From an uncultured Methanosarcinales archaeon (GTDB lineage: Archaea > Nanobdellota > Nanobdellia > Woesearchaeales > GW2011-AR9): DNA of 44,202 nucleotides. A program made the translations under genes and the position numbers. The number at the start of each line of letters is the position of its first letter. Position 1 is the stretch's first letter. The notes under the pieces were generated by a model that ran no database searches, was not told the DNA's origin, and saw only the letters and a list, made by a program, of their open reading frames with translations. The stretch covers positions 1 to 44,202 of the forward strand of contig CAZKNU010000001.1 in NCBI GenBank assembly GCA_964554235.1, in the 5' to 3' direction. Of this stretch, positions 1-44,202 are shown one piece after another.

Positions 1-511
1 CAAATTTAGCAAAATCATAGCCAATATTTACCCTAAAATGCTTCTTTATTGTATAATGTCCGCCTTTATTTTTAGAATTGGGATTTATTACGATGCTTTC
101 CTCTGCAGTACCCACCAGTTCGTCTTTCTCAAAAGTGACCTGATATTTCTCCGGATTATACTTGCCCATTAATTCGTTGAAAGCAGTGTTAACCATACTT
201 CCAACGTCCTGAAAACAAGCTTTTTCTCCCTCACGCAGGTAATAAAATGGACACTCATGACCTTTGGAAACTCCGCCCTGCTTAGTTAAGAGAGTTACCG
301 TTTCTTTTCCTACCCATAACGCTAATTGGTCATTCTGTAACAGTTCTTTCTCGCCGGCAAGATAATAATTATTTAAATAATCGGCTTGCCATTCCCCTTT
401 AATTTGTACTCCTGTATCTTTTTCGTAGACAGATAATAAAAAGAAAGCTAAAGCAGCTATAATCGCAAAAATAATCCAATGAAATAATGCTCCTTTTTTT
501 GAATTAATCAT
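1..511 (-). CDS. prepilin-like (class III signal peptide) protein, C-terminal part cut off by window edge
   Basis: Not in the ORF track because it runs off the window. I read every minus-strand codon from ATG (509-511) down to position 2 and found no stop. N-terminus is MINSKKGALFHWIIFAIIAALAFFLLSVY: a basic n-region, KKG, then about 20 hydrophobic residues. Confidence 0.6.
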   Translation of the reverse strand, partial: MINSKKGALFHWIIFAIIAALAFFLLSVYEKDTGVQIKGEWQADYLNNYYLAGEKELLQNDQLALWVGKETVTLLTKQGGVSKGHECPFYYLREGEKACFQDVGSMVNTAFNELMGKYNPEKYQVTFEKDELVGTAEESIVINPNSKNKGGHYTIKKHFRVNIGYDFAKF

Positions 512-535
512 CTTAATTTTATTTACCTATTTCAT

Positions 536-1033
536 TTATTTTTCTCGGCTAAATACAACCGTTATTGATGGAATCTGTTTATTTTCTAAATTAGGTAATT
601 CTAAACTACATTTCTTACCTGACCCAAACACCACATTGCTAAAAGAAAATAAACGGTCTTTTCCCTGGCGGAATTCTGCTGTATTATAAATAGCTACATT
701 TCCTTCCGCTTTCTTTTCTCTAAAATAAGTTCCGGTTTTTTCTTCAAATAGATCTCCCCGGTTAGTATTTACCGCTAGCAAGATTAAATCTTTCATCTGG
801 ATTTTCTGCTCGCCAACCAATGCCGGATAATTTAAGTAGTAAAGCAGCTGTTGTTCGGAATCAAATTGGTCTAAGGTCTCTAAAGAAAGTTCTGTTTTTG
901 CTTCTACTTCGGAATTAAGTACTAATTGAATAAAAAATAAGGCAAAAAATAAGATTAAAACCATAAAGATTAAATCAAAAAAGTCCGGCATGATTCCTTT
1001 TTTTCCGGTGATCAATATTGAATTAATTTTCAT
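536..1033 (-). CDS. prepilin-like N-terminus protein (hypothetical)
   Basis: 165-aa ORF. N-terminus MKINSILITGKKG|IMPDFFDLIFMVLILFFALFFIQLVL. Same strand as, and closely spaced with, its neighbours. Confidence 0.55.
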   Translation of the reverse strand: MKINSILITGKKGIMPDFFDLIFMVLILFFALFFIQLVLNSEVEAKTELSLETLDQFDSEQQLLYYLNYPALVGEQKIQMKDLILLAVNTNRGDLFEEKTGTYFREKKAEGNVAIYNTAEFRQGKDRLFSFSNVVFGSGKKCSLELPNLENKQIPSITVVFSREK

Positions 1034-1099
1034 TTTTGTTGGTTATCTATTCCTTCGGTTCTTTGTTTTTTTGTTAATTGTTTTATTGTTAATACTTTT

Positions 1100-1588
1100 T
1101 TATATTTTAGTCTGTACATAAATAATCATTCGGGTAGGCATGACTTCTCCCCCCGAACGGATAAATACCTCTTTATATAAAGTGAAATCCACCTTATTAA
1201 AAAAATTATTAGTCATCAATATTTTTCCTGCCCCTTCTTTAGTGGGACCAAACCCTTCTAATTCTATTCCAAAATTATAATCTTTATACCCTCGCTCTTT
1301 TTCAGTACGATAACAGCCATCTAATCTCTCTTGAGTAAATTTATTTAAATCAATAGTTCCGGGAAAAATTCTGCCCGTCAATGAATCTTGATAAGTAAAA
1401 CATTCCGGGGTATTTAAGAAACGCAAAGCCAGCAATTCTGCCTTGAGCTCGGGAGGAACTTCTACTAATTTATTTTGGTAACTGGACATAATTAAAGCAA
1501 AAGCTAATACGGCTATAGTAATTACCATTCCCGCAATCATCCAAAAAATGGATTTGGTAACCACATCAAAGATTCCTTGTTTATCCAT
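1100..1588 (-). CDS. prepilin-like / N-terminally anchored hypothetical protein
   Basis: The track starts it at 1600, which is a GTG overlapping the upstream gene. An in-frame ATG at 1586-1588 lies 2 nt after the upstream stop (1591-1593). It gives MDKQG|IFDVVTKSIFWMIAGMVITIAVLAFALI. The motif is weaker (Q-G rather than K-G). Confidence 0.5.
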   Translation of the reverse strand: MDKQGIFDVVTKSIFWMIAGMVITIAVLAFALIMSSYQNKLVEVPPELKAELLALRFLNTPECFTYQDSLTGRIFPGTIDLNKFTQERLDGCYRTEKERGYKDYNFGIELEGFGPTKEGAGKILMTNNFFNKVDFTLYKEVFIRSGGEVMPTRMIIYVQTKI

Positions 1589-1590
1589 GT

Positions 1591-1986
1591 TTAACTGCAC
1601 CTCTGCAAAAGGATTTGCTGGTTTTCTTTACGCAAGCATAATCGGCTTTGTTCTTCCAAGGTTCCAAAAGCAGTATACCCTTTGGGTAAAATTATCTGCC
1701 GAATGACCGTCTTTAATTCCCCTTCACCTTTAATAAATACCCGAATATAATTGGAATTAAGGATTAAGGCATATTTAGAAACATTTCCCGGATATTCTAT
1801 TAAAACTTCTCCGGGAGTGCCTACTAGCACGTCCGCCATCATTTTAATATCTTCGGCCAGATTAATTTTATTTGCGGTTTCCGAGCCAGCATATTTTTGA
1901 GCAAGTTCAAAAGTCATATAACTTACAAAAAAAACTATTAGAATCTCAAAAACCAGCATCAGCACCATCACTGCTTTCTTATTCAT
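1591..1986 (-). CDS. prepilin-like protein (K-K-A class)
   Basis: MNKKA|VMVLMLVFEILIVFFVSYM. Its start overlaps the stop of the upstream gene in an ATGA (1983-1986). Confidence 0.55.
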   Translation of the reverse strand: MNKKAVMVLMLVFEILIVFFVSYMTFELAQKYAGSETANKINLAEDIKMMADVLVGTPGEVLIEYPGNVSKYALILNSNYIRVFIKGEGELKTVIRQIILPKGYTAFGTLEEQSRLCLRKENQQILLQRCS

Positions 1987-2651
1987 TTTATCTGCTGCCC
2001 TTCCTGCGGCCCGATGATTCGTACGGTGTTATCAAGTTTAACTAAATATAATAGGGTTCTTCTGGGCATTTCATAATAGCTTACCACGTACCAGCTGGAT
2101 TTATCGGCCAAATGCCTTTCAATCATAAACCCGCCGGTGCATTTATAAGAATGCACGGCTTCCGCTTTTCCCAGGCTGCAAGATTCTATTTCTAAATTAT
2201 AATTTATATTGGAACAGAGAACAATTTTAGGAATAACCGTTATCGTATCATAACCCGGTTTGCTGAGAGAAGTATCAAATTCTGATTTTCTAAATAAGCA
2301 CAAACAATTTTTGTCGTCGTTACATTGGCTTGGCTTTTGCAAATGGATAGTAAAATCAGTATAAGGCACGCGGGCATCGACTTCCACTAAAACTTCTTTT
2401 TTTCCTTTTTCAAAATAAACCACGGCAGTAGCAGTATCCATAATCAAAAGGGTGCTTTCTCTTGCCCCAATTTCTCCGACCTGGGAAAATTTTTCTAATT
2501 CCTGGACAAAATCAACATAATTGTCCTTGGCTTGAGTACTCGTCCTAAACAGCCGTGCTCCTAAATAACAGGCGGGGACAAAAATAATCAAAGCGAGAAC
2601 AAGTGAAACCAGGAATTTCAGCATAATTGCTTTTTTATTTTTATTGAACAT
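1983..2651 (-). CDS. prepilin-like protein (K-K-A class), Cys-containing globular domain
   Basis: MFNKNKKA|IMLKFLVSLVLALIIFVPA. 222 aa with several Cys in the C-terminal two thirds. Confidence 0.55.
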   Translation of the reverse strand: MFNKNKKAIMLKFLVSLVLALIIFVPACYLGARLFRTSTQAKDNYVDFVQELEKFSQVGEIGARESTLLIMDTATAVVYFEKGKKEVLVEVDARVPYTDFTIHLQKPSQCNDDKNCLCLFRKSEFDTSLSKPGYDTITVIPKIVLCSNINYNLEIESCSLGKAEAVHSYKCTGGFMIERHLADKSSWYVVSYYEMPRRTLLYLVKLDNTVRIIGPQEGQQIK

Positions 2652-2774
2652 TTTAAAATGAAAATGATTTAAACTTTATTTTTACAGTTATTTTTTATAA
2701 TTATTTTATATTTTGTTTTTTATATTTTTATACCAGCTTTACCATAAATTTATATTTTTGATAAATTTATAATT

Positions 2775-3650
2775 TTATTTCCTGATCCATTCGCTATCTA
2801 TGCATCCGTAAATTTTATTGCCAACAATGAGCTCCTTGCCTTCATTACCTTTCTTACAACCAAACCAATAGCCGCTTTTACAAATCAAAGAACCATAATT
2901 TGGTTTAGACCTCCACTGCCAGGAGAAAAGATTTTTAGGATCCTGTTCATTATCAGCAGAAAAGTAAGTGTGTTCCTGAATTGCCCCTTCCAGAGAAGCG
3001 GATTTAGTTGCAGAAATAATCGTTTCTTCATCAACTGCATATTGACCACAATCATTTTTATCATACGCATAAGCTAGCGGATAAAGTACCGGAATTCTGG
3101 CATCTTTTTCACTGGCCATAACCCAGCAGCCGGTGGTTATCGGCTGGTAAGAAAATTCATCGTCATCGCAATCGGTTCCTTGTGTAGGACAGTCTAAGCC
3201 CATCCAATGCGGACAAGCAAAATTAATTATTCCGCTGCTTTTTTCACCGCTATCATCATTACCAAAAATTTCCAGAGATTCATAATGCATAAAGGCTTCT
3301 TCACCAACCTTCTCCGCTAATTTTTCATCAATAGCGCTGGTTTTAAGAACCCCACAGCCCGTATCTGAGTTATATTTTTCCCGATCGGCCTGTTTCTGCT
3401 GGCTGGTAAATGTAGCCGGACAGCCATTAGTGTCTATTTCCCCATAAGTACAAGGACAGTCATCAGAAAGGCCTACTACTCCGTCAAAATCAGGATCACC
3501 CACAGTATAATTTCGCTGTGCCCTCAGGATATCACCAAAACTAAATAAATGAGGAAAAAAAATAGCAATGACTGCTAATAACAAAACTAAAGCCAAGATT
3601 ACTGAAATAAGCACTTCCATAACTTGGCTAAGGCCTTTTTTATTTATCAT
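2775..3650 (-). CDS. prepilin-like protein with Cys-rich domain and a thrombospondin-type-3-like Asp-rich loop
   Basis: MINKKG|LSQVMEVLISVILALVLLLAVIAIFF. Also carries DPDFDGVVGLSDDCPC (a DxDxDG-type Ca-binding-like motif) and many Cys. Confidence 0.65.
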   Translation of the reverse strand: MINKKGLSQVMEVLISVILALVLLLAVIAIFFPHLFSFGDILRAQRNYTVGDPDFDGVVGLSDDCPCTYGEIDTNGCPATFTSQQKQADREKYNSDTGCGVLKTSAIDEKLAEKVGEEAFMHYESLEIFGNDDSGEKSSGIINFACPHWMGLDCPTQGTDCDDDEFSYQPITTGCWVMASEKDARIPVLYPLAYAYDKNDCGQYAVDEETIISATKSASLEGAIQEHTYFSADNEQDPKNLFSWQWRSKPNYGSLICKSGYWFGCKKGNEGKELIVGNKIYGCIDSEWIRK

Positions 3651-3809
3651 ATACCTATCACGCCTTTTTTTTAACTATTAACTTATTAACTCTCGGTTTT
3701 TAGTTTTATTGATTTTTATTTTGATTCAAATCAATCCTAATTATCTTAATATTTGTTTATAATTATAATCTTTTCTTAATTTTAATTAAATATTTTACCA
3801 AATTCTATC

Positions 3810-4802
3810 CTATTCCCCGGCAATATCTCCCGAACCGCACATTTCCTGCCCTACTTCTAAAAAGCCAACATAAATCGAACTGACATCTCTTTCTGCATAC
3901 ATATCTCCCATTAAATTCATATATCCCGCTGTACCTAAATAGATGCCTGCCGCACCAGTAGCAACAATTGGCACTAAACCGAGGGCTGCTTTTCCAACAA
4001 TCGCTTTTCCAGGAAGTTCTCCCGGAACGATCTTTTGCTTGCTTTCTGCATAACTTTTGTATTGCATTGCTCCTCCAACAATGGCTGGTAGCAAATAAAT
4101 CCCCAGCGGAAAAACTAAAACCGCGCCTCCACCCATCTGCAGTACTCCTTTCCAAAAAGTATCTCTTTCCTTATTTTTAGGCATCATGGAAACAGTGTAA
4201 GCGGCGCGGGGAAAGATTTCCGGAGCAGTTAGCACTACTCTTCCCGGACCACCATATCCTTGAATGTAATCCAAGTAAGTCATATTTACTTTAGAATATT
4301 TTTTCAGGGCCATAAAATCAAACAGCTCTTTGGAAGAAATCGGTCCACCTTCAATTTCTTCCTGATCAACCAATAAAGTATAACAATTAAAACATTGGTT
4401 TTCATAACCATCAAAACCTAGTACAGAAGGTAAAACATCTAAATCCCCCGAACTTAAAATCTCTTCATATCTTCCTTCATTAAACATCCACCAGCATCTG
4501 GCCGTAGCTTCAGCTATTTGCCGCAGGATTTGCTGCCTATTCCCGGTGATTTTTTTATCAATGGTCTTACAGAGAGCCGGAACCATTTTTAATTCCGCTT
4601 CAACTAAGCTGCTTTTAAGGTGGAAGGCACTTTTGGCTCTTAAAGCAATGCTGTTCTGGCAGAGCACTTCTGCTTCTACATCGCTGGATTTAGACATAAA
4701 TCTTAACAATACTCCGGAAATTAATACAAAAGCAATTAAAGTAATCATCATTCCGATAATAAAGCTGGCCGTTAAAGCTTTTTTTCCGGTTAAAGTGATC
4801 AT
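3810..4802 (-). CDS. membrane protein with prepilin-like N-terminus plus two Gly-rich C-terminal hydrophobic segments
   Basis: MITLTGKKA|LTASFIIGMMITLIAFVLISGVLL at the N-terminus. Later hydrophobic stretches are GGGAVLVFPLGIYLLPAIVGGAM and AALGLVPIVATGAAGIYLGTAGY. The longest ORF at this position; the 116-aa, 70-aa and 90-aa ORFs that overlap it are rejected. Confidence 0.6.
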   Translation of the reverse strand: MITLTGKKALTASFIIGMMITLIAFVLISGVLLRFMSKSSDVEAEVLCQNSIALRAKSAFHLKSSLVEAELKMVPALCKTIDKKITGNRQQILRQIAEATARCWWMFNEGRYEEILSSGDLDVLPSVLGFDGYENQCFNCYTLLVDQEEIEGGPISSKELFDFMALKKYSKVNMTYLDYIQGYGGPGRVVLTAPEIFPRAAYTVSMMPKNKERDTFWKGVLQMGGGAVLVFPLGIYLLPAIVGGAMQYKSYAESKQKIVPGELPGKAIVGKAALGLVPIVATGAAGIYLGTAGYMNLMGDMYAERDVSSIYVGFLEVGQEMCGSGDIAGE

Positions 4803-4874
4803 TTTTAGGTTATTTTAGATTATTTATTTCTAATTTGTTTATTTCATTTTTAACTTATTTTATTTTACTAATAT

Positions 4875-5651
4875 TTAACTGCATAATTTCAATTTGCCTT
4901 GTTTAATTAAATTGGGAATGGAATTAACTTCTCCGTCGGTAAACCATTCATTGGCAATGCCACTTTCACCATAATTAAAAACCCAGTTAGTAGGGAAAAA
5001 ACAAATATGCTCTCCATCAGGGGTAAACAACCAGCCCCCGTCTTCAAAGTTATCTCCTAAACCGATATCTAAAAAAGCAATACTGTTTCCTTTCCTTTTA
5101 CCGCTTTTTGACTGGTAGTAAATGGTAAGCGCATCAACCGGCTGAAAATAAGGATATACTAATTGCTTTTCCTCTTCGATAAAGAAATTAAAAAAATGTT
5201 CTGCTACCCTTCCTCTTCCTGCAATTACGCAAGGCTTCATTCCTGGAAACTCCGTTCTTAATTCCGTTAGCATTTGTTTTCCGCCCGCTCCCCCGCCGAC
5301 AGTAAGGACGGTTTTATTTCCTTCCGAGTTAATCAGGATTGAAGTGCCTTCTTCTTTGCCCAACTCAGAAAATCCGCCGTAATTGGCAAAACAGTTCTCT
5401 TTGCCTTTTCCTAACATGGTAAAGATGGTTTTGCTTAAACTTAAAATCTGGGCTTGGTGGATTTCAGGAATGGAAATTTCTGCACCTAATTCTTCCGCCC
5501 CCATCCCCATTTCGGGCAAAAAGCGTTTAAGGTCTAAAATGGTGGCTTTTAATTCTTCCCAAGCCCCGCTCTCCCCAAAAAAAATGACTAAAACTACCAG
5601 CAAGAAAACAATCGGAAGTACATAAAAAATTATTTTTGATGCTACACCCAT
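4875..5651 (-). CDS. N-terminally membrane-anchored hypothetical protein
   Basis: MGVASKIIFYVLPIVFLLVVLVIFFGESG. It has a hydrophobic N-terminus but no K-K-G/A motif. 258 aa. Confidence 0.55.
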   Translation of the reverse strand: MGVASKIIFYVLPIVFLLVVLVIFFGESGAWEELKATILDLKRFLPEMGMGAEELGAEISIPEIHQAQILSLSKTIFTMLGKGKENCFANYGGFSELGKEEGTSILINSEGNKTVLTVGGGAGGKQMLTELRTEFPGMKPCVIAGRGRVAEHFFNFFIEEEKQLVYPYFQPVDALTIYYQSKSGKRKGNSIAFLDIGLGDNFEDGGWLFTPDGEHICFFPTNWVFNYGESGIANEWFTDGEVNSIPNLIKQGKLKLCS

Positions 5652-5673
5652 GTTCTCCCATTTTCCAAATTTT

Positions 5674-5847
5674 CTAAAATAAGTTTAAAAATCTGTCCAG
5701 CAGCAGGTTGCCTTGTTTGCTTAGCAAAAGCCAGAGGGCACCAGCAGCAATCAACAGCACCAGTAAACCAACCAACGTAATAATCAAAGTTAAGGCCTCG
5801 TCCCCTTTTTTGCCTAATGATAAACCCTTTAGTAATTCTATTTTCAT
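5674..5847 (-). CDS. 57-aa mini prepilin-like protein (below ORF-track size cutoff)
   Basis: Hand-translated codon by codon: MKIELLKGLSLGKKG|DEALTLIITLVGLLVLLIAAGALWLLLSKQGNLLLDRFLNLF, stop TAG at 5674-5676. Its ATG overlaps the upstream mini-gene stop in an ATGA (5844-5847). It competes with the 73-aa track ORF 5642-5863 in another frame. Confidence 0.4.
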   Translation of the reverse strand: MKIELLKGLSLGKKGDEALTLIITLVGLLVLLIAAGALWLLLSKQGNLLLDRFLNLF

Positions 5848-5972
5848 AATCCAAATAACCCAAATTTCTTTTTTAATCCCATCATCACGGCAATAAAAAT
5901 TAAGATGCCTAATAAGATAATTACAATTAATTCTACCACACTTAGGTCAGCAGCTTTTTTATTTAATTTCAT
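5844..5972 (-). CDS. 42-aa mini prepilin-like protein (below ORF-track size cutoff)
   Basis: Hand-translated codon by codon: MKLNKKA|ADLSVVELIVIILLGILIFIAVMMGLKKKFGLFGL, stop TGA at 5844-5846. It has the same K-K-A plus hydrophobic helix organisation as its neighbours. Confidence 0.4.
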   Translation of the reverse strand: MKLNKKAADLSVVELIVIILLGILIFIAVMMGLKKKFGLFGL

Positions 5973-6018
5973 GGCTATAATTAAGTGTATATTAATTTAT
6001 TTTAGTGTGAATTGATTT

Positions 6019-6288
6019 TTAAGTTAAAGCCTCGTTCCGAACCCCAAAACAACATTCCGGTTTAGCTTTATCTAGACATTTGAATGCAGATGACACTGTT
6101 CCTTGATAGGCGCTTCGGCAGGTTTTTTCTCCAACACAAGTGCCGCCTTTGCTTTCACAATCCAATAAGCCACCTTCAACGACAGTAGTTTTTTCTGTAA
6201 ATAACACCATCAGAACTACCATCACTACTAAAGCGATTACCGCGCCGATTATGATCCACCACATGTTAGCATCAGCTTTTTTAAACAT
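6019..6288 (-). CDS. small Cys-rich prepilin-like protein (K-K-A class)
   Basis: The track start at 6294 is a TTG. An in-frame ATG at 6286-6288 lies 2 nt after the upstream stop and gives MFKKA|DANMWWIIIGAVIALVVMVVLMVLF. The C-terminal about 50 aa carry 6 Cys. Confidence 0.6.
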   Translation of the reverse strand: MFKKADANMWWIIIGAVIALVVMVVLMVLFTEKTTVVEGGLLDCESKGGTCVGEKTCRSAYQGTVSSAFKCLDKAKPECCFGVRNEALT

Positions 6289-6290
6289 AC

Positions 6291-6644
6291 TCAACTCCAG
6301 ATACAGCCGGATTCAGATTGACAAACATCGCTATTATCACTAAACTCTTTGCAGCGGTCAATTTCTCTTTTAAAATCAGCTTTGGCTAAATCTTGTTCTT
6401 CAGAAAGCTCTGCTTGTTCAAATTCAGTTAAGAACTTATCCTCAAAAGATCCGCTCGGATGACATTGGCCATAATAGATTTTTAATCCAGCTAATTCTTG
6501 CGATCCTTCTTTACTAACGCCTTCTTTAAAAATTTGAACTCTGCCCGTAAAAACAACAATTAAAACTACCAGCACAATTAAAGCTAAAGCTGCAACTATT
6601 ATTACATTTAAAGACATCGCTTGCCCTTTTTTTGAAAATACCAT
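6291..6644 (-). CDS. prepilin-like protein (K-G-Q class)
   Basis: MVFSKKG|QAMSLNVIIVAALALIVLVVLIVVF. This is a textbook archaeal class III signal layout with Gln at +1. Confidence 0.7.
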   Translation of the reverse strand: MVFSKKGQAMSLNVIIVAALALIVLVVLIVVFTGRVQIFKEGVSKEGSQELAGLKIYYGQCHPSGSFEDKFLTEFEQAELSEEQDLAKADFKREIDRCKEFSDNSDVCQSESGCIWS

Positions 6645-6833
6645 TTAATCCACCTCTTTTTCAATAAATACTATTTTATTTATCTTTAATTATTATCTTT
6701 AGTATCTTTAGTTAAAAAAAGAAAATCCCTATATAAATGTTGCGTGTGAAGTCGTTAAAAACACCATTAAATTGGTCGATTTAACATCTGATTTAGGCTA
6801 TTTGGTTAATTTAGTCAATTTAATCCTAAAACA

Positions 6834-7418
6834 TTAATCACATAAATATAATACATTTTCCACCAGTCCCGGATCAGTATTGATTGGAAATAAACCCGAA
6901 CTGTAACGATCTTTCCCCGCCGGACAGCCCCCATCAACGACCACAGGAGACATGATCTCTAACGGTTTTTCTTCCTGAAAAACTAATAACTGAGAATGTA
7001 ATTCATAATGTTTATTCCAGCTTCCTAAAGTTTCATTTAACAAATAAAAACTCATTTCATGCAGAAATTCACAGCTATGCAGCCTTTGTTTACTTATTGG
7101 GCCAATACAATTATATTGGCTGGCGGTATCTAAATGCCGGGCGCAATCGTCAATGATGTTCTTTCCCAGTTCCGGGAGACCGATGGAAGTGCAGTCTGCT
7201 TCCTTGCTAATCGTTGTTTTCATCAGGGCACTCATGGCACTATAAGCCAGCCCTTTTCCGGTAAAAGTTTTTTTTTGTGGTTCAGATTTTAAAGCTAAGG
7301 AAGCCATTAACAGCATCCCTAAAGTGATTAGAATTACAATGATTACTAACCCGATGATTTCCATTTGGCCTTTTCGGCAGTTGGTCCTAGTCCGGTTTTT
7401 ATTTTTATTTTGGTTCAT
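6834..7418 (-). CDS. prepilin-like protein (K-G-Q class)
   Basis: ...NCRKG|QMEIIGLVIIVILITLGMLLMASL. Its start overlaps the upstream stop in an ATGA (7415-7418). Confidence 0.7.
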   Translation of the reverse strand: MNQNKNKNRTRTNCRKGQMEIIGLVIIVILITLGMLLMASLALKSEPQKKTFTGKGLAYSAMSALMKTTISKEADCTSIGLPELGKNIIDDCARHLDTASQYNCIGPISKQRLHSCEFLHEMSFYLLNETLGSWNKHYELHSQLLVFQEEKPLEIMSPVVVDGGCPAGKDRYSSGLFPINTDPGLVENVLYLCD

Positions 7419-7906
7419 GAATAGGCTACTACTTCCACATAACCCAAACGATATTGGGGTTTATTTTCATCAGTTAAATCATTTCTTAAGGAAACTACAA
7501 AGAAGGTTGGTTCCTTCCTAGTTATTTTTAAAGGCGGTTTATCATACAGCAGCCAAGAAGTATCGCCGGGATAAACTTCTTTTACCGAGATTTTTGCATA
7601 AGAAAAAAGATCAAAATAATAATTGTCAGAATATTTCTTAAACGTTTTATTAACTAAATCTAATTTTAGGACATCAAAACAATTATCTTCCGGCTCAGCC
7701 AACCCTTTACTGCAAATTAATTCCGGCAGGAACAAAGTTTTCAAAGTGGTTTCGATTGCTTTTGCTCCCAGCAGTTCTTCTTCTTTTTCAAAAAGTGCGG
7801 CTTGCTGATATTTATAATAAAAAATTATCCCAAAGAGGATTAAAACAAAGAAAATAAATAAGACGGCAATAGTTTCAGATATTTTTATTTGTCCTTTTCG
7901 ATTCAT
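7415..7906 (-). CDS. prepilin-like protein (K-G-Q class)
   Basis: MNRKG|QIKISETIAVLFIFFVLILFGIIFYY. Confidence 0.7.
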   Translation of the reverse strand: MNRKGQIKISETIAVLFIFFVLILFGIIFYYKYQQAALFEKEEELLGAKAIETTLKTLFLPELICSKGLAEPEDNCFDVLKLDLVNKTFKKYSDNYYFDLFSYAKISVKEVYPGDTSWLLYDKPPLKITRKEPTFFVVSLRNDLTDENKPQYRLGYVEVVAYS

Positions 7907-7994
7907 TTTTCGCTTCCTGTTTTTAAGTTCCGAGTCTAACCTTTTTTTACAATTAATCCTTTTTGATTTAATTTAATAAACTCTTTCATCTAAT

Positions 7995-9137
7995 CTAATA
8001 TAATTGAGCACAATTTAACCGCAAATCTTCGTTAATTTTTTCTAATTCATTGGCGACGGAAATTATTTCTGCACAGGAAAGGGGACTTTCTCCAAAACTT
8101 AGTTCTAAACGACAGCCGGCTGCACCGGCATTAAGAGCTCTTAAAGTATCTTTAACATTACTTTTATATTCTAAAAGAAGAGCAATGCATTCAGAACTGG
8201 CGGGTCTGTTTTTATAAAAATCGACCATTTTTTTTAATTTCCCGCCTATTTTTCCTTGGGTAATTTCTTCTCCGCCATACACTTCCGTTAAAATTTCTAA
8301 ACGGTTAAACGCTTTTTTTATATTACAATTATATAATTCGGCATTCTCTGTAAAAATAGCTGCATATTTAGCGGCATTTCTTTCTTCATCCAGGGAAATT
8401 ATTTCAATTGGTTCTGGGTTTAGTTTTTTCCAAGTATTTCCTTCTTTCTGATAAAAATTAGCCCAGTTTGTGCCGCGGATAAAAGTAACGGCGCTGACAT
8501 CCTGATCTAGAAATAAGCTTAAACCGGCAGGAATCCCTTTTTCAGGTATTTGCGAGCCATCAACATCGACCACTCTGACTTTAATCTTCCCTTCGGCTTG
8601 AAGATCATCTAAATTAGCAACATATTCGCGGTTAAAGCCTTCTTTTTCAAGTCCGGCAGTCGCATCTAAAAATTCAGTGACAAATTCTTCATCACTTCCA
8701 ACTAAATAATATTTTACATTAGGGGCAGTTACAAATAAGAAGTCAATAACTTTAAAAGGAAGATGATAAGGTAAACTCCAGAAGAGGATAAATGGGCTTT
8801 GGATTTCTTTTGGTGCAAACAAAGGATCAATGGGATTTTGTGCTCTGGCCGGTTTTCCTTTAAGGCCAAATTCACCGACCCCTTCAATACAATCAAAATA
8901 TAACGTGTAATCAGACAAACCGCCGGCTTCAACTGAATTCTTAGTTTTTTCAGATACACTTGCACCCGATAAAATTGAATCCATAATTCTCACTACTTCT
9001 CCGGATAATTGCTCTTCAGAAACTTTAGCCTGCCTAACTACAATACCAATAAAGAAAAGTAAAATTATGGCTCCCACTAGCGCAACATAGATCCAATTAA
9101 AAGTTAATTCTATTTGTCCTTTCTTTTTCATTTTCAT
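7995..9137 (-). CDS. large (380 aa) prepilin-like protein (K-G-Q class)
   Basis: MKMKKKG|QIELTFNWIYVALVGAIILLFFIGIVV, followed by a globular region of about 340 aa. Confidence 0.7.
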   Translation of the reverse strand: MKMKKKGQIELTFNWIYVALVGAIILLFFIGIVVRQAKVSEEQLSGEVVRIMDSILSGASVSEKTKNSVEAGGLSDYTLYFDCIEGVGEFGLKGKPARAQNPIDPLFAPKEIQSPFILFWSLPYHLPFKVIDFLFVTAPNVKYYLVGSDEEFVTEFLDATAGLEKEGFNREYVANLDDLQAEGKIKVRVVDVDGSQIPEKGIPAGLSLFLDQDVSAVTFIRGTNWANFYQKEGNTWKKLNPEPIEIISLDEERNAAKYAAIFTENAELYNCNIKKAFNRLEILTEVYGGEEITQGKIGGKLKKMVDFYKNRPASSECIALLLEYKSNVKDTLRALNAGAAGCRLELSFGESPLSCAEIISVANELEKINEDLRLNCAQLY

Positions 9138-9193
9138 TTGGTTTTTTATTCCTTCAGTTTTCTATTTAATTTCCAGCCTTGAACCCATAACAC

Positions 9194-9739
9194 TCAGCTA
9201 GAAACTAATTTAGGAGATATTTCTGTTTTATCTCCTTTCCCTTCTAAAATAATTGTAAATTGGCCGTCTTTAATAGGCAGGCATAAAAAATTTTTCCCAT
9301 CTGGAGAATTAATACTAATTTTATGCACTTTAATTTTGGGAGCAACTGGTTTTAAAAATACATTTTCATTAACAGTATCATATCCAGAAGACATTTCCCA
9401 AATACTGTATGCCCCTAAATCAGAATCTTTCAGTGCCAAATCGGGCGGTGCATCTAAATCCACAAAACAGATTTGAGAATATTTTGCCGGAACAGTAAAA
9501 TGTTCTACTCTTACCGATCCATACTCAGTATAAATTCGCTTGACTGAACTTTCCAATGAGGTTTTAAATTGAACAAACGCAACATTTTCTCCGCTCTGTA
9601 AAAAATCAGTGATAGCTTTATACCCAAAAATCATAACTAAAGCAAAAGTAAGCGCAGCTACAATAAAGACAAATACCTCGCCAACCCCTAACCCTTTCTT
9701 GTTTAACCCTTTCTTGTTAAAAAAATTTTTAAAAAACAT
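9194..9739 (-). CDS. prepilin-like protein with duplicated NKKGL motif
   Basis: MFFKNFFNKKGLNKKGLGVGEVFVFIVAALTFALVMIFGY. Confidence 0.65.
   Translation of the reverse strand: MFFKNFFNKKGLNKKGLGVGEVFVFIVAALTFALVMIFGYKAITDFLQSGENVAFVQFKTSLESSVKRIYTEYGSVRVEHFTVPAKYSQICFVDLDAPPDLALKDSDLGAYSIWEMSSGYDTVNENVFLKPVAPKIKVHKISINSPDGKNFLCLPIKDGQFTIILEGKGDKTEISPKLVSS
9689..9718 (-). repeat. perfect 15-nt tandem duplication (taaccctttcttgtt x2) encoding NKKGL-NKKGL
   Basis: Read directly: 9689-9703 and 9704-9718 are identical. Confidence 0.9.
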
Positions 9740-9746
9740 GATTAAA

Positions 9747-12700
9747 TCACACTTTCCTTTTCTTACTTAATTTTCTTAATTCACTAAAAATATCTTTAGC
9801 TTCTTCTTTGCTGACTACTTCTTGGATATCTTTATCTTTAGTTTTTTTAGCAATATTTTCCAGTTTAGTAAAAATATTTTTTTCTTCTATCCTCAATCCC
9901 GGTTTAATTTCGCTTTTATGTTCGGAATATTTTTGAGCAAGATCTCCTAAACGAGTTAAATGAGGAGCTTTCTTTTTAAGCAAGACTTCAACATGAGGAA
10001 TATTCTTAGACTGCTGGCTAAAGGTTCCAAAAACAGAAGATCTCTCTTGCAAGCGGGCTTTTTCTTTTCTTGCTTTTCTTAGCTCCAGCAATTTTCTTTC
10101 CCAAGCTGAAAGTACTCCCCGTGCTCCTGCTTCTGCTGATTTAATGGATGAAGTAAATCTTGTTCCGGTTTGTTTTTGACTAACTCCTCGACTTTTAGCT
10201 GAGTATTGGTAATAATAAATCAAGTAAGCGGTTCCACCTAGAACAAGTAATAATCCTAAAATTAAGAAAATCCAAGCGAAAAGGCTTGTTTCTTTTTCTA
10301 AAGGAAGCAGTTCTGGTACTGGTTCTGGTTTAGGAGCATCAGCTACGCAGGGATTTAGTTGCTTAATATATTCTTCATAATTGCTTAAGCCATCGCGATC
10401 ATAATCTTCTAAGGAATCATCTATGCCATTTTCATCGGAATCGGCTTTTTGATAATCTAATCCACAGCCAGATTCATCAAAAGTTTTCTCCCAAACATCG
10501 GGCAACCCGTCTTTATCAGAATCGATTTTAGTTAAGGATTCAGGCACTTCTCCGCTGGCACAGCCAAGAGTGTCAACAATTTTGCCTGTGCCGGTATTTG
10601 CACACTGATCACAACGATCGGAAATGCCATCACCATCATTGTCTTTAAATATAATTATCTGTGATTTGGTATAATTGTTTCCCGCACTATCAACTGCTGA
10701 ATAACATAACCAGCTTGTTTTTGTAAAAGCTATTTTTTGCCCGTTATAAGCAAGAGTAGCATTGCAAAAGGTCGCCGAAGCCGCTATCCCATATTTAAGT
10801 TTACAGGCAGTAGTGTCTTTACAATATAATTCCACCAAAGCAGAAGTACAGCTGGTATCGTTGGTTGCTATTAAAATTTCTGGAGCGCCGGTGTTCTTGC
10901 AAATGCTTTCATTTCTGGAAGTAATTATAAACCCATCACTAGTTGCAAATTTACCTTCATTGCCGGCAGCATCTATTGCTTTTATCCTTAGGTTATAATA
11001 ATTGTTTTCTTTTAAGCCGGCCGTAGAGATATTGATAGGTAATCCTGGGCCAACACTGGCAGAATAAACTTTCTCGCCGGAAAGGGGGCTTAGCTGATCA
11101 TTTTTAGTGGCGTTGGTTAAATATTGAGAATAACTATTAGATAAATTTGTTGGAATAGTCAATTTAAGATTAGCTGTAGTGAAGTTTTTTATTGAACCTT
11201 GATTATAAACTTCATAATAATAACCACTCAGATTCTCTTCATTGGTATAAACTAATACATTTACTTCTTTTCCCCCGCAGGTAGAAGTACCATCATTGAT
11301 GCTGGCGATAGTTGGGGGGGTAAAATCAATCCTAAAAGTAGCTTTAGCCTCTACGGTCTGCTCACCCATAGTGCATTTAACCGGAATAACATATTCTTTT
11401 TTCTCTTCTAAATTTCCTAAATAGACGGTATGAAAATTAGTGTTAACTCCTTTAGAGAAAAGTTCAAAAGTATTGCCTAATTTATATTTACAAATTGCTT
11501 TCTTAAGCGTTTCTACTGCTAAAGTAACATTTTTCTCCCTGATAAAACCATTAGGGCTAATGCTTTTGATATTGCCTACTGCAGAATAATCAACTTTAAA
11601 ATTAATTTCTGCAAGTTTAGAAAGATTTCCGGCCCCGTTCTTACACATTACCTTAAAAGAATATTCTTTTTCTGCTCCTAAGAAATTAATGGCATAATCA
11701 GTTTGATGTTTAGTATTAAGCTGTCGGTCGTCTATGCCGGGGAAAGAATATTCCATCGTTTCATACTCAATGCTGCCTTTCTTTTCAGAATCGTCGCTGT
11801 ACTTACATTGGGTTTTATCATCGGTTTCTACAAATAAAGTAGTTCTAATTTCTTCAAAAATATTGTCTGGTTCAGCATAAGCTTCTTTTATTTGAGGAGC
11901 GGTAGGATCAAATTCTAAATTAAATTTTTGTTCGGGACTAATTTCTCCTTCTGAATTTTCACATTTAACATACACTAATTTGGTCCCTCCTTTCTCAGGG
12001 TATTCTGAGAATACGCTGGAAGGGAATTCTGCAAAAATATATTTTTTCTCTTCATTTGGTTCTTTTATTTTATATGGCGGAACTTGTTTATAATCAAAAC
12101 CGAGCCCAAAATCAAATTTACATTTTACCGTCGGAATTTTAGTAAAGAACTGCCAAGTAAAATTATTATTGTTGCTGATTCCCCATACTTCGCCTAAATA
12201 GTAATACAAAAAGGGTTTTTCTAAAGTGATTCCATATCCTTCGATGAGAACTTTTCCGCAACTGGGCCTATAGACGGGATTTTTAGCTTTATCTGTAGAA
12301 TAATAACAAACTTTAGTGCTGTTTTTTAAGATTACTTCTTTGGAAAATTCTTGGTAATTAGGATTTTTAATAAGCTCGCAGCCTTCACCTAAACAATAAA
12401 AAGTTTTGTCACAGGCAAAACCTACTGCAGTGCATTCAAAACTAAGAGCCACTTTTTCAATAAAAAATTCTTCCCAATTAAATTTAAGGGGTTTAATTTC
12501 CCGTGCCCCTTCTTTTAAAATAACTTGGGTTTGCGGTGCCGTAAAATCAACGGTAAAGTGGAAGAAATCCTCATAAATTTGATCGCCAAATAATTCCTTG
12601 CACACCACTTTATATTCACCGGCATATTCTTTTTCTACCAATCCAGAAACGGGAGCAGTTGTATGCACTTTCCCTTCTTCATTACTAACAAAATCAGCTA

Positions 12701-15700
12701 CTTTGGAATTATCTATAGCTAAATATAACCCGCAGCTTGCCCCAGAAATAGTATTTACTTTAAAGAAGGGACTAGTAGAACTAACCACCCCATACAATTC
12801 TGGGGAAATAAGTTCTATTCTCTCTTCTAAATCGAAGGTATATAATTTTTCTTTAACCTTTTCATTGCCATGATTATCTTTACAACTTACCGTAAGACGG
12901 AATTTAATCCCCCGTAACCCCGTAAAAGAAATTTCTTTTCTTTCTACTTCTCGGGCTATTTGTTTAGTGATTGTTTCTCCTGCGGGCAGAATTTGCTCTA
13001 GCTTAAAAGAACAACTCATCGGTTCACTAGTCCCTTCCAGATAGACCGTTAAATCAGTAACATCGCCGGTTGTTTCCAGCTGCTGGTTAATTTCAAACTG
13101 GGGAGGAACATTGTCGATATAAACAAAAGCAGACTGAACTTGCTCTTGATTAAAATATTTATCTTTAGAATAATATTTTAAGACATAAGTTTCTCCAGGA
13201 ATATTTTGTTGCAAATATTCAGAGTCTAAGAAATTAATAACCAAAGTTTCATCTTTTAATTTACCAGGATAATGCTTTTCGATAAATTTAGTGCAGATGC
13301 CCGGATCTTTAGGATTAGCGCTGGTTAAACAAAATCCAACTACCCCTAATTGGTTCTCTTTATCTACCGCCTGGAAAGTAAGGTTGGTTTGGGTTAAGGA
13401 AAGAACATTTAATCCTCCCGAAACTAAAGTAGTTCGGGGGGGGGCATTATCACGCATACACGATTTTATTTCTCCAGGAACCTGAGCACAATCATCTTTT
13501 TTATCTCCATCCCCATCTTTAATACAACTTCCCGAGCCTTTTGCCTTACCGGACCAAACACATCTTTGCCAGCCGCAGCGATCTTTGGATAACGTGATTT
13601 CTTCCCGATTATTTTTTTCTAAATTCTGTCCGCCCGTACATTCACTTTCAAATTGATAAGTATAACAATTAATTTCGCTGGTAGGTTTTTCACCGCAGGC
13701 AGCACAAGATTGTAAAGGGGCTTCTTTAGTAATAGAATTAACAAAACATCTTCCTAAAGCTGAACAAACTTCGGCCGTACAGAAATAATTTTCAAATACA
13801 CCATTTTTAGTTTCCGGGCTGCATAAACTGCATTTATCGTCTTGATTATAACCTGCCTCAACACAATATCCCGCGCCGGTTTCCGGAGTAACAAAAAGAG
13901 GTACATTCAACCCCGGAAATAATTTATTATAATCAATTAACAAGCTGCTGGCTGCCCCATTAACCCAAGTGCATTTACTCCCTAAACAGTTATTGATCTT
14001 ACAGGCATCTTCGCTTTTATAATCAAAACAACTTTTTAATTTATCACAAGGGTAACAACTATCTACAATCGAACTAGTATAGTCATAGTAACAAAAATTT
14101 GCTGCTCCGCCCTGCTCCGGTAAAGCTTGCCCATAACAACTGCTTTTGGAATAATATAACCCGAACGGATCGGCTTGCTGAACCTGCATCCCACAAACTC
14201 CGGAAGTTTTACAGTCAGCTTTATGTTCGCTGGTTTTAGCACAGAAATAATAAGGGGTGTCCTGAAGAGAACAATCCTTTGAAACCACTAGTTGATTTTG
14301 CTCATTGCAGATCCATACTTTTTTAGACATACCTTCTCCGGCAAGACAAAACAGTTCCCAGCCAGTTTTTTCAAAATATTTATTCTCACATAACTTATTG
14401 CCTAAAGTAATCGTGGCAGAAACCGCCGTTTCAGATACGGCTTCATCATATAAAGCAATGATTTTATAAGTATAAGTTTTCCCCCACTCCACATCGGTGT
14501 CAATCCAAGAATTTTCTGCTGGAGAAAATTCAGGATGCCCTATTTCTACTGCGTCTTTTATTTTAGTGATCAAATAACTGCGCACTTCTGGACAGGGCTT
14601 GGTCCATTTTAACTGCACTTGCTTTTTTCCGCGAATAGAGTTAGCAGAAAAAGCTTCCACCTCCTTAGGCGGATTAGGGAAAGTACATTCGCCTACGTAT
14701 TTAGTTAATAATAAATGGTAATTAGTAATAGATTGCCCAGGCTGGAGTTTGACTTTTTTAGATATTTTATAATCTTCATAAACAGCAGTGATTTCATATT
14801 CTTGCTCTTCTCCCGCTGGGCTTAAAGCTAATCGATATTCACCCAGCTCGTATTCCTTACCAGGATATTGCGAGTAACCTTTAAAGACGCTATTTAGATA
14901 AATCTTTACGCCATAACGAGCTTCCTCTTCTTCAAAAAGGCCGTCTGCTGGGTTTATGTCAATGTAAGTTCTCCCGGTGATACCTTCAAAAACAATTTCT
15001 TCAAGAAGAAACTCTAAAGTGGTGGTGCCAGCAGCTAAAGTTATTTCTTGTTTAAAAGGAATCAAACCAACTTTACTGGCTGTAAATACATATTTACCTA
15101 AAGGAAGTTTATCGATAGCATATTTACCTTCTTCATTGGCATACAGCTGCCCGTTTACCGGACCAGTCCAGGAAATAGCTGCGTCTTTTAATCCTGCCCC
15201 CTCTTTATCTATAACTATTCCCTGAACTTGAGCATTGCCTTCGGCTTTAATCAAAGTTAAATTTTTCTCTAAAACTTCTCCGGAAGACAATGATAATGAT
15301 AATGAACTAGAAAAGTATCCGTTTAAAACCGCTTTAATTAAATATTGCCCGGGATTAAGTGCAGGAAAATTATATTTTCCGGAACTATCGGTAATTTGGG
15401 TGGCAATATCACGGCCTTCAAAAAAGACTTTAGCGCCTTCTAAACCGACTAATTTTTCATCTAAAATGTAACCGCTTAACCTAGCCTTTTTAACTTCAAA
15501 AGGACAGTAAGTCTGAATACATTTTTCTGTATTCATGTTCACATTATCAAAAATAATACTGGGAGAATCAAAAATACCTAATTTTTTTGCCCGATCTTTA
15601 CATTCATAAAAATTAAGATTAAATTCACAAAAACTAGTTCCCTCAATTTTACAACAGCCGGGATCGCACCATTCTGGATATTGTTCCTTAGGAACGGGTT

Positions 15701-16013
15701 CCCCGCTTAATTGAGTACACTTGCCTTTAGTGTGGGTTTGGCAGTCAACATTACAGATTATTTCTGCACATTCTGGGATTTCAGAACAGTCAGAATTAGG
15801 AATAAAAAATTCATTTAAATTGCAGTCGGGATAATCTTTACAATCTAGCTGAGCCGTAGTATCCAAGATTCCTTTTGCACAATAAAGATCTTCATCTGCT
15901 TTCGGAAAAACGTAACAGCCGGCAGTTTCTCCTAAAACAGAAAAACTAAAGGAAAAAATTAGTAGAAATACAGCCAAAACTACAAAAAACATACCTCTTT
16001 TTTTCAAGATCAT
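9747..16013 (-). CDS. giant (2088 aa) Cys-rich multidomain surface protein, type I membrane topology
   Basis: Uninterrupted 6.3-kb ORF. Order of parts: N-terminal signal MILKKRGMFFVVLAVFLLIFSFSFSVLG; a Cys-rich region; two CarboxypepD_reg-like segments (SGYILDE...TDSSGKYNF...PGQYLIKA and QGIVIDKEG...EEGKYAID...GKYVFTA); an FN3-like segment; modules bounded by DNVPPQ / DFTAPQ / DPTAPQ / DFTPPT; thrombospondin-type-3-like repeats (DNDGDGISDRCDQC, DSDKDGLPD, DSDENGIDD, DYDRDGLSNYEEY); a TM helix LFAWIFLILGLLLVLGGTAYLIYYY (nt about 10209-10286); and a 153-aa Lys/Glu-rich tail. Confidence 0.85.
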   Translation of the reverse strand: MILKKRGMFFVVLAVFLLIFSFSFSVLGETAGCYVFPKADEDLYCAKGILDTTAQLDCKDYPDCNLNEFFIPNSDCSEIPECAEIICNVDCQTHTKGKCTQLSGEPVPKEQYPEWCDPGCCKIEGTSFCEFNLNFYECKDRAKKLGIFDSPSIIFDNVNMNTEKCIQTYCPFEVKKARLSGYILDEKLVGLEGAKVFFEGRDIATQITDSSGKYNFPALNPGQYLIKAVLNGYFSSSLSLSLSSGEVLEKNLTLIKAEGNAQVQGIVIDKEGAGLKDAAISWTGPVNGQLYANEEGKYAIDKLPLGKYVFTASKVGLIPFKQEITLAAGTTTLEFLLEEIVFEGITGRTYIDINPADGLFEEEEARYGVKIYLNSVFKGYSQYPGKEYELGEYRLALSPAGEEQEYEITAVYEDYKISKKVKLQPGQSITNYHLLLTKYVGECTFPNPPKEVEAFSANSIRGKKQVQLKWTKPCPEVRSYLITKIKDAVEIGHPEFSPAENSWIDTDVEWGKTYTYKIIALYDEAVSETAVSATITLGNKLCENKYFEKTGWELFCLAGEGMSKKVWICNEQNQLVVSKDCSLQDTPYYFCAKTSEHKADCKTSGVCGMQVQQADPFGLYYSKSSCYGQALPEQGGAANFCYYDYTSSIVDSCYPCDKLKSCFDYKSEDACKINNCLGSKCTWVNGAASSLLIDYNKLFPGLNVPLFVTPETGAGYCVEAGYNQDDKCSLCSPETKNGVFENYFCTAEVCSALGRCFVNSITKEAPLQSCAACGEKPTSEINCYTYQFESECTGGQNLEKNNREEITLSKDRCGWQRCVWSGKAKGSGSCIKDGDGDKKDDCAQVPGEIKSCMRDNAPPRTTLVSGGLNVLSLTQTNLTFQAVDKENQLGVVGFCLTSANPKDPGICTKFIEKHYPGKLKDETLVINFLDSEYLQQNIPGETYVLKYYSKDKYFNQEQVQSAFVYIDNVPPQFEINQQLETTGDVTDLTVYLEGTSEPMSCSFKLEQILPAGETITKQIAREVERKEISFTGLRGIKFRLTVSCKDNHGNEKVKEKLYTFDLEERIELISPELYGVVSSTSPFFKVNTISGASCGLYLAIDNSKVADFVSNEEGKVHTTAPVSGLVEKEYAGEYKVVCKELFGDQIYEDFFHFTVDFTAPQTQVILKEGAREIKPLKFNWEEFFIEKVALSFECTAVGFACDKTFYCLGEGCELIKNPNYQEFSKEVILKNSTKVCYYSTDKAKNPVYRPSCGKVLIEGYGITLEKPFLYYYLGEVWGISNNNNFTWQFFTKIPTVKCKFDFGLGFDYKQVPPYKIKEPNEEKKYIFAEFPSSVFSEYPEKGGTKLVYVKCENSEGEISPEQKFNLEFDPTAPQIKEAYAEPDNIFEEIRTTLFVETDDKTQCKYSDDSEKKGSIEYETMEYSFPGIDDRQLNTKHQTDYAINFLGAEKEYSFKVMCKNGAGNLSKLAEINFKVDYSAVGNIKSISPNGFIREKNVTLAVETLKKAICKYKLGNTFELFSKGVNTNFHTVYLGNLEEKKEYVIPVKCTMGEQTVEAKATFRIDFTPPTIASINDGTSTCGGKEVNVLVYTNEENLSGYYYEVYNQGSIKNFTTANLKLTIPTNLSNSYSQYLTNATKNDQLSPLSGEKVYSASVGPGLPINISTAGLKENNYYNLRIKAIDAAGNEGKFATSDGFIITSRNESICKNTGAPEILIATNDTSCTSALVELYCKDTTACKLKYGIAASATFCNATLAYNGQKIAFTKTSWLCYSAVDSAGNNYTKSQIIIFKDNDGDGISDRCDQCANTGTGKIVDTLGCASGEVPESLTKIDSDKDGLPDVWEKTFDESGCGLDYQKADSDENGIDDSLEDYDRDGLSNYEEYIKQLNPCVADAPKPEPVPELLPLEKETSLFAWIFLILGLLLVLGGTAYLIYYYQYSAKSRGVSQKQTGTRFTSSIKSAEAGARGVLSAWERKLLELRKARKEKARLQERSSVFGTFSQQSKNIPHVEVLLKKKAPHLTRLGDLAQKYSEHKSEIKPGLRIEEKNIFTKLENIAKKTKDKDIQEVVSKEEAKDIFSELRKLSKKRKV
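13436..13444 (-). repeat. G9 (C9 on coding strand) homopolymer inside the 2088-aa gene
   Basis: Counted directly: G at 13436-13444. It encodes A-P-P-R (GCC CCC CCC CGA). A second G7 tract at 11314-11320 encodes T-P-P. Confidence 0.9.
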
Positions 16014-16040
16014 TCTCTTCTTTAAATAAAAGTCTTTTTG

Positions 16041-16048
16041 TTTATAAA
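16041..16048 (-). promoter_or_regulatory. TATA-box-like element (TTTATAAA) upstream of the 2088-aa gene
   Basis: tttataaatg sits 28 nt upstream of ATG 16013. The spacing fits an archaeal TATA box with a very short leader. Confidence 0.45.
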
Positions 16049-16142
16049 TGTTTTTAGAGAGAAAGAAGTCTCGAAAAGTTAAAATTTAAGTAAAACCAAA
16101 AAGAGAGTTATCAGAAGGCCACCATTAAAGTTTTATCGAGCT

Positions 16143-16724
16143 TTATTTGGGCTTAACCAAGCCTCTTAACTTAGAAATAATTAATTCATTTTCCTTCTTT
16201 TTGGCTATTTTTTTAGCTCTTTCTTGCTCTTTTTCATTAAATCTCTTAATTTCTTTAATCCTAATTTCTTTGATCTTATCATTAACAATTTTATCGTTAA
16301 TTCTATTGTTAACTTTATTTTTTTTACTATTTTTAACCAAAGCTTCTAAATGTTGAAAATGGTTTATTTTCGGTGGTCTTTGCTTTGGCCGGTGATACTT
16401 AACGATTCGGCTTAACTTAGTAAATGGATCTCGAGTTTTCTGAACTGGTTTATCCGAAGTGGGGCCAAATGTGGCTAACAAATCTTCTCGTTCTTTGATT
16501 TGTTTTTTATGCTCCCAGTTTTGCTTTAGTTCTTTAATCCTTTTTCCAACTAAAGAATTCTTAAAATTAAAATTTAACCAAGAAAGGGTTTTTTTTGTTG
16601 GTAAACCAGTAAGAGGAATTTTTTTAAATAATCGTTTTTCTCCGGTTCTCCACTTATAGAAGATATATAACAGCACAGCTAAAAATAATAAAAATAAGAT
16701 GGCTAGTAAAGGTTCCGGTTCCAT
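16143..16724 (-). CDS. single-pass membrane protein with long Lys-rich cytoplasmic domain
   Basis: MEPEPLLAILFLLFLAVLLYIFYKWRTGEKR, then about 165 highly basic residues. The plus-strand ORFs overlapping it are low-complexity mirror images. Confidence 0.55.
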   Translation of the reverse strand: MEPEPLLAILFLLFLAVLLYIFYKWRTGEKRLFKKIPLTGLPTKKTLSWLNFNFKNSLVGKRIKELKQNWEHKKQIKEREDLLATFGPTSDKPVQKTRDPFTKLSRIVKYHRPKQRPPKINHFQHLEALVKNSKKNKVNNRINDKIVNDKIKEIRIKEIKRFNEKEQERAKKIAKKKENELIISKLRGLVKPK

Positions 16725-16755
16725 TAATTAAATGCCTCCCAAGCAGAGTTAACCA

Positions 16756-19416
16756 TTAAGCATCACCCACGCATTTTCCTTGCTGACAGGTTCCTTTAAA
16801 ATTACCATTAAAATTAGCATCACAAAGACTGCCGTCATCAAAGCCTTTCTCTTTAGGTCCGGAAATGCAGCTGCAATGGAAAGGGAAAGAAGGATCAGGT
16901 AAGTTAGTAATTTCATTTTTAAGTGCTAAAGCATTCAAATTAGTGGTATCAAAACTTCCTAACCGGGTTGGATCTCCAAGGTAAACAACGGCATTAGGAG
17001 CAGTGCAAAATTTCTGGCAACCCATACCTCCATAACACCACCCCTTAATTGGTTTTTTGTCAACAATTTTGTCGACGAAACGGAAGGCTGGCCCATCTTG
17101 GCAGTTACTATTAATGCCCTCGCTACCACTATTACAACCATTTTTGCCAGGAAGACCACACCATAACTGGTCTTGATATAATTGGTTTTCAAAGTCTCCA
17201 TTACACATATTTCCTCGCTTTCCATCACAATACCTTCTTTGTTCTTCCCAAACTAAACCCTTTTTTAAAGCAGTATACCCCATATATTCATTTAATTCGT
17301 TTTTGTATAACTTACTTTTGACTTGACCATAACAGCCCGGTTCAGGATTAGTAAAACAAGGCTCGTCTTCTTTAGTTTTGAATTCAAAGTCAGCATTGCA
17401 GCAACTATGGGTAGCTAAGAAAGGGTTACTGTTTGGTTCAAATTCACCTTTCCAGACATAATTGCCATTTTCGTCTTCGGCAAATTTATACTCGTGATAT
17501 TTTTCCTGCTGAGTTTTAGCACCAGGGTTATAAGCAAAAGGGCGAGTTAGATTAATATGAGGGATGCATTGTTTAACTAACACCGTAGCAGTTTTAGACT
17601 TTCCTAATAAATCAGCAACACAGTAATTCTGGGAAAATTTTAATTCTAAAATTCCCATGCCCAAATCTTGGAAGGGAGATAGTTCAAATTTTTTAAGGAC
17701 TTCGGACCATTTTTTAAGTTCCGTTTCAGAATAACTTTTCATACTACAAGTATAACGGTTCTCCTCCCCTTGCTGAGAAGGAAACGCATAACAATTCTCT
17801 TTAGCAGATTTGTCGTTATAACCTAATCCCACTACGAGATTGACTTTATCCTCGGTAGTATAGGTAAAAGTAACCCCGCCCTTGCCAGTGGTAAGAGAAT
17901 TTTCTGGCAGGGTAACCCGTACAAACACCGGATCCTCCGTAGAGAGGATATAATAATCTTTAGCCATCTTCTGCATAGCTTCTGAATAAGGCACTAAACC
18001 CGTACCTAAATCAATTTTATAATCCATATCTAAAGAAAAATCTACAACCATGGGGCGGTCAACTAAAATTCTTACATTCTGCCAGTCGCTTAATCCGTGC
18101 TCATCAACAGCAATCGCTTTAAGATTAAAAAGACCTTTAAGTAACGGAGTAATCAAATAATTTGGCCCAAGTTTATTACCAAGGTCGCTTTTAAATTCAT
18201 ATTTAACTACTTCGTCTTCATCCGGGTCTAAAGCAAATAAAGTTGTATTGATTTTTCCCAACTTAGGATCGTCTTTGATGACTAAATAATCGTAACCGGC
18301 CTGTAGACATTCTTTTCTTTTGACATAATCTAAAGCCGGCGGCCGATTTTGCCGCACAAAACGATATAAATATTTTTCCGGTTGATCTAAGATGCTCAGG
18401 GACTTAAAGACGAATAAATCGTCACCTTTATCTAAAGGAGTTTTCTCCATTTCTACGCCTAAAGAAGAATATAAATCGAAGTATAAAGCACGGCTGCATA
18501 AAAAATAACTTTTAAACTGGGATACTGCCGGAGAACAGCCGCGAACGGAAATTTCACTCCCATAAGTAAAGGCTGGGCTTTCGATGACTTCTTCAGCATA
18601 ATTAAAATCTACAAATTGCAAATCCATCCCCAAAGGGAAATCTACAGCTGCTTTTAACAATTCTCCAAATTTGCTGGGGTAAAAAAAATCAAATGTGGAT
18701 AAGTGAAAAAATTCTTCCTGACCGACGCTAAATTTTAAAGGGTAATTAATATTAACATCAATTCCATCCGGAAAAATCTGTAATTTTAAATCCATTCCGT
18801 CTGATTCAACGTCTAAGCTGCTGGAAACCTTATTTTTAACGAAAGTTTCTACACACCACTGCGCTTTTTCGGTTAAGAACCTTCTTAAGTCAGCTTCAAT
18901 CGTGCTTTTTTGAATTTCTAATTCCCCAAATTTTAATTTAGTGTTAGGATATTCGTAATGACAGAATTCTTCAGGAGTAGAATCATTATTACAGGGATAA
19001 GCTTGAGGAAAAAGTGGATAAAGTTTATTGGTGATGGCATAAAAGATTCTTTCTTCATCTGTTCCAGGAGGATAACTTTTTCCGGTAACTCCTTCCTCAA
19101 ACTTTATTCTTCCTCCGGGCTGATCATCCCAGAGCCGGCCTTGTTTGCCGATTAGCACCAAGCCTTGCTCTAATTCATCGGCCAAACAATCTTCCACAAA
19201 AATACGTAAAGCTTCTTTTTTGAAAAGTTTAGAAATGGACTCTTCCTGTGCTTCTTTTAATTGCCTTTCCTTAAACTGCCCGGTAATGGCAATTACCATC
19301 AGAAAAGCAAACAGGATTAGAATACCCATAATCATAAAAATAGTTATTTGTGCTGTTTTCTTGCGGTTAAAATTAGCCTGCTCACTACTAGCTCTATTCT
19401 TCCTCTTTTTGTACAT
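16756..19416 (-). CDS. 886-aa N-terminally anchored (possibly class III signal) Cys-rich surface protein
   Basis: ...FNRKKTA|QITIFMIMGILILFAFLMVIAITG. A possible cadherin/Ig-like segment (ALDPDEDEVVKYEF...AIAVDEHGLSDWQNVRILVDRP). The C-terminal about 250 aa are very Cys-rich. Confidence 0.8.
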   Translation of the reverse strand: MYKKRKNRASSEQANFNRKKTAQITIFMIMGILILFAFLMVIAITGQFKERQLKEAQEESISKLFKKEALRIFVEDCLADELEQGLVLIGKQGRLWDDQPGGRIKFEEGVTGKSYPPGTDEERIFYAITNKLYPLFPQAYPCNNDSTPEEFCHYEYPNTKLKFGELEIQKSTIEADLRRFLTEKAQWCVETFVKNKVSSSLDVESDGMDLKLQIFPDGIDVNINYPLKFSVGQEEFFHLSTFDFFYPSKFGELLKAAVDFPLGMDLQFVDFNYAEEVIESPAFTYGSEISVRGCSPAVSQFKSYFLCSRALYFDLYSSLGVEMEKTPLDKGDDLFVFKSLSILDQPEKYLYRFVRQNRPPALDYVKRKECLQAGYDYLVIKDDPKLGKINTTLFALDPDEDEVVKYEFKSDLGNKLGPNYLITPLLKGLFNLKAIAVDEHGLSDWQNVRILVDRPMVVDFSLDMDYKIDLGTGLVPYSEAMQKMAKDYYILSTEDPVFVRVTLPENSLTTGKGGVTFTYTTEDKVNLVVGLGYNDKSAKENCYAFPSQQGEENRYTCSMKSYSETELKKWSEVLKKFELSPFQDLGMGILELKFSQNYCVADLLGKSKTATVLVKQCIPHINLTRPFAYNPGAKTQQEKYHEYKFAEDENGNYVWKGEFEPNSNPFLATHSCCNADFEFKTKEDEPCFTNPEPGCYGQVKSKLYKNELNEYMGYTALKKGLVWEEQRRYCDGKRGNMCNGDFENQLYQDQLWCGLPGKNGCNSGSEGINSNCQDGPAFRFVDKIVDKKPIKGWCYGGMGCQKFCTAPNAVVYLGDPTRLGSFDTTNLNALALKNEITNLPDPSFPFHCSCISGPKEKGFDDGSLCDANFNGNFKGTCQQGKCVGDA

Positions 19417-19441
19417 ACAGCTAAAAAGAAACCTTTAAGAC

Positions 19442-19449
19442 TTATAAAT
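19442..19449 (-). promoter_or_regulatory. TATA-box-like element upstream of the 886-aa gene
   Basis: ttataaat sits 26 nt upstream of ATG 19416. Confidence 0.4.
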
Positions 19450-19476
19450 TTATTTAAGAAAGTTTATTTAAGAAAG
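19449..19476. repeat. perfect 14-nt tandem duplication (tttatttaagaaag x2)
   Basis: Read directly: 19449-19462 equals 19463-19476. It lies in the spacer between the 1779-aa and 886-aa genes. Confidence 0.9.
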
Positions 19477-19510
19477 AAAAGCTAAATAAAATAACCAACA
19501 AGCAACTAAT

Positions 19511-22500
19511 TTAACTAACTCTTAATTTACCGGTCAACTGCGGCCAGAAGAAATCCAAACCCGCAACTACTTCTACTTTTTGCTTGGAACCATCTACCGA
19601 ACAAGTTACTTTTTCCATTCCAGATAACTCTTCTAATAGTTCAGATTCTGCTTCTAAAGGTAATTTAATATTGTTGATATAATCACACACCGGAGTTTTA
19701 AAATTATCATATTCAGCGATTAAAGCTTGTTTTCCGGGTAAAACTTCTTTTAAAGCTCTTACTTTCTTTTCTCCCTGTTTTAAAATATAAATGTCCCGGA
19801 AATTTTTAGCTTTGGTCAGGAAACTTTTTTCATCAGATAGTTTGCTTTTTAGACCGAATAAATCATTAAACCATTGGGTTATTTTTTGAGTGATTTTCTT
19901 CCCTAATCCCGGCTCCAGATTTAAGCCTTCCTTGGCATAAATTATTGCATTTAAATCTTGGGAATAAAATAAGTCAGCATTAGGCAAGTTTAACCCGCTT
20001 AGGTCGCAAGGAGTAAATTTACCGGGTAGTGCACTTTTACAGATCTCTTTTATTTTGGCCGGAGAAATTTCTGCCGGAATTAAAGTGTTCAAGAAAGATT
20101 TTTCATTATCAATCTTCCGATTTAAAGTGGTGGCAAAGGCTAACTTAGTTTGTTTGCCGTCTTTATATTTCAGGACACAGAGGTTATTCACACAGGTATT
20201 TTCTTGATCTTGCACTAAATTACCTGTTCCGGTAATACTTTTAAAAGTATTATAACAAGTAGAAAGTAATTGTGGTTTCTGGGCCAGCTCTCCCATTTTT
20301 TGTTTGCTGGCATCTTTTAGTTTAACCTCACCACCAAGATAATCTTCTTCGTCTTTAAATTCCAATAACACTTCAGCATAAGGAGAGCAATACAAAATAT
20401 AATCATCATCCTCGGCAACTTCAACTAATTTTGAAGCTACAAATTTAGTCCGGCTGGTCCAATCACCATTGTCGCAGTAATGGTCTAAAATATACTGGGC
20501 CGAGTCGATACAGATAGGATATTTTCCTTCGTAAAAACTGCCGGCAGTATTTTCATCCTTGCCGGTAGGAAGAACAAAACACTGCTCTTTCTTCTTGCAG
20601 AAGCCCCAGTTCTTTTCATTCCAATCTAATTTAACATCACCTTTAACCCATTTTCCAGCAATACAGCGGTAGTTTCGTTCCTCGTTAATGTATTCCGTTA
20701 AGGAGGTGGATTCAGTCATCGGCCGAACACAGGCATAACCATTCCAGCAGAAATCTTGCGGACAACAGGCCTGTCCGGAACGGGCATTAAAGTTTTCTAA
20801 TAAAGGCTGGGGCTTATAGGTAGAGAAATCAGTTAGTTTAAATTCATCTTTTAATTGCAAGACCGGTTTTTCAATCTTACAATAGCCGGTAAATTCTAAC
20901 ACTAAATAAGATGCATCCCCGGTTTCTATATTGGTCAAATCTTCCGCTTCACCGGTAGCTTTACCGTCTTTGTCAAACAGGAAGCCTTTAACATTTTTAC
21001 AAGCTTGAGTTTGGGAGAAATGTAATTTGCTGTTTTTAGGCACGGCAATGCGCTCTGAACGCAATTTTTCGTTGTCGGCAGTTAAAGATAAAACTCGGGT
21101 TTCTTGGTCAACATAATTATGTTCTTCTTTTTTAACCGGTTCATTATTTTTAAAAATATCCCAATGAGGGATTTGTCCTTGAGCACCATAATACTCAAAT
21201 TCAGGATTGGAAATGAAATTGCGGGCTGGAAGAACCGAAGTAGAAAAGTTTCTTTTTTTAGCTGGAAAATTTTCTGCATCTAAAACTAATTCTGTTCGTT
21301 CATAAAATTGAGCAAGCGTTTCATCTTCATCAGGGACACTCATCGCTTCTTTATCATAACCAACATAATTAATATCTGCATCGCTCCAAGAATTAATCGT
21401 AGTGAAGCGTTCTTGATTAAATTCTCTTTCGACACTATAAGAGCAGAACCAGTTGTCAACAACAGAACAATAAGGCATATTCTTGTATTCTTTAAAACCG
21501 AATAAATTTTCCGGTGTTTTTTCCAGGAAAGAGGCTGCCTGGCAGCCGTAAAAGCCCGGTTCTGGTTTTGCATCTACTCCCTTATTATAAAATAAGATTT
21601 GCTGGGCTACTTTTTGTACTTGTATATTCCCAAACAGATTAAATATATTATTCTGTGGCGTTATCAAAGTTTGGATTGTTAAATCATTTTCGTCTGCAGC
21701 AATAAAAAATAATTCATATAATTCTGGATTAGGATTAATAATTTTATACTTCTTTTCGCCGGGAGGAGGAAAACTGTCTGGTAAAGGGTATGTACATTTA
21801 TCCTTACCAATGCAGGAATAAGTTTGTTTAACAGAAGTTTTCTTGATTACTGGTTCTTCCGTTTTCAGTGGGAAATGCACGCCCTCTTTAAGTTTAGCGA
21901 CGACGGCTAAAGGGTGGTTCCAGACTTCTTGGGCTTCGCCTTTTTCAATATACCAAGATCCGGGAGGAACTAAAATAGCTTCATTATCGTCCAAGACTGA
22001 TTCTCCTTTCCCTAACAATTTGCCGACGGGCTCGTTGGTAAGCAAATCATAAACGACTAATTCTGCATACCCAGTAAATTCTTGATCCGCAGATTCCATC
22101 GCTTTAAACCACAAGACCGTTTTTCCGGGAAGGGCATTGAATTTAGAAAAACTAAAAGAACCTAATTGTTGAAAAGTGCTGCCTGGTTGTAAAATAGTTG
22201 AGCTGTAATAGCCTATAGAAGAACCACCCGGCTTGGGGAAATCATAATTAACCTTCAACGTAACTCCTGGCATTTTAATATTCTTAGTCGTATATTCTAC
22301 GGCTTTACCCCAATATTCAACTTCAAATTCCACATTCATGGCCGTAGCCCCGGAAGCAATCACTTCTGAATTCCAGCAGCCAAAGCGATTAAAAGTAGTA
22401 GGAGTTTCGTCTGTGCCTTTGGTAACTTCTTGTTCCGGACTGCTGCCAGCATAATACTCATGCGGATCGTTTCCGCAACAATTAGCTGTTCCTCTTTCAC

Positions 22501-24850
22501 TCTGGTCGATTTCTTCATCCGTGCCTAACCAGGCCTTCTTCCCATATAGTTGAGTACATAAAGTTTCGCCGGTAAGTTTAGTTTGTCCAGAATCATAATC
22601 TGCATCAGTAATCCAATTATTAACCTCTTTAGAGTTTATTCCTGAACAAAGTAAAGGTTCTTCATTTTCTTTGCTTAAATAAATATTTCTAATACCTAAA
22701 AGAAATTTTTCACCAGTGTCAAAATTAATTTGCTTAATATTCTTTAAATTTTTAGGTAGAGGAACACGCACATGCATCCATTGCTGTTCCTCACTGGAAA
22801 ACAAAGGGTTATTGATGACGTAACTTAACACATTCTGTTGAAAAAAGATTTGGTCTTCTGGACCACGAATAGTTAGTTCAACATCTAAAGGTAAGTCTTT
22901 GTCTTCAATCTTCGCAGGAGTACCGGCTTCATCACTAACAAAGCGAACCATAAAATTCAAATAATCGTAACCGGAAAAATCTAACAGCGTACCTTTGCCA
23001 TAGAAAGTGTCATACCAACGGGCTAGAATTTCAACGGTGGGCTCGTATCTGTCTTTGGTAAAGTCTTCTATTCCTTCTGCAGTTTCTTTTCTCAGCGGCA
23101 GCGTAAATAATCCTTCTCCTTCCAGCCGGCCTTTAAGGTTATCATTTCCGCGCCAATCGTCTTTCCCAGTACATTCTGCCCAGCTGTAATGATCTCCTTC
23201 TTTATAACAGTAGTAATGGTTGCTTCTTATGGCTAAATCTTCTACATTTTCTCCAGTATCCGGAGCAGGAATGGTCCTGGTTTTAGCATCATAAGTGGTA
23301 GCATTACAAATGTACCAATCATAGTTATTGGAAACCACATCAAAAGCAGGTTTGCTCGGTTTTTTAAGAGTAAGAATACTATATTTAGCATTGTCAAAAG
23401 CATTTAACCAGCACCAATCACCGGGACAGCGAACTGAAGTGCCCTGATTATCAGGATTAGAATTTGGTTCCGGAGGAGGAGCAATAGTTTTGTCCCATTT
23501 TAAGTCTTGATCCATCCCCGCTAATTCTTCATCTTTGTTTAAGCAGATAAACTGCCCGCCTTTATCATTTCCTTTGCCTTCTCTTTTAACCCCTAAATCT
23601 TCTATGCCATTAAAGCCGCAGCAGTAACCTTCCTCTTCTCCGGTTTGAATCCAGGAGAATTGTTGATTGTAGATATTTTTTTGTGTTGCTGGGCAAATAA
23701 TATCTTCACAATCTTTTTTTATTTTCTTTCCTTCTTCATCAACTTCGCATAGAATATCTTCAGTACAGGTTGCATCCCCTGTTGTTTGCATACAAGCCGC
23801 TTTGTTGTTGTGGCAGTTGTCAGGAGTATCACCAATTAAACCTGGTCCGATTAAAGAACTTTTACTATGAGTTCCATAAGTAAGACAGTCATTATTTAAT
23901 TCATCGCCGCAAACTTCCGGTGCGCCGGGATTGATGCAGATAGCGCATTTGGAATTATCTGGATATTTACAATTAGAATCGCCAGTTTCTAAATCTACGG
24001 CCTGCTGCGGGCAAAGGTTGGGATTAGTAGCATCAGCTAATAAATTTTTATTGGGGTCTTTAGGATCGCCATTAGCACAATCACCCATGTCATCAGTGTA
24101 ACCGTCTTTGTCGTAATCGTAGCCGAGAAGAGGTTGCCAGACCGAAACATATACTCCTGAACCTTTGGATGTTTCTACTTTAGTGCAATTATAGGCTTTG
24201 TCATTGGCCCAGGTTAGCGTTCCTTGCTGCTCTACAGTAAGATCACATTTATGCCAGAGTTCATCGTCGGAACAGATTAAAGCGTTTGTAGAATAAAACC
24301 AATAGTTTAAAACACAATCATCAGCATCATTGTCACTACCACAGCCAGCCGGAGCCATCCACCCTATATTACCCCCGCCTTCGTTTACTTTGTTTGATCT
24401 CGGATAAGTTTTGGTTATTGAATCATAAATCTTTCCTGGAGAATTGATTACCCAAGCAAAGTCATCATTGTCTGTACCCCCATCAGCTTCAATAACTAAA
24501 AACCAGCAACCAGAACCTAAACCTGTCTTTGAAGGTACATTGCCTAATGCAGTTATTTGTGATAAATCACATTCACCATCTCCAACTAGTGCTGTTTTTG
24601 TATTAGGAGCAGAAAATTTAGTTTCATCAAGCCATTCTTCACGATAATCTGCTTTTGGATCTCCGGCTAATTGATCAGCAAGATCGTTATCACAATCATT
24701 ATCTCCTGCCTGACCAACTCCATGCTCATCATAACGACCTCCAATACTTACCCATTTCCCAACATTTATCTCCATCGCCAATCCAGAACTACTTAAAACT
24801 ACTAAAAATAGAAGTAAAACTACTAGTAACATCCCTCTTTTTTTATTCAT
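19511..24850 (-). CDS. giant (1779 aa) secreted Cys-rich protein
   Basis: Uninterrupted 5.3-kb ORF. Signal is MNKKRGMLLVVLLLFLVVLSSSGLAME. It has Asp-rich Ca-binding-like loops (DNDCDNDLAD, GYDYDKDGYTDDMGDC). CINPGAPEVCGDELNNDC matches the MopE-type putative metal-binding motif as I remember it. No C-terminal TM segment. Confidence 0.85.
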   Translation of the reverse strand: MNKKRGMLLVVLLLFLVVLSSSGLAMEINVGKWVSIGGRYDEHGVGQAGDNDCDNDLADQLAGDPKADYREEWLDETKFSAPNTKTALVGDGECDLSQITALGNVPSKTGLGSGCWFLVIEADGGTDNDDFAWVINSPGKIYDSITKTYPRSNKVNEGGGNIGWMAPAGCGSDNDADDCVLNYWFYSTNALICSDDELWHKCDLTVEQQGTLTWANDKAYNCTKVETSKGSGVYVSVWQPLLGYDYDKDGYTDDMGDCANGDPKDPNKNLLADATNPNLCPQQAVDLETGDSNCKYPDNSKCAICINPGAPEVCGDELNNDCLTYGTHSKSSLIGPGLIGDTPDNCHNNKAACMQTTGDATCTEDILCEVDEEGKKIKKDCEDIICPATQKNIYNQQFSWIQTGEEEGYCCGFNGIEDLGVKREGKGNDKGGQFICLNKDEELAGMDQDLKWDKTIAPPPEPNSNPDNQGTSVRCPGDWCWLNAFDNAKYSILTLKKPSKPAFDVVSNNYDWYICNATTYDAKTRTIPAPDTGENVEDLAIRSNHYYCYKEGDHYSWAECTGKDDWRGNDNLKGRLEGEGLFTLPLRKETAEGIEDFTKDRYEPTVEILARWYDTFYGKGTLLDFSGYDYLNFMVRFVSDEAGTPAKIEDKDLPLDVELTIRGPEDQIFFQQNVLSYVINNPLFSSEEQQWMHVRVPLPKNLKNIKQINFDTGEKFLLGIRNIYLSKENEEPLLCSGINSKEVNNWITDADYDSGQTKLTGETLCTQLYGKKAWLGTDEEIDQSERGTANCCGNDPHEYYAGSSPEQEVTKGTDETPTTFNRFGCWNSEVIASGATAMNVEFEVEYWGKAVEYTTKNIKMPGVTLKVNYDFPKPGGSSIGYYSSTILQPGSTFQQLGSFSFSKFNALPGKTVLWFKAMESADQEFTGYAELVVYDLLTNEPVGKLLGKGESVLDDNEAILVPPGSWYIEKGEAQEVWNHPLAVVAKLKEGVHFPLKTEEPVIKKTSVKQTYSCIGKDKCTYPLPDSFPPPGEKKYKIINPNPELYELFFIAADENDLTIQTLITPQNNIFNLFGNIQVQKVAQQILFYNKGVDAKPEPGFYGCQAASFLEKTPENLFGFKEYKNMPYCSVVDNWFCSYSVEREFNQERFTTINSWSDADINYVGYDKEAMSVPDEDETLAQFYERTELVLDAENFPAKKRNFSTSVLPARNFISNPEFEYYGAQGQIPHWDIFKNNEPVKKEEHNYVDQETRVLSLTADNEKLRSERIAVPKNSKLHFSQTQACKNVKGFLFDKDGKATGEAEDLTNIETGDASYLVLEFTGYCKIEKPVLQLKDEFKLTDFSTYKPQPLLENFNARSGQACCPQDFCWNGYACVRPMTESTSLTEYINEERNYRCIAGKWVKGDVKLDWNEKNWGFCKKKEQCFVLPTGKDENTAGSFYEGKYPICIDSAQYILDHYCDNGDWTSRTKFVASKLVEVAEDDDYILYCSPYAEVLLEFKDEEDYLGGEVKLKDASKQKMGELAQKPQLLSTCYNTFKSITGTGNLVQDQENTCVNNLCVLKYKDGKQTKLAFATTLNRKIDNEKSFLNTLIPAEISPAKIKEICKSALPGKFTPCDLSGLNLPNADLFYSQDLNAIIYAKEGLNLEPGLGKKITQKITQWFNDLFGLKSKLSDEKSFLTKAKNFRDIYILKQGEKKVRALKEVLPGKQALIAEYDNFKTPVCDYINNIKLPLEAESELLEELSGMEKVTCSVDGSKQKVEVVAGLDFFWPQLTGKLRVS

Positions 24851-24880
24851 CTTAACTTAGAAGAAATCAATTACTTTATC

Positions 24881-24888
24881 TTTATAAA
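24881..24888 (-). promoter_or_regulatory. TATA-box-like element (TTTATAAA) upstream of the 1779-aa gene
   Basis: tttataaatg sits 31 nt upstream of ATG 24850. It is the same 10-mer as in front of the 2088-aa gene. The core is palindromic, so it could also fire rightward. Confidence 0.45.
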
Positions 24889-24969
24889 TGTTATCGCAAA
24901 AATCCGCCACACTCGTCCTACATGGCGAGTTTGTTTGAGCACTTACTTTAACGAGTTGGTTTTTGGGAT

Positions 24970-25037
24970 GCAAGAAGGCAAAGCCTTCTGCACAGAAAAC
25001 TAAGTGGTTTTCTTGTGCCAAAAACACGCTGTTTTTG
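24970..25037. other. three abutting stem-loops in a relatively GC-rich spacer (candidate small structured RNA or terminator/attenuator)
   Basis: Hairpin 1 (24970-24991): gcaAgaaggc-aaa-gccttctgc. Hairpin 2 (24991-25017): cacagaaaac-taagtg-gttttcTtgtg, 10 bp with one bulge. Hairpin 3 (25019-25037): caaaaaca-cgc-tgtttttg, 8 bp perfect. Confidence 0.5.
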
Positions 25038-25123
25038 TGCATGAGGATTAATGCTCAATAGAAAATTTAAAAAAATAGAGCAACAACTATTATCTGCATT
25101 GCACTTTTCATTCTAACCATAAC

Positions 25124-25546
25124 TTAAAGAGTTACGGATGCCTTTAAAGCAGCTATTTTTCCGCCGCATTGCCCTTGCCAATTATACCCTAACGGATCAG
25201 GCCGGCATTCAAAAGTATCGGCAATGCATTCTAAAACCTCTTCTGGAAAAGTTGCTTCAAAATGCTCCATGCAATCGCTTACCGTAGCATTAATATTGCC
25301 TCCAGCTCGAAGAAGGCAAACTGCTTGCGTAGTTTGATCGGGCACTTGGTGGCAGCAAGAGATAAAACGCTCACAAATCACTCTGGAAGCCTCGCCTTGA
25401 TATTCTGATGCGCTTCCCGCTGAACCGTTATTATTAAAATTGGTGTAAGTATCCCCACAACCATGAGTAGCCCCGGCACAACCAGCAGCTATCGCTAAAC
25501 CCAAAACAGTAAGTTCTGCTTTTTTCACTAAATTTTTTATATTCAT
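25124..25546 (-). CDS. small secreted/lipoprotein-like Cys-rich protein
   Basis: MNIKNLVKKAELTVLGLAIAAGCAG, a signal with a lipobox-like AAGC, and about 10 Cys in 140 aa. A GGAGGT Shine-Dalgarno-like element lies upstream, with TTTATAAA at 25591-25598. Confidence 0.6.
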   Translation of the reverse strand: MNIKNLVKKAELTVLGLAIAAGCAGATHGCGDTYTNFNNNGSAGSASEYQGEASRVICERFISCCHQVPDQTTQAVCLLRAGGNINATVSDCMEHFEATFPEEVLECIADTFECRPDPLGYNWQGQCGGKIAALKASVTL

Positions 25547-25617
25547 TTTATCAATACCTCCTATTTAATAGGACTTAAATTGAGCGTTTCTTTATAAATC
25601 TTTCGTAGAATTAACCA

Positions 25618-26151
25618 CTAAAGAGTAGTTATACTTAAAATACGCGAAAAAGCCTCTAAATCCTTCCTGCTCCGCAGCTCCATTTTAGCCGCAGCAAAGG
25701 TGCTGAACAGCAACTTAACTTTGTACTTTTGGCATAACTTTACATTGGCTTTTACTCTTCTCAGCCAATTGGCAGGACGAGCGCTATTCAACAGTTCAGC
25801 AAACGAAAAACCAATAAGTTTGCCTTGTTCAGCGGCAATTTTGCACAAAATCTGATCTAACCCTCCTCGGACATAATGCATGCTGTCTTTAGCATGAATA
25901 TTCTCGATGCCTAAAATTACATCGACGGGAGTTTTTTCCAGGGCAAAGCGGAGTAGTTCTTCGTCCTGAACGCGATAAACGACCAAAAGCCCTTTTTGTT
26001 TAGCTTCTAAGGTTTTCTTAAGCAGCTCTTTTTTGCTCTTGCTTTCCAGCAAAATAAACTGCTCACCTAAAAAGAACGTTTTTTCAAAGCCTAAGCTGTT
26101 AGAAAAAACCACTAATTCTGGGCTTTTCTTCATTAAGAGATAATTATCCAT
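25618..26151 (-). CDS. rnp3: RNase P protein component 3 (Rpp30 family), short form
   Basis: Family-typical layout recognised from memory: ...DVILGIENI...LDQILCKIAAEQGKLIGFSFAELL...LCQKYKVKLLFSTFAAAKMELRSRKDL. At 177 aa it is shorter than typical homologues of about 210-240 aa. Confidence 0.6.
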   Translation of the reverse strand: MDNYLLMKKSPELVVFSNSLGFEKTFFLGEQFILLESKSKKELLKKTLEAKQKGLLVVYRVQDEELLRFALEKTPVDVILGIENIHAKDSMHYVRGGLDQILCKIAAEQGKLIGFSFAELLNSARPANWLRRVKANVKLCQKYKVKLLFSTFAAAKMELRSRKDLEAFSRILSITTL

Positions 26152-26268
26152 GGGAGCTAAAAAGAGGGGTTTCTTTTTATAATTTACCTAAGCAAAGTTT
26201 ATAAAACCAGCTTAAAAATTAACTAGATCCATTAACTTGGGCCTTATTTAGAGACTTGAGGGGGGAGC

Positions 26269-26472
26269 ATGAAACTTACTGTATTTAATGAAAGAACACA
26301 AACTACTACTGCAGTTCAGTTTGAAGGAAAAACCGTAAAAGAACTTCTAAACTATTTATCTATTAATCCTGAAAACGTCTTAGTGCTCAGAAAGGAAGAA
26401 GTGATTACCACGGAGGAAACGCTGCAAGACGGAGAGAAATTGTATTTACTCAGCGTTATTTCTGGAGGATAA
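26269..26472 (+). CDS. ThiS/MoaD-like ubiquitin-fold sulfur carrier (SAMP/TtuB-like) ending in Gly-Gly
   Basis: 67 aa ending ...LLSVISGG immediately before the stop. It lies directly upstream of the thiolase and E1 genes, and a G-rich Shine-Dalgarno-like element precedes the ATG. Confidence 0.7.
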   Translation: MKLTVFNERTQTTTAVQFEGKTVKELLNYLSINPENVLVLRKEEVITTEETLQDGEKLYLLSVISGG

Positions 26473-26474
26473 AA

Positions 26475-27398
26475 ATGAATTGCGGTAAATGCGGGCAGCA
26501 CGCAGTTATAGCTTTGCAGCATGGAAACTTGTGTAAGAAGCATTTCTTAAATTATTTTGAAAATAAAGTTTTCAAGACTATTAACCGCCACCAATTAATT
26601 GGTAGAGCAGAAAACCTATGTGTAGCAACTTCAGGAGGTAAAGATTCCTTAACCGTCCTGCATTTAACTCAGAAATACTTGAAAAAATATAAAATTGAAG
26701 CCACTTTGTTTGCTTTGGCTATTGACGAAGGAATTGCTGATTATCGAGAAAAAACTTTAACCGACCTTAAAGAATTTTGTAAAAAAAATAAAACCCAATT
26801 AAAAACAATTTCATTTAAAGAAGAATTTGGCCTAGAATTAAATCAAGCTTTTCCCAAATTTAAGAACACTAAAAAGAAACCCTGTAATGTTTGTGGAGTG
26901 TGGAGACGCTATTTATTAAACAAATATGCCAAAAAATTTGGGGCTAATCGAATCATTACCGGGCATAACTTAGACGATGAAGCTCAGGTTATCTTGATGA
27001 ATATTTTTAAAGCTAATACAAAATTAGCTGGAAGATTGGGACCGGTTTCCGGAACTGGCGAGCAGGAATTATTTATTCAACGCGTTAAACCTCTTTATTT
27101 CTGCACGGAAAAAGAAGTATGCTTGTATGCTTATCTAAAAGGATTTAAAGTGCAATTTGCTGAATGCCCTTATGCTTCAGAAGGTTATAGGCATCATATT
27201 CAAGCTATGTTAAATGATTTTGAAAACCAATATGCAGGAACTAAACAAGGTATTATAAATTCTTTCTTGGATCTTCTGCCCCACTTGAAAAATGCAGAAC
27301 CGGCCGTGCAAATAAAAGTATGTAAACGCTGTCAAGAATCAGCTAACCAAGATATATGCAATGCCTGTAAATTAAAAGAGTTGATCAACAATGAATGA
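26475..27398 (+). CDS. ncsA: tRNA 2-thiolation PP-loop ATPase, TtuA/NcsA/Ctu1 family
   Basis: PP-loop SGGKDS (CVATSGGKDSLTVLH). N-terminal CxxC...CxxH and C-terminal CxxC...CxxC zinc fingers. Fe-S-type Cys at PCNVCG and AECPY. Confidence 0.8.
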   Translation: MNCGKCGQHAVIALQHGNLCKKHFLNYFENKVFKTINRHQLIGRAENLCVATSGGKDSLTVLHLTQKYLKKYKIEATLFALAIDEGIADYREKTLTDLKEFCKKNKTQLKTISFKEEFGLELNQAFPKFKNTKKKPCNVCGVWRRYLLNKYAKKFGANRIITGHNLDDEAQVILMNIFKANTKLAGRLGPVSGTGEQELFIQRVKPLYFCTEKEVCLYAYLKGFKVQFAECPYASEGYRHHIQAMLNDFENQYAGTKQGIINSFLDLLPHLKNAEPAVQIKVCKRCQESANQDICNACKLKELINNE

Positions 27399-28356
27399 GC
27401 GCTATTCCCGGCAGATTTTGTTAAATGAAATTGGATTAACCGGACAGGAACTCCTGCTGCAAAAAAAAGTAGCTATAATTGGAATCGGTGCCTTAGGCAC
27501 GGTTGCTGCTGAATTATTAGTTCGTGCAGGCATAGGTAATTTATTATTAATCGACCAGGATATAATTGAATTAAATAATCTTCACCGGCAAACTTTATTT
27601 GCTGAAGAAGATCTAGGAAAAAGTAAAGCCCTTGCTGCAACAGAAAAATTGACTAAAATTAATTCTTCCATAACTATTTCTGCTGAACCGATTCGATTGA
27701 ATTCAGAAAATATTGCTCTCTTAAAAAAGTTTGATTTGATTTTAGACTGCACCGATAATTTGGCAACCCGTTTTATAATTAATGATTTCTGTAGAAAAGA
27801 AAACCTCCCCTGGATTTATGCCGCAGCGATTAAAACTTCCGGTTATGTGATGCCTATTTTAAAAAACGGCCCTTGCCTTGGCTGCTTTTTGCAGGAAACT
27901 AATTTAGACACTTGCGATACCGTCGGAGTATTGAACACCGTTACCTGCTCCATTGCCGCATTGCAGACCACTTTAGCCTTAAAAATTATATTGGGAAAAG
28001 AGGTAGAGCTTTATCTTTATTATTATAACCTTTGGAATCAAGAATTTAAAAAAATAAAAATAAATAAAAGAAAAAATTGTGAAACTTGTAATGGAAATTA
28101 TCTCTTCTTAGAAAATAAAAAAGGCAATCTTAAAAAAGCGATTCATTTTTGCTCGGCAGGAAAATACCAATTATTCGGACCAAAACCTTCTTTTAAAGAA
28201 CTAAAAGAAAAATGGGAAAAACTTGGCCAAGTTATTGATGATGGAATAACCCTGCAGTTCAGAGAAATTAGCTTATTTAAAGACGGACGCGCGTTAATCA
28301 AAGCAAAGACTGAAGAGGAAGCTCAGATAATTTATTCTCGCTGGATTGGGAACTAA
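27391..28356 (+). CDS. E1-like adenylyltransferase (UbaA/MoeB/ThiF family) with extra C-terminal domain
   Basis: ERYSRQILL..., nucleotide loop GIGALG, zinc CxxC pairs (CLGC, CETC), and a candidate active-site Cys in TCDTVGVL. It overlaps ncsA by 8 nt. About 85 extra residues follow the second CxxC. Confidence 0.8.
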   Translation: MNERYSRQILLNEIGLTGQELLLQKKVAIIGIGALGTVAAELLVRAGIGNLLLIDQDIIELNNLHRQTLFAEEDLGKSKALAATEKLTKINSSITISAEPIRLNSENIALLKKFDLILDCTDNLATRFIINDFCRKENLPWIYAAAIKTSGYVMPILKNGPCLGCFLQETNLDTCDTVGVLNTVTCSIAALQTTLALKIILGKEVELYLYYYNLWNQEFKKIKINKRKNCETCNGNYLFLENKKGNLKKAIHFCSAGKYQLFGPKPSFKELKEKWEKLGQVIDDGITLQFREISLFKDGRALIKAKTEEEAQIIYSRWIGN

Positions 28357-29168
28357 GTTTCAAACTGGTGCAATTCTTCTTTAACCTCATTAGAATTATA
28401 AGCAATTAAAGGCCTTAATACAATTAAATTAAGATTATAACTTTGATAATTTTCTAAGTTCTGCCCGCTGACTAAAACACTATTTTTAACCTGATTTTCC
28501 AGCTTCAAAAAATCTTTTACAATTTTTAATTTTAAAAGTTTAGGGCTAAATTGCTGCAATAAAGAAACGTCTCTTTCTTTTAAAGCAATCAAATTAAGAT
28601 AGCAGCCGCGTTTTAGAAATAGTAATCCTGCTAAGATACTGGCTTGGTCTTCTAGTAGTAGCCACACTCTCCCTTCTATGCCCGTAGGCAGTCCCCCAAA
28701 ACAAAGAATGTTTTCAAAGAATAAATACGCTCCCCCTTGATTAATTTCAATATTCAAAATCGTGTCAGGATTATTAAGAACAAACCGGAGCTTGCTGTTT
28801 TCTTCAATAAATTCTCCTACTAGCTGATTTAATTTTAAAGAAGTTACCAAAAAAGTTTTATCAGAACGTTTAGTTATAATTTTAAAAGTGCCTTTTTTCT
28901 GTTTTAATAATTCTAAAGCTGTTTTTTTAATGGTTTCTAAATCTTTTTCTACTTTAATTGCCGAAGAATAAGAAACCAGGCCAAATACTTTTTTCAATCG
29001 CTGATGTTCAGGAAAAAAATCAATGCTAAAACGCCCGCCTAAATTTTTTACCTCTTTTATTTTAGGAATAGTTTTTAAGTTTTCAACTAATTTTTTCTCA
29101 AAAAAGGCGCGATTTTTCCCTTTTAAGAACAATTCCCCGTAGCGTAATAATAAAGAGTTAAAATGCAT
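28353..29168 (-). CDS. ThiI-like N-terminal ferredoxin-like + THUMP domain protein with degenerate, truncated PP-loop domain
   Basis: LLLRYGELFLKGKNRAFFEKKL and the linker GGLPTGIEGRV are ThiI-typical. Where ThiI has LLSGGxDS, this protein has LLLEDQAS (nt 28635-28652). It ends about 100 aa later. Its stop codon overlaps the E1 stop codon. Confidence 0.65.
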   Translation of the reverse strand: MHFNSLLLRYGELFLKGKNRAFFEKKLVENLKTIPKIKEVKNLGGRFSIDFFPEHQRLKKVFGLVSYSSAIKVEKDLETIKKTALELLKQKKGTFKIITKRSDKTFLVTSLKLNQLVGEFIEENSKLRFVLNNPDTILNIEINQGGAYLFFENILCFGGLPTGIEGRVWLLLEDQASILAGLLFLKRGCYLNLIALKERDVSLLQQFSPKLLKLKIVKDFLKLENQVKNSVLVSGQNLENYQSYNLNLIVLRPLIAYNSNEVKEELHQFET

Positions 29169-29286
29169 GTGTTACCAAACTGGCTAAACCAGCCCTTCCT
29201 TTAAAAAAGTTCCTGAAAAAGGCCTTTTGGGTTTAAAAACAAAAAGAGGTATTTATAAAGGCAATATTTAAATAGTCTAAGCTGTA

Positions 29287-29294
29287 TTTATAAA
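29287..29294 (+). promoter_or_regulatory. TATA-box-like element upstream of tbp
   Basis: tttataaa sits 29 nt upstream of ATG 29323. A second copy is at 29252-29259. Confidence 0.45.
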
Positions 29295-29322
29295 GGAAAG
29301 TTTAACCGGGGGTCATGAAATT

Positions 29323-29880
29323 ATGGCAAAAAAAAGTTCTAAAAAGGAAATAAGTATTGTTAATATTGTTGTTTCTAGCAGTTTGGAAAAAGATATTCCT
29401 TTAGAAAAAATGGCTGCTACACTTCCTAATACGGAGTATAATCCCGAACAATTTCCTGGCTTAGTACTAAGGATTAAAGAGCCAAAAACATCTGCGTTGA
29501 TTTTTTCCAGTGGAAAAATTGTTTGTACGGGTGCTCGAACCATTGAAGATGTTGAAAAAAGTATCCAAAGCATTATTAAAAGCCTTAAAAAATTAGATAT
29601 TCACATCACTATCAAACCAGAAATAACTGTTCAAAACATTGTTGCTTCTGGAAGTATCGGCATGGATTTAAACCTAAATGTTTTAGGATTGAAATTGCCA
29701 AATACGGAGTATGAACCAGAACAATTTCCCGGTTTAGTGCATAAATTAAAAGGCACTAATGCCACTTTCCTTTTGTTCAGTAACGGAAAAATTGTTTGCA
29801 CTGGGACTAAAACTGCAAAACAAGTCAATGAAGCAACCGATTTGCTTATTGAGAATTTAAAGAAACTTTTAAATAAGTGA
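29323..29880 (+). CDS. tbp: TATA-box binding protein
   Basis: Two direct repeats, each containing LPNTEY(N/E)PEQFPGLV...F(S/S)(S/N)GKIVCTG. 185 aa. Confidence 0.9.
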   Translation: MAKKSSKKEISIVNIVVSSSLEKDIPLEKMAATLPNTEYNPEQFPGLVLRIKEPKTSALIFSSGKIVCTGARTIEDVEKSIQSIIKSLKKLDIHITIKPEITVQNIVASGSIGMDLNLNVLGLKLPNTEYEPEQFPGLVHKLKGTNATFLLFSNGKIVCTGTKTAKQVNEATDLLIENLKKLLNK

Positions 29881-29945
29881 TATATAAGTTCAACAACCTA
29901 AATCTTTAAATTCCTTTCTTTTTTTTATAATTCAAAAAGGAGCCT

Positions 29946-29975
29946 CAGAATTTTCCACTTGGAAAAATTCTGGGG
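29946..29975. promoter_or_regulatory. near-perfect palindrome with TTCCA-N2-TGGAA core followed by GGGG (ORB-like or operator)
   Basis: cagaattttcca-ct-tggaaaaattctg, 12/13-nt arms with one extra A, then gggg at 29972-29975. It lies about 55 nt upstream of the mcm ATG. Confidence 0.4.
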
Positions 29976-30029
29976 ATTTTACGTGGGATAAAATTGGGGG
30001 GTGGAACATTTTGTTCTCCACATTAAATT

Positions 30030-32054
30030 ATGGAAGTTGATGAGCAAATTAAGATATTCAGGGAATTTATTGAACAAAACCATTACCCCCCGCTGTTGGA
30101 AGCAGTGCGTAAAGGGAATAACTTTTTAATTTTAGATTTTTTAGGGTTGATTAAATTTAATACTGAAATTACTGATGAAATTTTAGAAAACCCTGAAGAG
30201 CTCTTAAAAGCGGCAGAATTAGCCGTAAAAGAGTTCGACTTACCCAAAAAAGTAACTAAATTTAACCTTAGGTTAATCAATATTCCCGATTCGCAAAAAA
30301 TTCTTATTAGTGAAATCAGAAGTAAGCATTTAAAAAAATTAATCCGATTAGAAGGAATTATTCGACAAAAATCAACCGTGCGGCCGCACGTAACAACAGC
30401 CAAATTTGAATGTCCTTCTTGTGGTAATATTCTAAATGTACTTCAATTAGACAGTAAATATAAAGAACCCTCCCGCTGTGGTTGTGGAAGAAAAGGAAAA
30501 TTTAAAGAAATAGCTAAAGAATTGGTTGATGGCCAAGGATTAGTTTTGGAAGAGGCTGTCGAAGATTTAGATGGAGCCCAACCTAAACGGATTAATGTTT
30601 TTCTTAAGGAAGATTTAGTCTCCCCTATCACTGAACGACGTTCTAGCCCGGGCTCTAAAGTGTGTATTGTTGGCTGGGTAGTAGAAGTGCCAATTACTTT
30701 ACGTACAGGAGGGCAATCCACTAAATTTGAATTGATTGTAGAAGCTAATTCTATTGAAACTTTAAATGATGATACTATAGATATGCAAATTAGCGACAAA
30801 GATTTGGAAGAAATTAAAGATATTGCTAAATCCCCCGAACCATTGCATCTCCTTGCTGAAAATATTGCCCCTTCTATTTATGGACATGATAAAATTAAAG
30901 AAGCTATCGTTTTGCAATTAGCAGGGGGATGCCGAAAAGTGCGCCCGGATGGAATTACTACACGGGGAGATATGCACATGCTCTTGATTGGTGATCCCGG
31001 TTCAGGAAAATCACAATTATTAAGCCGAGTGTCGAAAGTTGCTCCTAAGGCCCGTTTTATTAGTGGAAAAGGAGCGACGGGTGCCGGTTTGACTGCATCT
31101 GTAGTTAAGGATGAATTTCTAGGCGGATGGTCTTTAGAAGCAGGAACTTTGGTTTTAGCTAACCGAGGATTTGCCATTATCGACGAATTAGATAAAATGG
31201 GCAAAGACGATACTTCTGCTTTACACGAAGCCTTAGAACAACAAACGGTTAGCATTGCTAAAGCAAATATCCAAGCCACGTTGCATTGTGAAACCACAGT
31301 GCTAGCAGCTGCTAATCCTAAACATGGCCGCTTTGACCCTTATGATTTAGTGGCTACTCAAATCGATCTGCCCCCAACTTTAATTAACCGGTTTGACTTA
31401 ATTTTTCCCGTTAAAGATCTGCCTAATCGGGAAAAAGATACTTTAGCTGCTTCTTTTATTCTTAACCTCCATAAAGACCCTAAAAATGTGACTACTACTA
31501 TTTCTACTGAACTACTCAAAAAATTCTTTTCTTATGCCCGATCTAAAATAAATCCTAAGATGAGTGATGCTGCTATTGAAGAAATAAAAGAATATTATGT
31601 TTCTATGCGTAATTCTGGGGTTTCTGATGAAAGTAATATTAAAAGCATTCCTATTACTGCCCGTCAATTAGAAGCTTTGGTAAGATTATCAGAAGCTTCT
31701 GCTAAATTAAGATTATCAAAAACAGTTAGCAAAAAAGACGCCCAGGTTGCCATTGGGTTAATTGATTATTGCCTTAATCAAATTGCTAAAGATTCTGAAA
31801 CTGGAAAAATAGATATCGATCGCTTAGGGGGAAGTAAAATTACTGCAACCCAAAGAAATACTATTAGCGAAATGAAAGAAATAATTAATTTACTAGAAGA
31901 ACAGCTTAACAGTAAAATAATCCCTATTGAAAATATTGTTGAAGTTGCTAAAGATAAAAACATCACCCCAGAAAAAATAGATGATGCTTTGGAAAAATTG
32001 CGTCGATCAGGAGATATTTTTGAACCAAAACGAGGTTTTATCCAAAGACTTTAA
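30030..32054 (+). CDS. mcm: MCM replicative helicase
   Basis: Zinc finger CPSCGN...CGCG, Walker A GDPGSGKSQLL, Walker B IIDELDKM, NRFDL arginine-finger region. 674 aa, no intein. Confidence 0.92.
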   Translation: MEVDEQIKIFREFIEQNHYPPLLEAVRKGNNFLILDFLGLIKFNTEITDEILENPEELLKAAELAVKEFDLPKKVTKFNLRLINIPDSQKILISEIRSKHLKKLIRLEGIIRQKSTVRPHVTTAKFECPSCGNILNVLQLDSKYKEPSRCGCGRKGKFKEIAKELVDGQGLVLEEAVEDLDGAQPKRINVFLKEDLVSPITERRSSPGSKVCIVGWVVEVPITLRTGGQSTKFELIVEANSIETLNDDTIDMQISDKDLEEIKDIAKSPEPLHLLAENIAPSIYGHDKIKEAIVLQLAGGCRKVRPDGITTRGDMHMLLIGDPGSGKSQLLSRVSKVAPKARFISGKGATGAGLTASVVKDEFLGGWSLEAGTLVLANRGFAIIDELDKMGKDDTSALHEALEQQTVSIAKANIQATLHCETTVLAAANPKHGRFDPYDLVATQIDLPPTLINRFDLIFPVKDLPNREKDTLAASFILNLHKDPKNVTTTISTELLKKFFSYARSKINPKMSDAAIEEIKEYYVSMRNSGVSDESNIKSIPITARQLEALVRLSEASAKLRLSKTVSKKDAQVAIGLIDYCLNQIAKDSETGKIDIDRLGGSKITATQRNTISEMKEIINLLEEQLNSKIIPIENIVEVAKDKNITPEKIDDALEKLRRSGDIFEPKRGFIQRL

Positions 32055-32087
32055 AAAACTTAAAGAAGTTGACCCCGAGAGATTTTT

Positions 32088-32777
32088 ATGCTTCCTGAAA
32101 ATAAAAATGTATCAGATACCCGCTTTTTTGCAGTTAAAACTACTATCAAAGAATTATTATCCAGCACTTACCTGGAAGGGGAAGACCAAAAACCAAACTA
32201 TTTGCTGACTACAGAACAACGAAAAATATTTCGATTAAATGTCTTAGCTACAGTTGTAAACAAAGAACAACAAGGAGTTATAACTAATTTTTTAATTGAT
32301 GATGGAACAGAAAAAATAATTCTTCGTTTCTTTGAAGAAAATAAAATTTCTAAAAATATTGCGATTGGGGATGTTTTATTGATTGTTGGAAGGATTAGGA
32401 TTTTTCATCAAGAAAAATATATTTCATCAGAATTAGTTAAAAAAATTAATCCTTTATGGTTAAAAGTAAGAGTTTTGGAATTAAAAACTCCTAAAAATGA
32501 TTTGATTAAAAACTTAATTAAGAAAAACAAACCTCTAAAACAAGAAGCTATTAGCAACGCCGAAGAAATTACAGAAGATAACCCGCAAAAGGAAAGCTTT
32601 GATTTGCCAGCGCAAAAATTAAGAGAACTTATTTCTGCTTTGGATTCAGGAAGCGGTGCTTTTATTGAAGAAATCATTGAAAAATCTCCTTTAGAAGAAA
32701 CCGAACAATTATTGGAAAAGATGTTAGAAACAGGAGAGATATTTCAAAATATACCTGGAAAAGTAAAAGTTCTTTAA
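32088..32777 (+). CDS. OB-fold protein with C-terminal winged-helix-like domain (RPA32/Stn1-like architecture)
   Basis: The central segment FRLNVLATVVNKE...ITNFLIDDGTEKIILRFF...GDVLLIVGRIR looks like an OB fold. An acidic linker follows, then a C-terminal segment of about 55 aa (LRELISAL...EEIIEKS...LLEKMLETGEIFQ) that looks like a winged helix. The family assignment is from pattern memory only. Confidence 0.45.
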   Translation: MLPENKNVSDTRFFAVKTTIKELLSSTYLEGEDQKPNYLLTTEQRKIFRLNVLATVVNKEQQGVITNFLIDDGTEKIILRFFEENKISKNIAIGDVLLIVGRIRIFHQEKYISSELVKKINPLWLKVRVLELKTPKNDLIKNLIKKNKPLKQEAISNAEEITEDNPQKESFDLPAQKLRELISALDSGSGAFIEEIIEKSPLEETEQLLEKMLETGEIFQNIPGKVKVL

Positions 32778-32843
32778 GATTAAACATAAGTAGAAATAAT
32801 TAAAAAATATTTTAAAATCATAAAATAGGTTTAAGTGAAAATT

Positions 32844-33686
32844 TTAACTAAACAAGACGGGAGTAACATAAACTTCGATAACTCCTGCCACTAATAAAAA
32901 ACCCAAACTGATTAAAACTAAATCTAAGATGTCTGTGACCACTCGATCATCACCAATATCGTGTTTCATTATTGCTATAGAAATAATGCTTCCAGCTAAA
33001 CCCATTATAAAATATGCAATAATTTCTAAGATGCCATGAGACATATACCTAAAAAAACTAAATGTTGCTGCACCAAAATAAAATGAAACTTTACTAAACC
33101 CTATTAAAGCCGCAGTTTTACCTAATTCTGTTTTAAGTAAACTGCCAATGGCTACAGCTATTACTGATGCATTCCAAGTTAAGACAAAAATAGCTCCTGT
33201 TCCGTAAAGTAAAGAAAATAATAAGCAAAAAAATAACACTTTTAGATTATTAGTAAAGATTTTAACAAAAATATCTATCTTAGTAATATTGCCTTGAACA
33301 TAATTATTTACATTTTGAATGGCATTTTCCTGTAAACTGAAAATAGTGTGAACTGCCTCTTGAGGTAATATTACATAAGCAAAAACTAAAGCTGTAGTTA
33401 TACCAAAAAATAAAAAGAGCATAGATAAAATAGCTTTAGAATGCTCTTTAAGTAAGCTTAATTCCTGCCCCATTTTGGTATCAATATCTTCTTCGCTCTT
33501 AACAATTATATATAATAAAGGCAACACAGCAATAACAATTAAAAAAACTGTTAAAAGCCCAGCAACTTCCCTGAATACTAAATAAGATAAAAATAAACCA
33601 ATTATGGAATAAAGAAAACCAGCAAAAAAAAGATTCCACGGTCTTCTTTTTAATACAATGAAATTAAACATAGATTCTAAAACCAT
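32844..33686 (-). CDS. polytopic membrane protein, SpoIIM/DUF95-like
   Basis: Multiple TM segments. NNLKV...YGTG...WNASV and SHGILEIIAYF resemble DUF95 signature regions. Confidence 0.5.
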   Translation of the reverse strand: MVLESMFNFIVLKRRPWNLFFAGFLYSIIGLFLSYLVFREVAGLLTVFLIVIAVLPLLYIIVKSEEDIDTKMGQELSLLKEHSKAILSMLFLFFGITTALVFAYVILPQEAVHTIFSLQENAIQNVNNYVQGNITKIDIFVKIFTNNLKVLFFCLLFSLLYGTGAIFVLTWNASVIAVAIGSLLKTELGKTAALIGFSKVSFYFGAATFSFFRYMSHGILEIIAYFIMGLAGSIISIAIMKHDIGDDRVVTDILDLVLISLGFLLVAGVIEVYVTPVLFS

Positions 33687-33818
33687 TCAAAATTAATAAC
33701 CTAAATACCTATATAAATATTACTATTAACTAATTGAAGTTAATTTTAAACATAGATTTAAATAAATTTAAAATCAATCAAAAAGAGTTTAAAAGCTTCT
33801 TTCCTCAGATACCCGTCA

Positions 33819-33833
33819 GTTTCCGATGGAAAC
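33819..33833. promoter_or_regulatory. ORB-like dyad gtttcc-gat-ggaaac
   Basis: Perfect 6-bp inverted repeat with a 3-nt spacer. The core resembles the archaeal mini-ORB TTCCAnnGGAAA as recalled from memory. Confidence 0.4.
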
Positions 33834-33962
33834 GTGAAGAATTTTATTTGAAAGCATAGTTTTGTTGTGAAAAGAGTTACATTTTGAATTTAAAACTTAA
33901 TTACAAGCTAAAAAGACTTAAAAAAAAGAATAAATAAAGTTTAAGCTTATCTTATTTCTTTA

Positions 33963-33977
33963 TTTCTATTGGAAAAC
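33963..33977. promoter_or_regulatory. degenerate second copy of the dyad (tttct-att-ggaaaac)
   Basis: Same layout as 33819-33833, with mismatches. Confidence 0.3.
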
Positions 33978-34290
33978 TGAATTTTTATAAGTTAAACTTA
34001 TAAATCAAGCAGATCATTATAAGAAGTCTTAATTTAAGAGGCTTTTTTATTTGTATTTAAAACGTTAAATGTAATCATTTAAACTTAGAATTAATTCTAT
34101 TAATTGATTATATTTAAGACTTAAAATGGAAAAGATAATTAATAACCCTATTTGTTTAATAACAAATAGCTAATAAAATTATTATCTAAATTAATTAATA
34201 ACTTTGTTTTTTAATTTGAAAGTTGTTTTAATTTGCTATTAATTGTTTTGTGAGTTACTTCAACTTTAAATACATCTTATTTTTATAAAA

Positions 34291-34458
34291 TAATATATAA
34301 TAAGAATGATAATGATAATAATAATAATAATGAATAATAATAGGTAATAATAGATAATAACTTATAATATTCTATTTATTTTCAATATAGAAAATAATAT
34401 ATAATAAAATATATCTTTATTATATTATTATTATTAATTATTACTAATTATTACTAAT
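34291..34458. repeat. AT-only simple-repeat block with strand switch (candidate duplex unwinding element)
   Basis: The left arm is rich in ataata/aataat (34291-34360). The right arm is the complementary tattat/attatt (34412-34458) and includes a perfect 10-nt tandem, aattattact x2, at 34436-34455. A central hairpin tattttc-aatata-gaaaata lies at 34377-34396. Confidence 0.6.
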
Positions 34459-34831
34459 AAACTTAAACTTAAATTAATTGTATTTTAATACTATCTCAAT
34501 AAGATTATTATACTTTTTAACAACACCTTAAGATTAACTTTTACTTTTGAATAATTTAACAGAATCATTGATTCAAATGATTTATTATTTTTAATTCAAA
34601 TGATATATTTTCTTTAATTTTTGATTATTATTATCTATTTACTACTTAATAATTTTAGAATAAGTATTTATAGTAGGCTTAGGTCATTTATCTTTATCTC
34701 CACACGCAAAGTTAATTATAAAACACCAACAATTAAACCTATAGTTATCAATTTATATCTCCTATCGTCAAATAATTTATTAAGGTTACATTCAACCAAA
34801 AATAGAACCTGTCTCAAGATTATTAAGCTAA

Positions 34832-34853
34832 GTTCCATCAGAAATAAGGGGGT
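34832..34853. promoter_or_regulatory. ORB-like half-dyad plus G-string (gttccatcagaaataagggggt)
   Basis: GTTCCA...GAAA followed by GGGGGT, 12 nt upstream of the orc1/cdc6 ATG. The G-run could instead be the Shine-Dalgarno element of orc1. Confidence 0.3.
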
Positions 34854-34864
34854 ATAGCTATTAA

Positions 34865-36067
34865 ATGTTAAAAATAAGCAGTTTTTTTGAAAAATATCTA
34901 AAAAAAGACACTTTTTTTACAAATAAAAACTGTTTATTATCTACTTATGTCCCTGATGAGATCTTTTATCGGGAAGAGCAAATTCAAGAAATTGCCAATA
35001 TTCTTGCTCCTGCTCTTAGGATTGAGAAACCTTCTAATTTGTTTATTTATGGTAAAACTGGAACTGGAAAGACTATTTCCGTTAGGCAAATCTTAACCTA
35101 CATGGAAAAAATAGCTCTAGAAAATAAAATAGCCCTCAAAACAGCATATATCAATTGTAAATTAAAACGGGTTGCAGATACAGAATACCGTTTAATAGCA
35201 CAATTAATTAAAGAATTTGGTCAAGAAGTCCCTCCTACAGGATTACCTACTGATGAAGTGTATAATACTTTTTACCAACTATTGGATCAAAAAAAACAGG
35301 TGGTCTTATTGGTGTTAGATGAAATTGATCAGCTTACTAAAAAAATAGGTGATGAAATTCTTTACAATTTAACCAGGATTAATACAGAATTAAAAAATTC
35401 CCAGCTTTGTTTGATCGGGATTTCTAATAATTTGGTTTTTGCAGAAAATTTAGATCCACGAGTCAAAAGCAGTCTTTCAGAAGAAGAAATTATTTTTCCT
35501 TCTTATAATGCTTTGCAGATCCAAGAGATCTTAAGAAGTAGGGCCAATCAAGCTTTCAAAGAAGGAACGGTTCAAGCAGGAGTAATTGAAAAATGTGCTG
35601 CTTATGCAGCTAGAGAACATGGTGATGCTCGTCGAGCTATTGATTTATTAAGGATTGCCGGCGAAGTTGCTGAAAGAAGTGGTGCACAAACCGTAGGAAT
35701 AGAGCATTTAGATGAAGCAGAGAAAAAAGTAGAATCTGATAAAGTTATCAATGCAGTTATAAATCAACCAAGACAATTTCAGTCAGTGTTATATGCAATC
35801 TTATTAATAACTCCTCAGAAAAAAAACTTTTTTACTGGAGAAATTTATGATGTTTATAAGAATCTTTGTAAACAGACTAAATTAAATATTCTTACTCAGC
35901 GAAGAGTTTCAGATATCTTAGCAGAATTTGATATGTTAGGAATAATAAATACAAAAATAATCTCAAAAGGGAGATATGGTCGCACTCGGGATATTTGTTT
36001 ATCTGTTGATGAAAATATAATTATTAAATTAAAAACCGTTCTTGAAAAATCTCTACAATTAGGGTGA
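34865..36067 (+). CDS. cdc6: Orc1/Cdc6 origin recognition / helicase loader protein
   Basis: Walker A GKTGTGKT, Walker B LVLDEID, and a C-terminal winged-helix region. 400 aa. Confidence 0.9.
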   Translation: MLKISSFFEKYLKKDTFFTNKNCLLSTYVPDEIFYREEQIQEIANILAPALRIEKPSNLFIYGKTGTGKTISVRQILTYMEKIALENKIALKTAYINCKLKRVADTEYRLIAQLIKEFGQEVPPTGLPTDEVYNTFYQLLDQKKQVVLLVLDEIDQLTKKIGDEILYNLTRINTELKNSQLCLIGISNNLVFAENLDPRVKSSLSEEEIIFPSYNALQIQEILRSRANQAFKEGTVQAGVIEKCAAYAAREHGDARRAIDLLRIAGEVAERSGAQTVGIEHLDEAEKKVESDKVINAVINQPRQFQSVLYAILLITPQKKNFFTGEIYDVYKNLCKQTKLNILTQRRVSDILAEFDMLGIINTKIISKGRYGRTRDICLSVDENIIIKLKTVLEKSLQLG

Positions 36068-36075
36068 TTTTTAAA

Positions 36076-37797
36076 ATGAACCCTCAACAAAAACTAATAG
36101 AAGAACTGTTTAATAAAGGTTTTCTGGTTAATAAAGACTTTTCTAAAGAGTTAAACCCTAGTCTTTTAGACAAACTTGAATGTGAAGAAGACCTTTTAGT
36201 TTTAAATGAAGATTATGTGGGCGTACTCACGCAACAAACTAGTTTGGTAGATTGGTACGATATTGATAGGTATAGGGTTGATGTTGAAAAAGAAAGAGAT
36301 GAAGAATTATACCAAGCCCATTTACAAAATTTTAAAGGAAATAATCTTAATTTTAATCTTTCTTTAGGGATTCAAAAGCAGCAAGTTTCTAATCTTAAAG
36401 TAGAGCTTGATAAAACTTCTTTAGCTTCTTCTAAAAGTAATTTTTCTACTTCCGCAGAATTTTTAGCAACCGATATTTCTTCTTTCTCTACTTCTGAGAA
36501 TTTAATCGCTCTGGCCGCTCCTCTAAATAATTTATCTTCCCCTCAGCGAGTTGAAATTATTATTTCTTATCAAAATATACCTCATAAATACGAAGTGGCA
36601 GATTTCACTACCCTTTTTTTATCCCGTTATCGTTTTTTAGAAAATATTTTACGTTATCGCTCAGAATGTCAAAATGTATTGGCTATTAGCCGCATTTTAT
36701 CCAAAAAAGAAAAAGAAACTGTTACAGTTTTAGGTTTGGTCGAAGAAATTAGCGAAACCCACAAAGGTAATTTAGCTATTACTTTAGAAGACCCCACTGG
36801 AAGAATAAAAATATTTTTTTCTAAAGAAAATCAGGAATTATTCCGTCAAGCCAAAGAATTAGTTTTTGATGAAGTGGTGGGGGTTTCAGGAGTTTTAGGT
36901 GAAAAAATAATCTTTGCAGAAAACCTTATCTGGCCTGATCTTCCCGTAAATCAACTCAAAAAAAGTGAACAAGATGAATATATTATTTTTTTATCAGACA
37001 TCCATTTAGGTTCAAATTTATTCTTAAAAGAAGAATTTAATAAATTTTTAAGTTGGATTAAAGGCAAAGTAGGTAATGAGCAACAGCGTGAAATCGCGCA
37101 TAAAGTTAAATATATTGTTATTGCCGGAGATTTAGTTGACGGAGTAGGGATTTACCCTACCCAAGCCGAAGAATTAGAAATCAAAGAAATTTCTGCCCAA
37201 TACGAACAATTTTGTAATTTAATTAAAGAAATCCCTTTAGATAAACAGATTATTATTTGTCCGGGTAATCACGATGCAGTGCATTTAGCAGAACCCCAAT
37301 CTTCTTTTGATAAAAATTTTGCCCCAGGATTATTTAAATTACCTAATGTTACTGTTGTCACCAACCCCGCGTTGGTTAATATTGGAAAAGCCCCCTCTTT
37401 TTCAGGGTTCAATGTTCTTCTTTACCATGGTTATAGTTTTGATTATTATGTTGCTAATGTAGAATCTATCCGTAATAACGGGGGGTATCACCGAGCAGAT
37501 TTGATTATGAAATTTTTATTAAAAAGAAGGCACCTGGCTCCTTCTTTTAAGTCCACTCCTTATTTTCCAGCGCATAAAGAAGACCCTTTATTAATTAAAA
37601 TTGTTCCTGATTTTTTTGTAAGCGGACATATTCATTATTCTAATATTTCCAACCACAAAGGCATAACTTTAGTTTGTGGCAGCTGTTGGCAAGGAAAAAC
37701 TTCATTCCAAGAAAAATTAGGTCATGAACCTGAACCAGCACGAGTGCCCATTGTAAATCTGAAAACCAGAGAAATAAAAGTATTAAAATTTATTTAA
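36076..37797 (+). CDS. polB: DNA polymerase II (PolD) small subunit DP1
   Basis: Calcineurin-like phosphoesterase motifs GDLVDG, GNHD and SGHIH, plus an OB-like middle region. The track uses GTG at 36064, overlapping the orc1 stop. I prefer ATG 36076, which has GGGTGA 9 nt upstream. The two starts differ by only 4 codons. Confidence 0.88.
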   Translation: MNPQQKLIEELFNKGFLVNKDFSKELNPSLLDKLECEEDLLVLNEDYVGVLTQQTSLVDWYDIDRYRVDVEKERDEELYQAHLQNFKGNNLNFNLSLGIQKQQVSNLKVELDKTSLASSKSNFSTSAEFLATDISSFSTSENLIALAAPLNNLSSPQRVEIIISYQNIPHKYEVADFTTLFLSRYRFLENILRYRSECQNVLAISRILSKKEKETVTVLGLVEEISETHKGNLAITLEDPTGRIKIFFSKENQELFRQAKELVFDEVVGVSGVLGEKIIFAENLIWPDLPVNQLKKSEQDEYIIFLSDIHLGSNLFLKEEFNKFLSWIKGKVGNEQQREIAHKVKYIVIAGDLVDGVGIYPTQAEELEIKEISAQYEQFCNLIKEIPLDKQIIICPGNHDAVHLAEPQSSFDKNFAPGLFKLPNVTVVTNPALVNIGKAPSFSGFNVLLYHGYSFDYYVANVESIRNNGGYHRADLIMKFLLKRRHLAPSFKSTPYFPAHKEDPLLIKIVPDFFVSGHIHYSNISNHKGITLVCGSCWQGKTSFQEKLGHEPEPARVPIVNLKTREIKVLKFI

Positions 37798-37806
37798 CTT
37801 AAAAAA

Positions 37807-40800
37807 ATGAAAACTTCAGTAAACATAAAAAAATATTTTGAAAAAATTGATAGCGATGTTAAACAGAGTTATGATTTAGCTACAACTGCGCGTAAAAAAG
37901 GCTTAGATGCAGAAGAAACGGTGTCCATCCCTTTAGCTAAAAATATGGCTGAACGGGTGGTCGGTTTAGTTTCTATTGCTGCCCCCCAATTAATGGGAAC
38001 AAATATAACTTCAAGAATAGCTGAATTGGAAAAAGAATATGGGTTATTGGATTGGAGAGTCGGTTTTAGAATTGCCGAAGAAGTAGCTAAAAAAACTTTT
38101 TGTACCTTTAAAGATCAACAAGAAGCAATGGAAGTAGGTATTCGCGTTGGTTTTGCATACTTAACTTTAGGGATTGTTTCTGCCCCTTTAGAAGGTTTTA
38201 TTGGTTTAGATATAAAAAAGAGAAAAGATGGAGTGGAATATTTTGCTTTAAAATATGCCGGACCAATCCGAGGAGCGGGGGGAACGGCAGCAGCCACTTC
38301 CGTCATTCTTGCGGATTATGTTCGGGTAAAAATGGGTTATGCTGCTTATGATCCCGACGAAAAAGAAATCAGCCGTTATGTTACTGAAATTCATGATTAT
38401 CATGAACGGGTAACCAATCTCCAATATTTTCCTTCTGATGAAGAACTTAAATTTATGGCTGCTCATTTGCCCGTAGAGATTGATGGTGACCCTACCGAAA
38501 CCTTTGAAGTATCTAATTATAAAGATCTACCCAGAATTAAAACTAATTTAATTCGGGGCGGGGTTGCTTTAGTGATGGCTGAAGGACTATGTCAAAAAGC
38601 TCTGAAATTATGGAAACGGCTCTCCAAATGGGGTCCAAGTTTAGGTTTAGAGTGGAGTTTTTTAGAACAATTTCTTAAAGTAAAAGAAAAAGTGCATACG
38701 GCTTCTTCTGATAAAAAAGAAGATGCACCAGCAGGCGGAAAGAAAGTAGTTAAGCCTAACAACACTTTCATTATGGATTTAGTTGCCGGTCGGCCCATCT
38801 TGACCCACCCTTTAGGGGTAGGAGGATTTCGTCTACGGTATGGTCGCACCCGCACTTCTGGTTTTTCTGCAGCAGCCTTACATCCCGCAACTTTAATTGT
38901 TTTAGAAAAATACATTGCCATTGGTACACAATTAAAAATGGAACGGCCGGGTAAAGGAGCCACGGTTACCGTTTGTGAAGTTCTGGAAGGGCCCATCGTT
39001 CGTTTAAATTCCGGAACAGTACTGCAATTAAAAACCGAAGAAGAAGCTCGGCAATACAACAAAGAAGTAGAAGAGGTTCTTTTTTTAGGTGATATTTTAT
39101 TTAACTATGGGGATTTTTCTGAAAATGGACAGAATTTAGTTCCGGCGGGTTATTGTCCAGAATGGTGGGCATTAGAATCAGAAAAAGCCATTTTTTCTTT
39201 ATTTCAGAAAGATCCGCTGCTTCATGCTGCAAAATTGTTAGGTTTAACCGAAGAACGCCTAACTGAATTAATTTATTCTCCATTACTTAGTTTTCCGACT
39301 GAAGAAGAAACTTTTAAAATTAGCACCAAATTAACCGTGCCCCTGCATCCAGACTACACTTTTTATTGGAAACTGGTTTCAGGAGAAGAAATCTTATTAT
39401 TAAGAAAATGGTTACAAGAAGGAAAAATTAAAACCGATGAGAAAGGAATTAAAAAAATAATTTTGCCTTTTGATAACCATAACGACTTACATCTAAAAGC
39501 TAAGAGTATCCTTAATTTTATTGGGGTTTTGCATGAAGTAATTAACAAAGAAAATATTATCCTTAATCGGAAACAAGCCGCTATTTTTTCCTGGAGTTTC
39601 AATTTTAAAACCCAAAAAGAGTTAGAACAAGTAGAATTAAACTTACTTTCAGCAGCAAAGAAAGACGGCTTAGAAATGATCAATTCTTTTAGTTGCTTTC
39701 CCATCAAAGATAAAGCAGGTACCTTCATAGGTGCACGCATGGGACGTCCAGAAAAAGCAAAAATGCGTCACCTTACCGGAAGTCCTCAGGTAATGTTTCC
39801 AGTCGGAGAAGAAGGAGGAAGGCTGCGCAGTTTTCAGTCCGCTTTAGAAACTGGAAAAATAAGAAGCACTTTTCCTTTTTATTATTGTTTAAACTGTAAA
39901 AAAGAAATGATTTATCCTCATTGTGAAGAATGTGGAGGAAAAAATCAGCAAAAATATTCCTGTCGGTTTTGTGGTGATTTAGAAAAAGAAACTTGCCGGC
40001 ACGGGCCTGCGAACACTTACAAAACTACGGATTTGGATATTCATTATTTTTTTAATAAAGCCCAAGCCAGACTTGGTGAAATTTCTGTTCCTGACTTGAT
40101 TAAAGGAGTTAGGGGTACGTCTAATAAAAGCCATTTTGTAGAGCATTTAGCTAAAGGCATCTTAAGGGCAAAACATAATATTTATGTCAATAAAGAAGGG
40201 ACTACCCGTTTTGACTGTACGGAATTGCCGATTACCCATTTTAAACCCAAAGAGATTAACACTTCTATTACAAAATTAAAAGAAATCGGATATCAAGAAG
40301 ACATTTATGGTCAAGAATTAAATGAAGATAACCAAGTCTTAGAATTAAAGCCGCAAGATCTTATTTTACCTGGGTTTGATTCTATTGAAGAGTCTGCACC
40401 AAAGGTATTATTTCGGGTGGCCAATTTTATTGATAATTTATTAGTTAAGTTTTATGGTTTAACCCCTTTTTATAATTTAAAAAAAGAAGAAGATTTAGTT
40501 GGTCATTTAGTCGTGGGCTTAGCACCGCACATTTCTGCAGGACTGATTGGTCGAATTATTGGGTTTTCCCAAACTCAAGGGTTGCTTGCCCACCCCATGT
40601 ACCATGCCGGCTTGAGGAGGGATTGTGATGGTGATGAAGCAGCAGTAATGCTATTGATGGATGCACTGTTAAATTTTTCCCGTCAATTTCTGCCCAATAC
40701 TCGCGGTTCAACTATGGATGCTCCTTTAGTTATTACTTCTGTACTTAATCCTGCAGAAATTGATGATCAGGTTCATGGAATGGACGTAGTCTGGAAATAT

Positions 40801-41394
40801 CCTTTAGAATTTTATGAAGCAACCCTGGAGATGAAGAAACCTTGGGAAGTCAAATCTGGAGTTGAGCAAAAGAAAGTCGAACTGCTTGCTGATCGTTTAG
40901 GCACTGAAAAACAATATGAAGGTTTTGGATTTACTCATCCCGTAGAAAATTTCAATAAAGGGGTACAATGTTCTGCATATAAAACCCTGCCTTCTATGGA
41001 AGAAAAATTATTTGGCCAAATGGAAATCGCCAAAAAAGTTCGGGCAGTCGACATGGACGATGTTGCTAAATTAGTCATTCAAAAACATTTTTTAAAAGAT
41101 ATTAAAGGGAATCTCCGTAAATTCTCTATGCAGCAATTTAGGTGTGTTAAATGCAATGCTAAATATCGCCGTCCACCATTAATCAACAAATGCAGCAGCT
41201 GTGGAGGGAAATTGATCTTTACAATTTCTCATGGCTCGGTTATTAAATATCTAGCTCCTTCATTAAAACTAGCCAAAAAGTATGATTTTTCGCCTTACTT
41301 AAAACAAAATTTATATTTATTGGAAGCAAACGTAGACCAGGTCTTTGGTCGGGAGAAAGACAAACAAGCGGGGTTAGGGGAATTTTTAAATTAA
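37807..41394 (+). CDS. polC: DNA polymerase II (PolD) large subunit DP2
   Basis: 1195 aa with the ARMGRPEKA motif and Cys clusters CLNC...CEEC and CVKC...CSSC. No intein-sized insertion. Confidence 0.92.
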   Translation: MKTSVNIKKYFEKIDSDVKQSYDLATTARKKGLDAEETVSIPLAKNMAERVVGLVSIAAPQLMGTNITSRIAELEKEYGLLDWRVGFRIAEEVAKKTFCTFKDQQEAMEVGIRVGFAYLTLGIVSAPLEGFIGLDIKKRKDGVEYFALKYAGPIRGAGGTAAATSVILADYVRVKMGYAAYDPDEKEISRYVTEIHDYHERVTNLQYFPSDEELKFMAAHLPVEIDGDPTETFEVSNYKDLPRIKTNLIRGGVALVMAEGLCQKALKLWKRLSKWGPSLGLEWSFLEQFLKVKEKVHTASSDKKEDAPAGGKKVVKPNNTFIMDLVAGRPILTHPLGVGGFRLRYGRTRTSGFSAAALHPATLIVLEKYIAIGTQLKMERPGKGATVTVCEVLEGPIVRLNSGTVLQLKTEEEARQYNKEVEEVLFLGDILFNYGDFSENGQNLVPAGYCPEWWALESEKAIFSLFQKDPLLHAAKLLGLTEERLTELIYSPLLSFPTEEETFKISTKLTVPLHPDYTFYWKLVSGEEILLLRKWLQEGKIKTDEKGIKKIILPFDNHNDLHLKAKSILNFIGVLHEVINKENIILNRKQAAIFSWSFNFKTQKELEQVELNLLSAAKKDGLEMINSFSCFPIKDKAGTFIGARMGRPEKAKMRHLTGSPQVMFPVGEEGGRLRSFQSALETGKIRSTFPFYYCLNCKKEMIYPHCEECGGKNQQKYSCRFCGDLEKETCRHGPANTYKTTDLDIHYFFNKAQARLGEISVPDLIKGVRGTSNKSHFVEHLAKGILRAKHNIYVNKEGTTRFDCTELPITHFKPKEINTSITKLKEIGYQEDIYGQELNEDNQVLELKPQDLILPGFDSIEESAPKVLFRVANFIDNLLVKFYGLTPFYNLKKEEDLVGHLVVGLAPHISAGLIGRIIGFSQTQGLLAHPMYHAGLRRDCDGDEAAVMLLMDALLNFSRQFLPNTRGSTMDAPLVITSVLNPAEIDDQVHGMDVVWKYPLEFYEATLEMKKPWEVKSGVEQKKVELLADRLGTEKQYEGFGFTHPVENFNKGVQCSAYKTLPSMEEKLFGQMEIAKKVRAVDMDDVAKLVIQKHFLKDIKGNLRKFSMQQFRCVKCNAKYRRPPLINKCSSCGGKLIFTISHGSVIKYLAPSLKLAKKYDFSPYLKQNLYLLEANVDQVFGREKDKQAGLGEFLN

Positions 41395-41422
41395 GAACGG
41401 AATCCGATTCAGGCCGGTTAAA

Positions 41423-41722
41423 TTAAAAGTCAACACAGACTTCGGCATGGGGTATTTTTTTTACATACAACACTTTTTCTTTACTAATTAAACCGAGATC
41501 TATGCCCAGGGTTACAGCCGCTGTTCCGGTTAAATGGAAATGTCTTGCTTTTTTGATTGTTTCCCGTACTTCTGCTTCATTTTTTTCTTGCCCTTGGTAA
41601 AATTTCTTAGTCAAATCTAATTGGGCTTTATCATCTTCAAATTTTTTACCTAAAATGTCGGCATCTGTAACTACCAGCAACATACCATTTTCATTATTTT
41701 TTCTAGAAACAATAAATTTCAT
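41423..41722 (-). CDS. DUF424-family small protein
   Basis: LLVVTDADILGKKFE...FYQG...IPHAE matches the DUF424 pattern as I remember it. It is adjacent to aIF2-beta, as is common. Confidence 0.5.
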   Translation of the reverse strand: MKFIVSRKNNENGMLLVVTDADILGKKFEDDKAQLDLTKKFYQGQEKNEAEVRETIKKARHFHLTGTAAVTLGIDLGLISKEKVLYVKKIPHAEVCVDF

Positions 41723-41724
41723 CT

Positions 41725-42132
41725 TTAAATGTTTTTAACTGGTTTTTTAGCTCCACAAGCGGAACATTTCAAGTAAGTAATTCCTTTTTCTTCAATCAAA
41801 CTGGTATCGGGCCGATTACATTCGGAACAAAATACAAATTCACTTACATATTTTTTAATTTTCTTATTAATGATTGAAGCAGCAACTTTTGTACCAAAAA
41901 TTGCTCTTTCTTTAACGTATTTGCCCGGAGTTGCTAATTCCCGAAGAAGATATTTTAATAAATGGTTTTCATCCCGCCGCAGGTCTTTCGCAATTTTTTT
42001 TAAATTAACCAGAACAGTTTTATTTCCTTCTAAATGTCCCATCACTTTTTCAACTACAAATCTTTCTTTACCTTGGACTTGTTCAGGCAGTTCTTCTTCA
42101 GCTTTTTTTAACAGTGCTCCATATTCATCCAT
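41725..42132 (-). CDS. eif2b: translation initiation factor aIF-2 beta subunit
   Basis: YGALLKKAEEELP...RF..., then a C-terminal zinc ribbon CSECNRPDT...CSACGA. 135 aa. Confidence 0.85.
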   Translation of the reverse strand: MDEYGALLKKAEEELPEQVQGKERFVVEKVMGHLEGNKTVLVNLKKIAKDLRRDENHLLKYLLRELATPGKYVKERAIFGTKVAASIINKKIKKYVSEFVFCSECNRPDTSLIEEKGITYLKCSACGAKKPVKNI

Positions 42133-42309
42133 TTTTAAAAGGATTTTTTGCGCATTTTATAAAGGTTTAGTCTTTTCCAATTTAATCCGATTTAAATGGT
42201 TTCTAACTTAGGGCTTAAAAATTAAAGGATTTCCGCAACTTTTATATATTCTACAAGCTTTAACTTATTTAATACTTAATGTTATTTAATTAAAAGAGGT
42301 GTACTAAAA

Positions 42310-42519
42310 ATGCCCGGTTTGGAATTAGCAGAAGTTATTCTTGCAGTAATAATTGGAACTTTAGCCGCAATTGTTTATTCCTTAAGAGTTCTTATTTTAA
42401 TGGAACGGAGAATTGCATCAATGGAATCTAACATCCAAAAGATTACTTCAAAGGTTTTAAAACAAGAAATGAGTCTCCAAAGGTCTATTTCGCGAAAACT
42501 CAATAAAGGAAAAAGATAA
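42310..42519 (+). CDS. small single-TM hypothetical protein
   Basis: A GAGGTG Shine-Dalgarno-like element lies 9 nt upstream. The N-terminal TM helix is AEVILAVIIGTLAAIVYSL, followed by a basic tail. No family recognised. Confidence 0.35.
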   Translation: MPGLELAEVILAVIIGTLAAIVYSLRVLILMERRIASMESNIQKITSKVLKQEMSLQRSISRKLNKGKR

Positions 42520-42520
42520 A

Positions 42521-43189
42521 CTATTTTTTTCTTCGTAAAAGATTTTTTGGTTTCTTTTTAATTTTAATAATTTTTGTCTTAATTTCTTTCTTTTTAGCTT
42601 TTATCGTTTTTTTAATTATACTTTTCTTTTTAGTTTCTTTCTTGCGTACTTTTATCATTTTTCGCTTAATTTTTCTTTGCTCTTTAGCTAACTCTAATTC
42701 TTCTTTTAAGTGAGCAATCTCTTTATTGATTTTTTCAATTCTTCCTTTGTTTTCATCCTGGGCAATTAATTCGCCGCATTCAGGACAATGAAATTCAAAA
42801 TCAACGGCCTGATCAAAATTAAGCCGGATACAATTGTTTGGACAAATAAAAAAGATTTCTTGGTTTTCCTCTTCCAATCTTTGCTGAAGTCTTTCTAAAA
42901 GTTCTTTTTTTCTTTTAAAATAATTAAATTTAATACTTTCCGGAAGCAAGGTCCAATAATAAATATACCACCCTTTTTGCTTGTCTTTTTTTCTGGTAAA
43001 ACTAATTAAATTCTGGTTGTATAATAAATAGAGCATCTTTCGAACTACTTTGATATCTTTCTTGGTTTTAGTTGCCAGTTCAAATTCAGAAACATTTTCT
43101 CTTCCGGTTAACTCTTTTATCAAAGGCAGCCCAGCTTCACCTAGAACGGAAATCATAATTTCTTCGATTTTTTTGGGAGTTAGGCGCAT
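42521..43189 (-). CDS. tfe: transcription factor E alpha (TFE) with Lys-rich C-terminal tail
   Basis: N-terminal winged helix (...VRKMLYLLYNQNLISFTRKKDKQKGWYIYYWTL), zinc ribbon CPNNC...CPECG, then about 55 residues that are mostly K/I/R. Confidence 0.75.
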   Translation of the reverse strand: MRLTPKKIEEIMISVLGEAGLPLIKELTGRENVSEFELATKTKKDIKVVRKMLYLLYNQNLISFTRKKDKQKGWYIYYWTLLPESIKFNYFKRKKELLERLQQRLEEENQEIFFICPNNCIRLNFDQAVDFEFHCPECGELIAQDENKGRIEKINKEIAHLKEELELAKEQRKIKRKMIKVRKKETKKKSIIKKTIKAKKKEIKTKIIKIKKKPKNLLRRKK

Positions 43190-43348
43190 CGCTTCGTTTG
43201 AGGGAGTAATTTTGCTTTTAAATGTTTCGGAAAAATCCCCGAGATTTTTCTAAACCAAAACGGTTTCGGAAAATCTTTTGTTTTTCTAATATTTTCTTTT
43301 CTTTAGGATTGTTTGTCTTAAATAGTTACTTCAAAATACATAATAAAG

Positions 43349-43356
43349 TTTATAAA
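43349..43356 (+). promoter_or_regulatory. TATA-box-like element upstream of 43379 gene
   Basis: gtttataaatg ends 22 nt before the ATG, which implies a leaderless transcript. Confidence 0.4.
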
Positions 43357-43378
43357 TGAACTTCTTTCCAGCAGGATT

Positions 43379-44131
43379 ATGGTCTTTAAACCCGCCTATT
43401 TTGAAGTAAACCCGCATGCACTCGATCCAAAAGATATTAGCAAAGGGCTAGACTTTTCCGGCGTTTGTCCTTGGGTAAATCTATTGAAAGGCGATCCTAA
43501 GTATAGCGGACGCTTTGGTTCAAGTTCTCCGGTAAACTATTCTTCAAATTCTAACTTAGCAAGCACTTTAGACGAAGTAGCTGCCGATGATGGAGTGAGA
43601 CATACTCAAGACCAATGGATTGCTTATTTTAATGCTCGGCAGCAATTAATGGCTTCCATGTCCGACATCTATTTAGCCGGCAAGTCAAATGACCAACGAT
43701 TATTAGCCAGCTTAAGAGAAGATTCCAAACAAAGCTGGATTGTCACTAGCACTAGGCTTGAATATGGAGCTAAGGAAGATGCGCAGATTATACATCATTA
43801 TGGAAGCACCGTGGTAAAACCAATCGAACATAAATTAATCCTTCCTGAATACCAGCCACAACTGCTGGATGAAGTAGTAAATACGCCCTATGGATTAAAT
43901 TATTTACAAGTTTTATTTGGAACGACTGACTCTACTCGAGAAATAAAAGATACACTACAGAAACTCAGCGAGTATTCTAAAGATAAAATAAAAGTTTGGT
44001 CAGCATCTTTAGCAGTTCGGCCGGACAGCAGGGCCTCCGGCTTCGGCTGCGGCGATAGCGGATTCCATGTTACGGGCAACTACCTCGACGATGCCGGCTG
44101 TTCTCGTCGGGTGCATTTCATTACTCCTTAA
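43379..44131 (+). CDS. hypothetical protein, compositionally atypical
   Basis: 250-aa ORF with no recognisable family. It is noticeably more GC-rich than the rest of the window, especially at 44020-44110. Confidence 0.45.
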   Translation: MVFKPAYFEVNPHALDPKDISKGLDFSGVCPWVNLLKGDPKYSGRFGSSSPVNYSSNSNLASTLDEVAADDGVRHTQDQWIAYFNARQQLMASMSDIYLAGKSNDQRLLASLREDSKQSWIVTSTRLEYGAKEDAQIIHHYGSTVVKPIEHKLILPEYQPQLLDEVVNTPYGLNYLQVLFGTTDSTREIKDTLQKLSEYSKDKIKVWSASLAVRPDSRASGFGCGDSGFHVTGNYLDDAGCSRRVHFITP

Positions 44132-44202
44132 GAAGTTTTTCCTGCTGCGGCACAATTCGAAAAGTGAGTGATTTATAAAAAGAGGAATTATCCCCCATAT
44201 GT

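What the first reader, a model, noticed from the sequence alone, without database searches (positions are those of the whole stretch)
1..24850. 25-kb single-strand island: pilin-like gene array plus three giant Cys-rich surface proteins, with no visible assembly machinery
Seen in sequence:
- All 20 genes from the window edge to 24850 are on the minus strand.
- Gaps are short, or starts and stops overlap in an ATGA (1983-1986, 5844-5847, 7415-7418).
- The content is very uniform: about 14-16 proteins with prepilin-type N-termini, then 2088-, 886- and 1779-aa secreted proteins.
- The giants carry adhesin-type modules: CarboxypepD_reg-like, FN3-like, DxTAP-bounded Ig-like modules, thrombospondin-type-3-like Ca loops and a MopE-like Cys motif.
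- None of the translated products shows a secretion-ATPase Walker A/B pair, a FlaJ/PilC-like 7-9 TM protein, or a prepilin peptidase.

Inference: this is a dedicated surface filament plus giant adhesin module. In a DPANN-type episymbiont it could mediate host-cell contact. Its motor and peptidase would be encoded elsewhere, or it may use an unrecognised assembly route. I cannot match this combination and gene order to any named archaeal pilus, archaellum, Ups, Aap or bindosome locus.
Basis: partly seen in the sequence, partly recalled or inferred. Interest (0 to 1): 0.85.

Follow-up and report, generated by a model that had tools for sequence, protein, structure and literature searches.

The report
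Conserved Woesearchaeal pilin-like surface operon
A 25-kb run of 20 same-strand genes in an uncultured DPANN (Woesearchaeota-type) archaeon encodes about 17 proteins with type-IV-pilin-style N-termini plus three giant adhesin-like proteins. The whole array keeps the same gene order in more than 70 related genomes, so it is the best current candidate for this lineage's cell-attachment apparatus, although its motor and peptidase lie elsewhere.

Summary
From 1 to 24850 there are 20 minus-strand genes, a 21-gene-position block once the conserved flanks are counted. Every product has exactly one N-terminal hydrophobic helix. Sixteen carry [KR][GA] directly before that helix, and the 886-aa protein has KKTA|Q.

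Across orthologues from more than 60 species:
- The -1 residue is G or A in at least 94% of sequences in 13 gene families.
- Gln at +1 is 87-100% conserved in five families.
- Leaders vary in length.
- In g10-g15 and g18 the helix is more conserved than the globular part.

These are features of class III (prepilin) signals of the Methanococcus EppA/Epd type.

AlphaFold models show a 53-residue N-terminal helix plus a new globular fold for the 380-aa protein, and a 72-residue helix plus cadherin/Ig-like tandem domains for the 886-aa protein. No Pfam, NCBIfam, PHROG or PDB family recognises any small subunit.

It is not an island. It is a core operon near oriC, with conserved neighbours on both sides and strict colinearity.

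No ATPase, platform protein or peptidase lies within about 10 kb in any relative. Published surveys report flaI/J/K in Woesearchaeota.

Best reading: an Epd-like type-IV-filament or pseudopilus adhesion apparatus whose machinery is encoded elsewhere. It is a new variant of a known kind. Filament formation and host contact are inferred, not shown.

The parts
1..511 (-). g0, the last gene of the array. It is cut by the window edge and is 175 aa in full. N-terminus KKG|ALFHWIIFAIIAAL.
   Evidence: L001 shows the full gene, then a convergent HTH_3+CBS gene. One search shows the motif. Orthologues were found in 38 loci.
536..1033 (-). g1, 165 aa, pilin-like (KKG|IMPDFFDL...).
   Evidence: -1 is G65/A35; +3 and +4 are Asp.
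1100..1600 (-). g2, 166 aa (162 aa as called in L001). One N-terminal helix; the motif is weak (DKQG|IF).
   Evidence: It has no clear [KR][GA] site.
1591..1986 (-). g3, 131 aa, pilin-like (NKKA|VMVL). Remote paralogue of g4.
   Evidence: hhalign g3-g4 gives 94.9%.
1983..2651 (-). g4, 222 aa, pilin-like (NKKA|IMLKF), 7 Cys.
2775..3650 (-). g5, 291 aa, pilin-like (KKG|LSQVMEV), 12 Cys, with one Ca-loop-like DPDFDG motif. Paralogue of g7.
   Evidence: hhalign g5-g7 gives 99.7% over 248 columns.
3810..4802 (-). g6, 330 aa, pilin-like (GKKA|LTASF), with a marginal second hydrophobic segment near residue 220.
4875..5651 (-). g7, 258 aa. It has an N-terminal helix but no [KR][GA] site. Paralogue of g5.
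5674..5847 (-). g8, 57 aa, a tiny pilin-like protein (GKKG|DEALTLIITLVG) with no globular domain.
   Evidence: Similarly sized genes are called at this position in relatives.
5844..5972 (-). g9, 42 aa, a tiny pilin-like protein (NKKA|ADLSVVELIVIILLG).
   Evidence: Genes of 40-52 aa are called here in L005-L007.
6019..6294 (-). g10, about 89 aa, small Cys-rich pilin-like protein (KKA|DANMWWIIIGAVIAL). Paralogue of g11.
   Evidence: -1 is A58/G42; helix conservation 0.79. hhalign g10-g11 gives 98.3%.
6291..6644 (-). g11, 117 aa, candidate major subunit: KKG|QGLSLNVIIVAALALIVLVVL followed by a small 4-Cys head.
   Evidence: Alignment A3. -1 is G in 98% and +1 is Q in 87%. It has the most conserved helix, 0.86. 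It has its own upstream gap with a TATA-like box and a GAGGTG ribosome-binding site. At least 936 homologue clusters were found.
6732..6740 (-). ACATTTATA, a BRE/TATA-like box in the 189-nt gap upstream of g11.
   Evidence: The motif has 4 matches, all on the minus strand, against 0.9 expected.
6834..7418 (-). g12, 194 aa, pilin-like (RKG|QMEIIGLVIIV).
   Evidence: +1 Q 100%, +3 E 100%, +6 G 100%; helix conservation 0.85.
7415..7906 (-). g13, 163 aa, pilin-like (RKG|QIKISETIAVLFIFF).
   Evidence: Alignment A2.: +1 Q 98%, +6 E 100%. No PDB sequence match.
7995..9137 (-). g14, 380 aa, pilin-like (KKG|QIELTFNWIY). Predicted 53-residue N-terminal helix, then a beta domain and a C-terminal helical bundle.
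   Evidence: 189 homologues. Alignment A1 shows an invariant Q8 and a variable leader. AF2 pLDDT is 88. No Foldseek PDB hit at E <= 1e-3. 1683 representative clusters.
9194..9739 (-). g15, 181 aa, pilin-like (KKG|LGVGEVFVFIVAAL; Q/E at +5).
9747..16013 (-). g16, a 2088-aa giant. It has a KKRG + h-region signal, a Cys-rich N-terminal part, 2x CarboxypepD_reg, fn3/Ig-like modules, 4 TSP3-like Ca loops, a C-terminal TM (1911-1929) and a Lys-rich cytoplasmic tail of about 160 aa.
   Evidence: 53 of 54 orthologues keep the C-terminal TM, and an SPase-I-like site precedes a conserved GCYVYP.
16043..16051 (-). ACATTTATA, a BRE/TATA-like box about 30 nt upstream of the g16 start.
16143..16724 (-). g17, 193 aa. 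It has an N-terminal TM and a very basic tail predicted to be cytoplasmic. Its sequence is poorly conserved, but a gene of 277-355 aa occupies this slot in relatives.
16756..19416 (-). g18, 886 aa, a modular pilin-like adhesin (..KKTA|QITIFMIMGILIL). It has a 72-residue helix, tandem beta-sandwich domains and a Cys-rich C-terminal domain.
   Evidence: 181 homologues. Alignment A4.: +1 Q 100%, -1 A64/G36. AF2 pLDDT 85. Foldseek hits to protocadherin, Fat4, SiiE and alpha-2-macroglobulin.
19511..24850 (-). g19, a 1779-aa secreted Cys-rich giant (KKRG|MLLVVLLLFLVVLSSSGLA). It is present in some relatives and absent in others.
   Evidence: No Pfam hit. Orthologues of 1751-1774 aa sit upstream of g18 in L074 and a JGI contig; L074's orthologue has a weak MopE hit. 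It is absent in L031 and L075.
24883..24891 (-). ACATTTATA, a BRE/TATA-like box about 35 nt upstream of the g19 start. This is the likely first promoter of the block.

Best explanation
The block is a lineage-specific, core-genome operon set of Woesearchaeota-type DPANN archaea. It encodes the extracellular parts of a type-IV-filament-class surface apparatus.

Proposed mechanism:
1. About 17 products are made with class III (prepilin-type) signal peptides: a short variable basic leader, then [KR][KR][GA], then a cleavage point, often followed by Gln.
2. A PibD/FlaK/EppA-type peptidase encoded elsewhere cuts after the G/A.
3. The retained, highly conserved hydrophobic N-terminal helices of a core set (g10-g15, g18) bundle into a short pilus or pseudopilus.
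4. The bundle is built mainly of the small g11 subunit, possibly with g10, g8 and g9. The larger, individually conserved subunits form a tip or base complex.
5. The pilin-like 886-aa protein (g18) displays cadherin/Ig-like domains on this structure.
6. The 2088-aa protein (g16) is anchored in the membrane by its C-terminal TM and carries Ca-binding and Ig-like modules. The 1779-aa protein (g19) is secreted.
7. Extrusion would use a FlaI/TadA-type ATPase and a FlaJ/TadC-type platform encoded at another locus, as in Methanococcus and Haloferax.
8. The likely role is adhesion to surfaces or partner cells.

What is shown: the gene content, the motif and helix conservation, the synteny, the predicted folds and the absence of linked machinery.

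What is inferred: cleavage, filament assembly, which subunit is the major one, and the adhesive or host-contact role.
For: 1. Signal anatomy. 16 of 20 products have [KR][GA] directly before a single N-terminal hydrophobic helix, and g18 has KKTA|Q.

2. Comparative evidence (unless stated).
- In 13 orthogroups the -1 column is G or A in at least 94% of sequences, and -2/-3 are K or R.
- +1 is Gln in 100% (g12, g14, g18), 98% (g13) and 87% (g11).
- Leaders vary from about 4 to about 45 residues while the site stays fixed.

3. Helix conservation. In g10-g15 and g18 the helix is more conserved (0.73-0.86) than the globular part (0.49-0.63). The leader is the least conserved in g10-g15 (0.22-0.43; 0.67 in g18).

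4. Signal type. The motif matches what is described for EppA substrates: a leader of 5-13 aa ending in Gly, with +1 Gln (PMC3875500).

5. Predicted folds. g14 has a helix at residues 9-61 followed by a beta domain (pLDDT 88). g18 has a helix at 21-92 followed by tandem beta-sandwiches that hit cadherin repeats and the SiiE adhesin.

6. Shared N-termini. Orthogroups resemble each other mainly in their N-terminal 30-60 residues (hhalign), as pilin paralogues do.

7. Synteny. Order is strictly colinear in 66 species genomes plus metagenome contigs.

8. Precedent for unlinked machinery, and its reported presence in the lineage.
- M. maripaludis pilus genes lie in at least four loci.
- Standalone pilins are common in archaea.
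- flaI/J/K are reported in most Woesearchaeota MAGs.
- TFF system 1 is reported in DPANN.

9. Expression signals. g11 has its own TATA-like box and a strong GAGGTG ribosome-binding site.
Against: - No curated pilin or class-III-signal model (Pfam, NCBIfam) hits any subunit. No homologue has a precomputed Pfam hit.
- PDB sequence searches with g11 and g13 profiles found nothing. A Foldseek search of the g14 model also found no pilin structure.
- No peptidase, ATPase or platform gene lies within about 10 kb in any of more than 70 loci. I could not check the rest of any genome that carries the block.
- One preprint states that type IV pilus components are missing in DPANN genomes (10.1101/2020.05.14.094862).
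- Seventeen different pilin-like genes kept one-to-one across an order, at 40-55% identity, is far more numerous and more conserved than known pilus loci. This could point to a fixed hetero-oligomeric envelope complex rather than a polymer.
- Glu at +5, typical of EppA substrates, is not kept. Glu sits at +3 or +6 instead.
- g2, g7 and g17 lack the site.
- g16 and g19 look more like Sec substrates.
Confidence: 0.6

Rival explanations
1. A fixed cell-envelope complex rather than a filament. In this reading the N-terminal helices are membrane anchors, either uncleaved signal anchors or class III-processed helices that stay in the membrane as in a bindosome. They hold about 17 different ectodomains in a stoichiometric scaffold. 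That scaffold supports or anchors the giant g16 (an S-layer-like protein with a C-terminal TM) together with g18 and g19. It would be the lineage's basic envelope or contact-site architecture.
For: - Each subunit is kept one-to-one, with a conserved globular domain, across the order.
- The block sits at a core chromosomal position near oriC with conserved neighbours.
- No machinery is linked to it.
- g16 has a Sec-like signal, a C-terminal TM and a cytoplasmic tail in 53 of 54 orthologues. This is the layout Makarova et al. call 'S-layer-like' in Thermoproteales T4P loci.
- g17 and the g16 tail give the only cytoplasmic parts.
- S-layer genes are among the most expressed Woesearchaeota genes.
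Against: - A plain anchor does not explain the strict G/A at -1, the K/R at -2/-3 and the invariant Gln at +1 beneath leaders of variable length.
- It also does not explain helices that are more conserved than the ectodomains.
- Tiny 42-117-aa subunits with little or no ectodomain (g8-g11) fit polymerising pilins better than scaffold parts.
Confidence: 0.25
2. A pilin-like apparatus with an unrecognised assembly route. In this reading the block needs no dedicated secretion ATPase or platform. It either self-assembles after insertion and cleavage, or it borrows the archaellum's FlaI/FlaJ/FlaK.
For: - Machinery is absent within about 10 kb in every locus examined.
- The only machinery reported for Woesearchaeota in the papers read is annotated as archaellar: flaB/H/I/J/K.
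- One group states that T4P components are missing in DPANN.
Against: - Unlinked pilin and machinery loci are normal in archaea.
- KEGG 'fla' labels do not separate archaellum ATPases from pilus ATPases.
- TFF system 1 and subsystem 4A loci are reported in DPANN and Nanoarchaeota.
- No genome-wide absence was shown here.
Confidence: 0.12
3. A horizontally acquired genomic island or integrated virus or mobile element that encodes structural proteins.
For: A long co-directional block of unannotated genes is typical of proviruses.
Against: - G+C content is similar to the flanks.
- The block has the same flanking housekeeping genes in distant relatives and is colinear in 66 species.
- No PHROG match reaches significance; the best is E = 0.004 to an unknown family.
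- There is no integrase, no tRNA and no Rfam element.
Confidence: 0.02

Closest known systems
Epd pilus of Methanococcus maripaludis (archaeal TFF 'system 1', Makarova clade 1)
   Same: - Many pilin-like genes with class III signals that end in Gly and have Gln at +1.
- Very small subunits alongside much larger ones.
- Large adhesin-like proteins in the locus.
- Pilin genes separate from the ATPase and the two platform genes.
- System 1 is reported in DPANN.
   Different: - There is no EppA peptidase gene in the block.
- No DUF361/Class_IIIsignal Pfam hit and no DUF2341 PilY-like domain.
- Glu at +5 is not conserved.
- About 17 pilin-like genes, against about 4-10 in Methanococcus.
- All families are specific to Woesearchaeota/Nanoarchaeota.
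Thermoproteales type IV pilus loci (Makarova subclade 4G, Pyrobaculum-Thermoproteus)
   Same: The plan of two large proteins plus many small Cys-rich putative minor pilins is the same. One large protein has a C-terminal TM and is 'S-layer-like'; the other has a signal peptide and is a putative adhesin.
   Different: Those loci contain the ATPase and platform genes, whereas this one does not. There is no detectable sequence relationship, and the phylum is different.
Modular type IV pilins and tip adhesins of bacteria (for example Streptococcus sanguinis PilB; PilY1-type adhesins)
   Same: g18 combines a pilin-type N-terminus and long helix with grafted adhesion modules. The concept is described in PMC8179133, which I saw only as a listed abstract.
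   Different: The domain content differs (cadherin/Ig-like tandem plus a Cys-rich domain). There is no homology, and the leader type is archaeal.
Sulfolobus bindosome (class III-signal substrate-binding proteins with Bas proteins)
   Same: Functional ectodomains are held at the surface by class III-type N-termini, possibly without a long fibre.
   Different: No substrate-binding-protein domains are present. There is no BasE/F ATPase or platform nearby. The subunit set is much larger.
Module 98 of lineage-specific protein families shared by Woesearchaeota and Pacearchaeota (Castelle et al. 2021, PMC8204110)
   Same: It consists of unannotated families, mostly membrane-bound or extracellular, that are widespread in these lineages and absent elsewhere. 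The block's families plausibly belong to it or to a sister module.
   Different: The paper does not mention pili or pilins (0 occurrences), and the passages I read describe neither an operon nor a class III signal. Membership of the module was not checked, because the supplement was not read.

Membership tests
Archaeal type IV pilin-like proteins (class III signal peptide substrates) | A short basic leader ending in G/A (or S), directly followed by about 20 hydrophobic residues. | tested here: met
   16 of 20 products, plus g18, have it. G/A at -1 is at least 94% conserved in 13 orthogroups, with K/R at -2/-3. Leader length is variable.
Archaeal type IV pilin-like proteins (class III signal peptide substrates) | A long N-terminal alpha-helix carrying a globular (usually beta-rich) head. 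| tested here: met
   These are AF2 predictions only. g14 has a helix at 9-61 followed by a beta domain. g18 has a helix at 21-92 followed by beta-sandwiches.
Archaeal type IV pilin-like proteins (class III signal peptide substrates) | A match to curated pilin or class-III-signal sequence models (Pfam, NCBIfam). | tested here: not met
   No such hit at E <= 1 for any subunit. No precomputed Pfam hit among homologues.
Archaeal type IV pilin-like proteins (class III signal peptide substrates) | Cleavage by a PibD/FlaK/EppA-type peptidase. | not testable with these tools
   No peptidase gene is in the window or in any flank. flaK is reported in Woesearchaeota MAGs only from the literature.
Type IV filament system (TFF superfamily) | A secretion ATPase (TadA/FlaI/PilB family) plus a polytopic platform protein (TadC/FlaJ/PilC) in the system. 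| tested here: not met
   Not met at the locus. No ORF of at least 250 aa carries a GxxGxGK[ST] Walker A motif, apart from Cdc6, an ABC protein and two inserted AAA-type genes. No polytopic protein was found in 73+ loci. The window's flanks are housekeeping genes. Presence elsewhere in the genome could not be tested.
Epd pilus / TFF system 1 | Gln at +1 and Glu at +5 of the mature pilin, and a DUF361-type N-terminus. | tested here: inconclusive
   Gln at +1 is met in g11-g14 and g18. Glu is at +3 or +6 rather than +5, and g15 has Q/E at +5. There is no DUF361 hit.
Epd pilus / TFF system 1 | A dedicated EppA peptidase and PilY-like DUF2341 large proteins in the pilin operon. | tested here: not met
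   No polytopic protein is in the block. The giants have CarboxypepD_reg and fn3-like domains only, or no Pfam hit at all.
Archaellum | Archaellin (Arch_flagellin) subunits with FlaF/G/H/I/J. | tested here: not met
   No such Pfam hits.
Bindosome | A class III signal on solute-binding proteins. | tested here: not met
   No SBP domains in any product.
Archaeal S-layer protein (for g16) | An abundant secreted glycoprotein with a C-terminal membrane anchor that forms a 2-D lattice. | tested here: inconclusive
   The Sec-like signal and C-terminal TM are conserved. No S-layer Pfam domain is present. Lattice formation and abundance are not testable here.

The most novel reading that the evidence does not exclude
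Woesearchaeales build a previously undescribed surface organelle. It would be a stoichiometric pseudopilus or stalk made of about 17 different, individually conserved class-III-signal subunits. It would carry giant cadherin/Ig-like and Ca-binding adhesins. It would be assembled either without a dedicated secretion ATPase or by borrowing the archaellum's FlaI/FlaJ/FlaK. This would be the lineage's host-contact machine.
Probability: 0.2. Interest if true: 0.85.

Novelty: new variant of a known kind. Interest (0 to 1): 0.62.

Why it matters
Woesearchaeota-type DPANN archaea are abundant in groundwater, sediments and lakes. They are uncultured and are presumed to live attached to partner cells, but no attachment apparatus has been identified for them. 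One widely cited view is that type IV pilus components are missing from DPANN genomes.

This block gives a concrete, conserved and testable candidate:
- a defined set of genes;
- a predicted cleavage site (G/A|Q) that proteomics can check;
- a candidate major subunit (g11) for antibodies or for fitting into cryo-ET density;
- three giant adhesins as candidates for partner recognition.

It also adds at least 15 unannotated protein families to the class-III-signal repertoire. Current pilin models (Pfam, NCBIfam) miss an entire order's pilin-like proteins.

Tried and rejected
Searches that led nowhere:
- Pfam, NCBIfam and PHROGs scans of the small subunits gave only sub-threshold noise.
- PDB sequence searches with profiles of g11 and g13 found nothing meaningful.
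- Foldseek of the g14 model against the PDB gave no hit at E <= 1e-3, so its globular part has no recognised fold.
No small subunit was therefore modelled.
- The profile search of 1.84 billion representatives showed a large family (1683 clusters). The ten weaker hits from the top-150 list that I looked up carry only Woesearchaeota labels, no labels, or probably mis-binned labels.

Hunt for linked machinery:
- I scanned all ORFs of at least 250 aa in 73 loci for Walker A motifs. I also read the Pfam-annotated gene tables around homologues on long contigs, and a divergent clade from a metagenome scan.
- Only Cdc6, an ABC protein and two inserted AAA-type genes turned up.
- I could not query the remainder of any genome that carries the block.

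Literature:
- In six full-text searches and the passages I read, no paper described this operon.

Rejected readings:
- Provirus or mobile island (see rivals).
- Archaellum and bindosome membership (see membership tests).
- tRNA or ncRNA content in the window: none found.

Full report
**What is in the sequence**

The window is archaeal and about 35% G+C. Its right half encodes TBP, MCM, Cdc6/Orc1, both PolD subunits, aIF2-beta, TFE, an NcsA-like PP-loop protein, ThiF, a ThiI-like THUMP protein, RNase P p30 and a SpoIIM-like membrane protein.

From the left edge to 24850 there are 20 consecutive minus-strand genes. Two are tiny (57 and 42 aa). The edge gene is complete at 175 aa in another copy of the same contig.

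Every product has exactly one N-terminal hydrophobic helix. Only the 2088-aa protein has an additional C-terminal TM segment. None is polytopic and none is cytoplasmic.

**Are the N-termini prepilin-type?**

Sixteen of the 20 products have [KR][GA] immediately before the helix. The 886-aa protein has KKTA|Q. I could not run SignalP or FlaFind, so I used comparative evidence.

- The 380-aa protein (g14) has 189 homologues, all from Nanoarchaeota/Woesearchaeota MAGs, at 40-60% identity over full length.
- In their alignment the leader varies from about 4 to about 45 residues. It always ends in [KR]-x-[GA], followed by an invariant Gln.
- I collected orthologues of every gene from 66 species-representative genomes and counted columns.
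- In 13 orthogroups the -1 residue is G or A in at least 94% of sequences, and -2/-3 are K or R.
- +1 is Gln in 100% of g12, g14 and g18, in 98% of g13 and in 87% of g11.
- In g10-g15 and g18 the hydrophobic helix is more conserved (0.73-0.86 majority frequency) than the globular remainder (0.49-0.63). The leader is the least conserved part in g10-g15 (0.22-0.43); in g18 it scores 0.67.

A plain membrane anchor explains none of this. It is the pattern of class III signal peptides, and specifically of the kind described for EppA substrates in Methanococcus maripaludis: a leader of 5-13 aa ending in Gly, with Gln at +1 (PMC3875500). Glu at +5 is not kept. Glu sits at +3 or +6 instead.

Three products (g2, g7, g17) lack the site. 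The two largest (g16, g19) have KKRG, then a short h-region, then an SPase-I-like site before a conserved mature end (GCYVYP in g16). They are more likely Sec substrates.

**Folds**

- The AlphaFold2 model of g14 (pLDDT 88) has a 53-residue N-terminal helix (residues 9-61), then a beta-rich domain and a C-terminal helical bundle. Foldseek finds nothing in the PDB at E <= 1e-3.
- The model of the 886-aa g18 (pLDDT 85) has a 72-residue helix followed by tandem beta-sandwich domains. Its best PDB matches are protocadherin and Fat4 cadherin repeats, alpha-2-macroglobulin MG domains and the SiiE giant adhesin. It therefore looks like a modular pilin-type adhesin.
- The 2088-aa g16 has two solid CarboxypepD_reg domains, borderline fn3/Ig-like hits and four thrombospondin-type-3-like Ca loops. 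It also has a C-terminal TM with a basic cytoplasmic tail, kept in 53 of 54 orthologues.
- No Pfam, NCBIfam or PHROG model and no PDB sequence recognises any small subunit.
- Profile-profile comparison shows that the families resemble one another mainly in the N-terminal 30-60 residues. There are a few adjacent paralogue pairs: g10/g11, g3/g4, g12/g13 and g5/g7.

**Not an island but a core operon**

The order g18-(g17)-g16-g15-g14-g13-g12-g11-g10-(g9, g8)-g7-g6-(g5)-g4-g3-g2-(g1)-g0 is colinear in essentially every one of 66 species genomes. It is also colinear in marine metagenome contigs of up to 0.92 Mb. g19 is present in some lineages and absent in others.

The neighbours are conserved too. 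Upstream lie MCM, TBP, the ThiI-like gene, the NcsA-like gene and RNase P p30; in one lineage PolD and aIF2-beta take that place. Downstream lies an RPA-like OB-fold gene.

The block lies about 10 kb from a 1.2-kb, 26-28% G+C repeat-bearing spacer in front of cdc6, which is a likely replication origin. G+C content does not set the block apart. There is no integrase, tRNA or viral signature.

**Transcription signals**

The 9-mer ACATTTATA occurs four times in the window, always on the minus strand, against 0.9 expected. Three copies sit in the gaps upstream of g19, g16 and g11 (sequence read for g11 and g19). This suggests at least three promoters.

g11 also has the best ribosome-binding site of the array, GAGGTG, and the most conserved helix. 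It has a small 4-Cys head. I therefore propose it as the main polymerising subunit. This is inference.

**Assembly machinery**

None is present in the window. None lies within about 10 kb of the block in any of more than 70 loci. The only Walker-A ORFs of at least 250 aa are Cdc6, an ABC protein and two inserted AAA-type genes (gene tables). I could not search the rest of any genome that carries the block.

The literature is divided:
- Two Woesearchaeota surveys report flaI, flaJ and flaK. One of them also reports flaB and flaH, and finds these genes in most of its MAGs (PMC11606122 and PMC5994134).
- A 2026 census places TFF system 1 and subsystem 4A in DPANN and Nanoarchaeota.
- A groundwater study states that type IV pilus components are missing in DPANN.

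Unlinked pilin loci are normal in archaea. M. maripaludis has at least four pilus loci, with the ATPase and two platform genes apart from the pilin operon. Haloferax pilins are not co-transcribed with their ATPase.

**Interpretation**

The best-supported reading (about 0.6) is an Epd-like member of the type-IV-filament class. A set of class III-signal subunits is processed by a peptidase encoded elsewhere and assembled by an ATPase and platform encoded elsewhere. They form a pilus or pseudopilus that displays or cooperates with three giant adhesins.

The main rival (about 0.25) is a fixed, non-polymeric envelope complex anchored by these helices, with g16 as an S-layer-like component. It is favoured by the unusual number (about 17) and one-to-one conservation of the subunits and by the core chromosomal position. 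The cleavage-site conservation and the tiny subunits count against it.

An assembly route without a dedicated ATPase, or one using archaellum parts, stays open at about 0.1-0.2. A mobile or viral origin is effectively excluded.

**Novelty**

In six full-text searches and the passages I read, no paper describes this operon. The closest is Castelle et al. 2021, who list a module of 51 unannotated, mostly membrane or extracellular families shared by Woesearchaeota and Pacearchaeota. That paper does not mention pili or pilins (0 occurrences), and the passages I read describe neither an operon nor a class III signal.

I rate the finding a new variant of a known kind. The signal type and the general plan (many small Cys-containing pilin-like proteins plus two or three large surface proteins) have precedents in Methanococcus clade 1 and Thermoproteales clade 4G loci. 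The families, the size of the subunit set, the strict synteny and the complete separation from machinery are particular to this lineage.

Noticed in passing
window 33687-34864: A 1.2-kb non-coding spacer with 26-28% G+C lies directly upstream of cdc6/orc1 (34865-36067). It holds several direct and inverted AT-rich repeats and is a likely replication origin. The pilin-like block lies about 10 kb from it.
   Followed up: partly
window 24883-24891, 19786-19794, 16043-16051, 6732-6740 (all minus strand): The 9-mer ACATTTATA occurs 4 times, always on the minus strand, against 0.9 expected (1 of 100 shuffles reaches 4). Three copies sit 30-90 nt upstream of g19, g16 and g11 and look like BRE/TATA promoter boxes. 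The fourth lies inside the 3' part of g19, about 370 nt before g18.
   Followed up: partly
window 25124-25546 (minus strand): A 140-aa protein with 10 Cys and a lipobox-like N-terminus (LAIAAGC) sits between the block and RNase P p30. It has no Pfam hit and no orthologue in any of the 73 related loci.
   Followed up: partly
window 26475-29168: A tRNA-thiolation-type trio is encoded here: an NcsA-like PP-loop protein, a ThiF/MoeB-like E1, and a THUMP + ThiI-ferredoxin-like protein with no PP-loop hit. The NcsA-like and ThiI-like genes keep their position next to the block in distant relatives (L074 and a JGI contig).
   Followed up: no
window 37807-41394; L075 1860-6836: The PolD large subunit is 1195 aa here. 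In a relative (JAIYRH010000017.1) it is 1658 aa and carries intein and LAGLIDADG hits, so an intein is present or absent depending on the lineage.
   Followed up: no
window 43379-44131 (plus strand): A 250-aa ORF at the right edge has no Pfam hit. It was not examined further.
   Followed up: no
loci L011, L015, L017-L020, L023-L026 and others; P0402; P0386: Many public records that carry this Woesearchaeota-type operon are titled 'uncultured Methanosarcinales archaeon'. Single homologues are labelled Candidatus Staskawiczbacteria or candidate division KSB1. These are probably taxonomic mislabels or mis-binned contigs.
   Followed up: no
L020 12182-13453 (minus strand); L024 3121-4278 (minus strand): In two relatives an opposite-strand AAA/ATPase-type gene (423 and 385 aa, with a Walker A motif) is inserted inside the otherwise colinear array, between the g12 and g11 positions. 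It may be a mobile or defence insertion.
   Followed up: no
window 2775-3650 and 4875-5651: g5 and g7 are clear paralogues in their globular parts (hhalign 99.7% over 248 columns), although g7 has lost the [KR][GA] site. In relatives the genes at these two positions vary widely in length (about 100-700 aa).
   Followed up: partly

What the first reader, a model, noticed from the sequence alone, without database searches (positions are those of the whole stretch)
1..9739. Exceptionally dense tandem array of class III signal-peptide genes (42 to 380 aa)
Sixteen consecutive genes were read directly. Nearly all start with 3-20 residues ending in K-K-G, R-K-G or K-K-A, followed at once by a hydrophobic helix of about 20 residues. 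Examples are SKKG|QAMSLNVIIVAALALIVLVVLIVVF, RKG|QIKISETIAVLFIFFVLILF, KKG|QIELTFNWIYVALVGAIILLFF and NKKA|VMVLMLVFEILIVFF.

That is the established layout recognised by archaeal prepilin peptidases (PibD/FlaK/EppA). Beyond the helix the proteins are unrelated in size and sequence. This would fit one major subunit plus many minor or tip subunits. Typical archaeal pilus loci, as far as I know, carry far fewer pilin genes.
Basis: partly seen in the sequence, partly recalled or inferred. Interest (0 to 1): 0.75.

Follow-up and report, generated by a model that had tools for sequence, protein, structure and literature searches.

The report
Conserved prepilin-like gene cluster in Woesearchaeota
A tiny symbiotic-type archaeon carries a strictly ordered operon of about 16 unannotated surface-protein genes, nearly all with the N-terminal tag that archaea use for pilus subunits; the operon recurs across its whole lineage and probably supplies the "missing" pilus subunits of these organisms.

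Summary
Window 1-9739 (minus strand) holds 16 back-to-back genes of 42-380 aa. Fourteen have a short leader ending K/R-K/R-G/A directly before a ~20-residue hydrophobic helix (P about 3e-10 by chance).

The cluster recurs in the same gene order in about 60 species-level Woesearchaeota/Nanoarchaeota genomes. The site is G/A in 789 of 816 orthologs. Leaders are unconserved and conservation starts at +1. Gln+1 is invariant in three array families, near-invariant in a fourth and kept in an upstream fifth. The helix is usually the best-conserved segment. These features match experimentally mapped archaeal pilin sites (KG|QI, KA|IS, RA|LS).

An 886-aa upstream protein is a 17th member. A giant adhesin-like protein sits immediately upstream. 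The 117-aa gene has its own conserved BRE/TATA promoter, which makes it the major-subunit candidate.

Against membership: no curated pilin profile hits, two confident AlphaFold models have no PDB fold match, and no ATPase, platform or peptidase gene lies within 10 kb in 80 genomes.

Verdict: most likely a lineage-wide type-IV-filament-like surface apparatus assembled by machinery encoded elsewhere (confidence 0.6). It is a new variant of a known kind. Interest 0.62.

The parts
16756..19416 (-). 886-aa protein.
   Evidence: Found in 46 loci. [KRSH][KRS][GA]|Q[ILVM]T[ILVM]F is kept in the 13 orthologs whose N-terminus lies on the fetched contig. No Pfam or NCBIfam hit.
16143..16724 (-). 193-aa protein with an N-terminal TM segment and a Lys-rich tail. 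In other genomes this slot holds a 290-376-aa Sec-signal, Cys-rich protein.
9747..16013 (-). Giant 2088-aa adhesin-like surface protein. Its stop lies 7 nt before the first array gene. It has an N-terminal KKRG plus hydrophobic stretch, Ig-like domains, a C-terminal TM segment and a Lys-rich tail.
   Evidence: Pfam: CarboxypepD_reg x2, fn3, SdrD_B, SpaA, Big_13. Present in 76 of 80 loci, with KKRG conserved in 53 of 61.
9194..9739 (-). 181-aa gene, NKKG|LGVGEVFVFIVAAL. First of the four-gene module A.
   Evidence: 80 orthologs; -1 residue is G in 59 and A in 16; helix conservation 0.75 against 0.60 for the rest.
7995..9137 (-). 380-aa gene, KKKG|QIELTFNWIYVAL. Module A.
   Evidence: Q+1 in 79 of 79. 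Leaders 4-60 aa and unconserved. AlphaFold2 pLDDT 87, helix 15-61 followed by a beta domain and a helical bundle. No PDB fold match. Family of 1,674 clusters at 50% identity.
7415..7906 (-). 163-aa gene, NRKG|QIKISETIAVLF. Module A. Overlaps the next gene by 4 nt.
   Evidence: Q+1 in 75 of 75, E+6 in 75 of 75.
6834..7418 (-). 194-aa gene, CRKG|QMEIIGLVIIVIL. Last gene of module A.
   Evidence: Q+1, E+3 and G+6 each in 75 of 75. In L030, L056 and L062 the array stops after this gene.
6730..6744 (-). Conserved archaeal BRE/TATA promoter (cgcaaca|tttatata) for the 117-aa gene. The SD gaggtg is at 6656-6651.
   Evidence: The strict motif occurs 45 times in about 1.5 Mb of related loci, and 41 of these lie upstream of this gene.
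6291..6644 (-). 117-aa gene, SKKG|QAMSLNVIIVAALALIVLVVL. Best candidate for the major subunit; first gene of module B.
   Evidence: -1 is G in 64 of 65, Q+1 in 60 of 65, helix conservation 0.85. Extra paralogs in many loci. AlphaFold2 pLDDT 83, helix 12-55 plus a small 4-Cys helical head. No PDB match.
6019..6294 (-). 91-aa gene (89 aa if read from the ATG), FKKA|DANMWWIIIGAVIAL, with a small 6-Cys head. Paralog of the 117-aa gene.
   Evidence: hhalign 99.6% to the 117-aa family. -1 is A in 35 and G in 30.
5844..5972 (-). 42-aa gene, NKKA|ADLSVVELIVIILLG. Helix-only, Flp/Epd-like; mature length about 35 aa.
   Evidence: 50 orthologs; -1 is G in 25 and A in 24.
5674..5847 (-). 57-aa gene, GKKG|DEALTLIITLVGLL. 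Helix plus a short amphipathic tail; mature length about 42 aa.
   Evidence: 59 orthologs; -1 is G in 51 and A in 7; E+3 in 47. Shares the N-terminal module with the 91-, 194-, 42- and 380-aa families.
4875..5651 (-). 258-aa gene with an N-terminal anchor but no K/R-G/A site. It is an exception within the array.
   Evidence: site conservation 0.22.
3810..4802 (-). 330-aa gene, TGKKA|LTASFIIGMMITL, with two extra Gly-rich hydrophobic segments near the C-terminus.
   Evidence: -1 is G in 42, A in 11 and S in 2. Hydrophobic segments at 220 and 267. Median of 2 TM segments in orthologs.
2775..3650 (-). 291-aa gene in the variable slot, INKKG|LSQVMEVLISV, with 12 Cys and a TSP3-like Asp-rich motif.
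   Evidence: The slot holds proteins of 93-725 aa in other genomes.
1983..2651 (-). 222-aa gene, NKNKKA|IMLKFLVSLVLAL.
   Evidence: -1 is G in 30 and A in 18.
1591..1986 (-). 131-aa gene, MNKKA|VMVLMLVFEILIVFF.
   Evidence: -1 is G in 24 and A in 22; E+9 in 38 of 46.
1100..1588 (-). 162-aa gene, MDKQG|IFDVVTKSIFWMIAG. The site is not conserved in orthologs, so this is probably an uncleaved anchor.
   Evidence: -1 is G in 13, A in 10, D in 9 and S in 8. Site conservation 0.39.
536..1033 (-). 165-aa gene, TGKKG|IMPDFFDLIFMVL.
   Evidence: -1 is G in 29 and A in 12; D+7 in 40 of 42.
1..511 (-). Last array gene, cut by the window edge. 175 aa in full, INSKKG|ALFHWIIFAIIAAL.
   Evidence: -1 is G in 36 and A in 5. 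Orthologs are mostly 381-396 aa.

Best explanation
What it is. The region is one half of a two-module gene cluster of roughly 20 genes. The cluster is conserved across the Woesearchaeota-type Nanoarchaeota (DPANN archaea). It most likely encodes the structural parts of a type-IV-filament-like surface apparatus.

How it probably works.
- Fourteen of the 16 array proteins, plus an 886-aa upstream protein, are made as prepilin-like precursors (inferred).
- A class III signal peptidase encoded elsewhere removes the short basic leader after K/R-K/R-G/A (inferred).
- The conserved hydrophobic helix is then free to pack with other such helices (inferred).
- An ATPase and platform encoded elsewhere would drive assembly (inferred).

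Module A is the giant adhesin-like protein followed by the 181-, 380-, 163- and 194-aa proteins. By analogy with the four core minor pilins plus PilY1 of bacterial type IV pili, or with GspH-K of type II secretion, these four would form a priming or tip complex that presents the adhesin.

Module B starts at its own conserved BRE/TATA promoter. It encodes the likely bulk subunits: the 117- and 91-aa small-headed paralogs, and the 42- and 57-aa helix-only proteins that resemble Flp and Epd pilins. Further accessory subunits follow, together with two uncleaved membrane-anchored helpers of 258 and 162 aa.

The likely role is attachment to a host cell or a surface (inferred).

Shown here: the motif, its conservation, the fixed gene order, the promoter, the helix-first conservation pattern and the long N-terminal helices in the models.

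Inferred only: cleavage, filament formation, the division of labour between subunits and the function.
For: 1. The site is K/R-K/R-G/A in 14 of 16 genes in the window and in 789 of 816 orthologs. Control proteins show it in 2 of 13 cases.
2. In the 380-aa family the leaders run from 4 to about 60 aa and are unconserved, and conservation begins exactly at +1.
3. Gln+1 is invariant in the 163-, 194- and 380-aa families and is 60/65 in the 117-aa family. It is also kept in the 886-aa family, whose orthologs were found by their QIT[IV]F start. Several families have an invariant acidic residue at +3 to +7.
4. The sites equal experimentally mapped ones: EpdB-E KG|QV/QL/QI, EpdA RA|QI, UpsA/B KA|IS and KG|IS, AapA/B RA|LS.
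5. The helix (+1 to +28) is more conserved than the rest in 12 of 16 families. The two families without the site show the opposite pattern.
6. AlphaFold2 models at pLDDT 87 and 83 give N-terminal helices of 47 and 44 residues followed by a head domain.
7. A pooled N-terminal profile searched against all PDB sequences returns pilins as its top three hits (E = 0.0016 to 0.0037). The K-K-G aligns on NARG|LS and NAKA|LS of archaeal pilins with solved filament structures. About 10 of the top 22 hits are pilins or archaellins.
8. Gene order is invariant in about 60 species-level genomes sharing only 36-56% identity. 4-nt overlaps link gene pairs.
9. A dedicated consensus promoter precedes the 117-aa gene: 41 of the 45 strict motif occurrences lie there.
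10. Cysteine counts are even in at least 90% of orthologs for most families, which indicates extracellular heads.
11. G-versus-A usage at -1 co-varies among families within a genome (z = 3.9). A divergent genome has KKA at about 13 sites.
12. There is precedent for pilin operons unlinked from the ATPase and platform genes, in M. maripaludis. DPANN genomes have been reported with annotated Tad-like machinery but no annotated pilins.
Against: - No Pfam or NCBIfam class III, pilin or archaellin model hits any member. This holds even for 70 orthologous N-termini scanned at E up to 10.
- Neither confident model matches a solved pilin or anything else in the PDB. The 117-aa head is helical, not the usual beta-sheet or Ig-like head.
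- No secretion-type ATPase, polytopic platform protein or A24-type peptidase motif lies within 10 kb in any of 80 loci, or in the 44-kb window. I could not show that the genomes encode them at all.
- The PDB profile hits are marginal, and a non-pilin with KKKGG plus a TM segment (FliL) also scores.
- The acidic residue is not at the canonical +5.
- The 330-aa member has extra hydrophobic segments that do not fit an extruded subunit.
- The relaxed motif also fits the giant protein, which otherwise looks Sec-dependent.
- The G/A covariation test does not correct for shared ancestry.
Confidence: 0.6

Rival explanations
1. A surface complex that uses class III signals but is not a filament, comparable to the Sulfolobus bindosome. 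The proteins are processed by the prepilin peptidase but stay anchored at the membrane by their N-terminal helices. They form a fixed multi-subunit envelope or host-contact complex around the giant adhesins, not a polymer.
For: - Many distinct, mostly single-copy families in a fixed order suggest defined stoichiometry rather than one polymerising subunit.
- The head folds are unlike known pilins.
- The 330-aa member has extra hydrophobic segments, and two members are plain anchors.
- No assembly ATPase is linked.
- Class III signals on non-pilin surface proteins are established in Sulfolobus.
Against: - Helix-only proteins of 35-42 mature residues have little purpose other than helix packing.
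- The helix is the best-conserved segment.
- Multi-copy small-headed paralogs lie behind a dedicated consensus promoter, which looks like a bulk subunit.
- The bindosome itself needs a TFF-type ATPase and platform.
Confidence: 0.22
2. Uncleaved signal-anchor (type II) membrane proteins. The K-K-G/A motif is only a positive-inside topogenic flank plus a helix cap. The cluster would encode an unrelated membrane machine, for instance for envelope biogenesis or secretion of the giant proteins.
For: - No peptidase gene has been found.
- No curated class III profile hits.
- Two array members have anchors without the motif.
- A FliL-type anchor with KKKGG also matches the pooled profile.
Against: - A topogenic flank does not need G/A at one fixed position in 96.7% of 816 orthologs from 14 unrelated families. 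Control anchors show it in 2 of 13 cases.
- It does not explain invariant Gln+1, the conservation boundary exactly at +1 with leaders of 4-60 aa, or the G/A covariation.
Confidence: 0.12
3. Ordinary Sec signal peptides, cleaved after the hydrophobic region, releasing soluble secreted proteins.
For: A basic n-region followed by a hydrophobic stretch is also the Sec layout. The giant 2088-aa neighbour probably is Sec-dependent.
Against: - The hydrophobic stretches are 18-25 residues long and are the most conserved part of the proteins. Cleaved Sec h-regions are short and poorly conserved.
- No conserved small-x-small c-region follows.
- The 42- and 57-aa proteins would have almost nothing left after such a cleavage.
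Confidence: 0.03

Closest known systems
Epd pili / archaeal TFF 'System 1' (clade 1) of Methanococcus maripaludis and Thermococcales; EppA-processed DUF361 pilins
   Same: - Short leaders ending in Gly or Ala, Gln at +1 and a nearby acidic residue.
- Very small major pilins without a globular head.
- Several larger minor pilins and large adhesin-like proteins in the locus.
- Pilin operon separate from the ATPase and platform locus.
   Different: - No DUF361 (PF04021) or other profile match.
- The acidic residue sits at +3, +6 or +7, not +5.
- No EppA gene inside the operon.
- About 15 class III genes in one fixed-order array, against 3-5 or more.
- Gln+1 is found in only 5 families; the rest have L, I, M, A, V or D at +1, like PibD substrates.
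- The head domains have no known fold.
Bacterial type IVa pilus minor-pilin/PilY1 operon (fimU-pilVWXY1E) and the type II secretion pseudopilins GspH-K
   Same: A block of four prepilin-type genes lies next to a very large adhesin gene. That block (181-380-163-194) behaves as a separable module. The bulk subunit is transcribed separately.
   Different: - No sequence or fold similarity was shown.
- The organism is an archaeon with a single membrane and no secretin.
- The adhesin has its own C-terminal TM anchor.
- The resemblance is an analogy drawn from established knowledge, not a tested homology.
DPANN 'dark matter' islands of predicted divergent pilins (Makarova, Wolf and Koonin 2019, PMC6393860, Fig. 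2A)
   Same: DPANN genomes hold runs of unannotated signal-peptide proteins that were predicted to be fast-evolving pilins.
   Different: - Those islands were recognised because FlaI- and TadC-type genes sit in them. This cluster has none within 10 kb, so ATPase-anchored surveys would miss it.
- Here each gene is a well-conserved orthologous family (36-56% identity) in a fixed order, not a fast-evolving assortment.
Sulfolobus bindosome (class III signal peptides on sugar-binding proteins)
   Same: Class III signals sit on proteins whose extracellular domains are diverse and not pilin-like.
   Different: - No solute-binding domains or ABC transporters occur here.
- Helix-only members and paralogous small-headed members point to polymerisation.

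Membership tests
Archaeal class III (prepilin-type) signal peptide proteins | Short N-terminal leader with K/R (or D/E) at -2 and G/A/S at -1 | tested here: met
   14 of 16 window genes. 789 of 816 orthologs have G/A at -1, and K/R at -2 and -3 is the commonest residue in every family. Also met by the 886-aa family. Not met by the 258- and 162-aa families.
Archaeal class III (prepilin-type) signal peptide proteins | Hydrophobic H-domain of about 20 residues directly after the processing site, retained in the mature protein | tested here: met
   The hydrophobic window starts 0-8 residues after the site. The helix is the most conserved segment in 12 of 16 families. AlphaFold2 helices of 44-47 residues.
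Archaeal class III (prepilin-type) signal peptide proteins | Cleavage by a class III signal peptidase (PibD, FlaK or EppA) encoded in the genome | not testable with these tools
   No A24-type motif or polytopic protein in the window or within 10 kb in 80 loci. Whole genomes could not be scanned. Indirect support only: DPANN genomes in general carry FlaIJK- or Tad-type genes.
Archaeal class III (prepilin-type) signal peptide proteins | Recognition by curated N-terminal profiles (Pfam Class_IIIsignal/DUF361 PF04021, Pilin_N PF07790, NCBIfam archaeal pilin models) | tested here: not met
   No hit at E up to 1 for any window protein. No hit at E up to 10 for 70 orthologous N-termini.
Archaeal class III (prepilin-type) signal peptide proteins | N-terminal sequence similarity to pilins with solved structures | tested here: inconclusive
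   With the pooled profile against the PDB, the top 3 hits are pilins (E = 0.0016 to 0.0037) with cleavage sites in register, and about 10 of the top 22 are pilins or archaellins. The scores are marginal and non-pilin TM proteins also appear.
EppA-type (Epd, System 1) pilins | Gln at +1 | tested here: met
   75/75, 75/75, 79/79 and 60/65 in the 163-, 194-, 380- and 117-aa families, and QIT[IV]F in the 886-aa family. The other 10 families do not have Gln+1.
EppA-type (Epd, System 1) pilins | Glu at +5 | tested here: not met
   Invariant acidic residues sit at +3 (194-aa), +6 (163-aa) and +7 (165-aa), and commonly at +3 (57-aa) and +9 (131-aa), never consistently at +5.
EppA-type (Epd, System 1) pilins | Dedicated peptidase (EppA) and FleN/MinD-type ATPase in the pilin operon | tested here: not met
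   No such genes in the cluster in any of 80 loci.
Type IV filament (TFF) systems | Secretion-superfamily ATPase and polytopic platform protein | tested here: not met
   Absent in cis: none in the window or within 10 kb in 80 loci. Presence elsewhere in the genomes could not be tested with these tools.
Type IV filament (TFF) systems | Pilin fold: protruding N-terminal helix of about 50 residues carrying a globular head | tested here: inconclusive
   The long N-terminal helices are present in both models. The heads have no Foldseek match in the PDB at E up to 1e-3, and one head is all-helical.
Type IV filament (TFF) systems | Subunits polymerise into a helical filament | not testable with these tools
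   No multimer modelling or experimental data were available.
Sec-dependent secreted proteins (rival) | Short, poorly conserved h-region followed by a small-x-small c-region cleavage site | tested here: not met
   The hydrophobic stretches are 18-25 residues and are the best-conserved part of the proteins.

The most novel reading that the evidence does not exclude
The cluster, with its giant adhesins, encodes a DPANN-specific host-contact organelle. This would be a composite machine derived from type IV filaments, built from 15 or more different prepilin-like subunits in fixed stoichiometry, with new head folds. In complexity it would be closer to a type II secretion or injection-type apparatus than to a simple pilus. 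It could be the molecular basis of the attachment or bridge structures seen by cryo-tomography in DPANN-host pairs, whose components are unknown.
Probability: 0.2. Interest if true: 0.88.

Novelty: new variant of a known kind. Interest (0 to 1): 0.62.

Why it matters
DPANN archaea are ultra-small and mostly live attached to a host. How they attach, and how they obtain material from the host, is largely unknown.

Surveys find Tad/FlaI-type pilus machinery in DPANN genomes but report no annotated pilins (PMC9563170). The current census methods anchor on ATPase and platform genes, so they miss stand-alone pilin loci (bioRxiv 10.64898/2026.04.22.720090).

This cluster gives the Woesearchaeota-type lineage a concrete parts list:
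- about 17 orthologous families, none in Pfam or NCBIfam;
- a diagnostic N-terminal motif;
- a candidate major subunit with its own promoter;
- a candidate four-protein tip module next to a giant adhesin.

The 380-aa family alone spans 1,674 clusters at 50% identity, so the system is a major, unannotated feature of a very abundant environmental group.

The question becomes directly testable through metaproteomic N-termini, metatranscriptomic abundance, heterologous cleavage assays, multimer modelling and immuno-cryo-ET in enrichments.

It also supplies new profile models that would improve annotation of thousands of 'hypothetical' DPANN proteins.

Tried and rejected
- Pfam and NCBIfam scans of all array proteins gave nothing. 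The only hit was a weak TSP3-like motif in the 291-aa protein.
- A Pfam scan of 70 orthologous N-termini at E up to 10 returned only chance TM look-alikes.
- Foldseek of both AlphaFold2 models against the PDB found no match at E up to 1e-3.
- A sequence profile of the 117-aa family against the PDB found nothing relevant.
- BLASTP all-against-all for paralogy among the head domains found none. hhalign later revealed only the 117/91/291 relationship and a shared N-terminal module.
- My first greedy gene caller and 'last K/R' heuristic mis-assigned sites, for example by picking K inside QIKISE. I replaced them with alignment-based counts (then 38).
- The first control set was contaminated by the giant and 886-aa families, which carry the motif themselves, so I recounted it (then 58).
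- A motif scan for Walker A plus GExR ATPases, GxGDxK peptidases and polytopic proteins in 80 loci found none that were relevant.
- Five literature searches and several paper look-ups for Woesearchaeota pilus machinery, or for an earlier description of this cluster, gave only general DPANN statements.
- tRNA and Rfam scans of the window found nothing.
- Names for divergent 380-aa homologs: only 1 of 10 carried a taxon label, Nanoarchaeota.
- I considered and rejected an ORF artefact or chance explanation, because gene order, strand and family conservation hold across about 60 genomes.
- I rejected a mobile element or viral origin, because the neighbours are housekeeping genes (RPA, RNase P p30, TBP, MCM, Orc1, PolD) and the synteny is stable.
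- I left the third homologous-protein search unused, because no remaining query would have changed the conclusion.

Full report
**1. The observation**

The window is archaeal. It encodes TBP, MCM, Orc1/Cdc6, both PolD subunits, TFE, aIF2-beta and RNase P p30, and its G+C content is about 35%.

On the minus strand, positions 1-9739 hold 16 contiguous genes of 42-380 aa. The leftmost gene is cut by the window edge. Sister contigs show it is 175 aa (MINSKKG|ALFHW...) and that the array ends there. An HTH-CBS regulator on the other strand follows, and then RPA.

Fourteen of the 16 have [KR][GA] immediately before a strongly hydrophobic stretch. There are two exceptions. The 258-aa gene (4875-5651) is a plain anchor. 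The 162-aa gene (1100-1588) reads MDKQG in the window, but its orthologs do not keep the site.

Fourteen of 16 by chance has P = 2.6e-10 at a 15% background. Unrelated N-terminally anchored proteins from the flanks of related genomes show the feature in 2 of 13 cases, and one of those two looks like another member of the class.

**2. The array is a conserved, fixed-order cluster**

The 380-aa protein has 189 word-indexed homologs. All come from Woesearchaeota or Nanoarchaeota MAGs and all are annotated 'hypothetical'. An exhaustive profile search finds 1,674 clusters at 50% identity, 1,149 of them with E of 1e-10 or better.

I fetched 80 loci from species-representative genomes and ran iterative HMM searches on them. 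Every array family recurs, always on the same strand.

The order is essentially invariant: 181-380-163-194-117-(117/91)-42-57-258-330-(variable slot)-222-131-162-165-175. This holds in about 60 genomes that share only 36-56% identity in the 380-aa protein. A more divergent Nanoarchaeota genome keeps the same layout.

In three genomes with full flanks the array stops after the 194-aa gene. The first four genes therefore behave as a separable module.

- A giant adhesin-like protein of about 2,100 aa is present in 76 loci. It has CarboxypepD_reg x2, fn3, SdrD_B, SpaA and Big_13 domains and a C-terminal TM segment.
- An 886-aa protein at window 16756-19416 begins ...RKKTA|QITIFMIMG. Its orthologs keep [GA]|QIT[IV]F, which makes it a 17th member of the class.

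**3. Evidence that the N-termini are class III (prepilin-type) signals**

(a) Over alignments of 27-80 orthologs per family, -1 is G or A in 789 of 816 sequences. K/R is the commonest residue at -2 and -3 in every family, and N, S or G is usual at -4.

(b) In the 380-aa family the leaders range from 4 to about 60 residues and are unconserved. Conservation starts exactly at +1, with Q8, T12, F13 and W15 invariant. In most families mean column conservation is 0.13-0.37 in the leader, 0.56-0.92 at the site, and highest in the helix.

(c) Gln+1 is invariant in the 163-, 194- and 380-aa families and is 60/65 in the 117-aa family. Invariant acidic residues sit at +3 (194-aa), +6 (163-aa) and +7 (165-aa).

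(d) These sites are the same as those mapped experimentally in archaeal pilins: EpdB-E KG|QV/QL/QI, EpdA RA|QI, UpsA/B KA|IS and KG|IS, AapA/B RA|LS. EppA substrates are defined by leaders of 5-13 residues ending in Gly, by Gln+1 and by Glu+5.

(e) The helix is more conserved than the head in 12 of 16 families. This is expected when the helix forms a filament core. It is not expected of a cleaved Sec signal or a generic anchor. The two families that lack the site show the reverse pattern.

(f) AlphaFold2 gives confident models. The 380-aa protein (pLDDT 87, pTM 0.81) has a helix at 15-61, then beta domains and a Cys-stabilised helical bundle. The 117-aa protein (pLDDT 83) has a helix at 12-55 and a small four-Cys helical head.

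(g) I searched a pooled profile of 70 N-termini against all 177,635 distinct PDB sequences. The top three hits are pilins (E = 0.0016 to 0.0037). K-K-G falls exactly on NARG|LS and NAKA|LS of archaeal pilins whose filaments have been solved. About 10 of the top 22 hits are pilins or archaellins. The scores are marginal, and a FliL anchor also appears.

(h) G-versus-A usage at -1 co-varies among the unrelated families within a genome (z = 3.9; 2 of 5000 shuffles reach it). A divergent genome has KKA at about 13 sites. This fits a single enzyme reading all the sites, but the test does not correct for shared ancestry.

(i) Cysteine counts are even in at least 90% of orthologs for most families, so the heads are probably extracellular and disulfide-bonded.

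**4. Evidence against, or missing**

- No curated model recognises any member. Pfam and NCBIfam give nothing for the window proteins. Seventy orthologous N-termini scanned at E up to 10 hit no Class_IIIsignal, Pilin_N or N-methyl family.
- Neither structure model matches anything in the PDB.
- No secretion ATPase, platform protein or A24-type peptidase is encoded in the 44-kb window or within 10 kb of the cluster in 80 genomes.
- I could not scan whole genomes, so the existence of the machinery rests on indirect literature. DPANN genomes generally carry FlaIJK- or Tad-type genes. In M. maripaludis the pilin operon is unlinked from the ATPase and platform locus.
- The 330-aa member has additional hydrophobic, Gly-rich segments.
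- The giant protein keeps KKRG in 53 of 61 orthologs although it otherwise looks Sec-dependent. This is unexplained.

**5. Internal organisation and proposed mechanism**

Gene pairs 163/194, 117/91, 42/57 and 222/131 overlap by 4 nt. The giant gene ends 7 nt before the 181-aa gene.

A gap with a median of 160 nt (189 nt in the window) precedes the 117-aa gene. It contains a textbook BRE/TATA, cgcaaca|tttatata, at 6744-6730, followed by a strong GAGGTG ribosome-binding site. The strict motif occurs 45 times in about 1.5 Mb of related loci, and 41 of these lie upstream of this gene. The cluster therefore has two transcription units.

- **Module A** is the 886-aa protein, a small protein, the giant adhesin and the four prepilin-like proteins of 181, 380, 163 and 194 aa.
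- **Module B** starts with the 117-aa protein and its paralog of 91 aa (hhalign 99.6%). Both have extra copies in many genomes. Two helix-only proteins follow (mature length about 35 and 42 aa), which resemble Flp and Epd major pilins. Larger members come next.

By analogy with established bacterial systems, I propose the following. The analogies are the four core minor pilins plus PilY1 in type IVa pili and GspH-K in type II secretion. This is a resemblance, not tested homology.
- Module A forms a priming or tip complex that displays the adhesin.
- Module B supplies the bulk and accessory subunits.
- The 258- and 162-aa proteins act as uncleaved membrane helpers.
- Processing and assembly are done by a peptidase, ATPase and platform encoded elsewhere.

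Only the anatomy is shown here. Cleavage, polymerisation and the roles of the subunits are inferred.

**6. Comparison with what is known**

The closest system is the Epd / System 1 pilus of methanococci and Thermococcales.
- *Shared features:* the site grammar, tiny headless major pilins, several minor pilins, large adhesins and unlinked machinery.
- *Differences:* no DUF361 match, the acidic residue is not at +5, no EppA in the operon, a mixture of Gln+1 and hydrophobic +1 sites, about 15-17 class III genes in a single fixed array, and unknown head folds.

Makarova et al. (2019) noted DPANN 'dark matter' islands of predicted pilins. Those were recognised through adjacent FlaI- and TadC-type genes. 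ATPase-anchored censuses would not detect this locus. I found no paper that describes it.

I therefore rate it a new variant of a known kind.

**7. Verdict**

- The class III reading is well supported by comparative evidence, but it is not proven biochemically. Formal membership by profile or by fold is not met.
- Best explanation: a lineage-wide, type-IV-filament-like surface apparatus, confidence 0.6.
- Main rival: a non-filament class III surface complex, 0.22.
- Other rivals: uncleaved anchors, 0.12; Sec signals, 0.03.
- Interest: 0.62.

Noticed in passing
window 6730-6744 (-), with SD at 6651-6656: A textbook archaeal BRE/TATA (cgcaaca|tttatata) lies 86 nt upstream of the 117-aa gene's ATG and is conserved in nearly all related loci. 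41 of the 45 strict motif occurrences in about 1.5 Mb lie at this one position.
   Followed up: yes
window 9747-16013 (-) and orthologs in L008-L087: The giant ~2100-aa adhesin-like protein keeps K-K-R-G before a ~20-residue hydrophobic stretch in 53 of 61 orthologs. Otherwise it looks like a Sec substrate with a C-terminal TM anchor and a Lys-rich tail. Whether the same peptidase reads it is unclear.
   Followed up: partly
window 19511-24850 (-): A second giant protein (1779 aa, Sec-type signal, many Cys) has no Pfam domain at all. Only fragments of homologs appear, in 7 related loci, so it is far less conserved than the 2088-aa giant.
   Followed up: partly
window 42233-42251 (+) and 42310-42519 (+): The same consensus BRE/TATA (CCGCAACTTTTATATA) precedes an unannotated 69-aa ORF with an N-terminal TM helix, between the aIF2-beta and TFE genes.
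   Followed up: partly
window 33687-34864: A 1.2-kb intergenic gap next to orc1/cdc6 has 25-28% G+C and only weak direct and inverted repeats. It may be a replication origin, but no clear ORB elements were found.
   Followed up: partly
L011, L015, L017-L020, L023-L026 and others: Many reference contigs that carry this cluster are titled 'uncultured Methanosarcinales archaeon' (TPA_asm), and one 117-aa homolog is filed under 'Candidatus Staskawiczbacteria'. These are probably taxonomic mislabels or mis-binning of Nanoarchaeota contigs.
   Followed up: no
window 2775-3650 (-): The 291-aa 'variable slot' protein has a thrombospondin-type-3/OmpA-like Asp-rich calcium-binding motif (residues 51-94) and 12 Cys. 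The same slot holds proteins of 93-725 aa in other genomes.
   Followed up: partly
window 1-511 (-) versus L005 17456-18646, L006 18496-19647: The last array gene is 175 aa in this organism but 381-396 aa in most relatives, so the window's copy lacks a C-terminal domain.
   Followed up: no
L030, L056, L062: In these genomes the array ends after the fourth gene (the 194-aa family) and unrelated genes follow. Module B must lie elsewhere or be absent.
   Followed up: no
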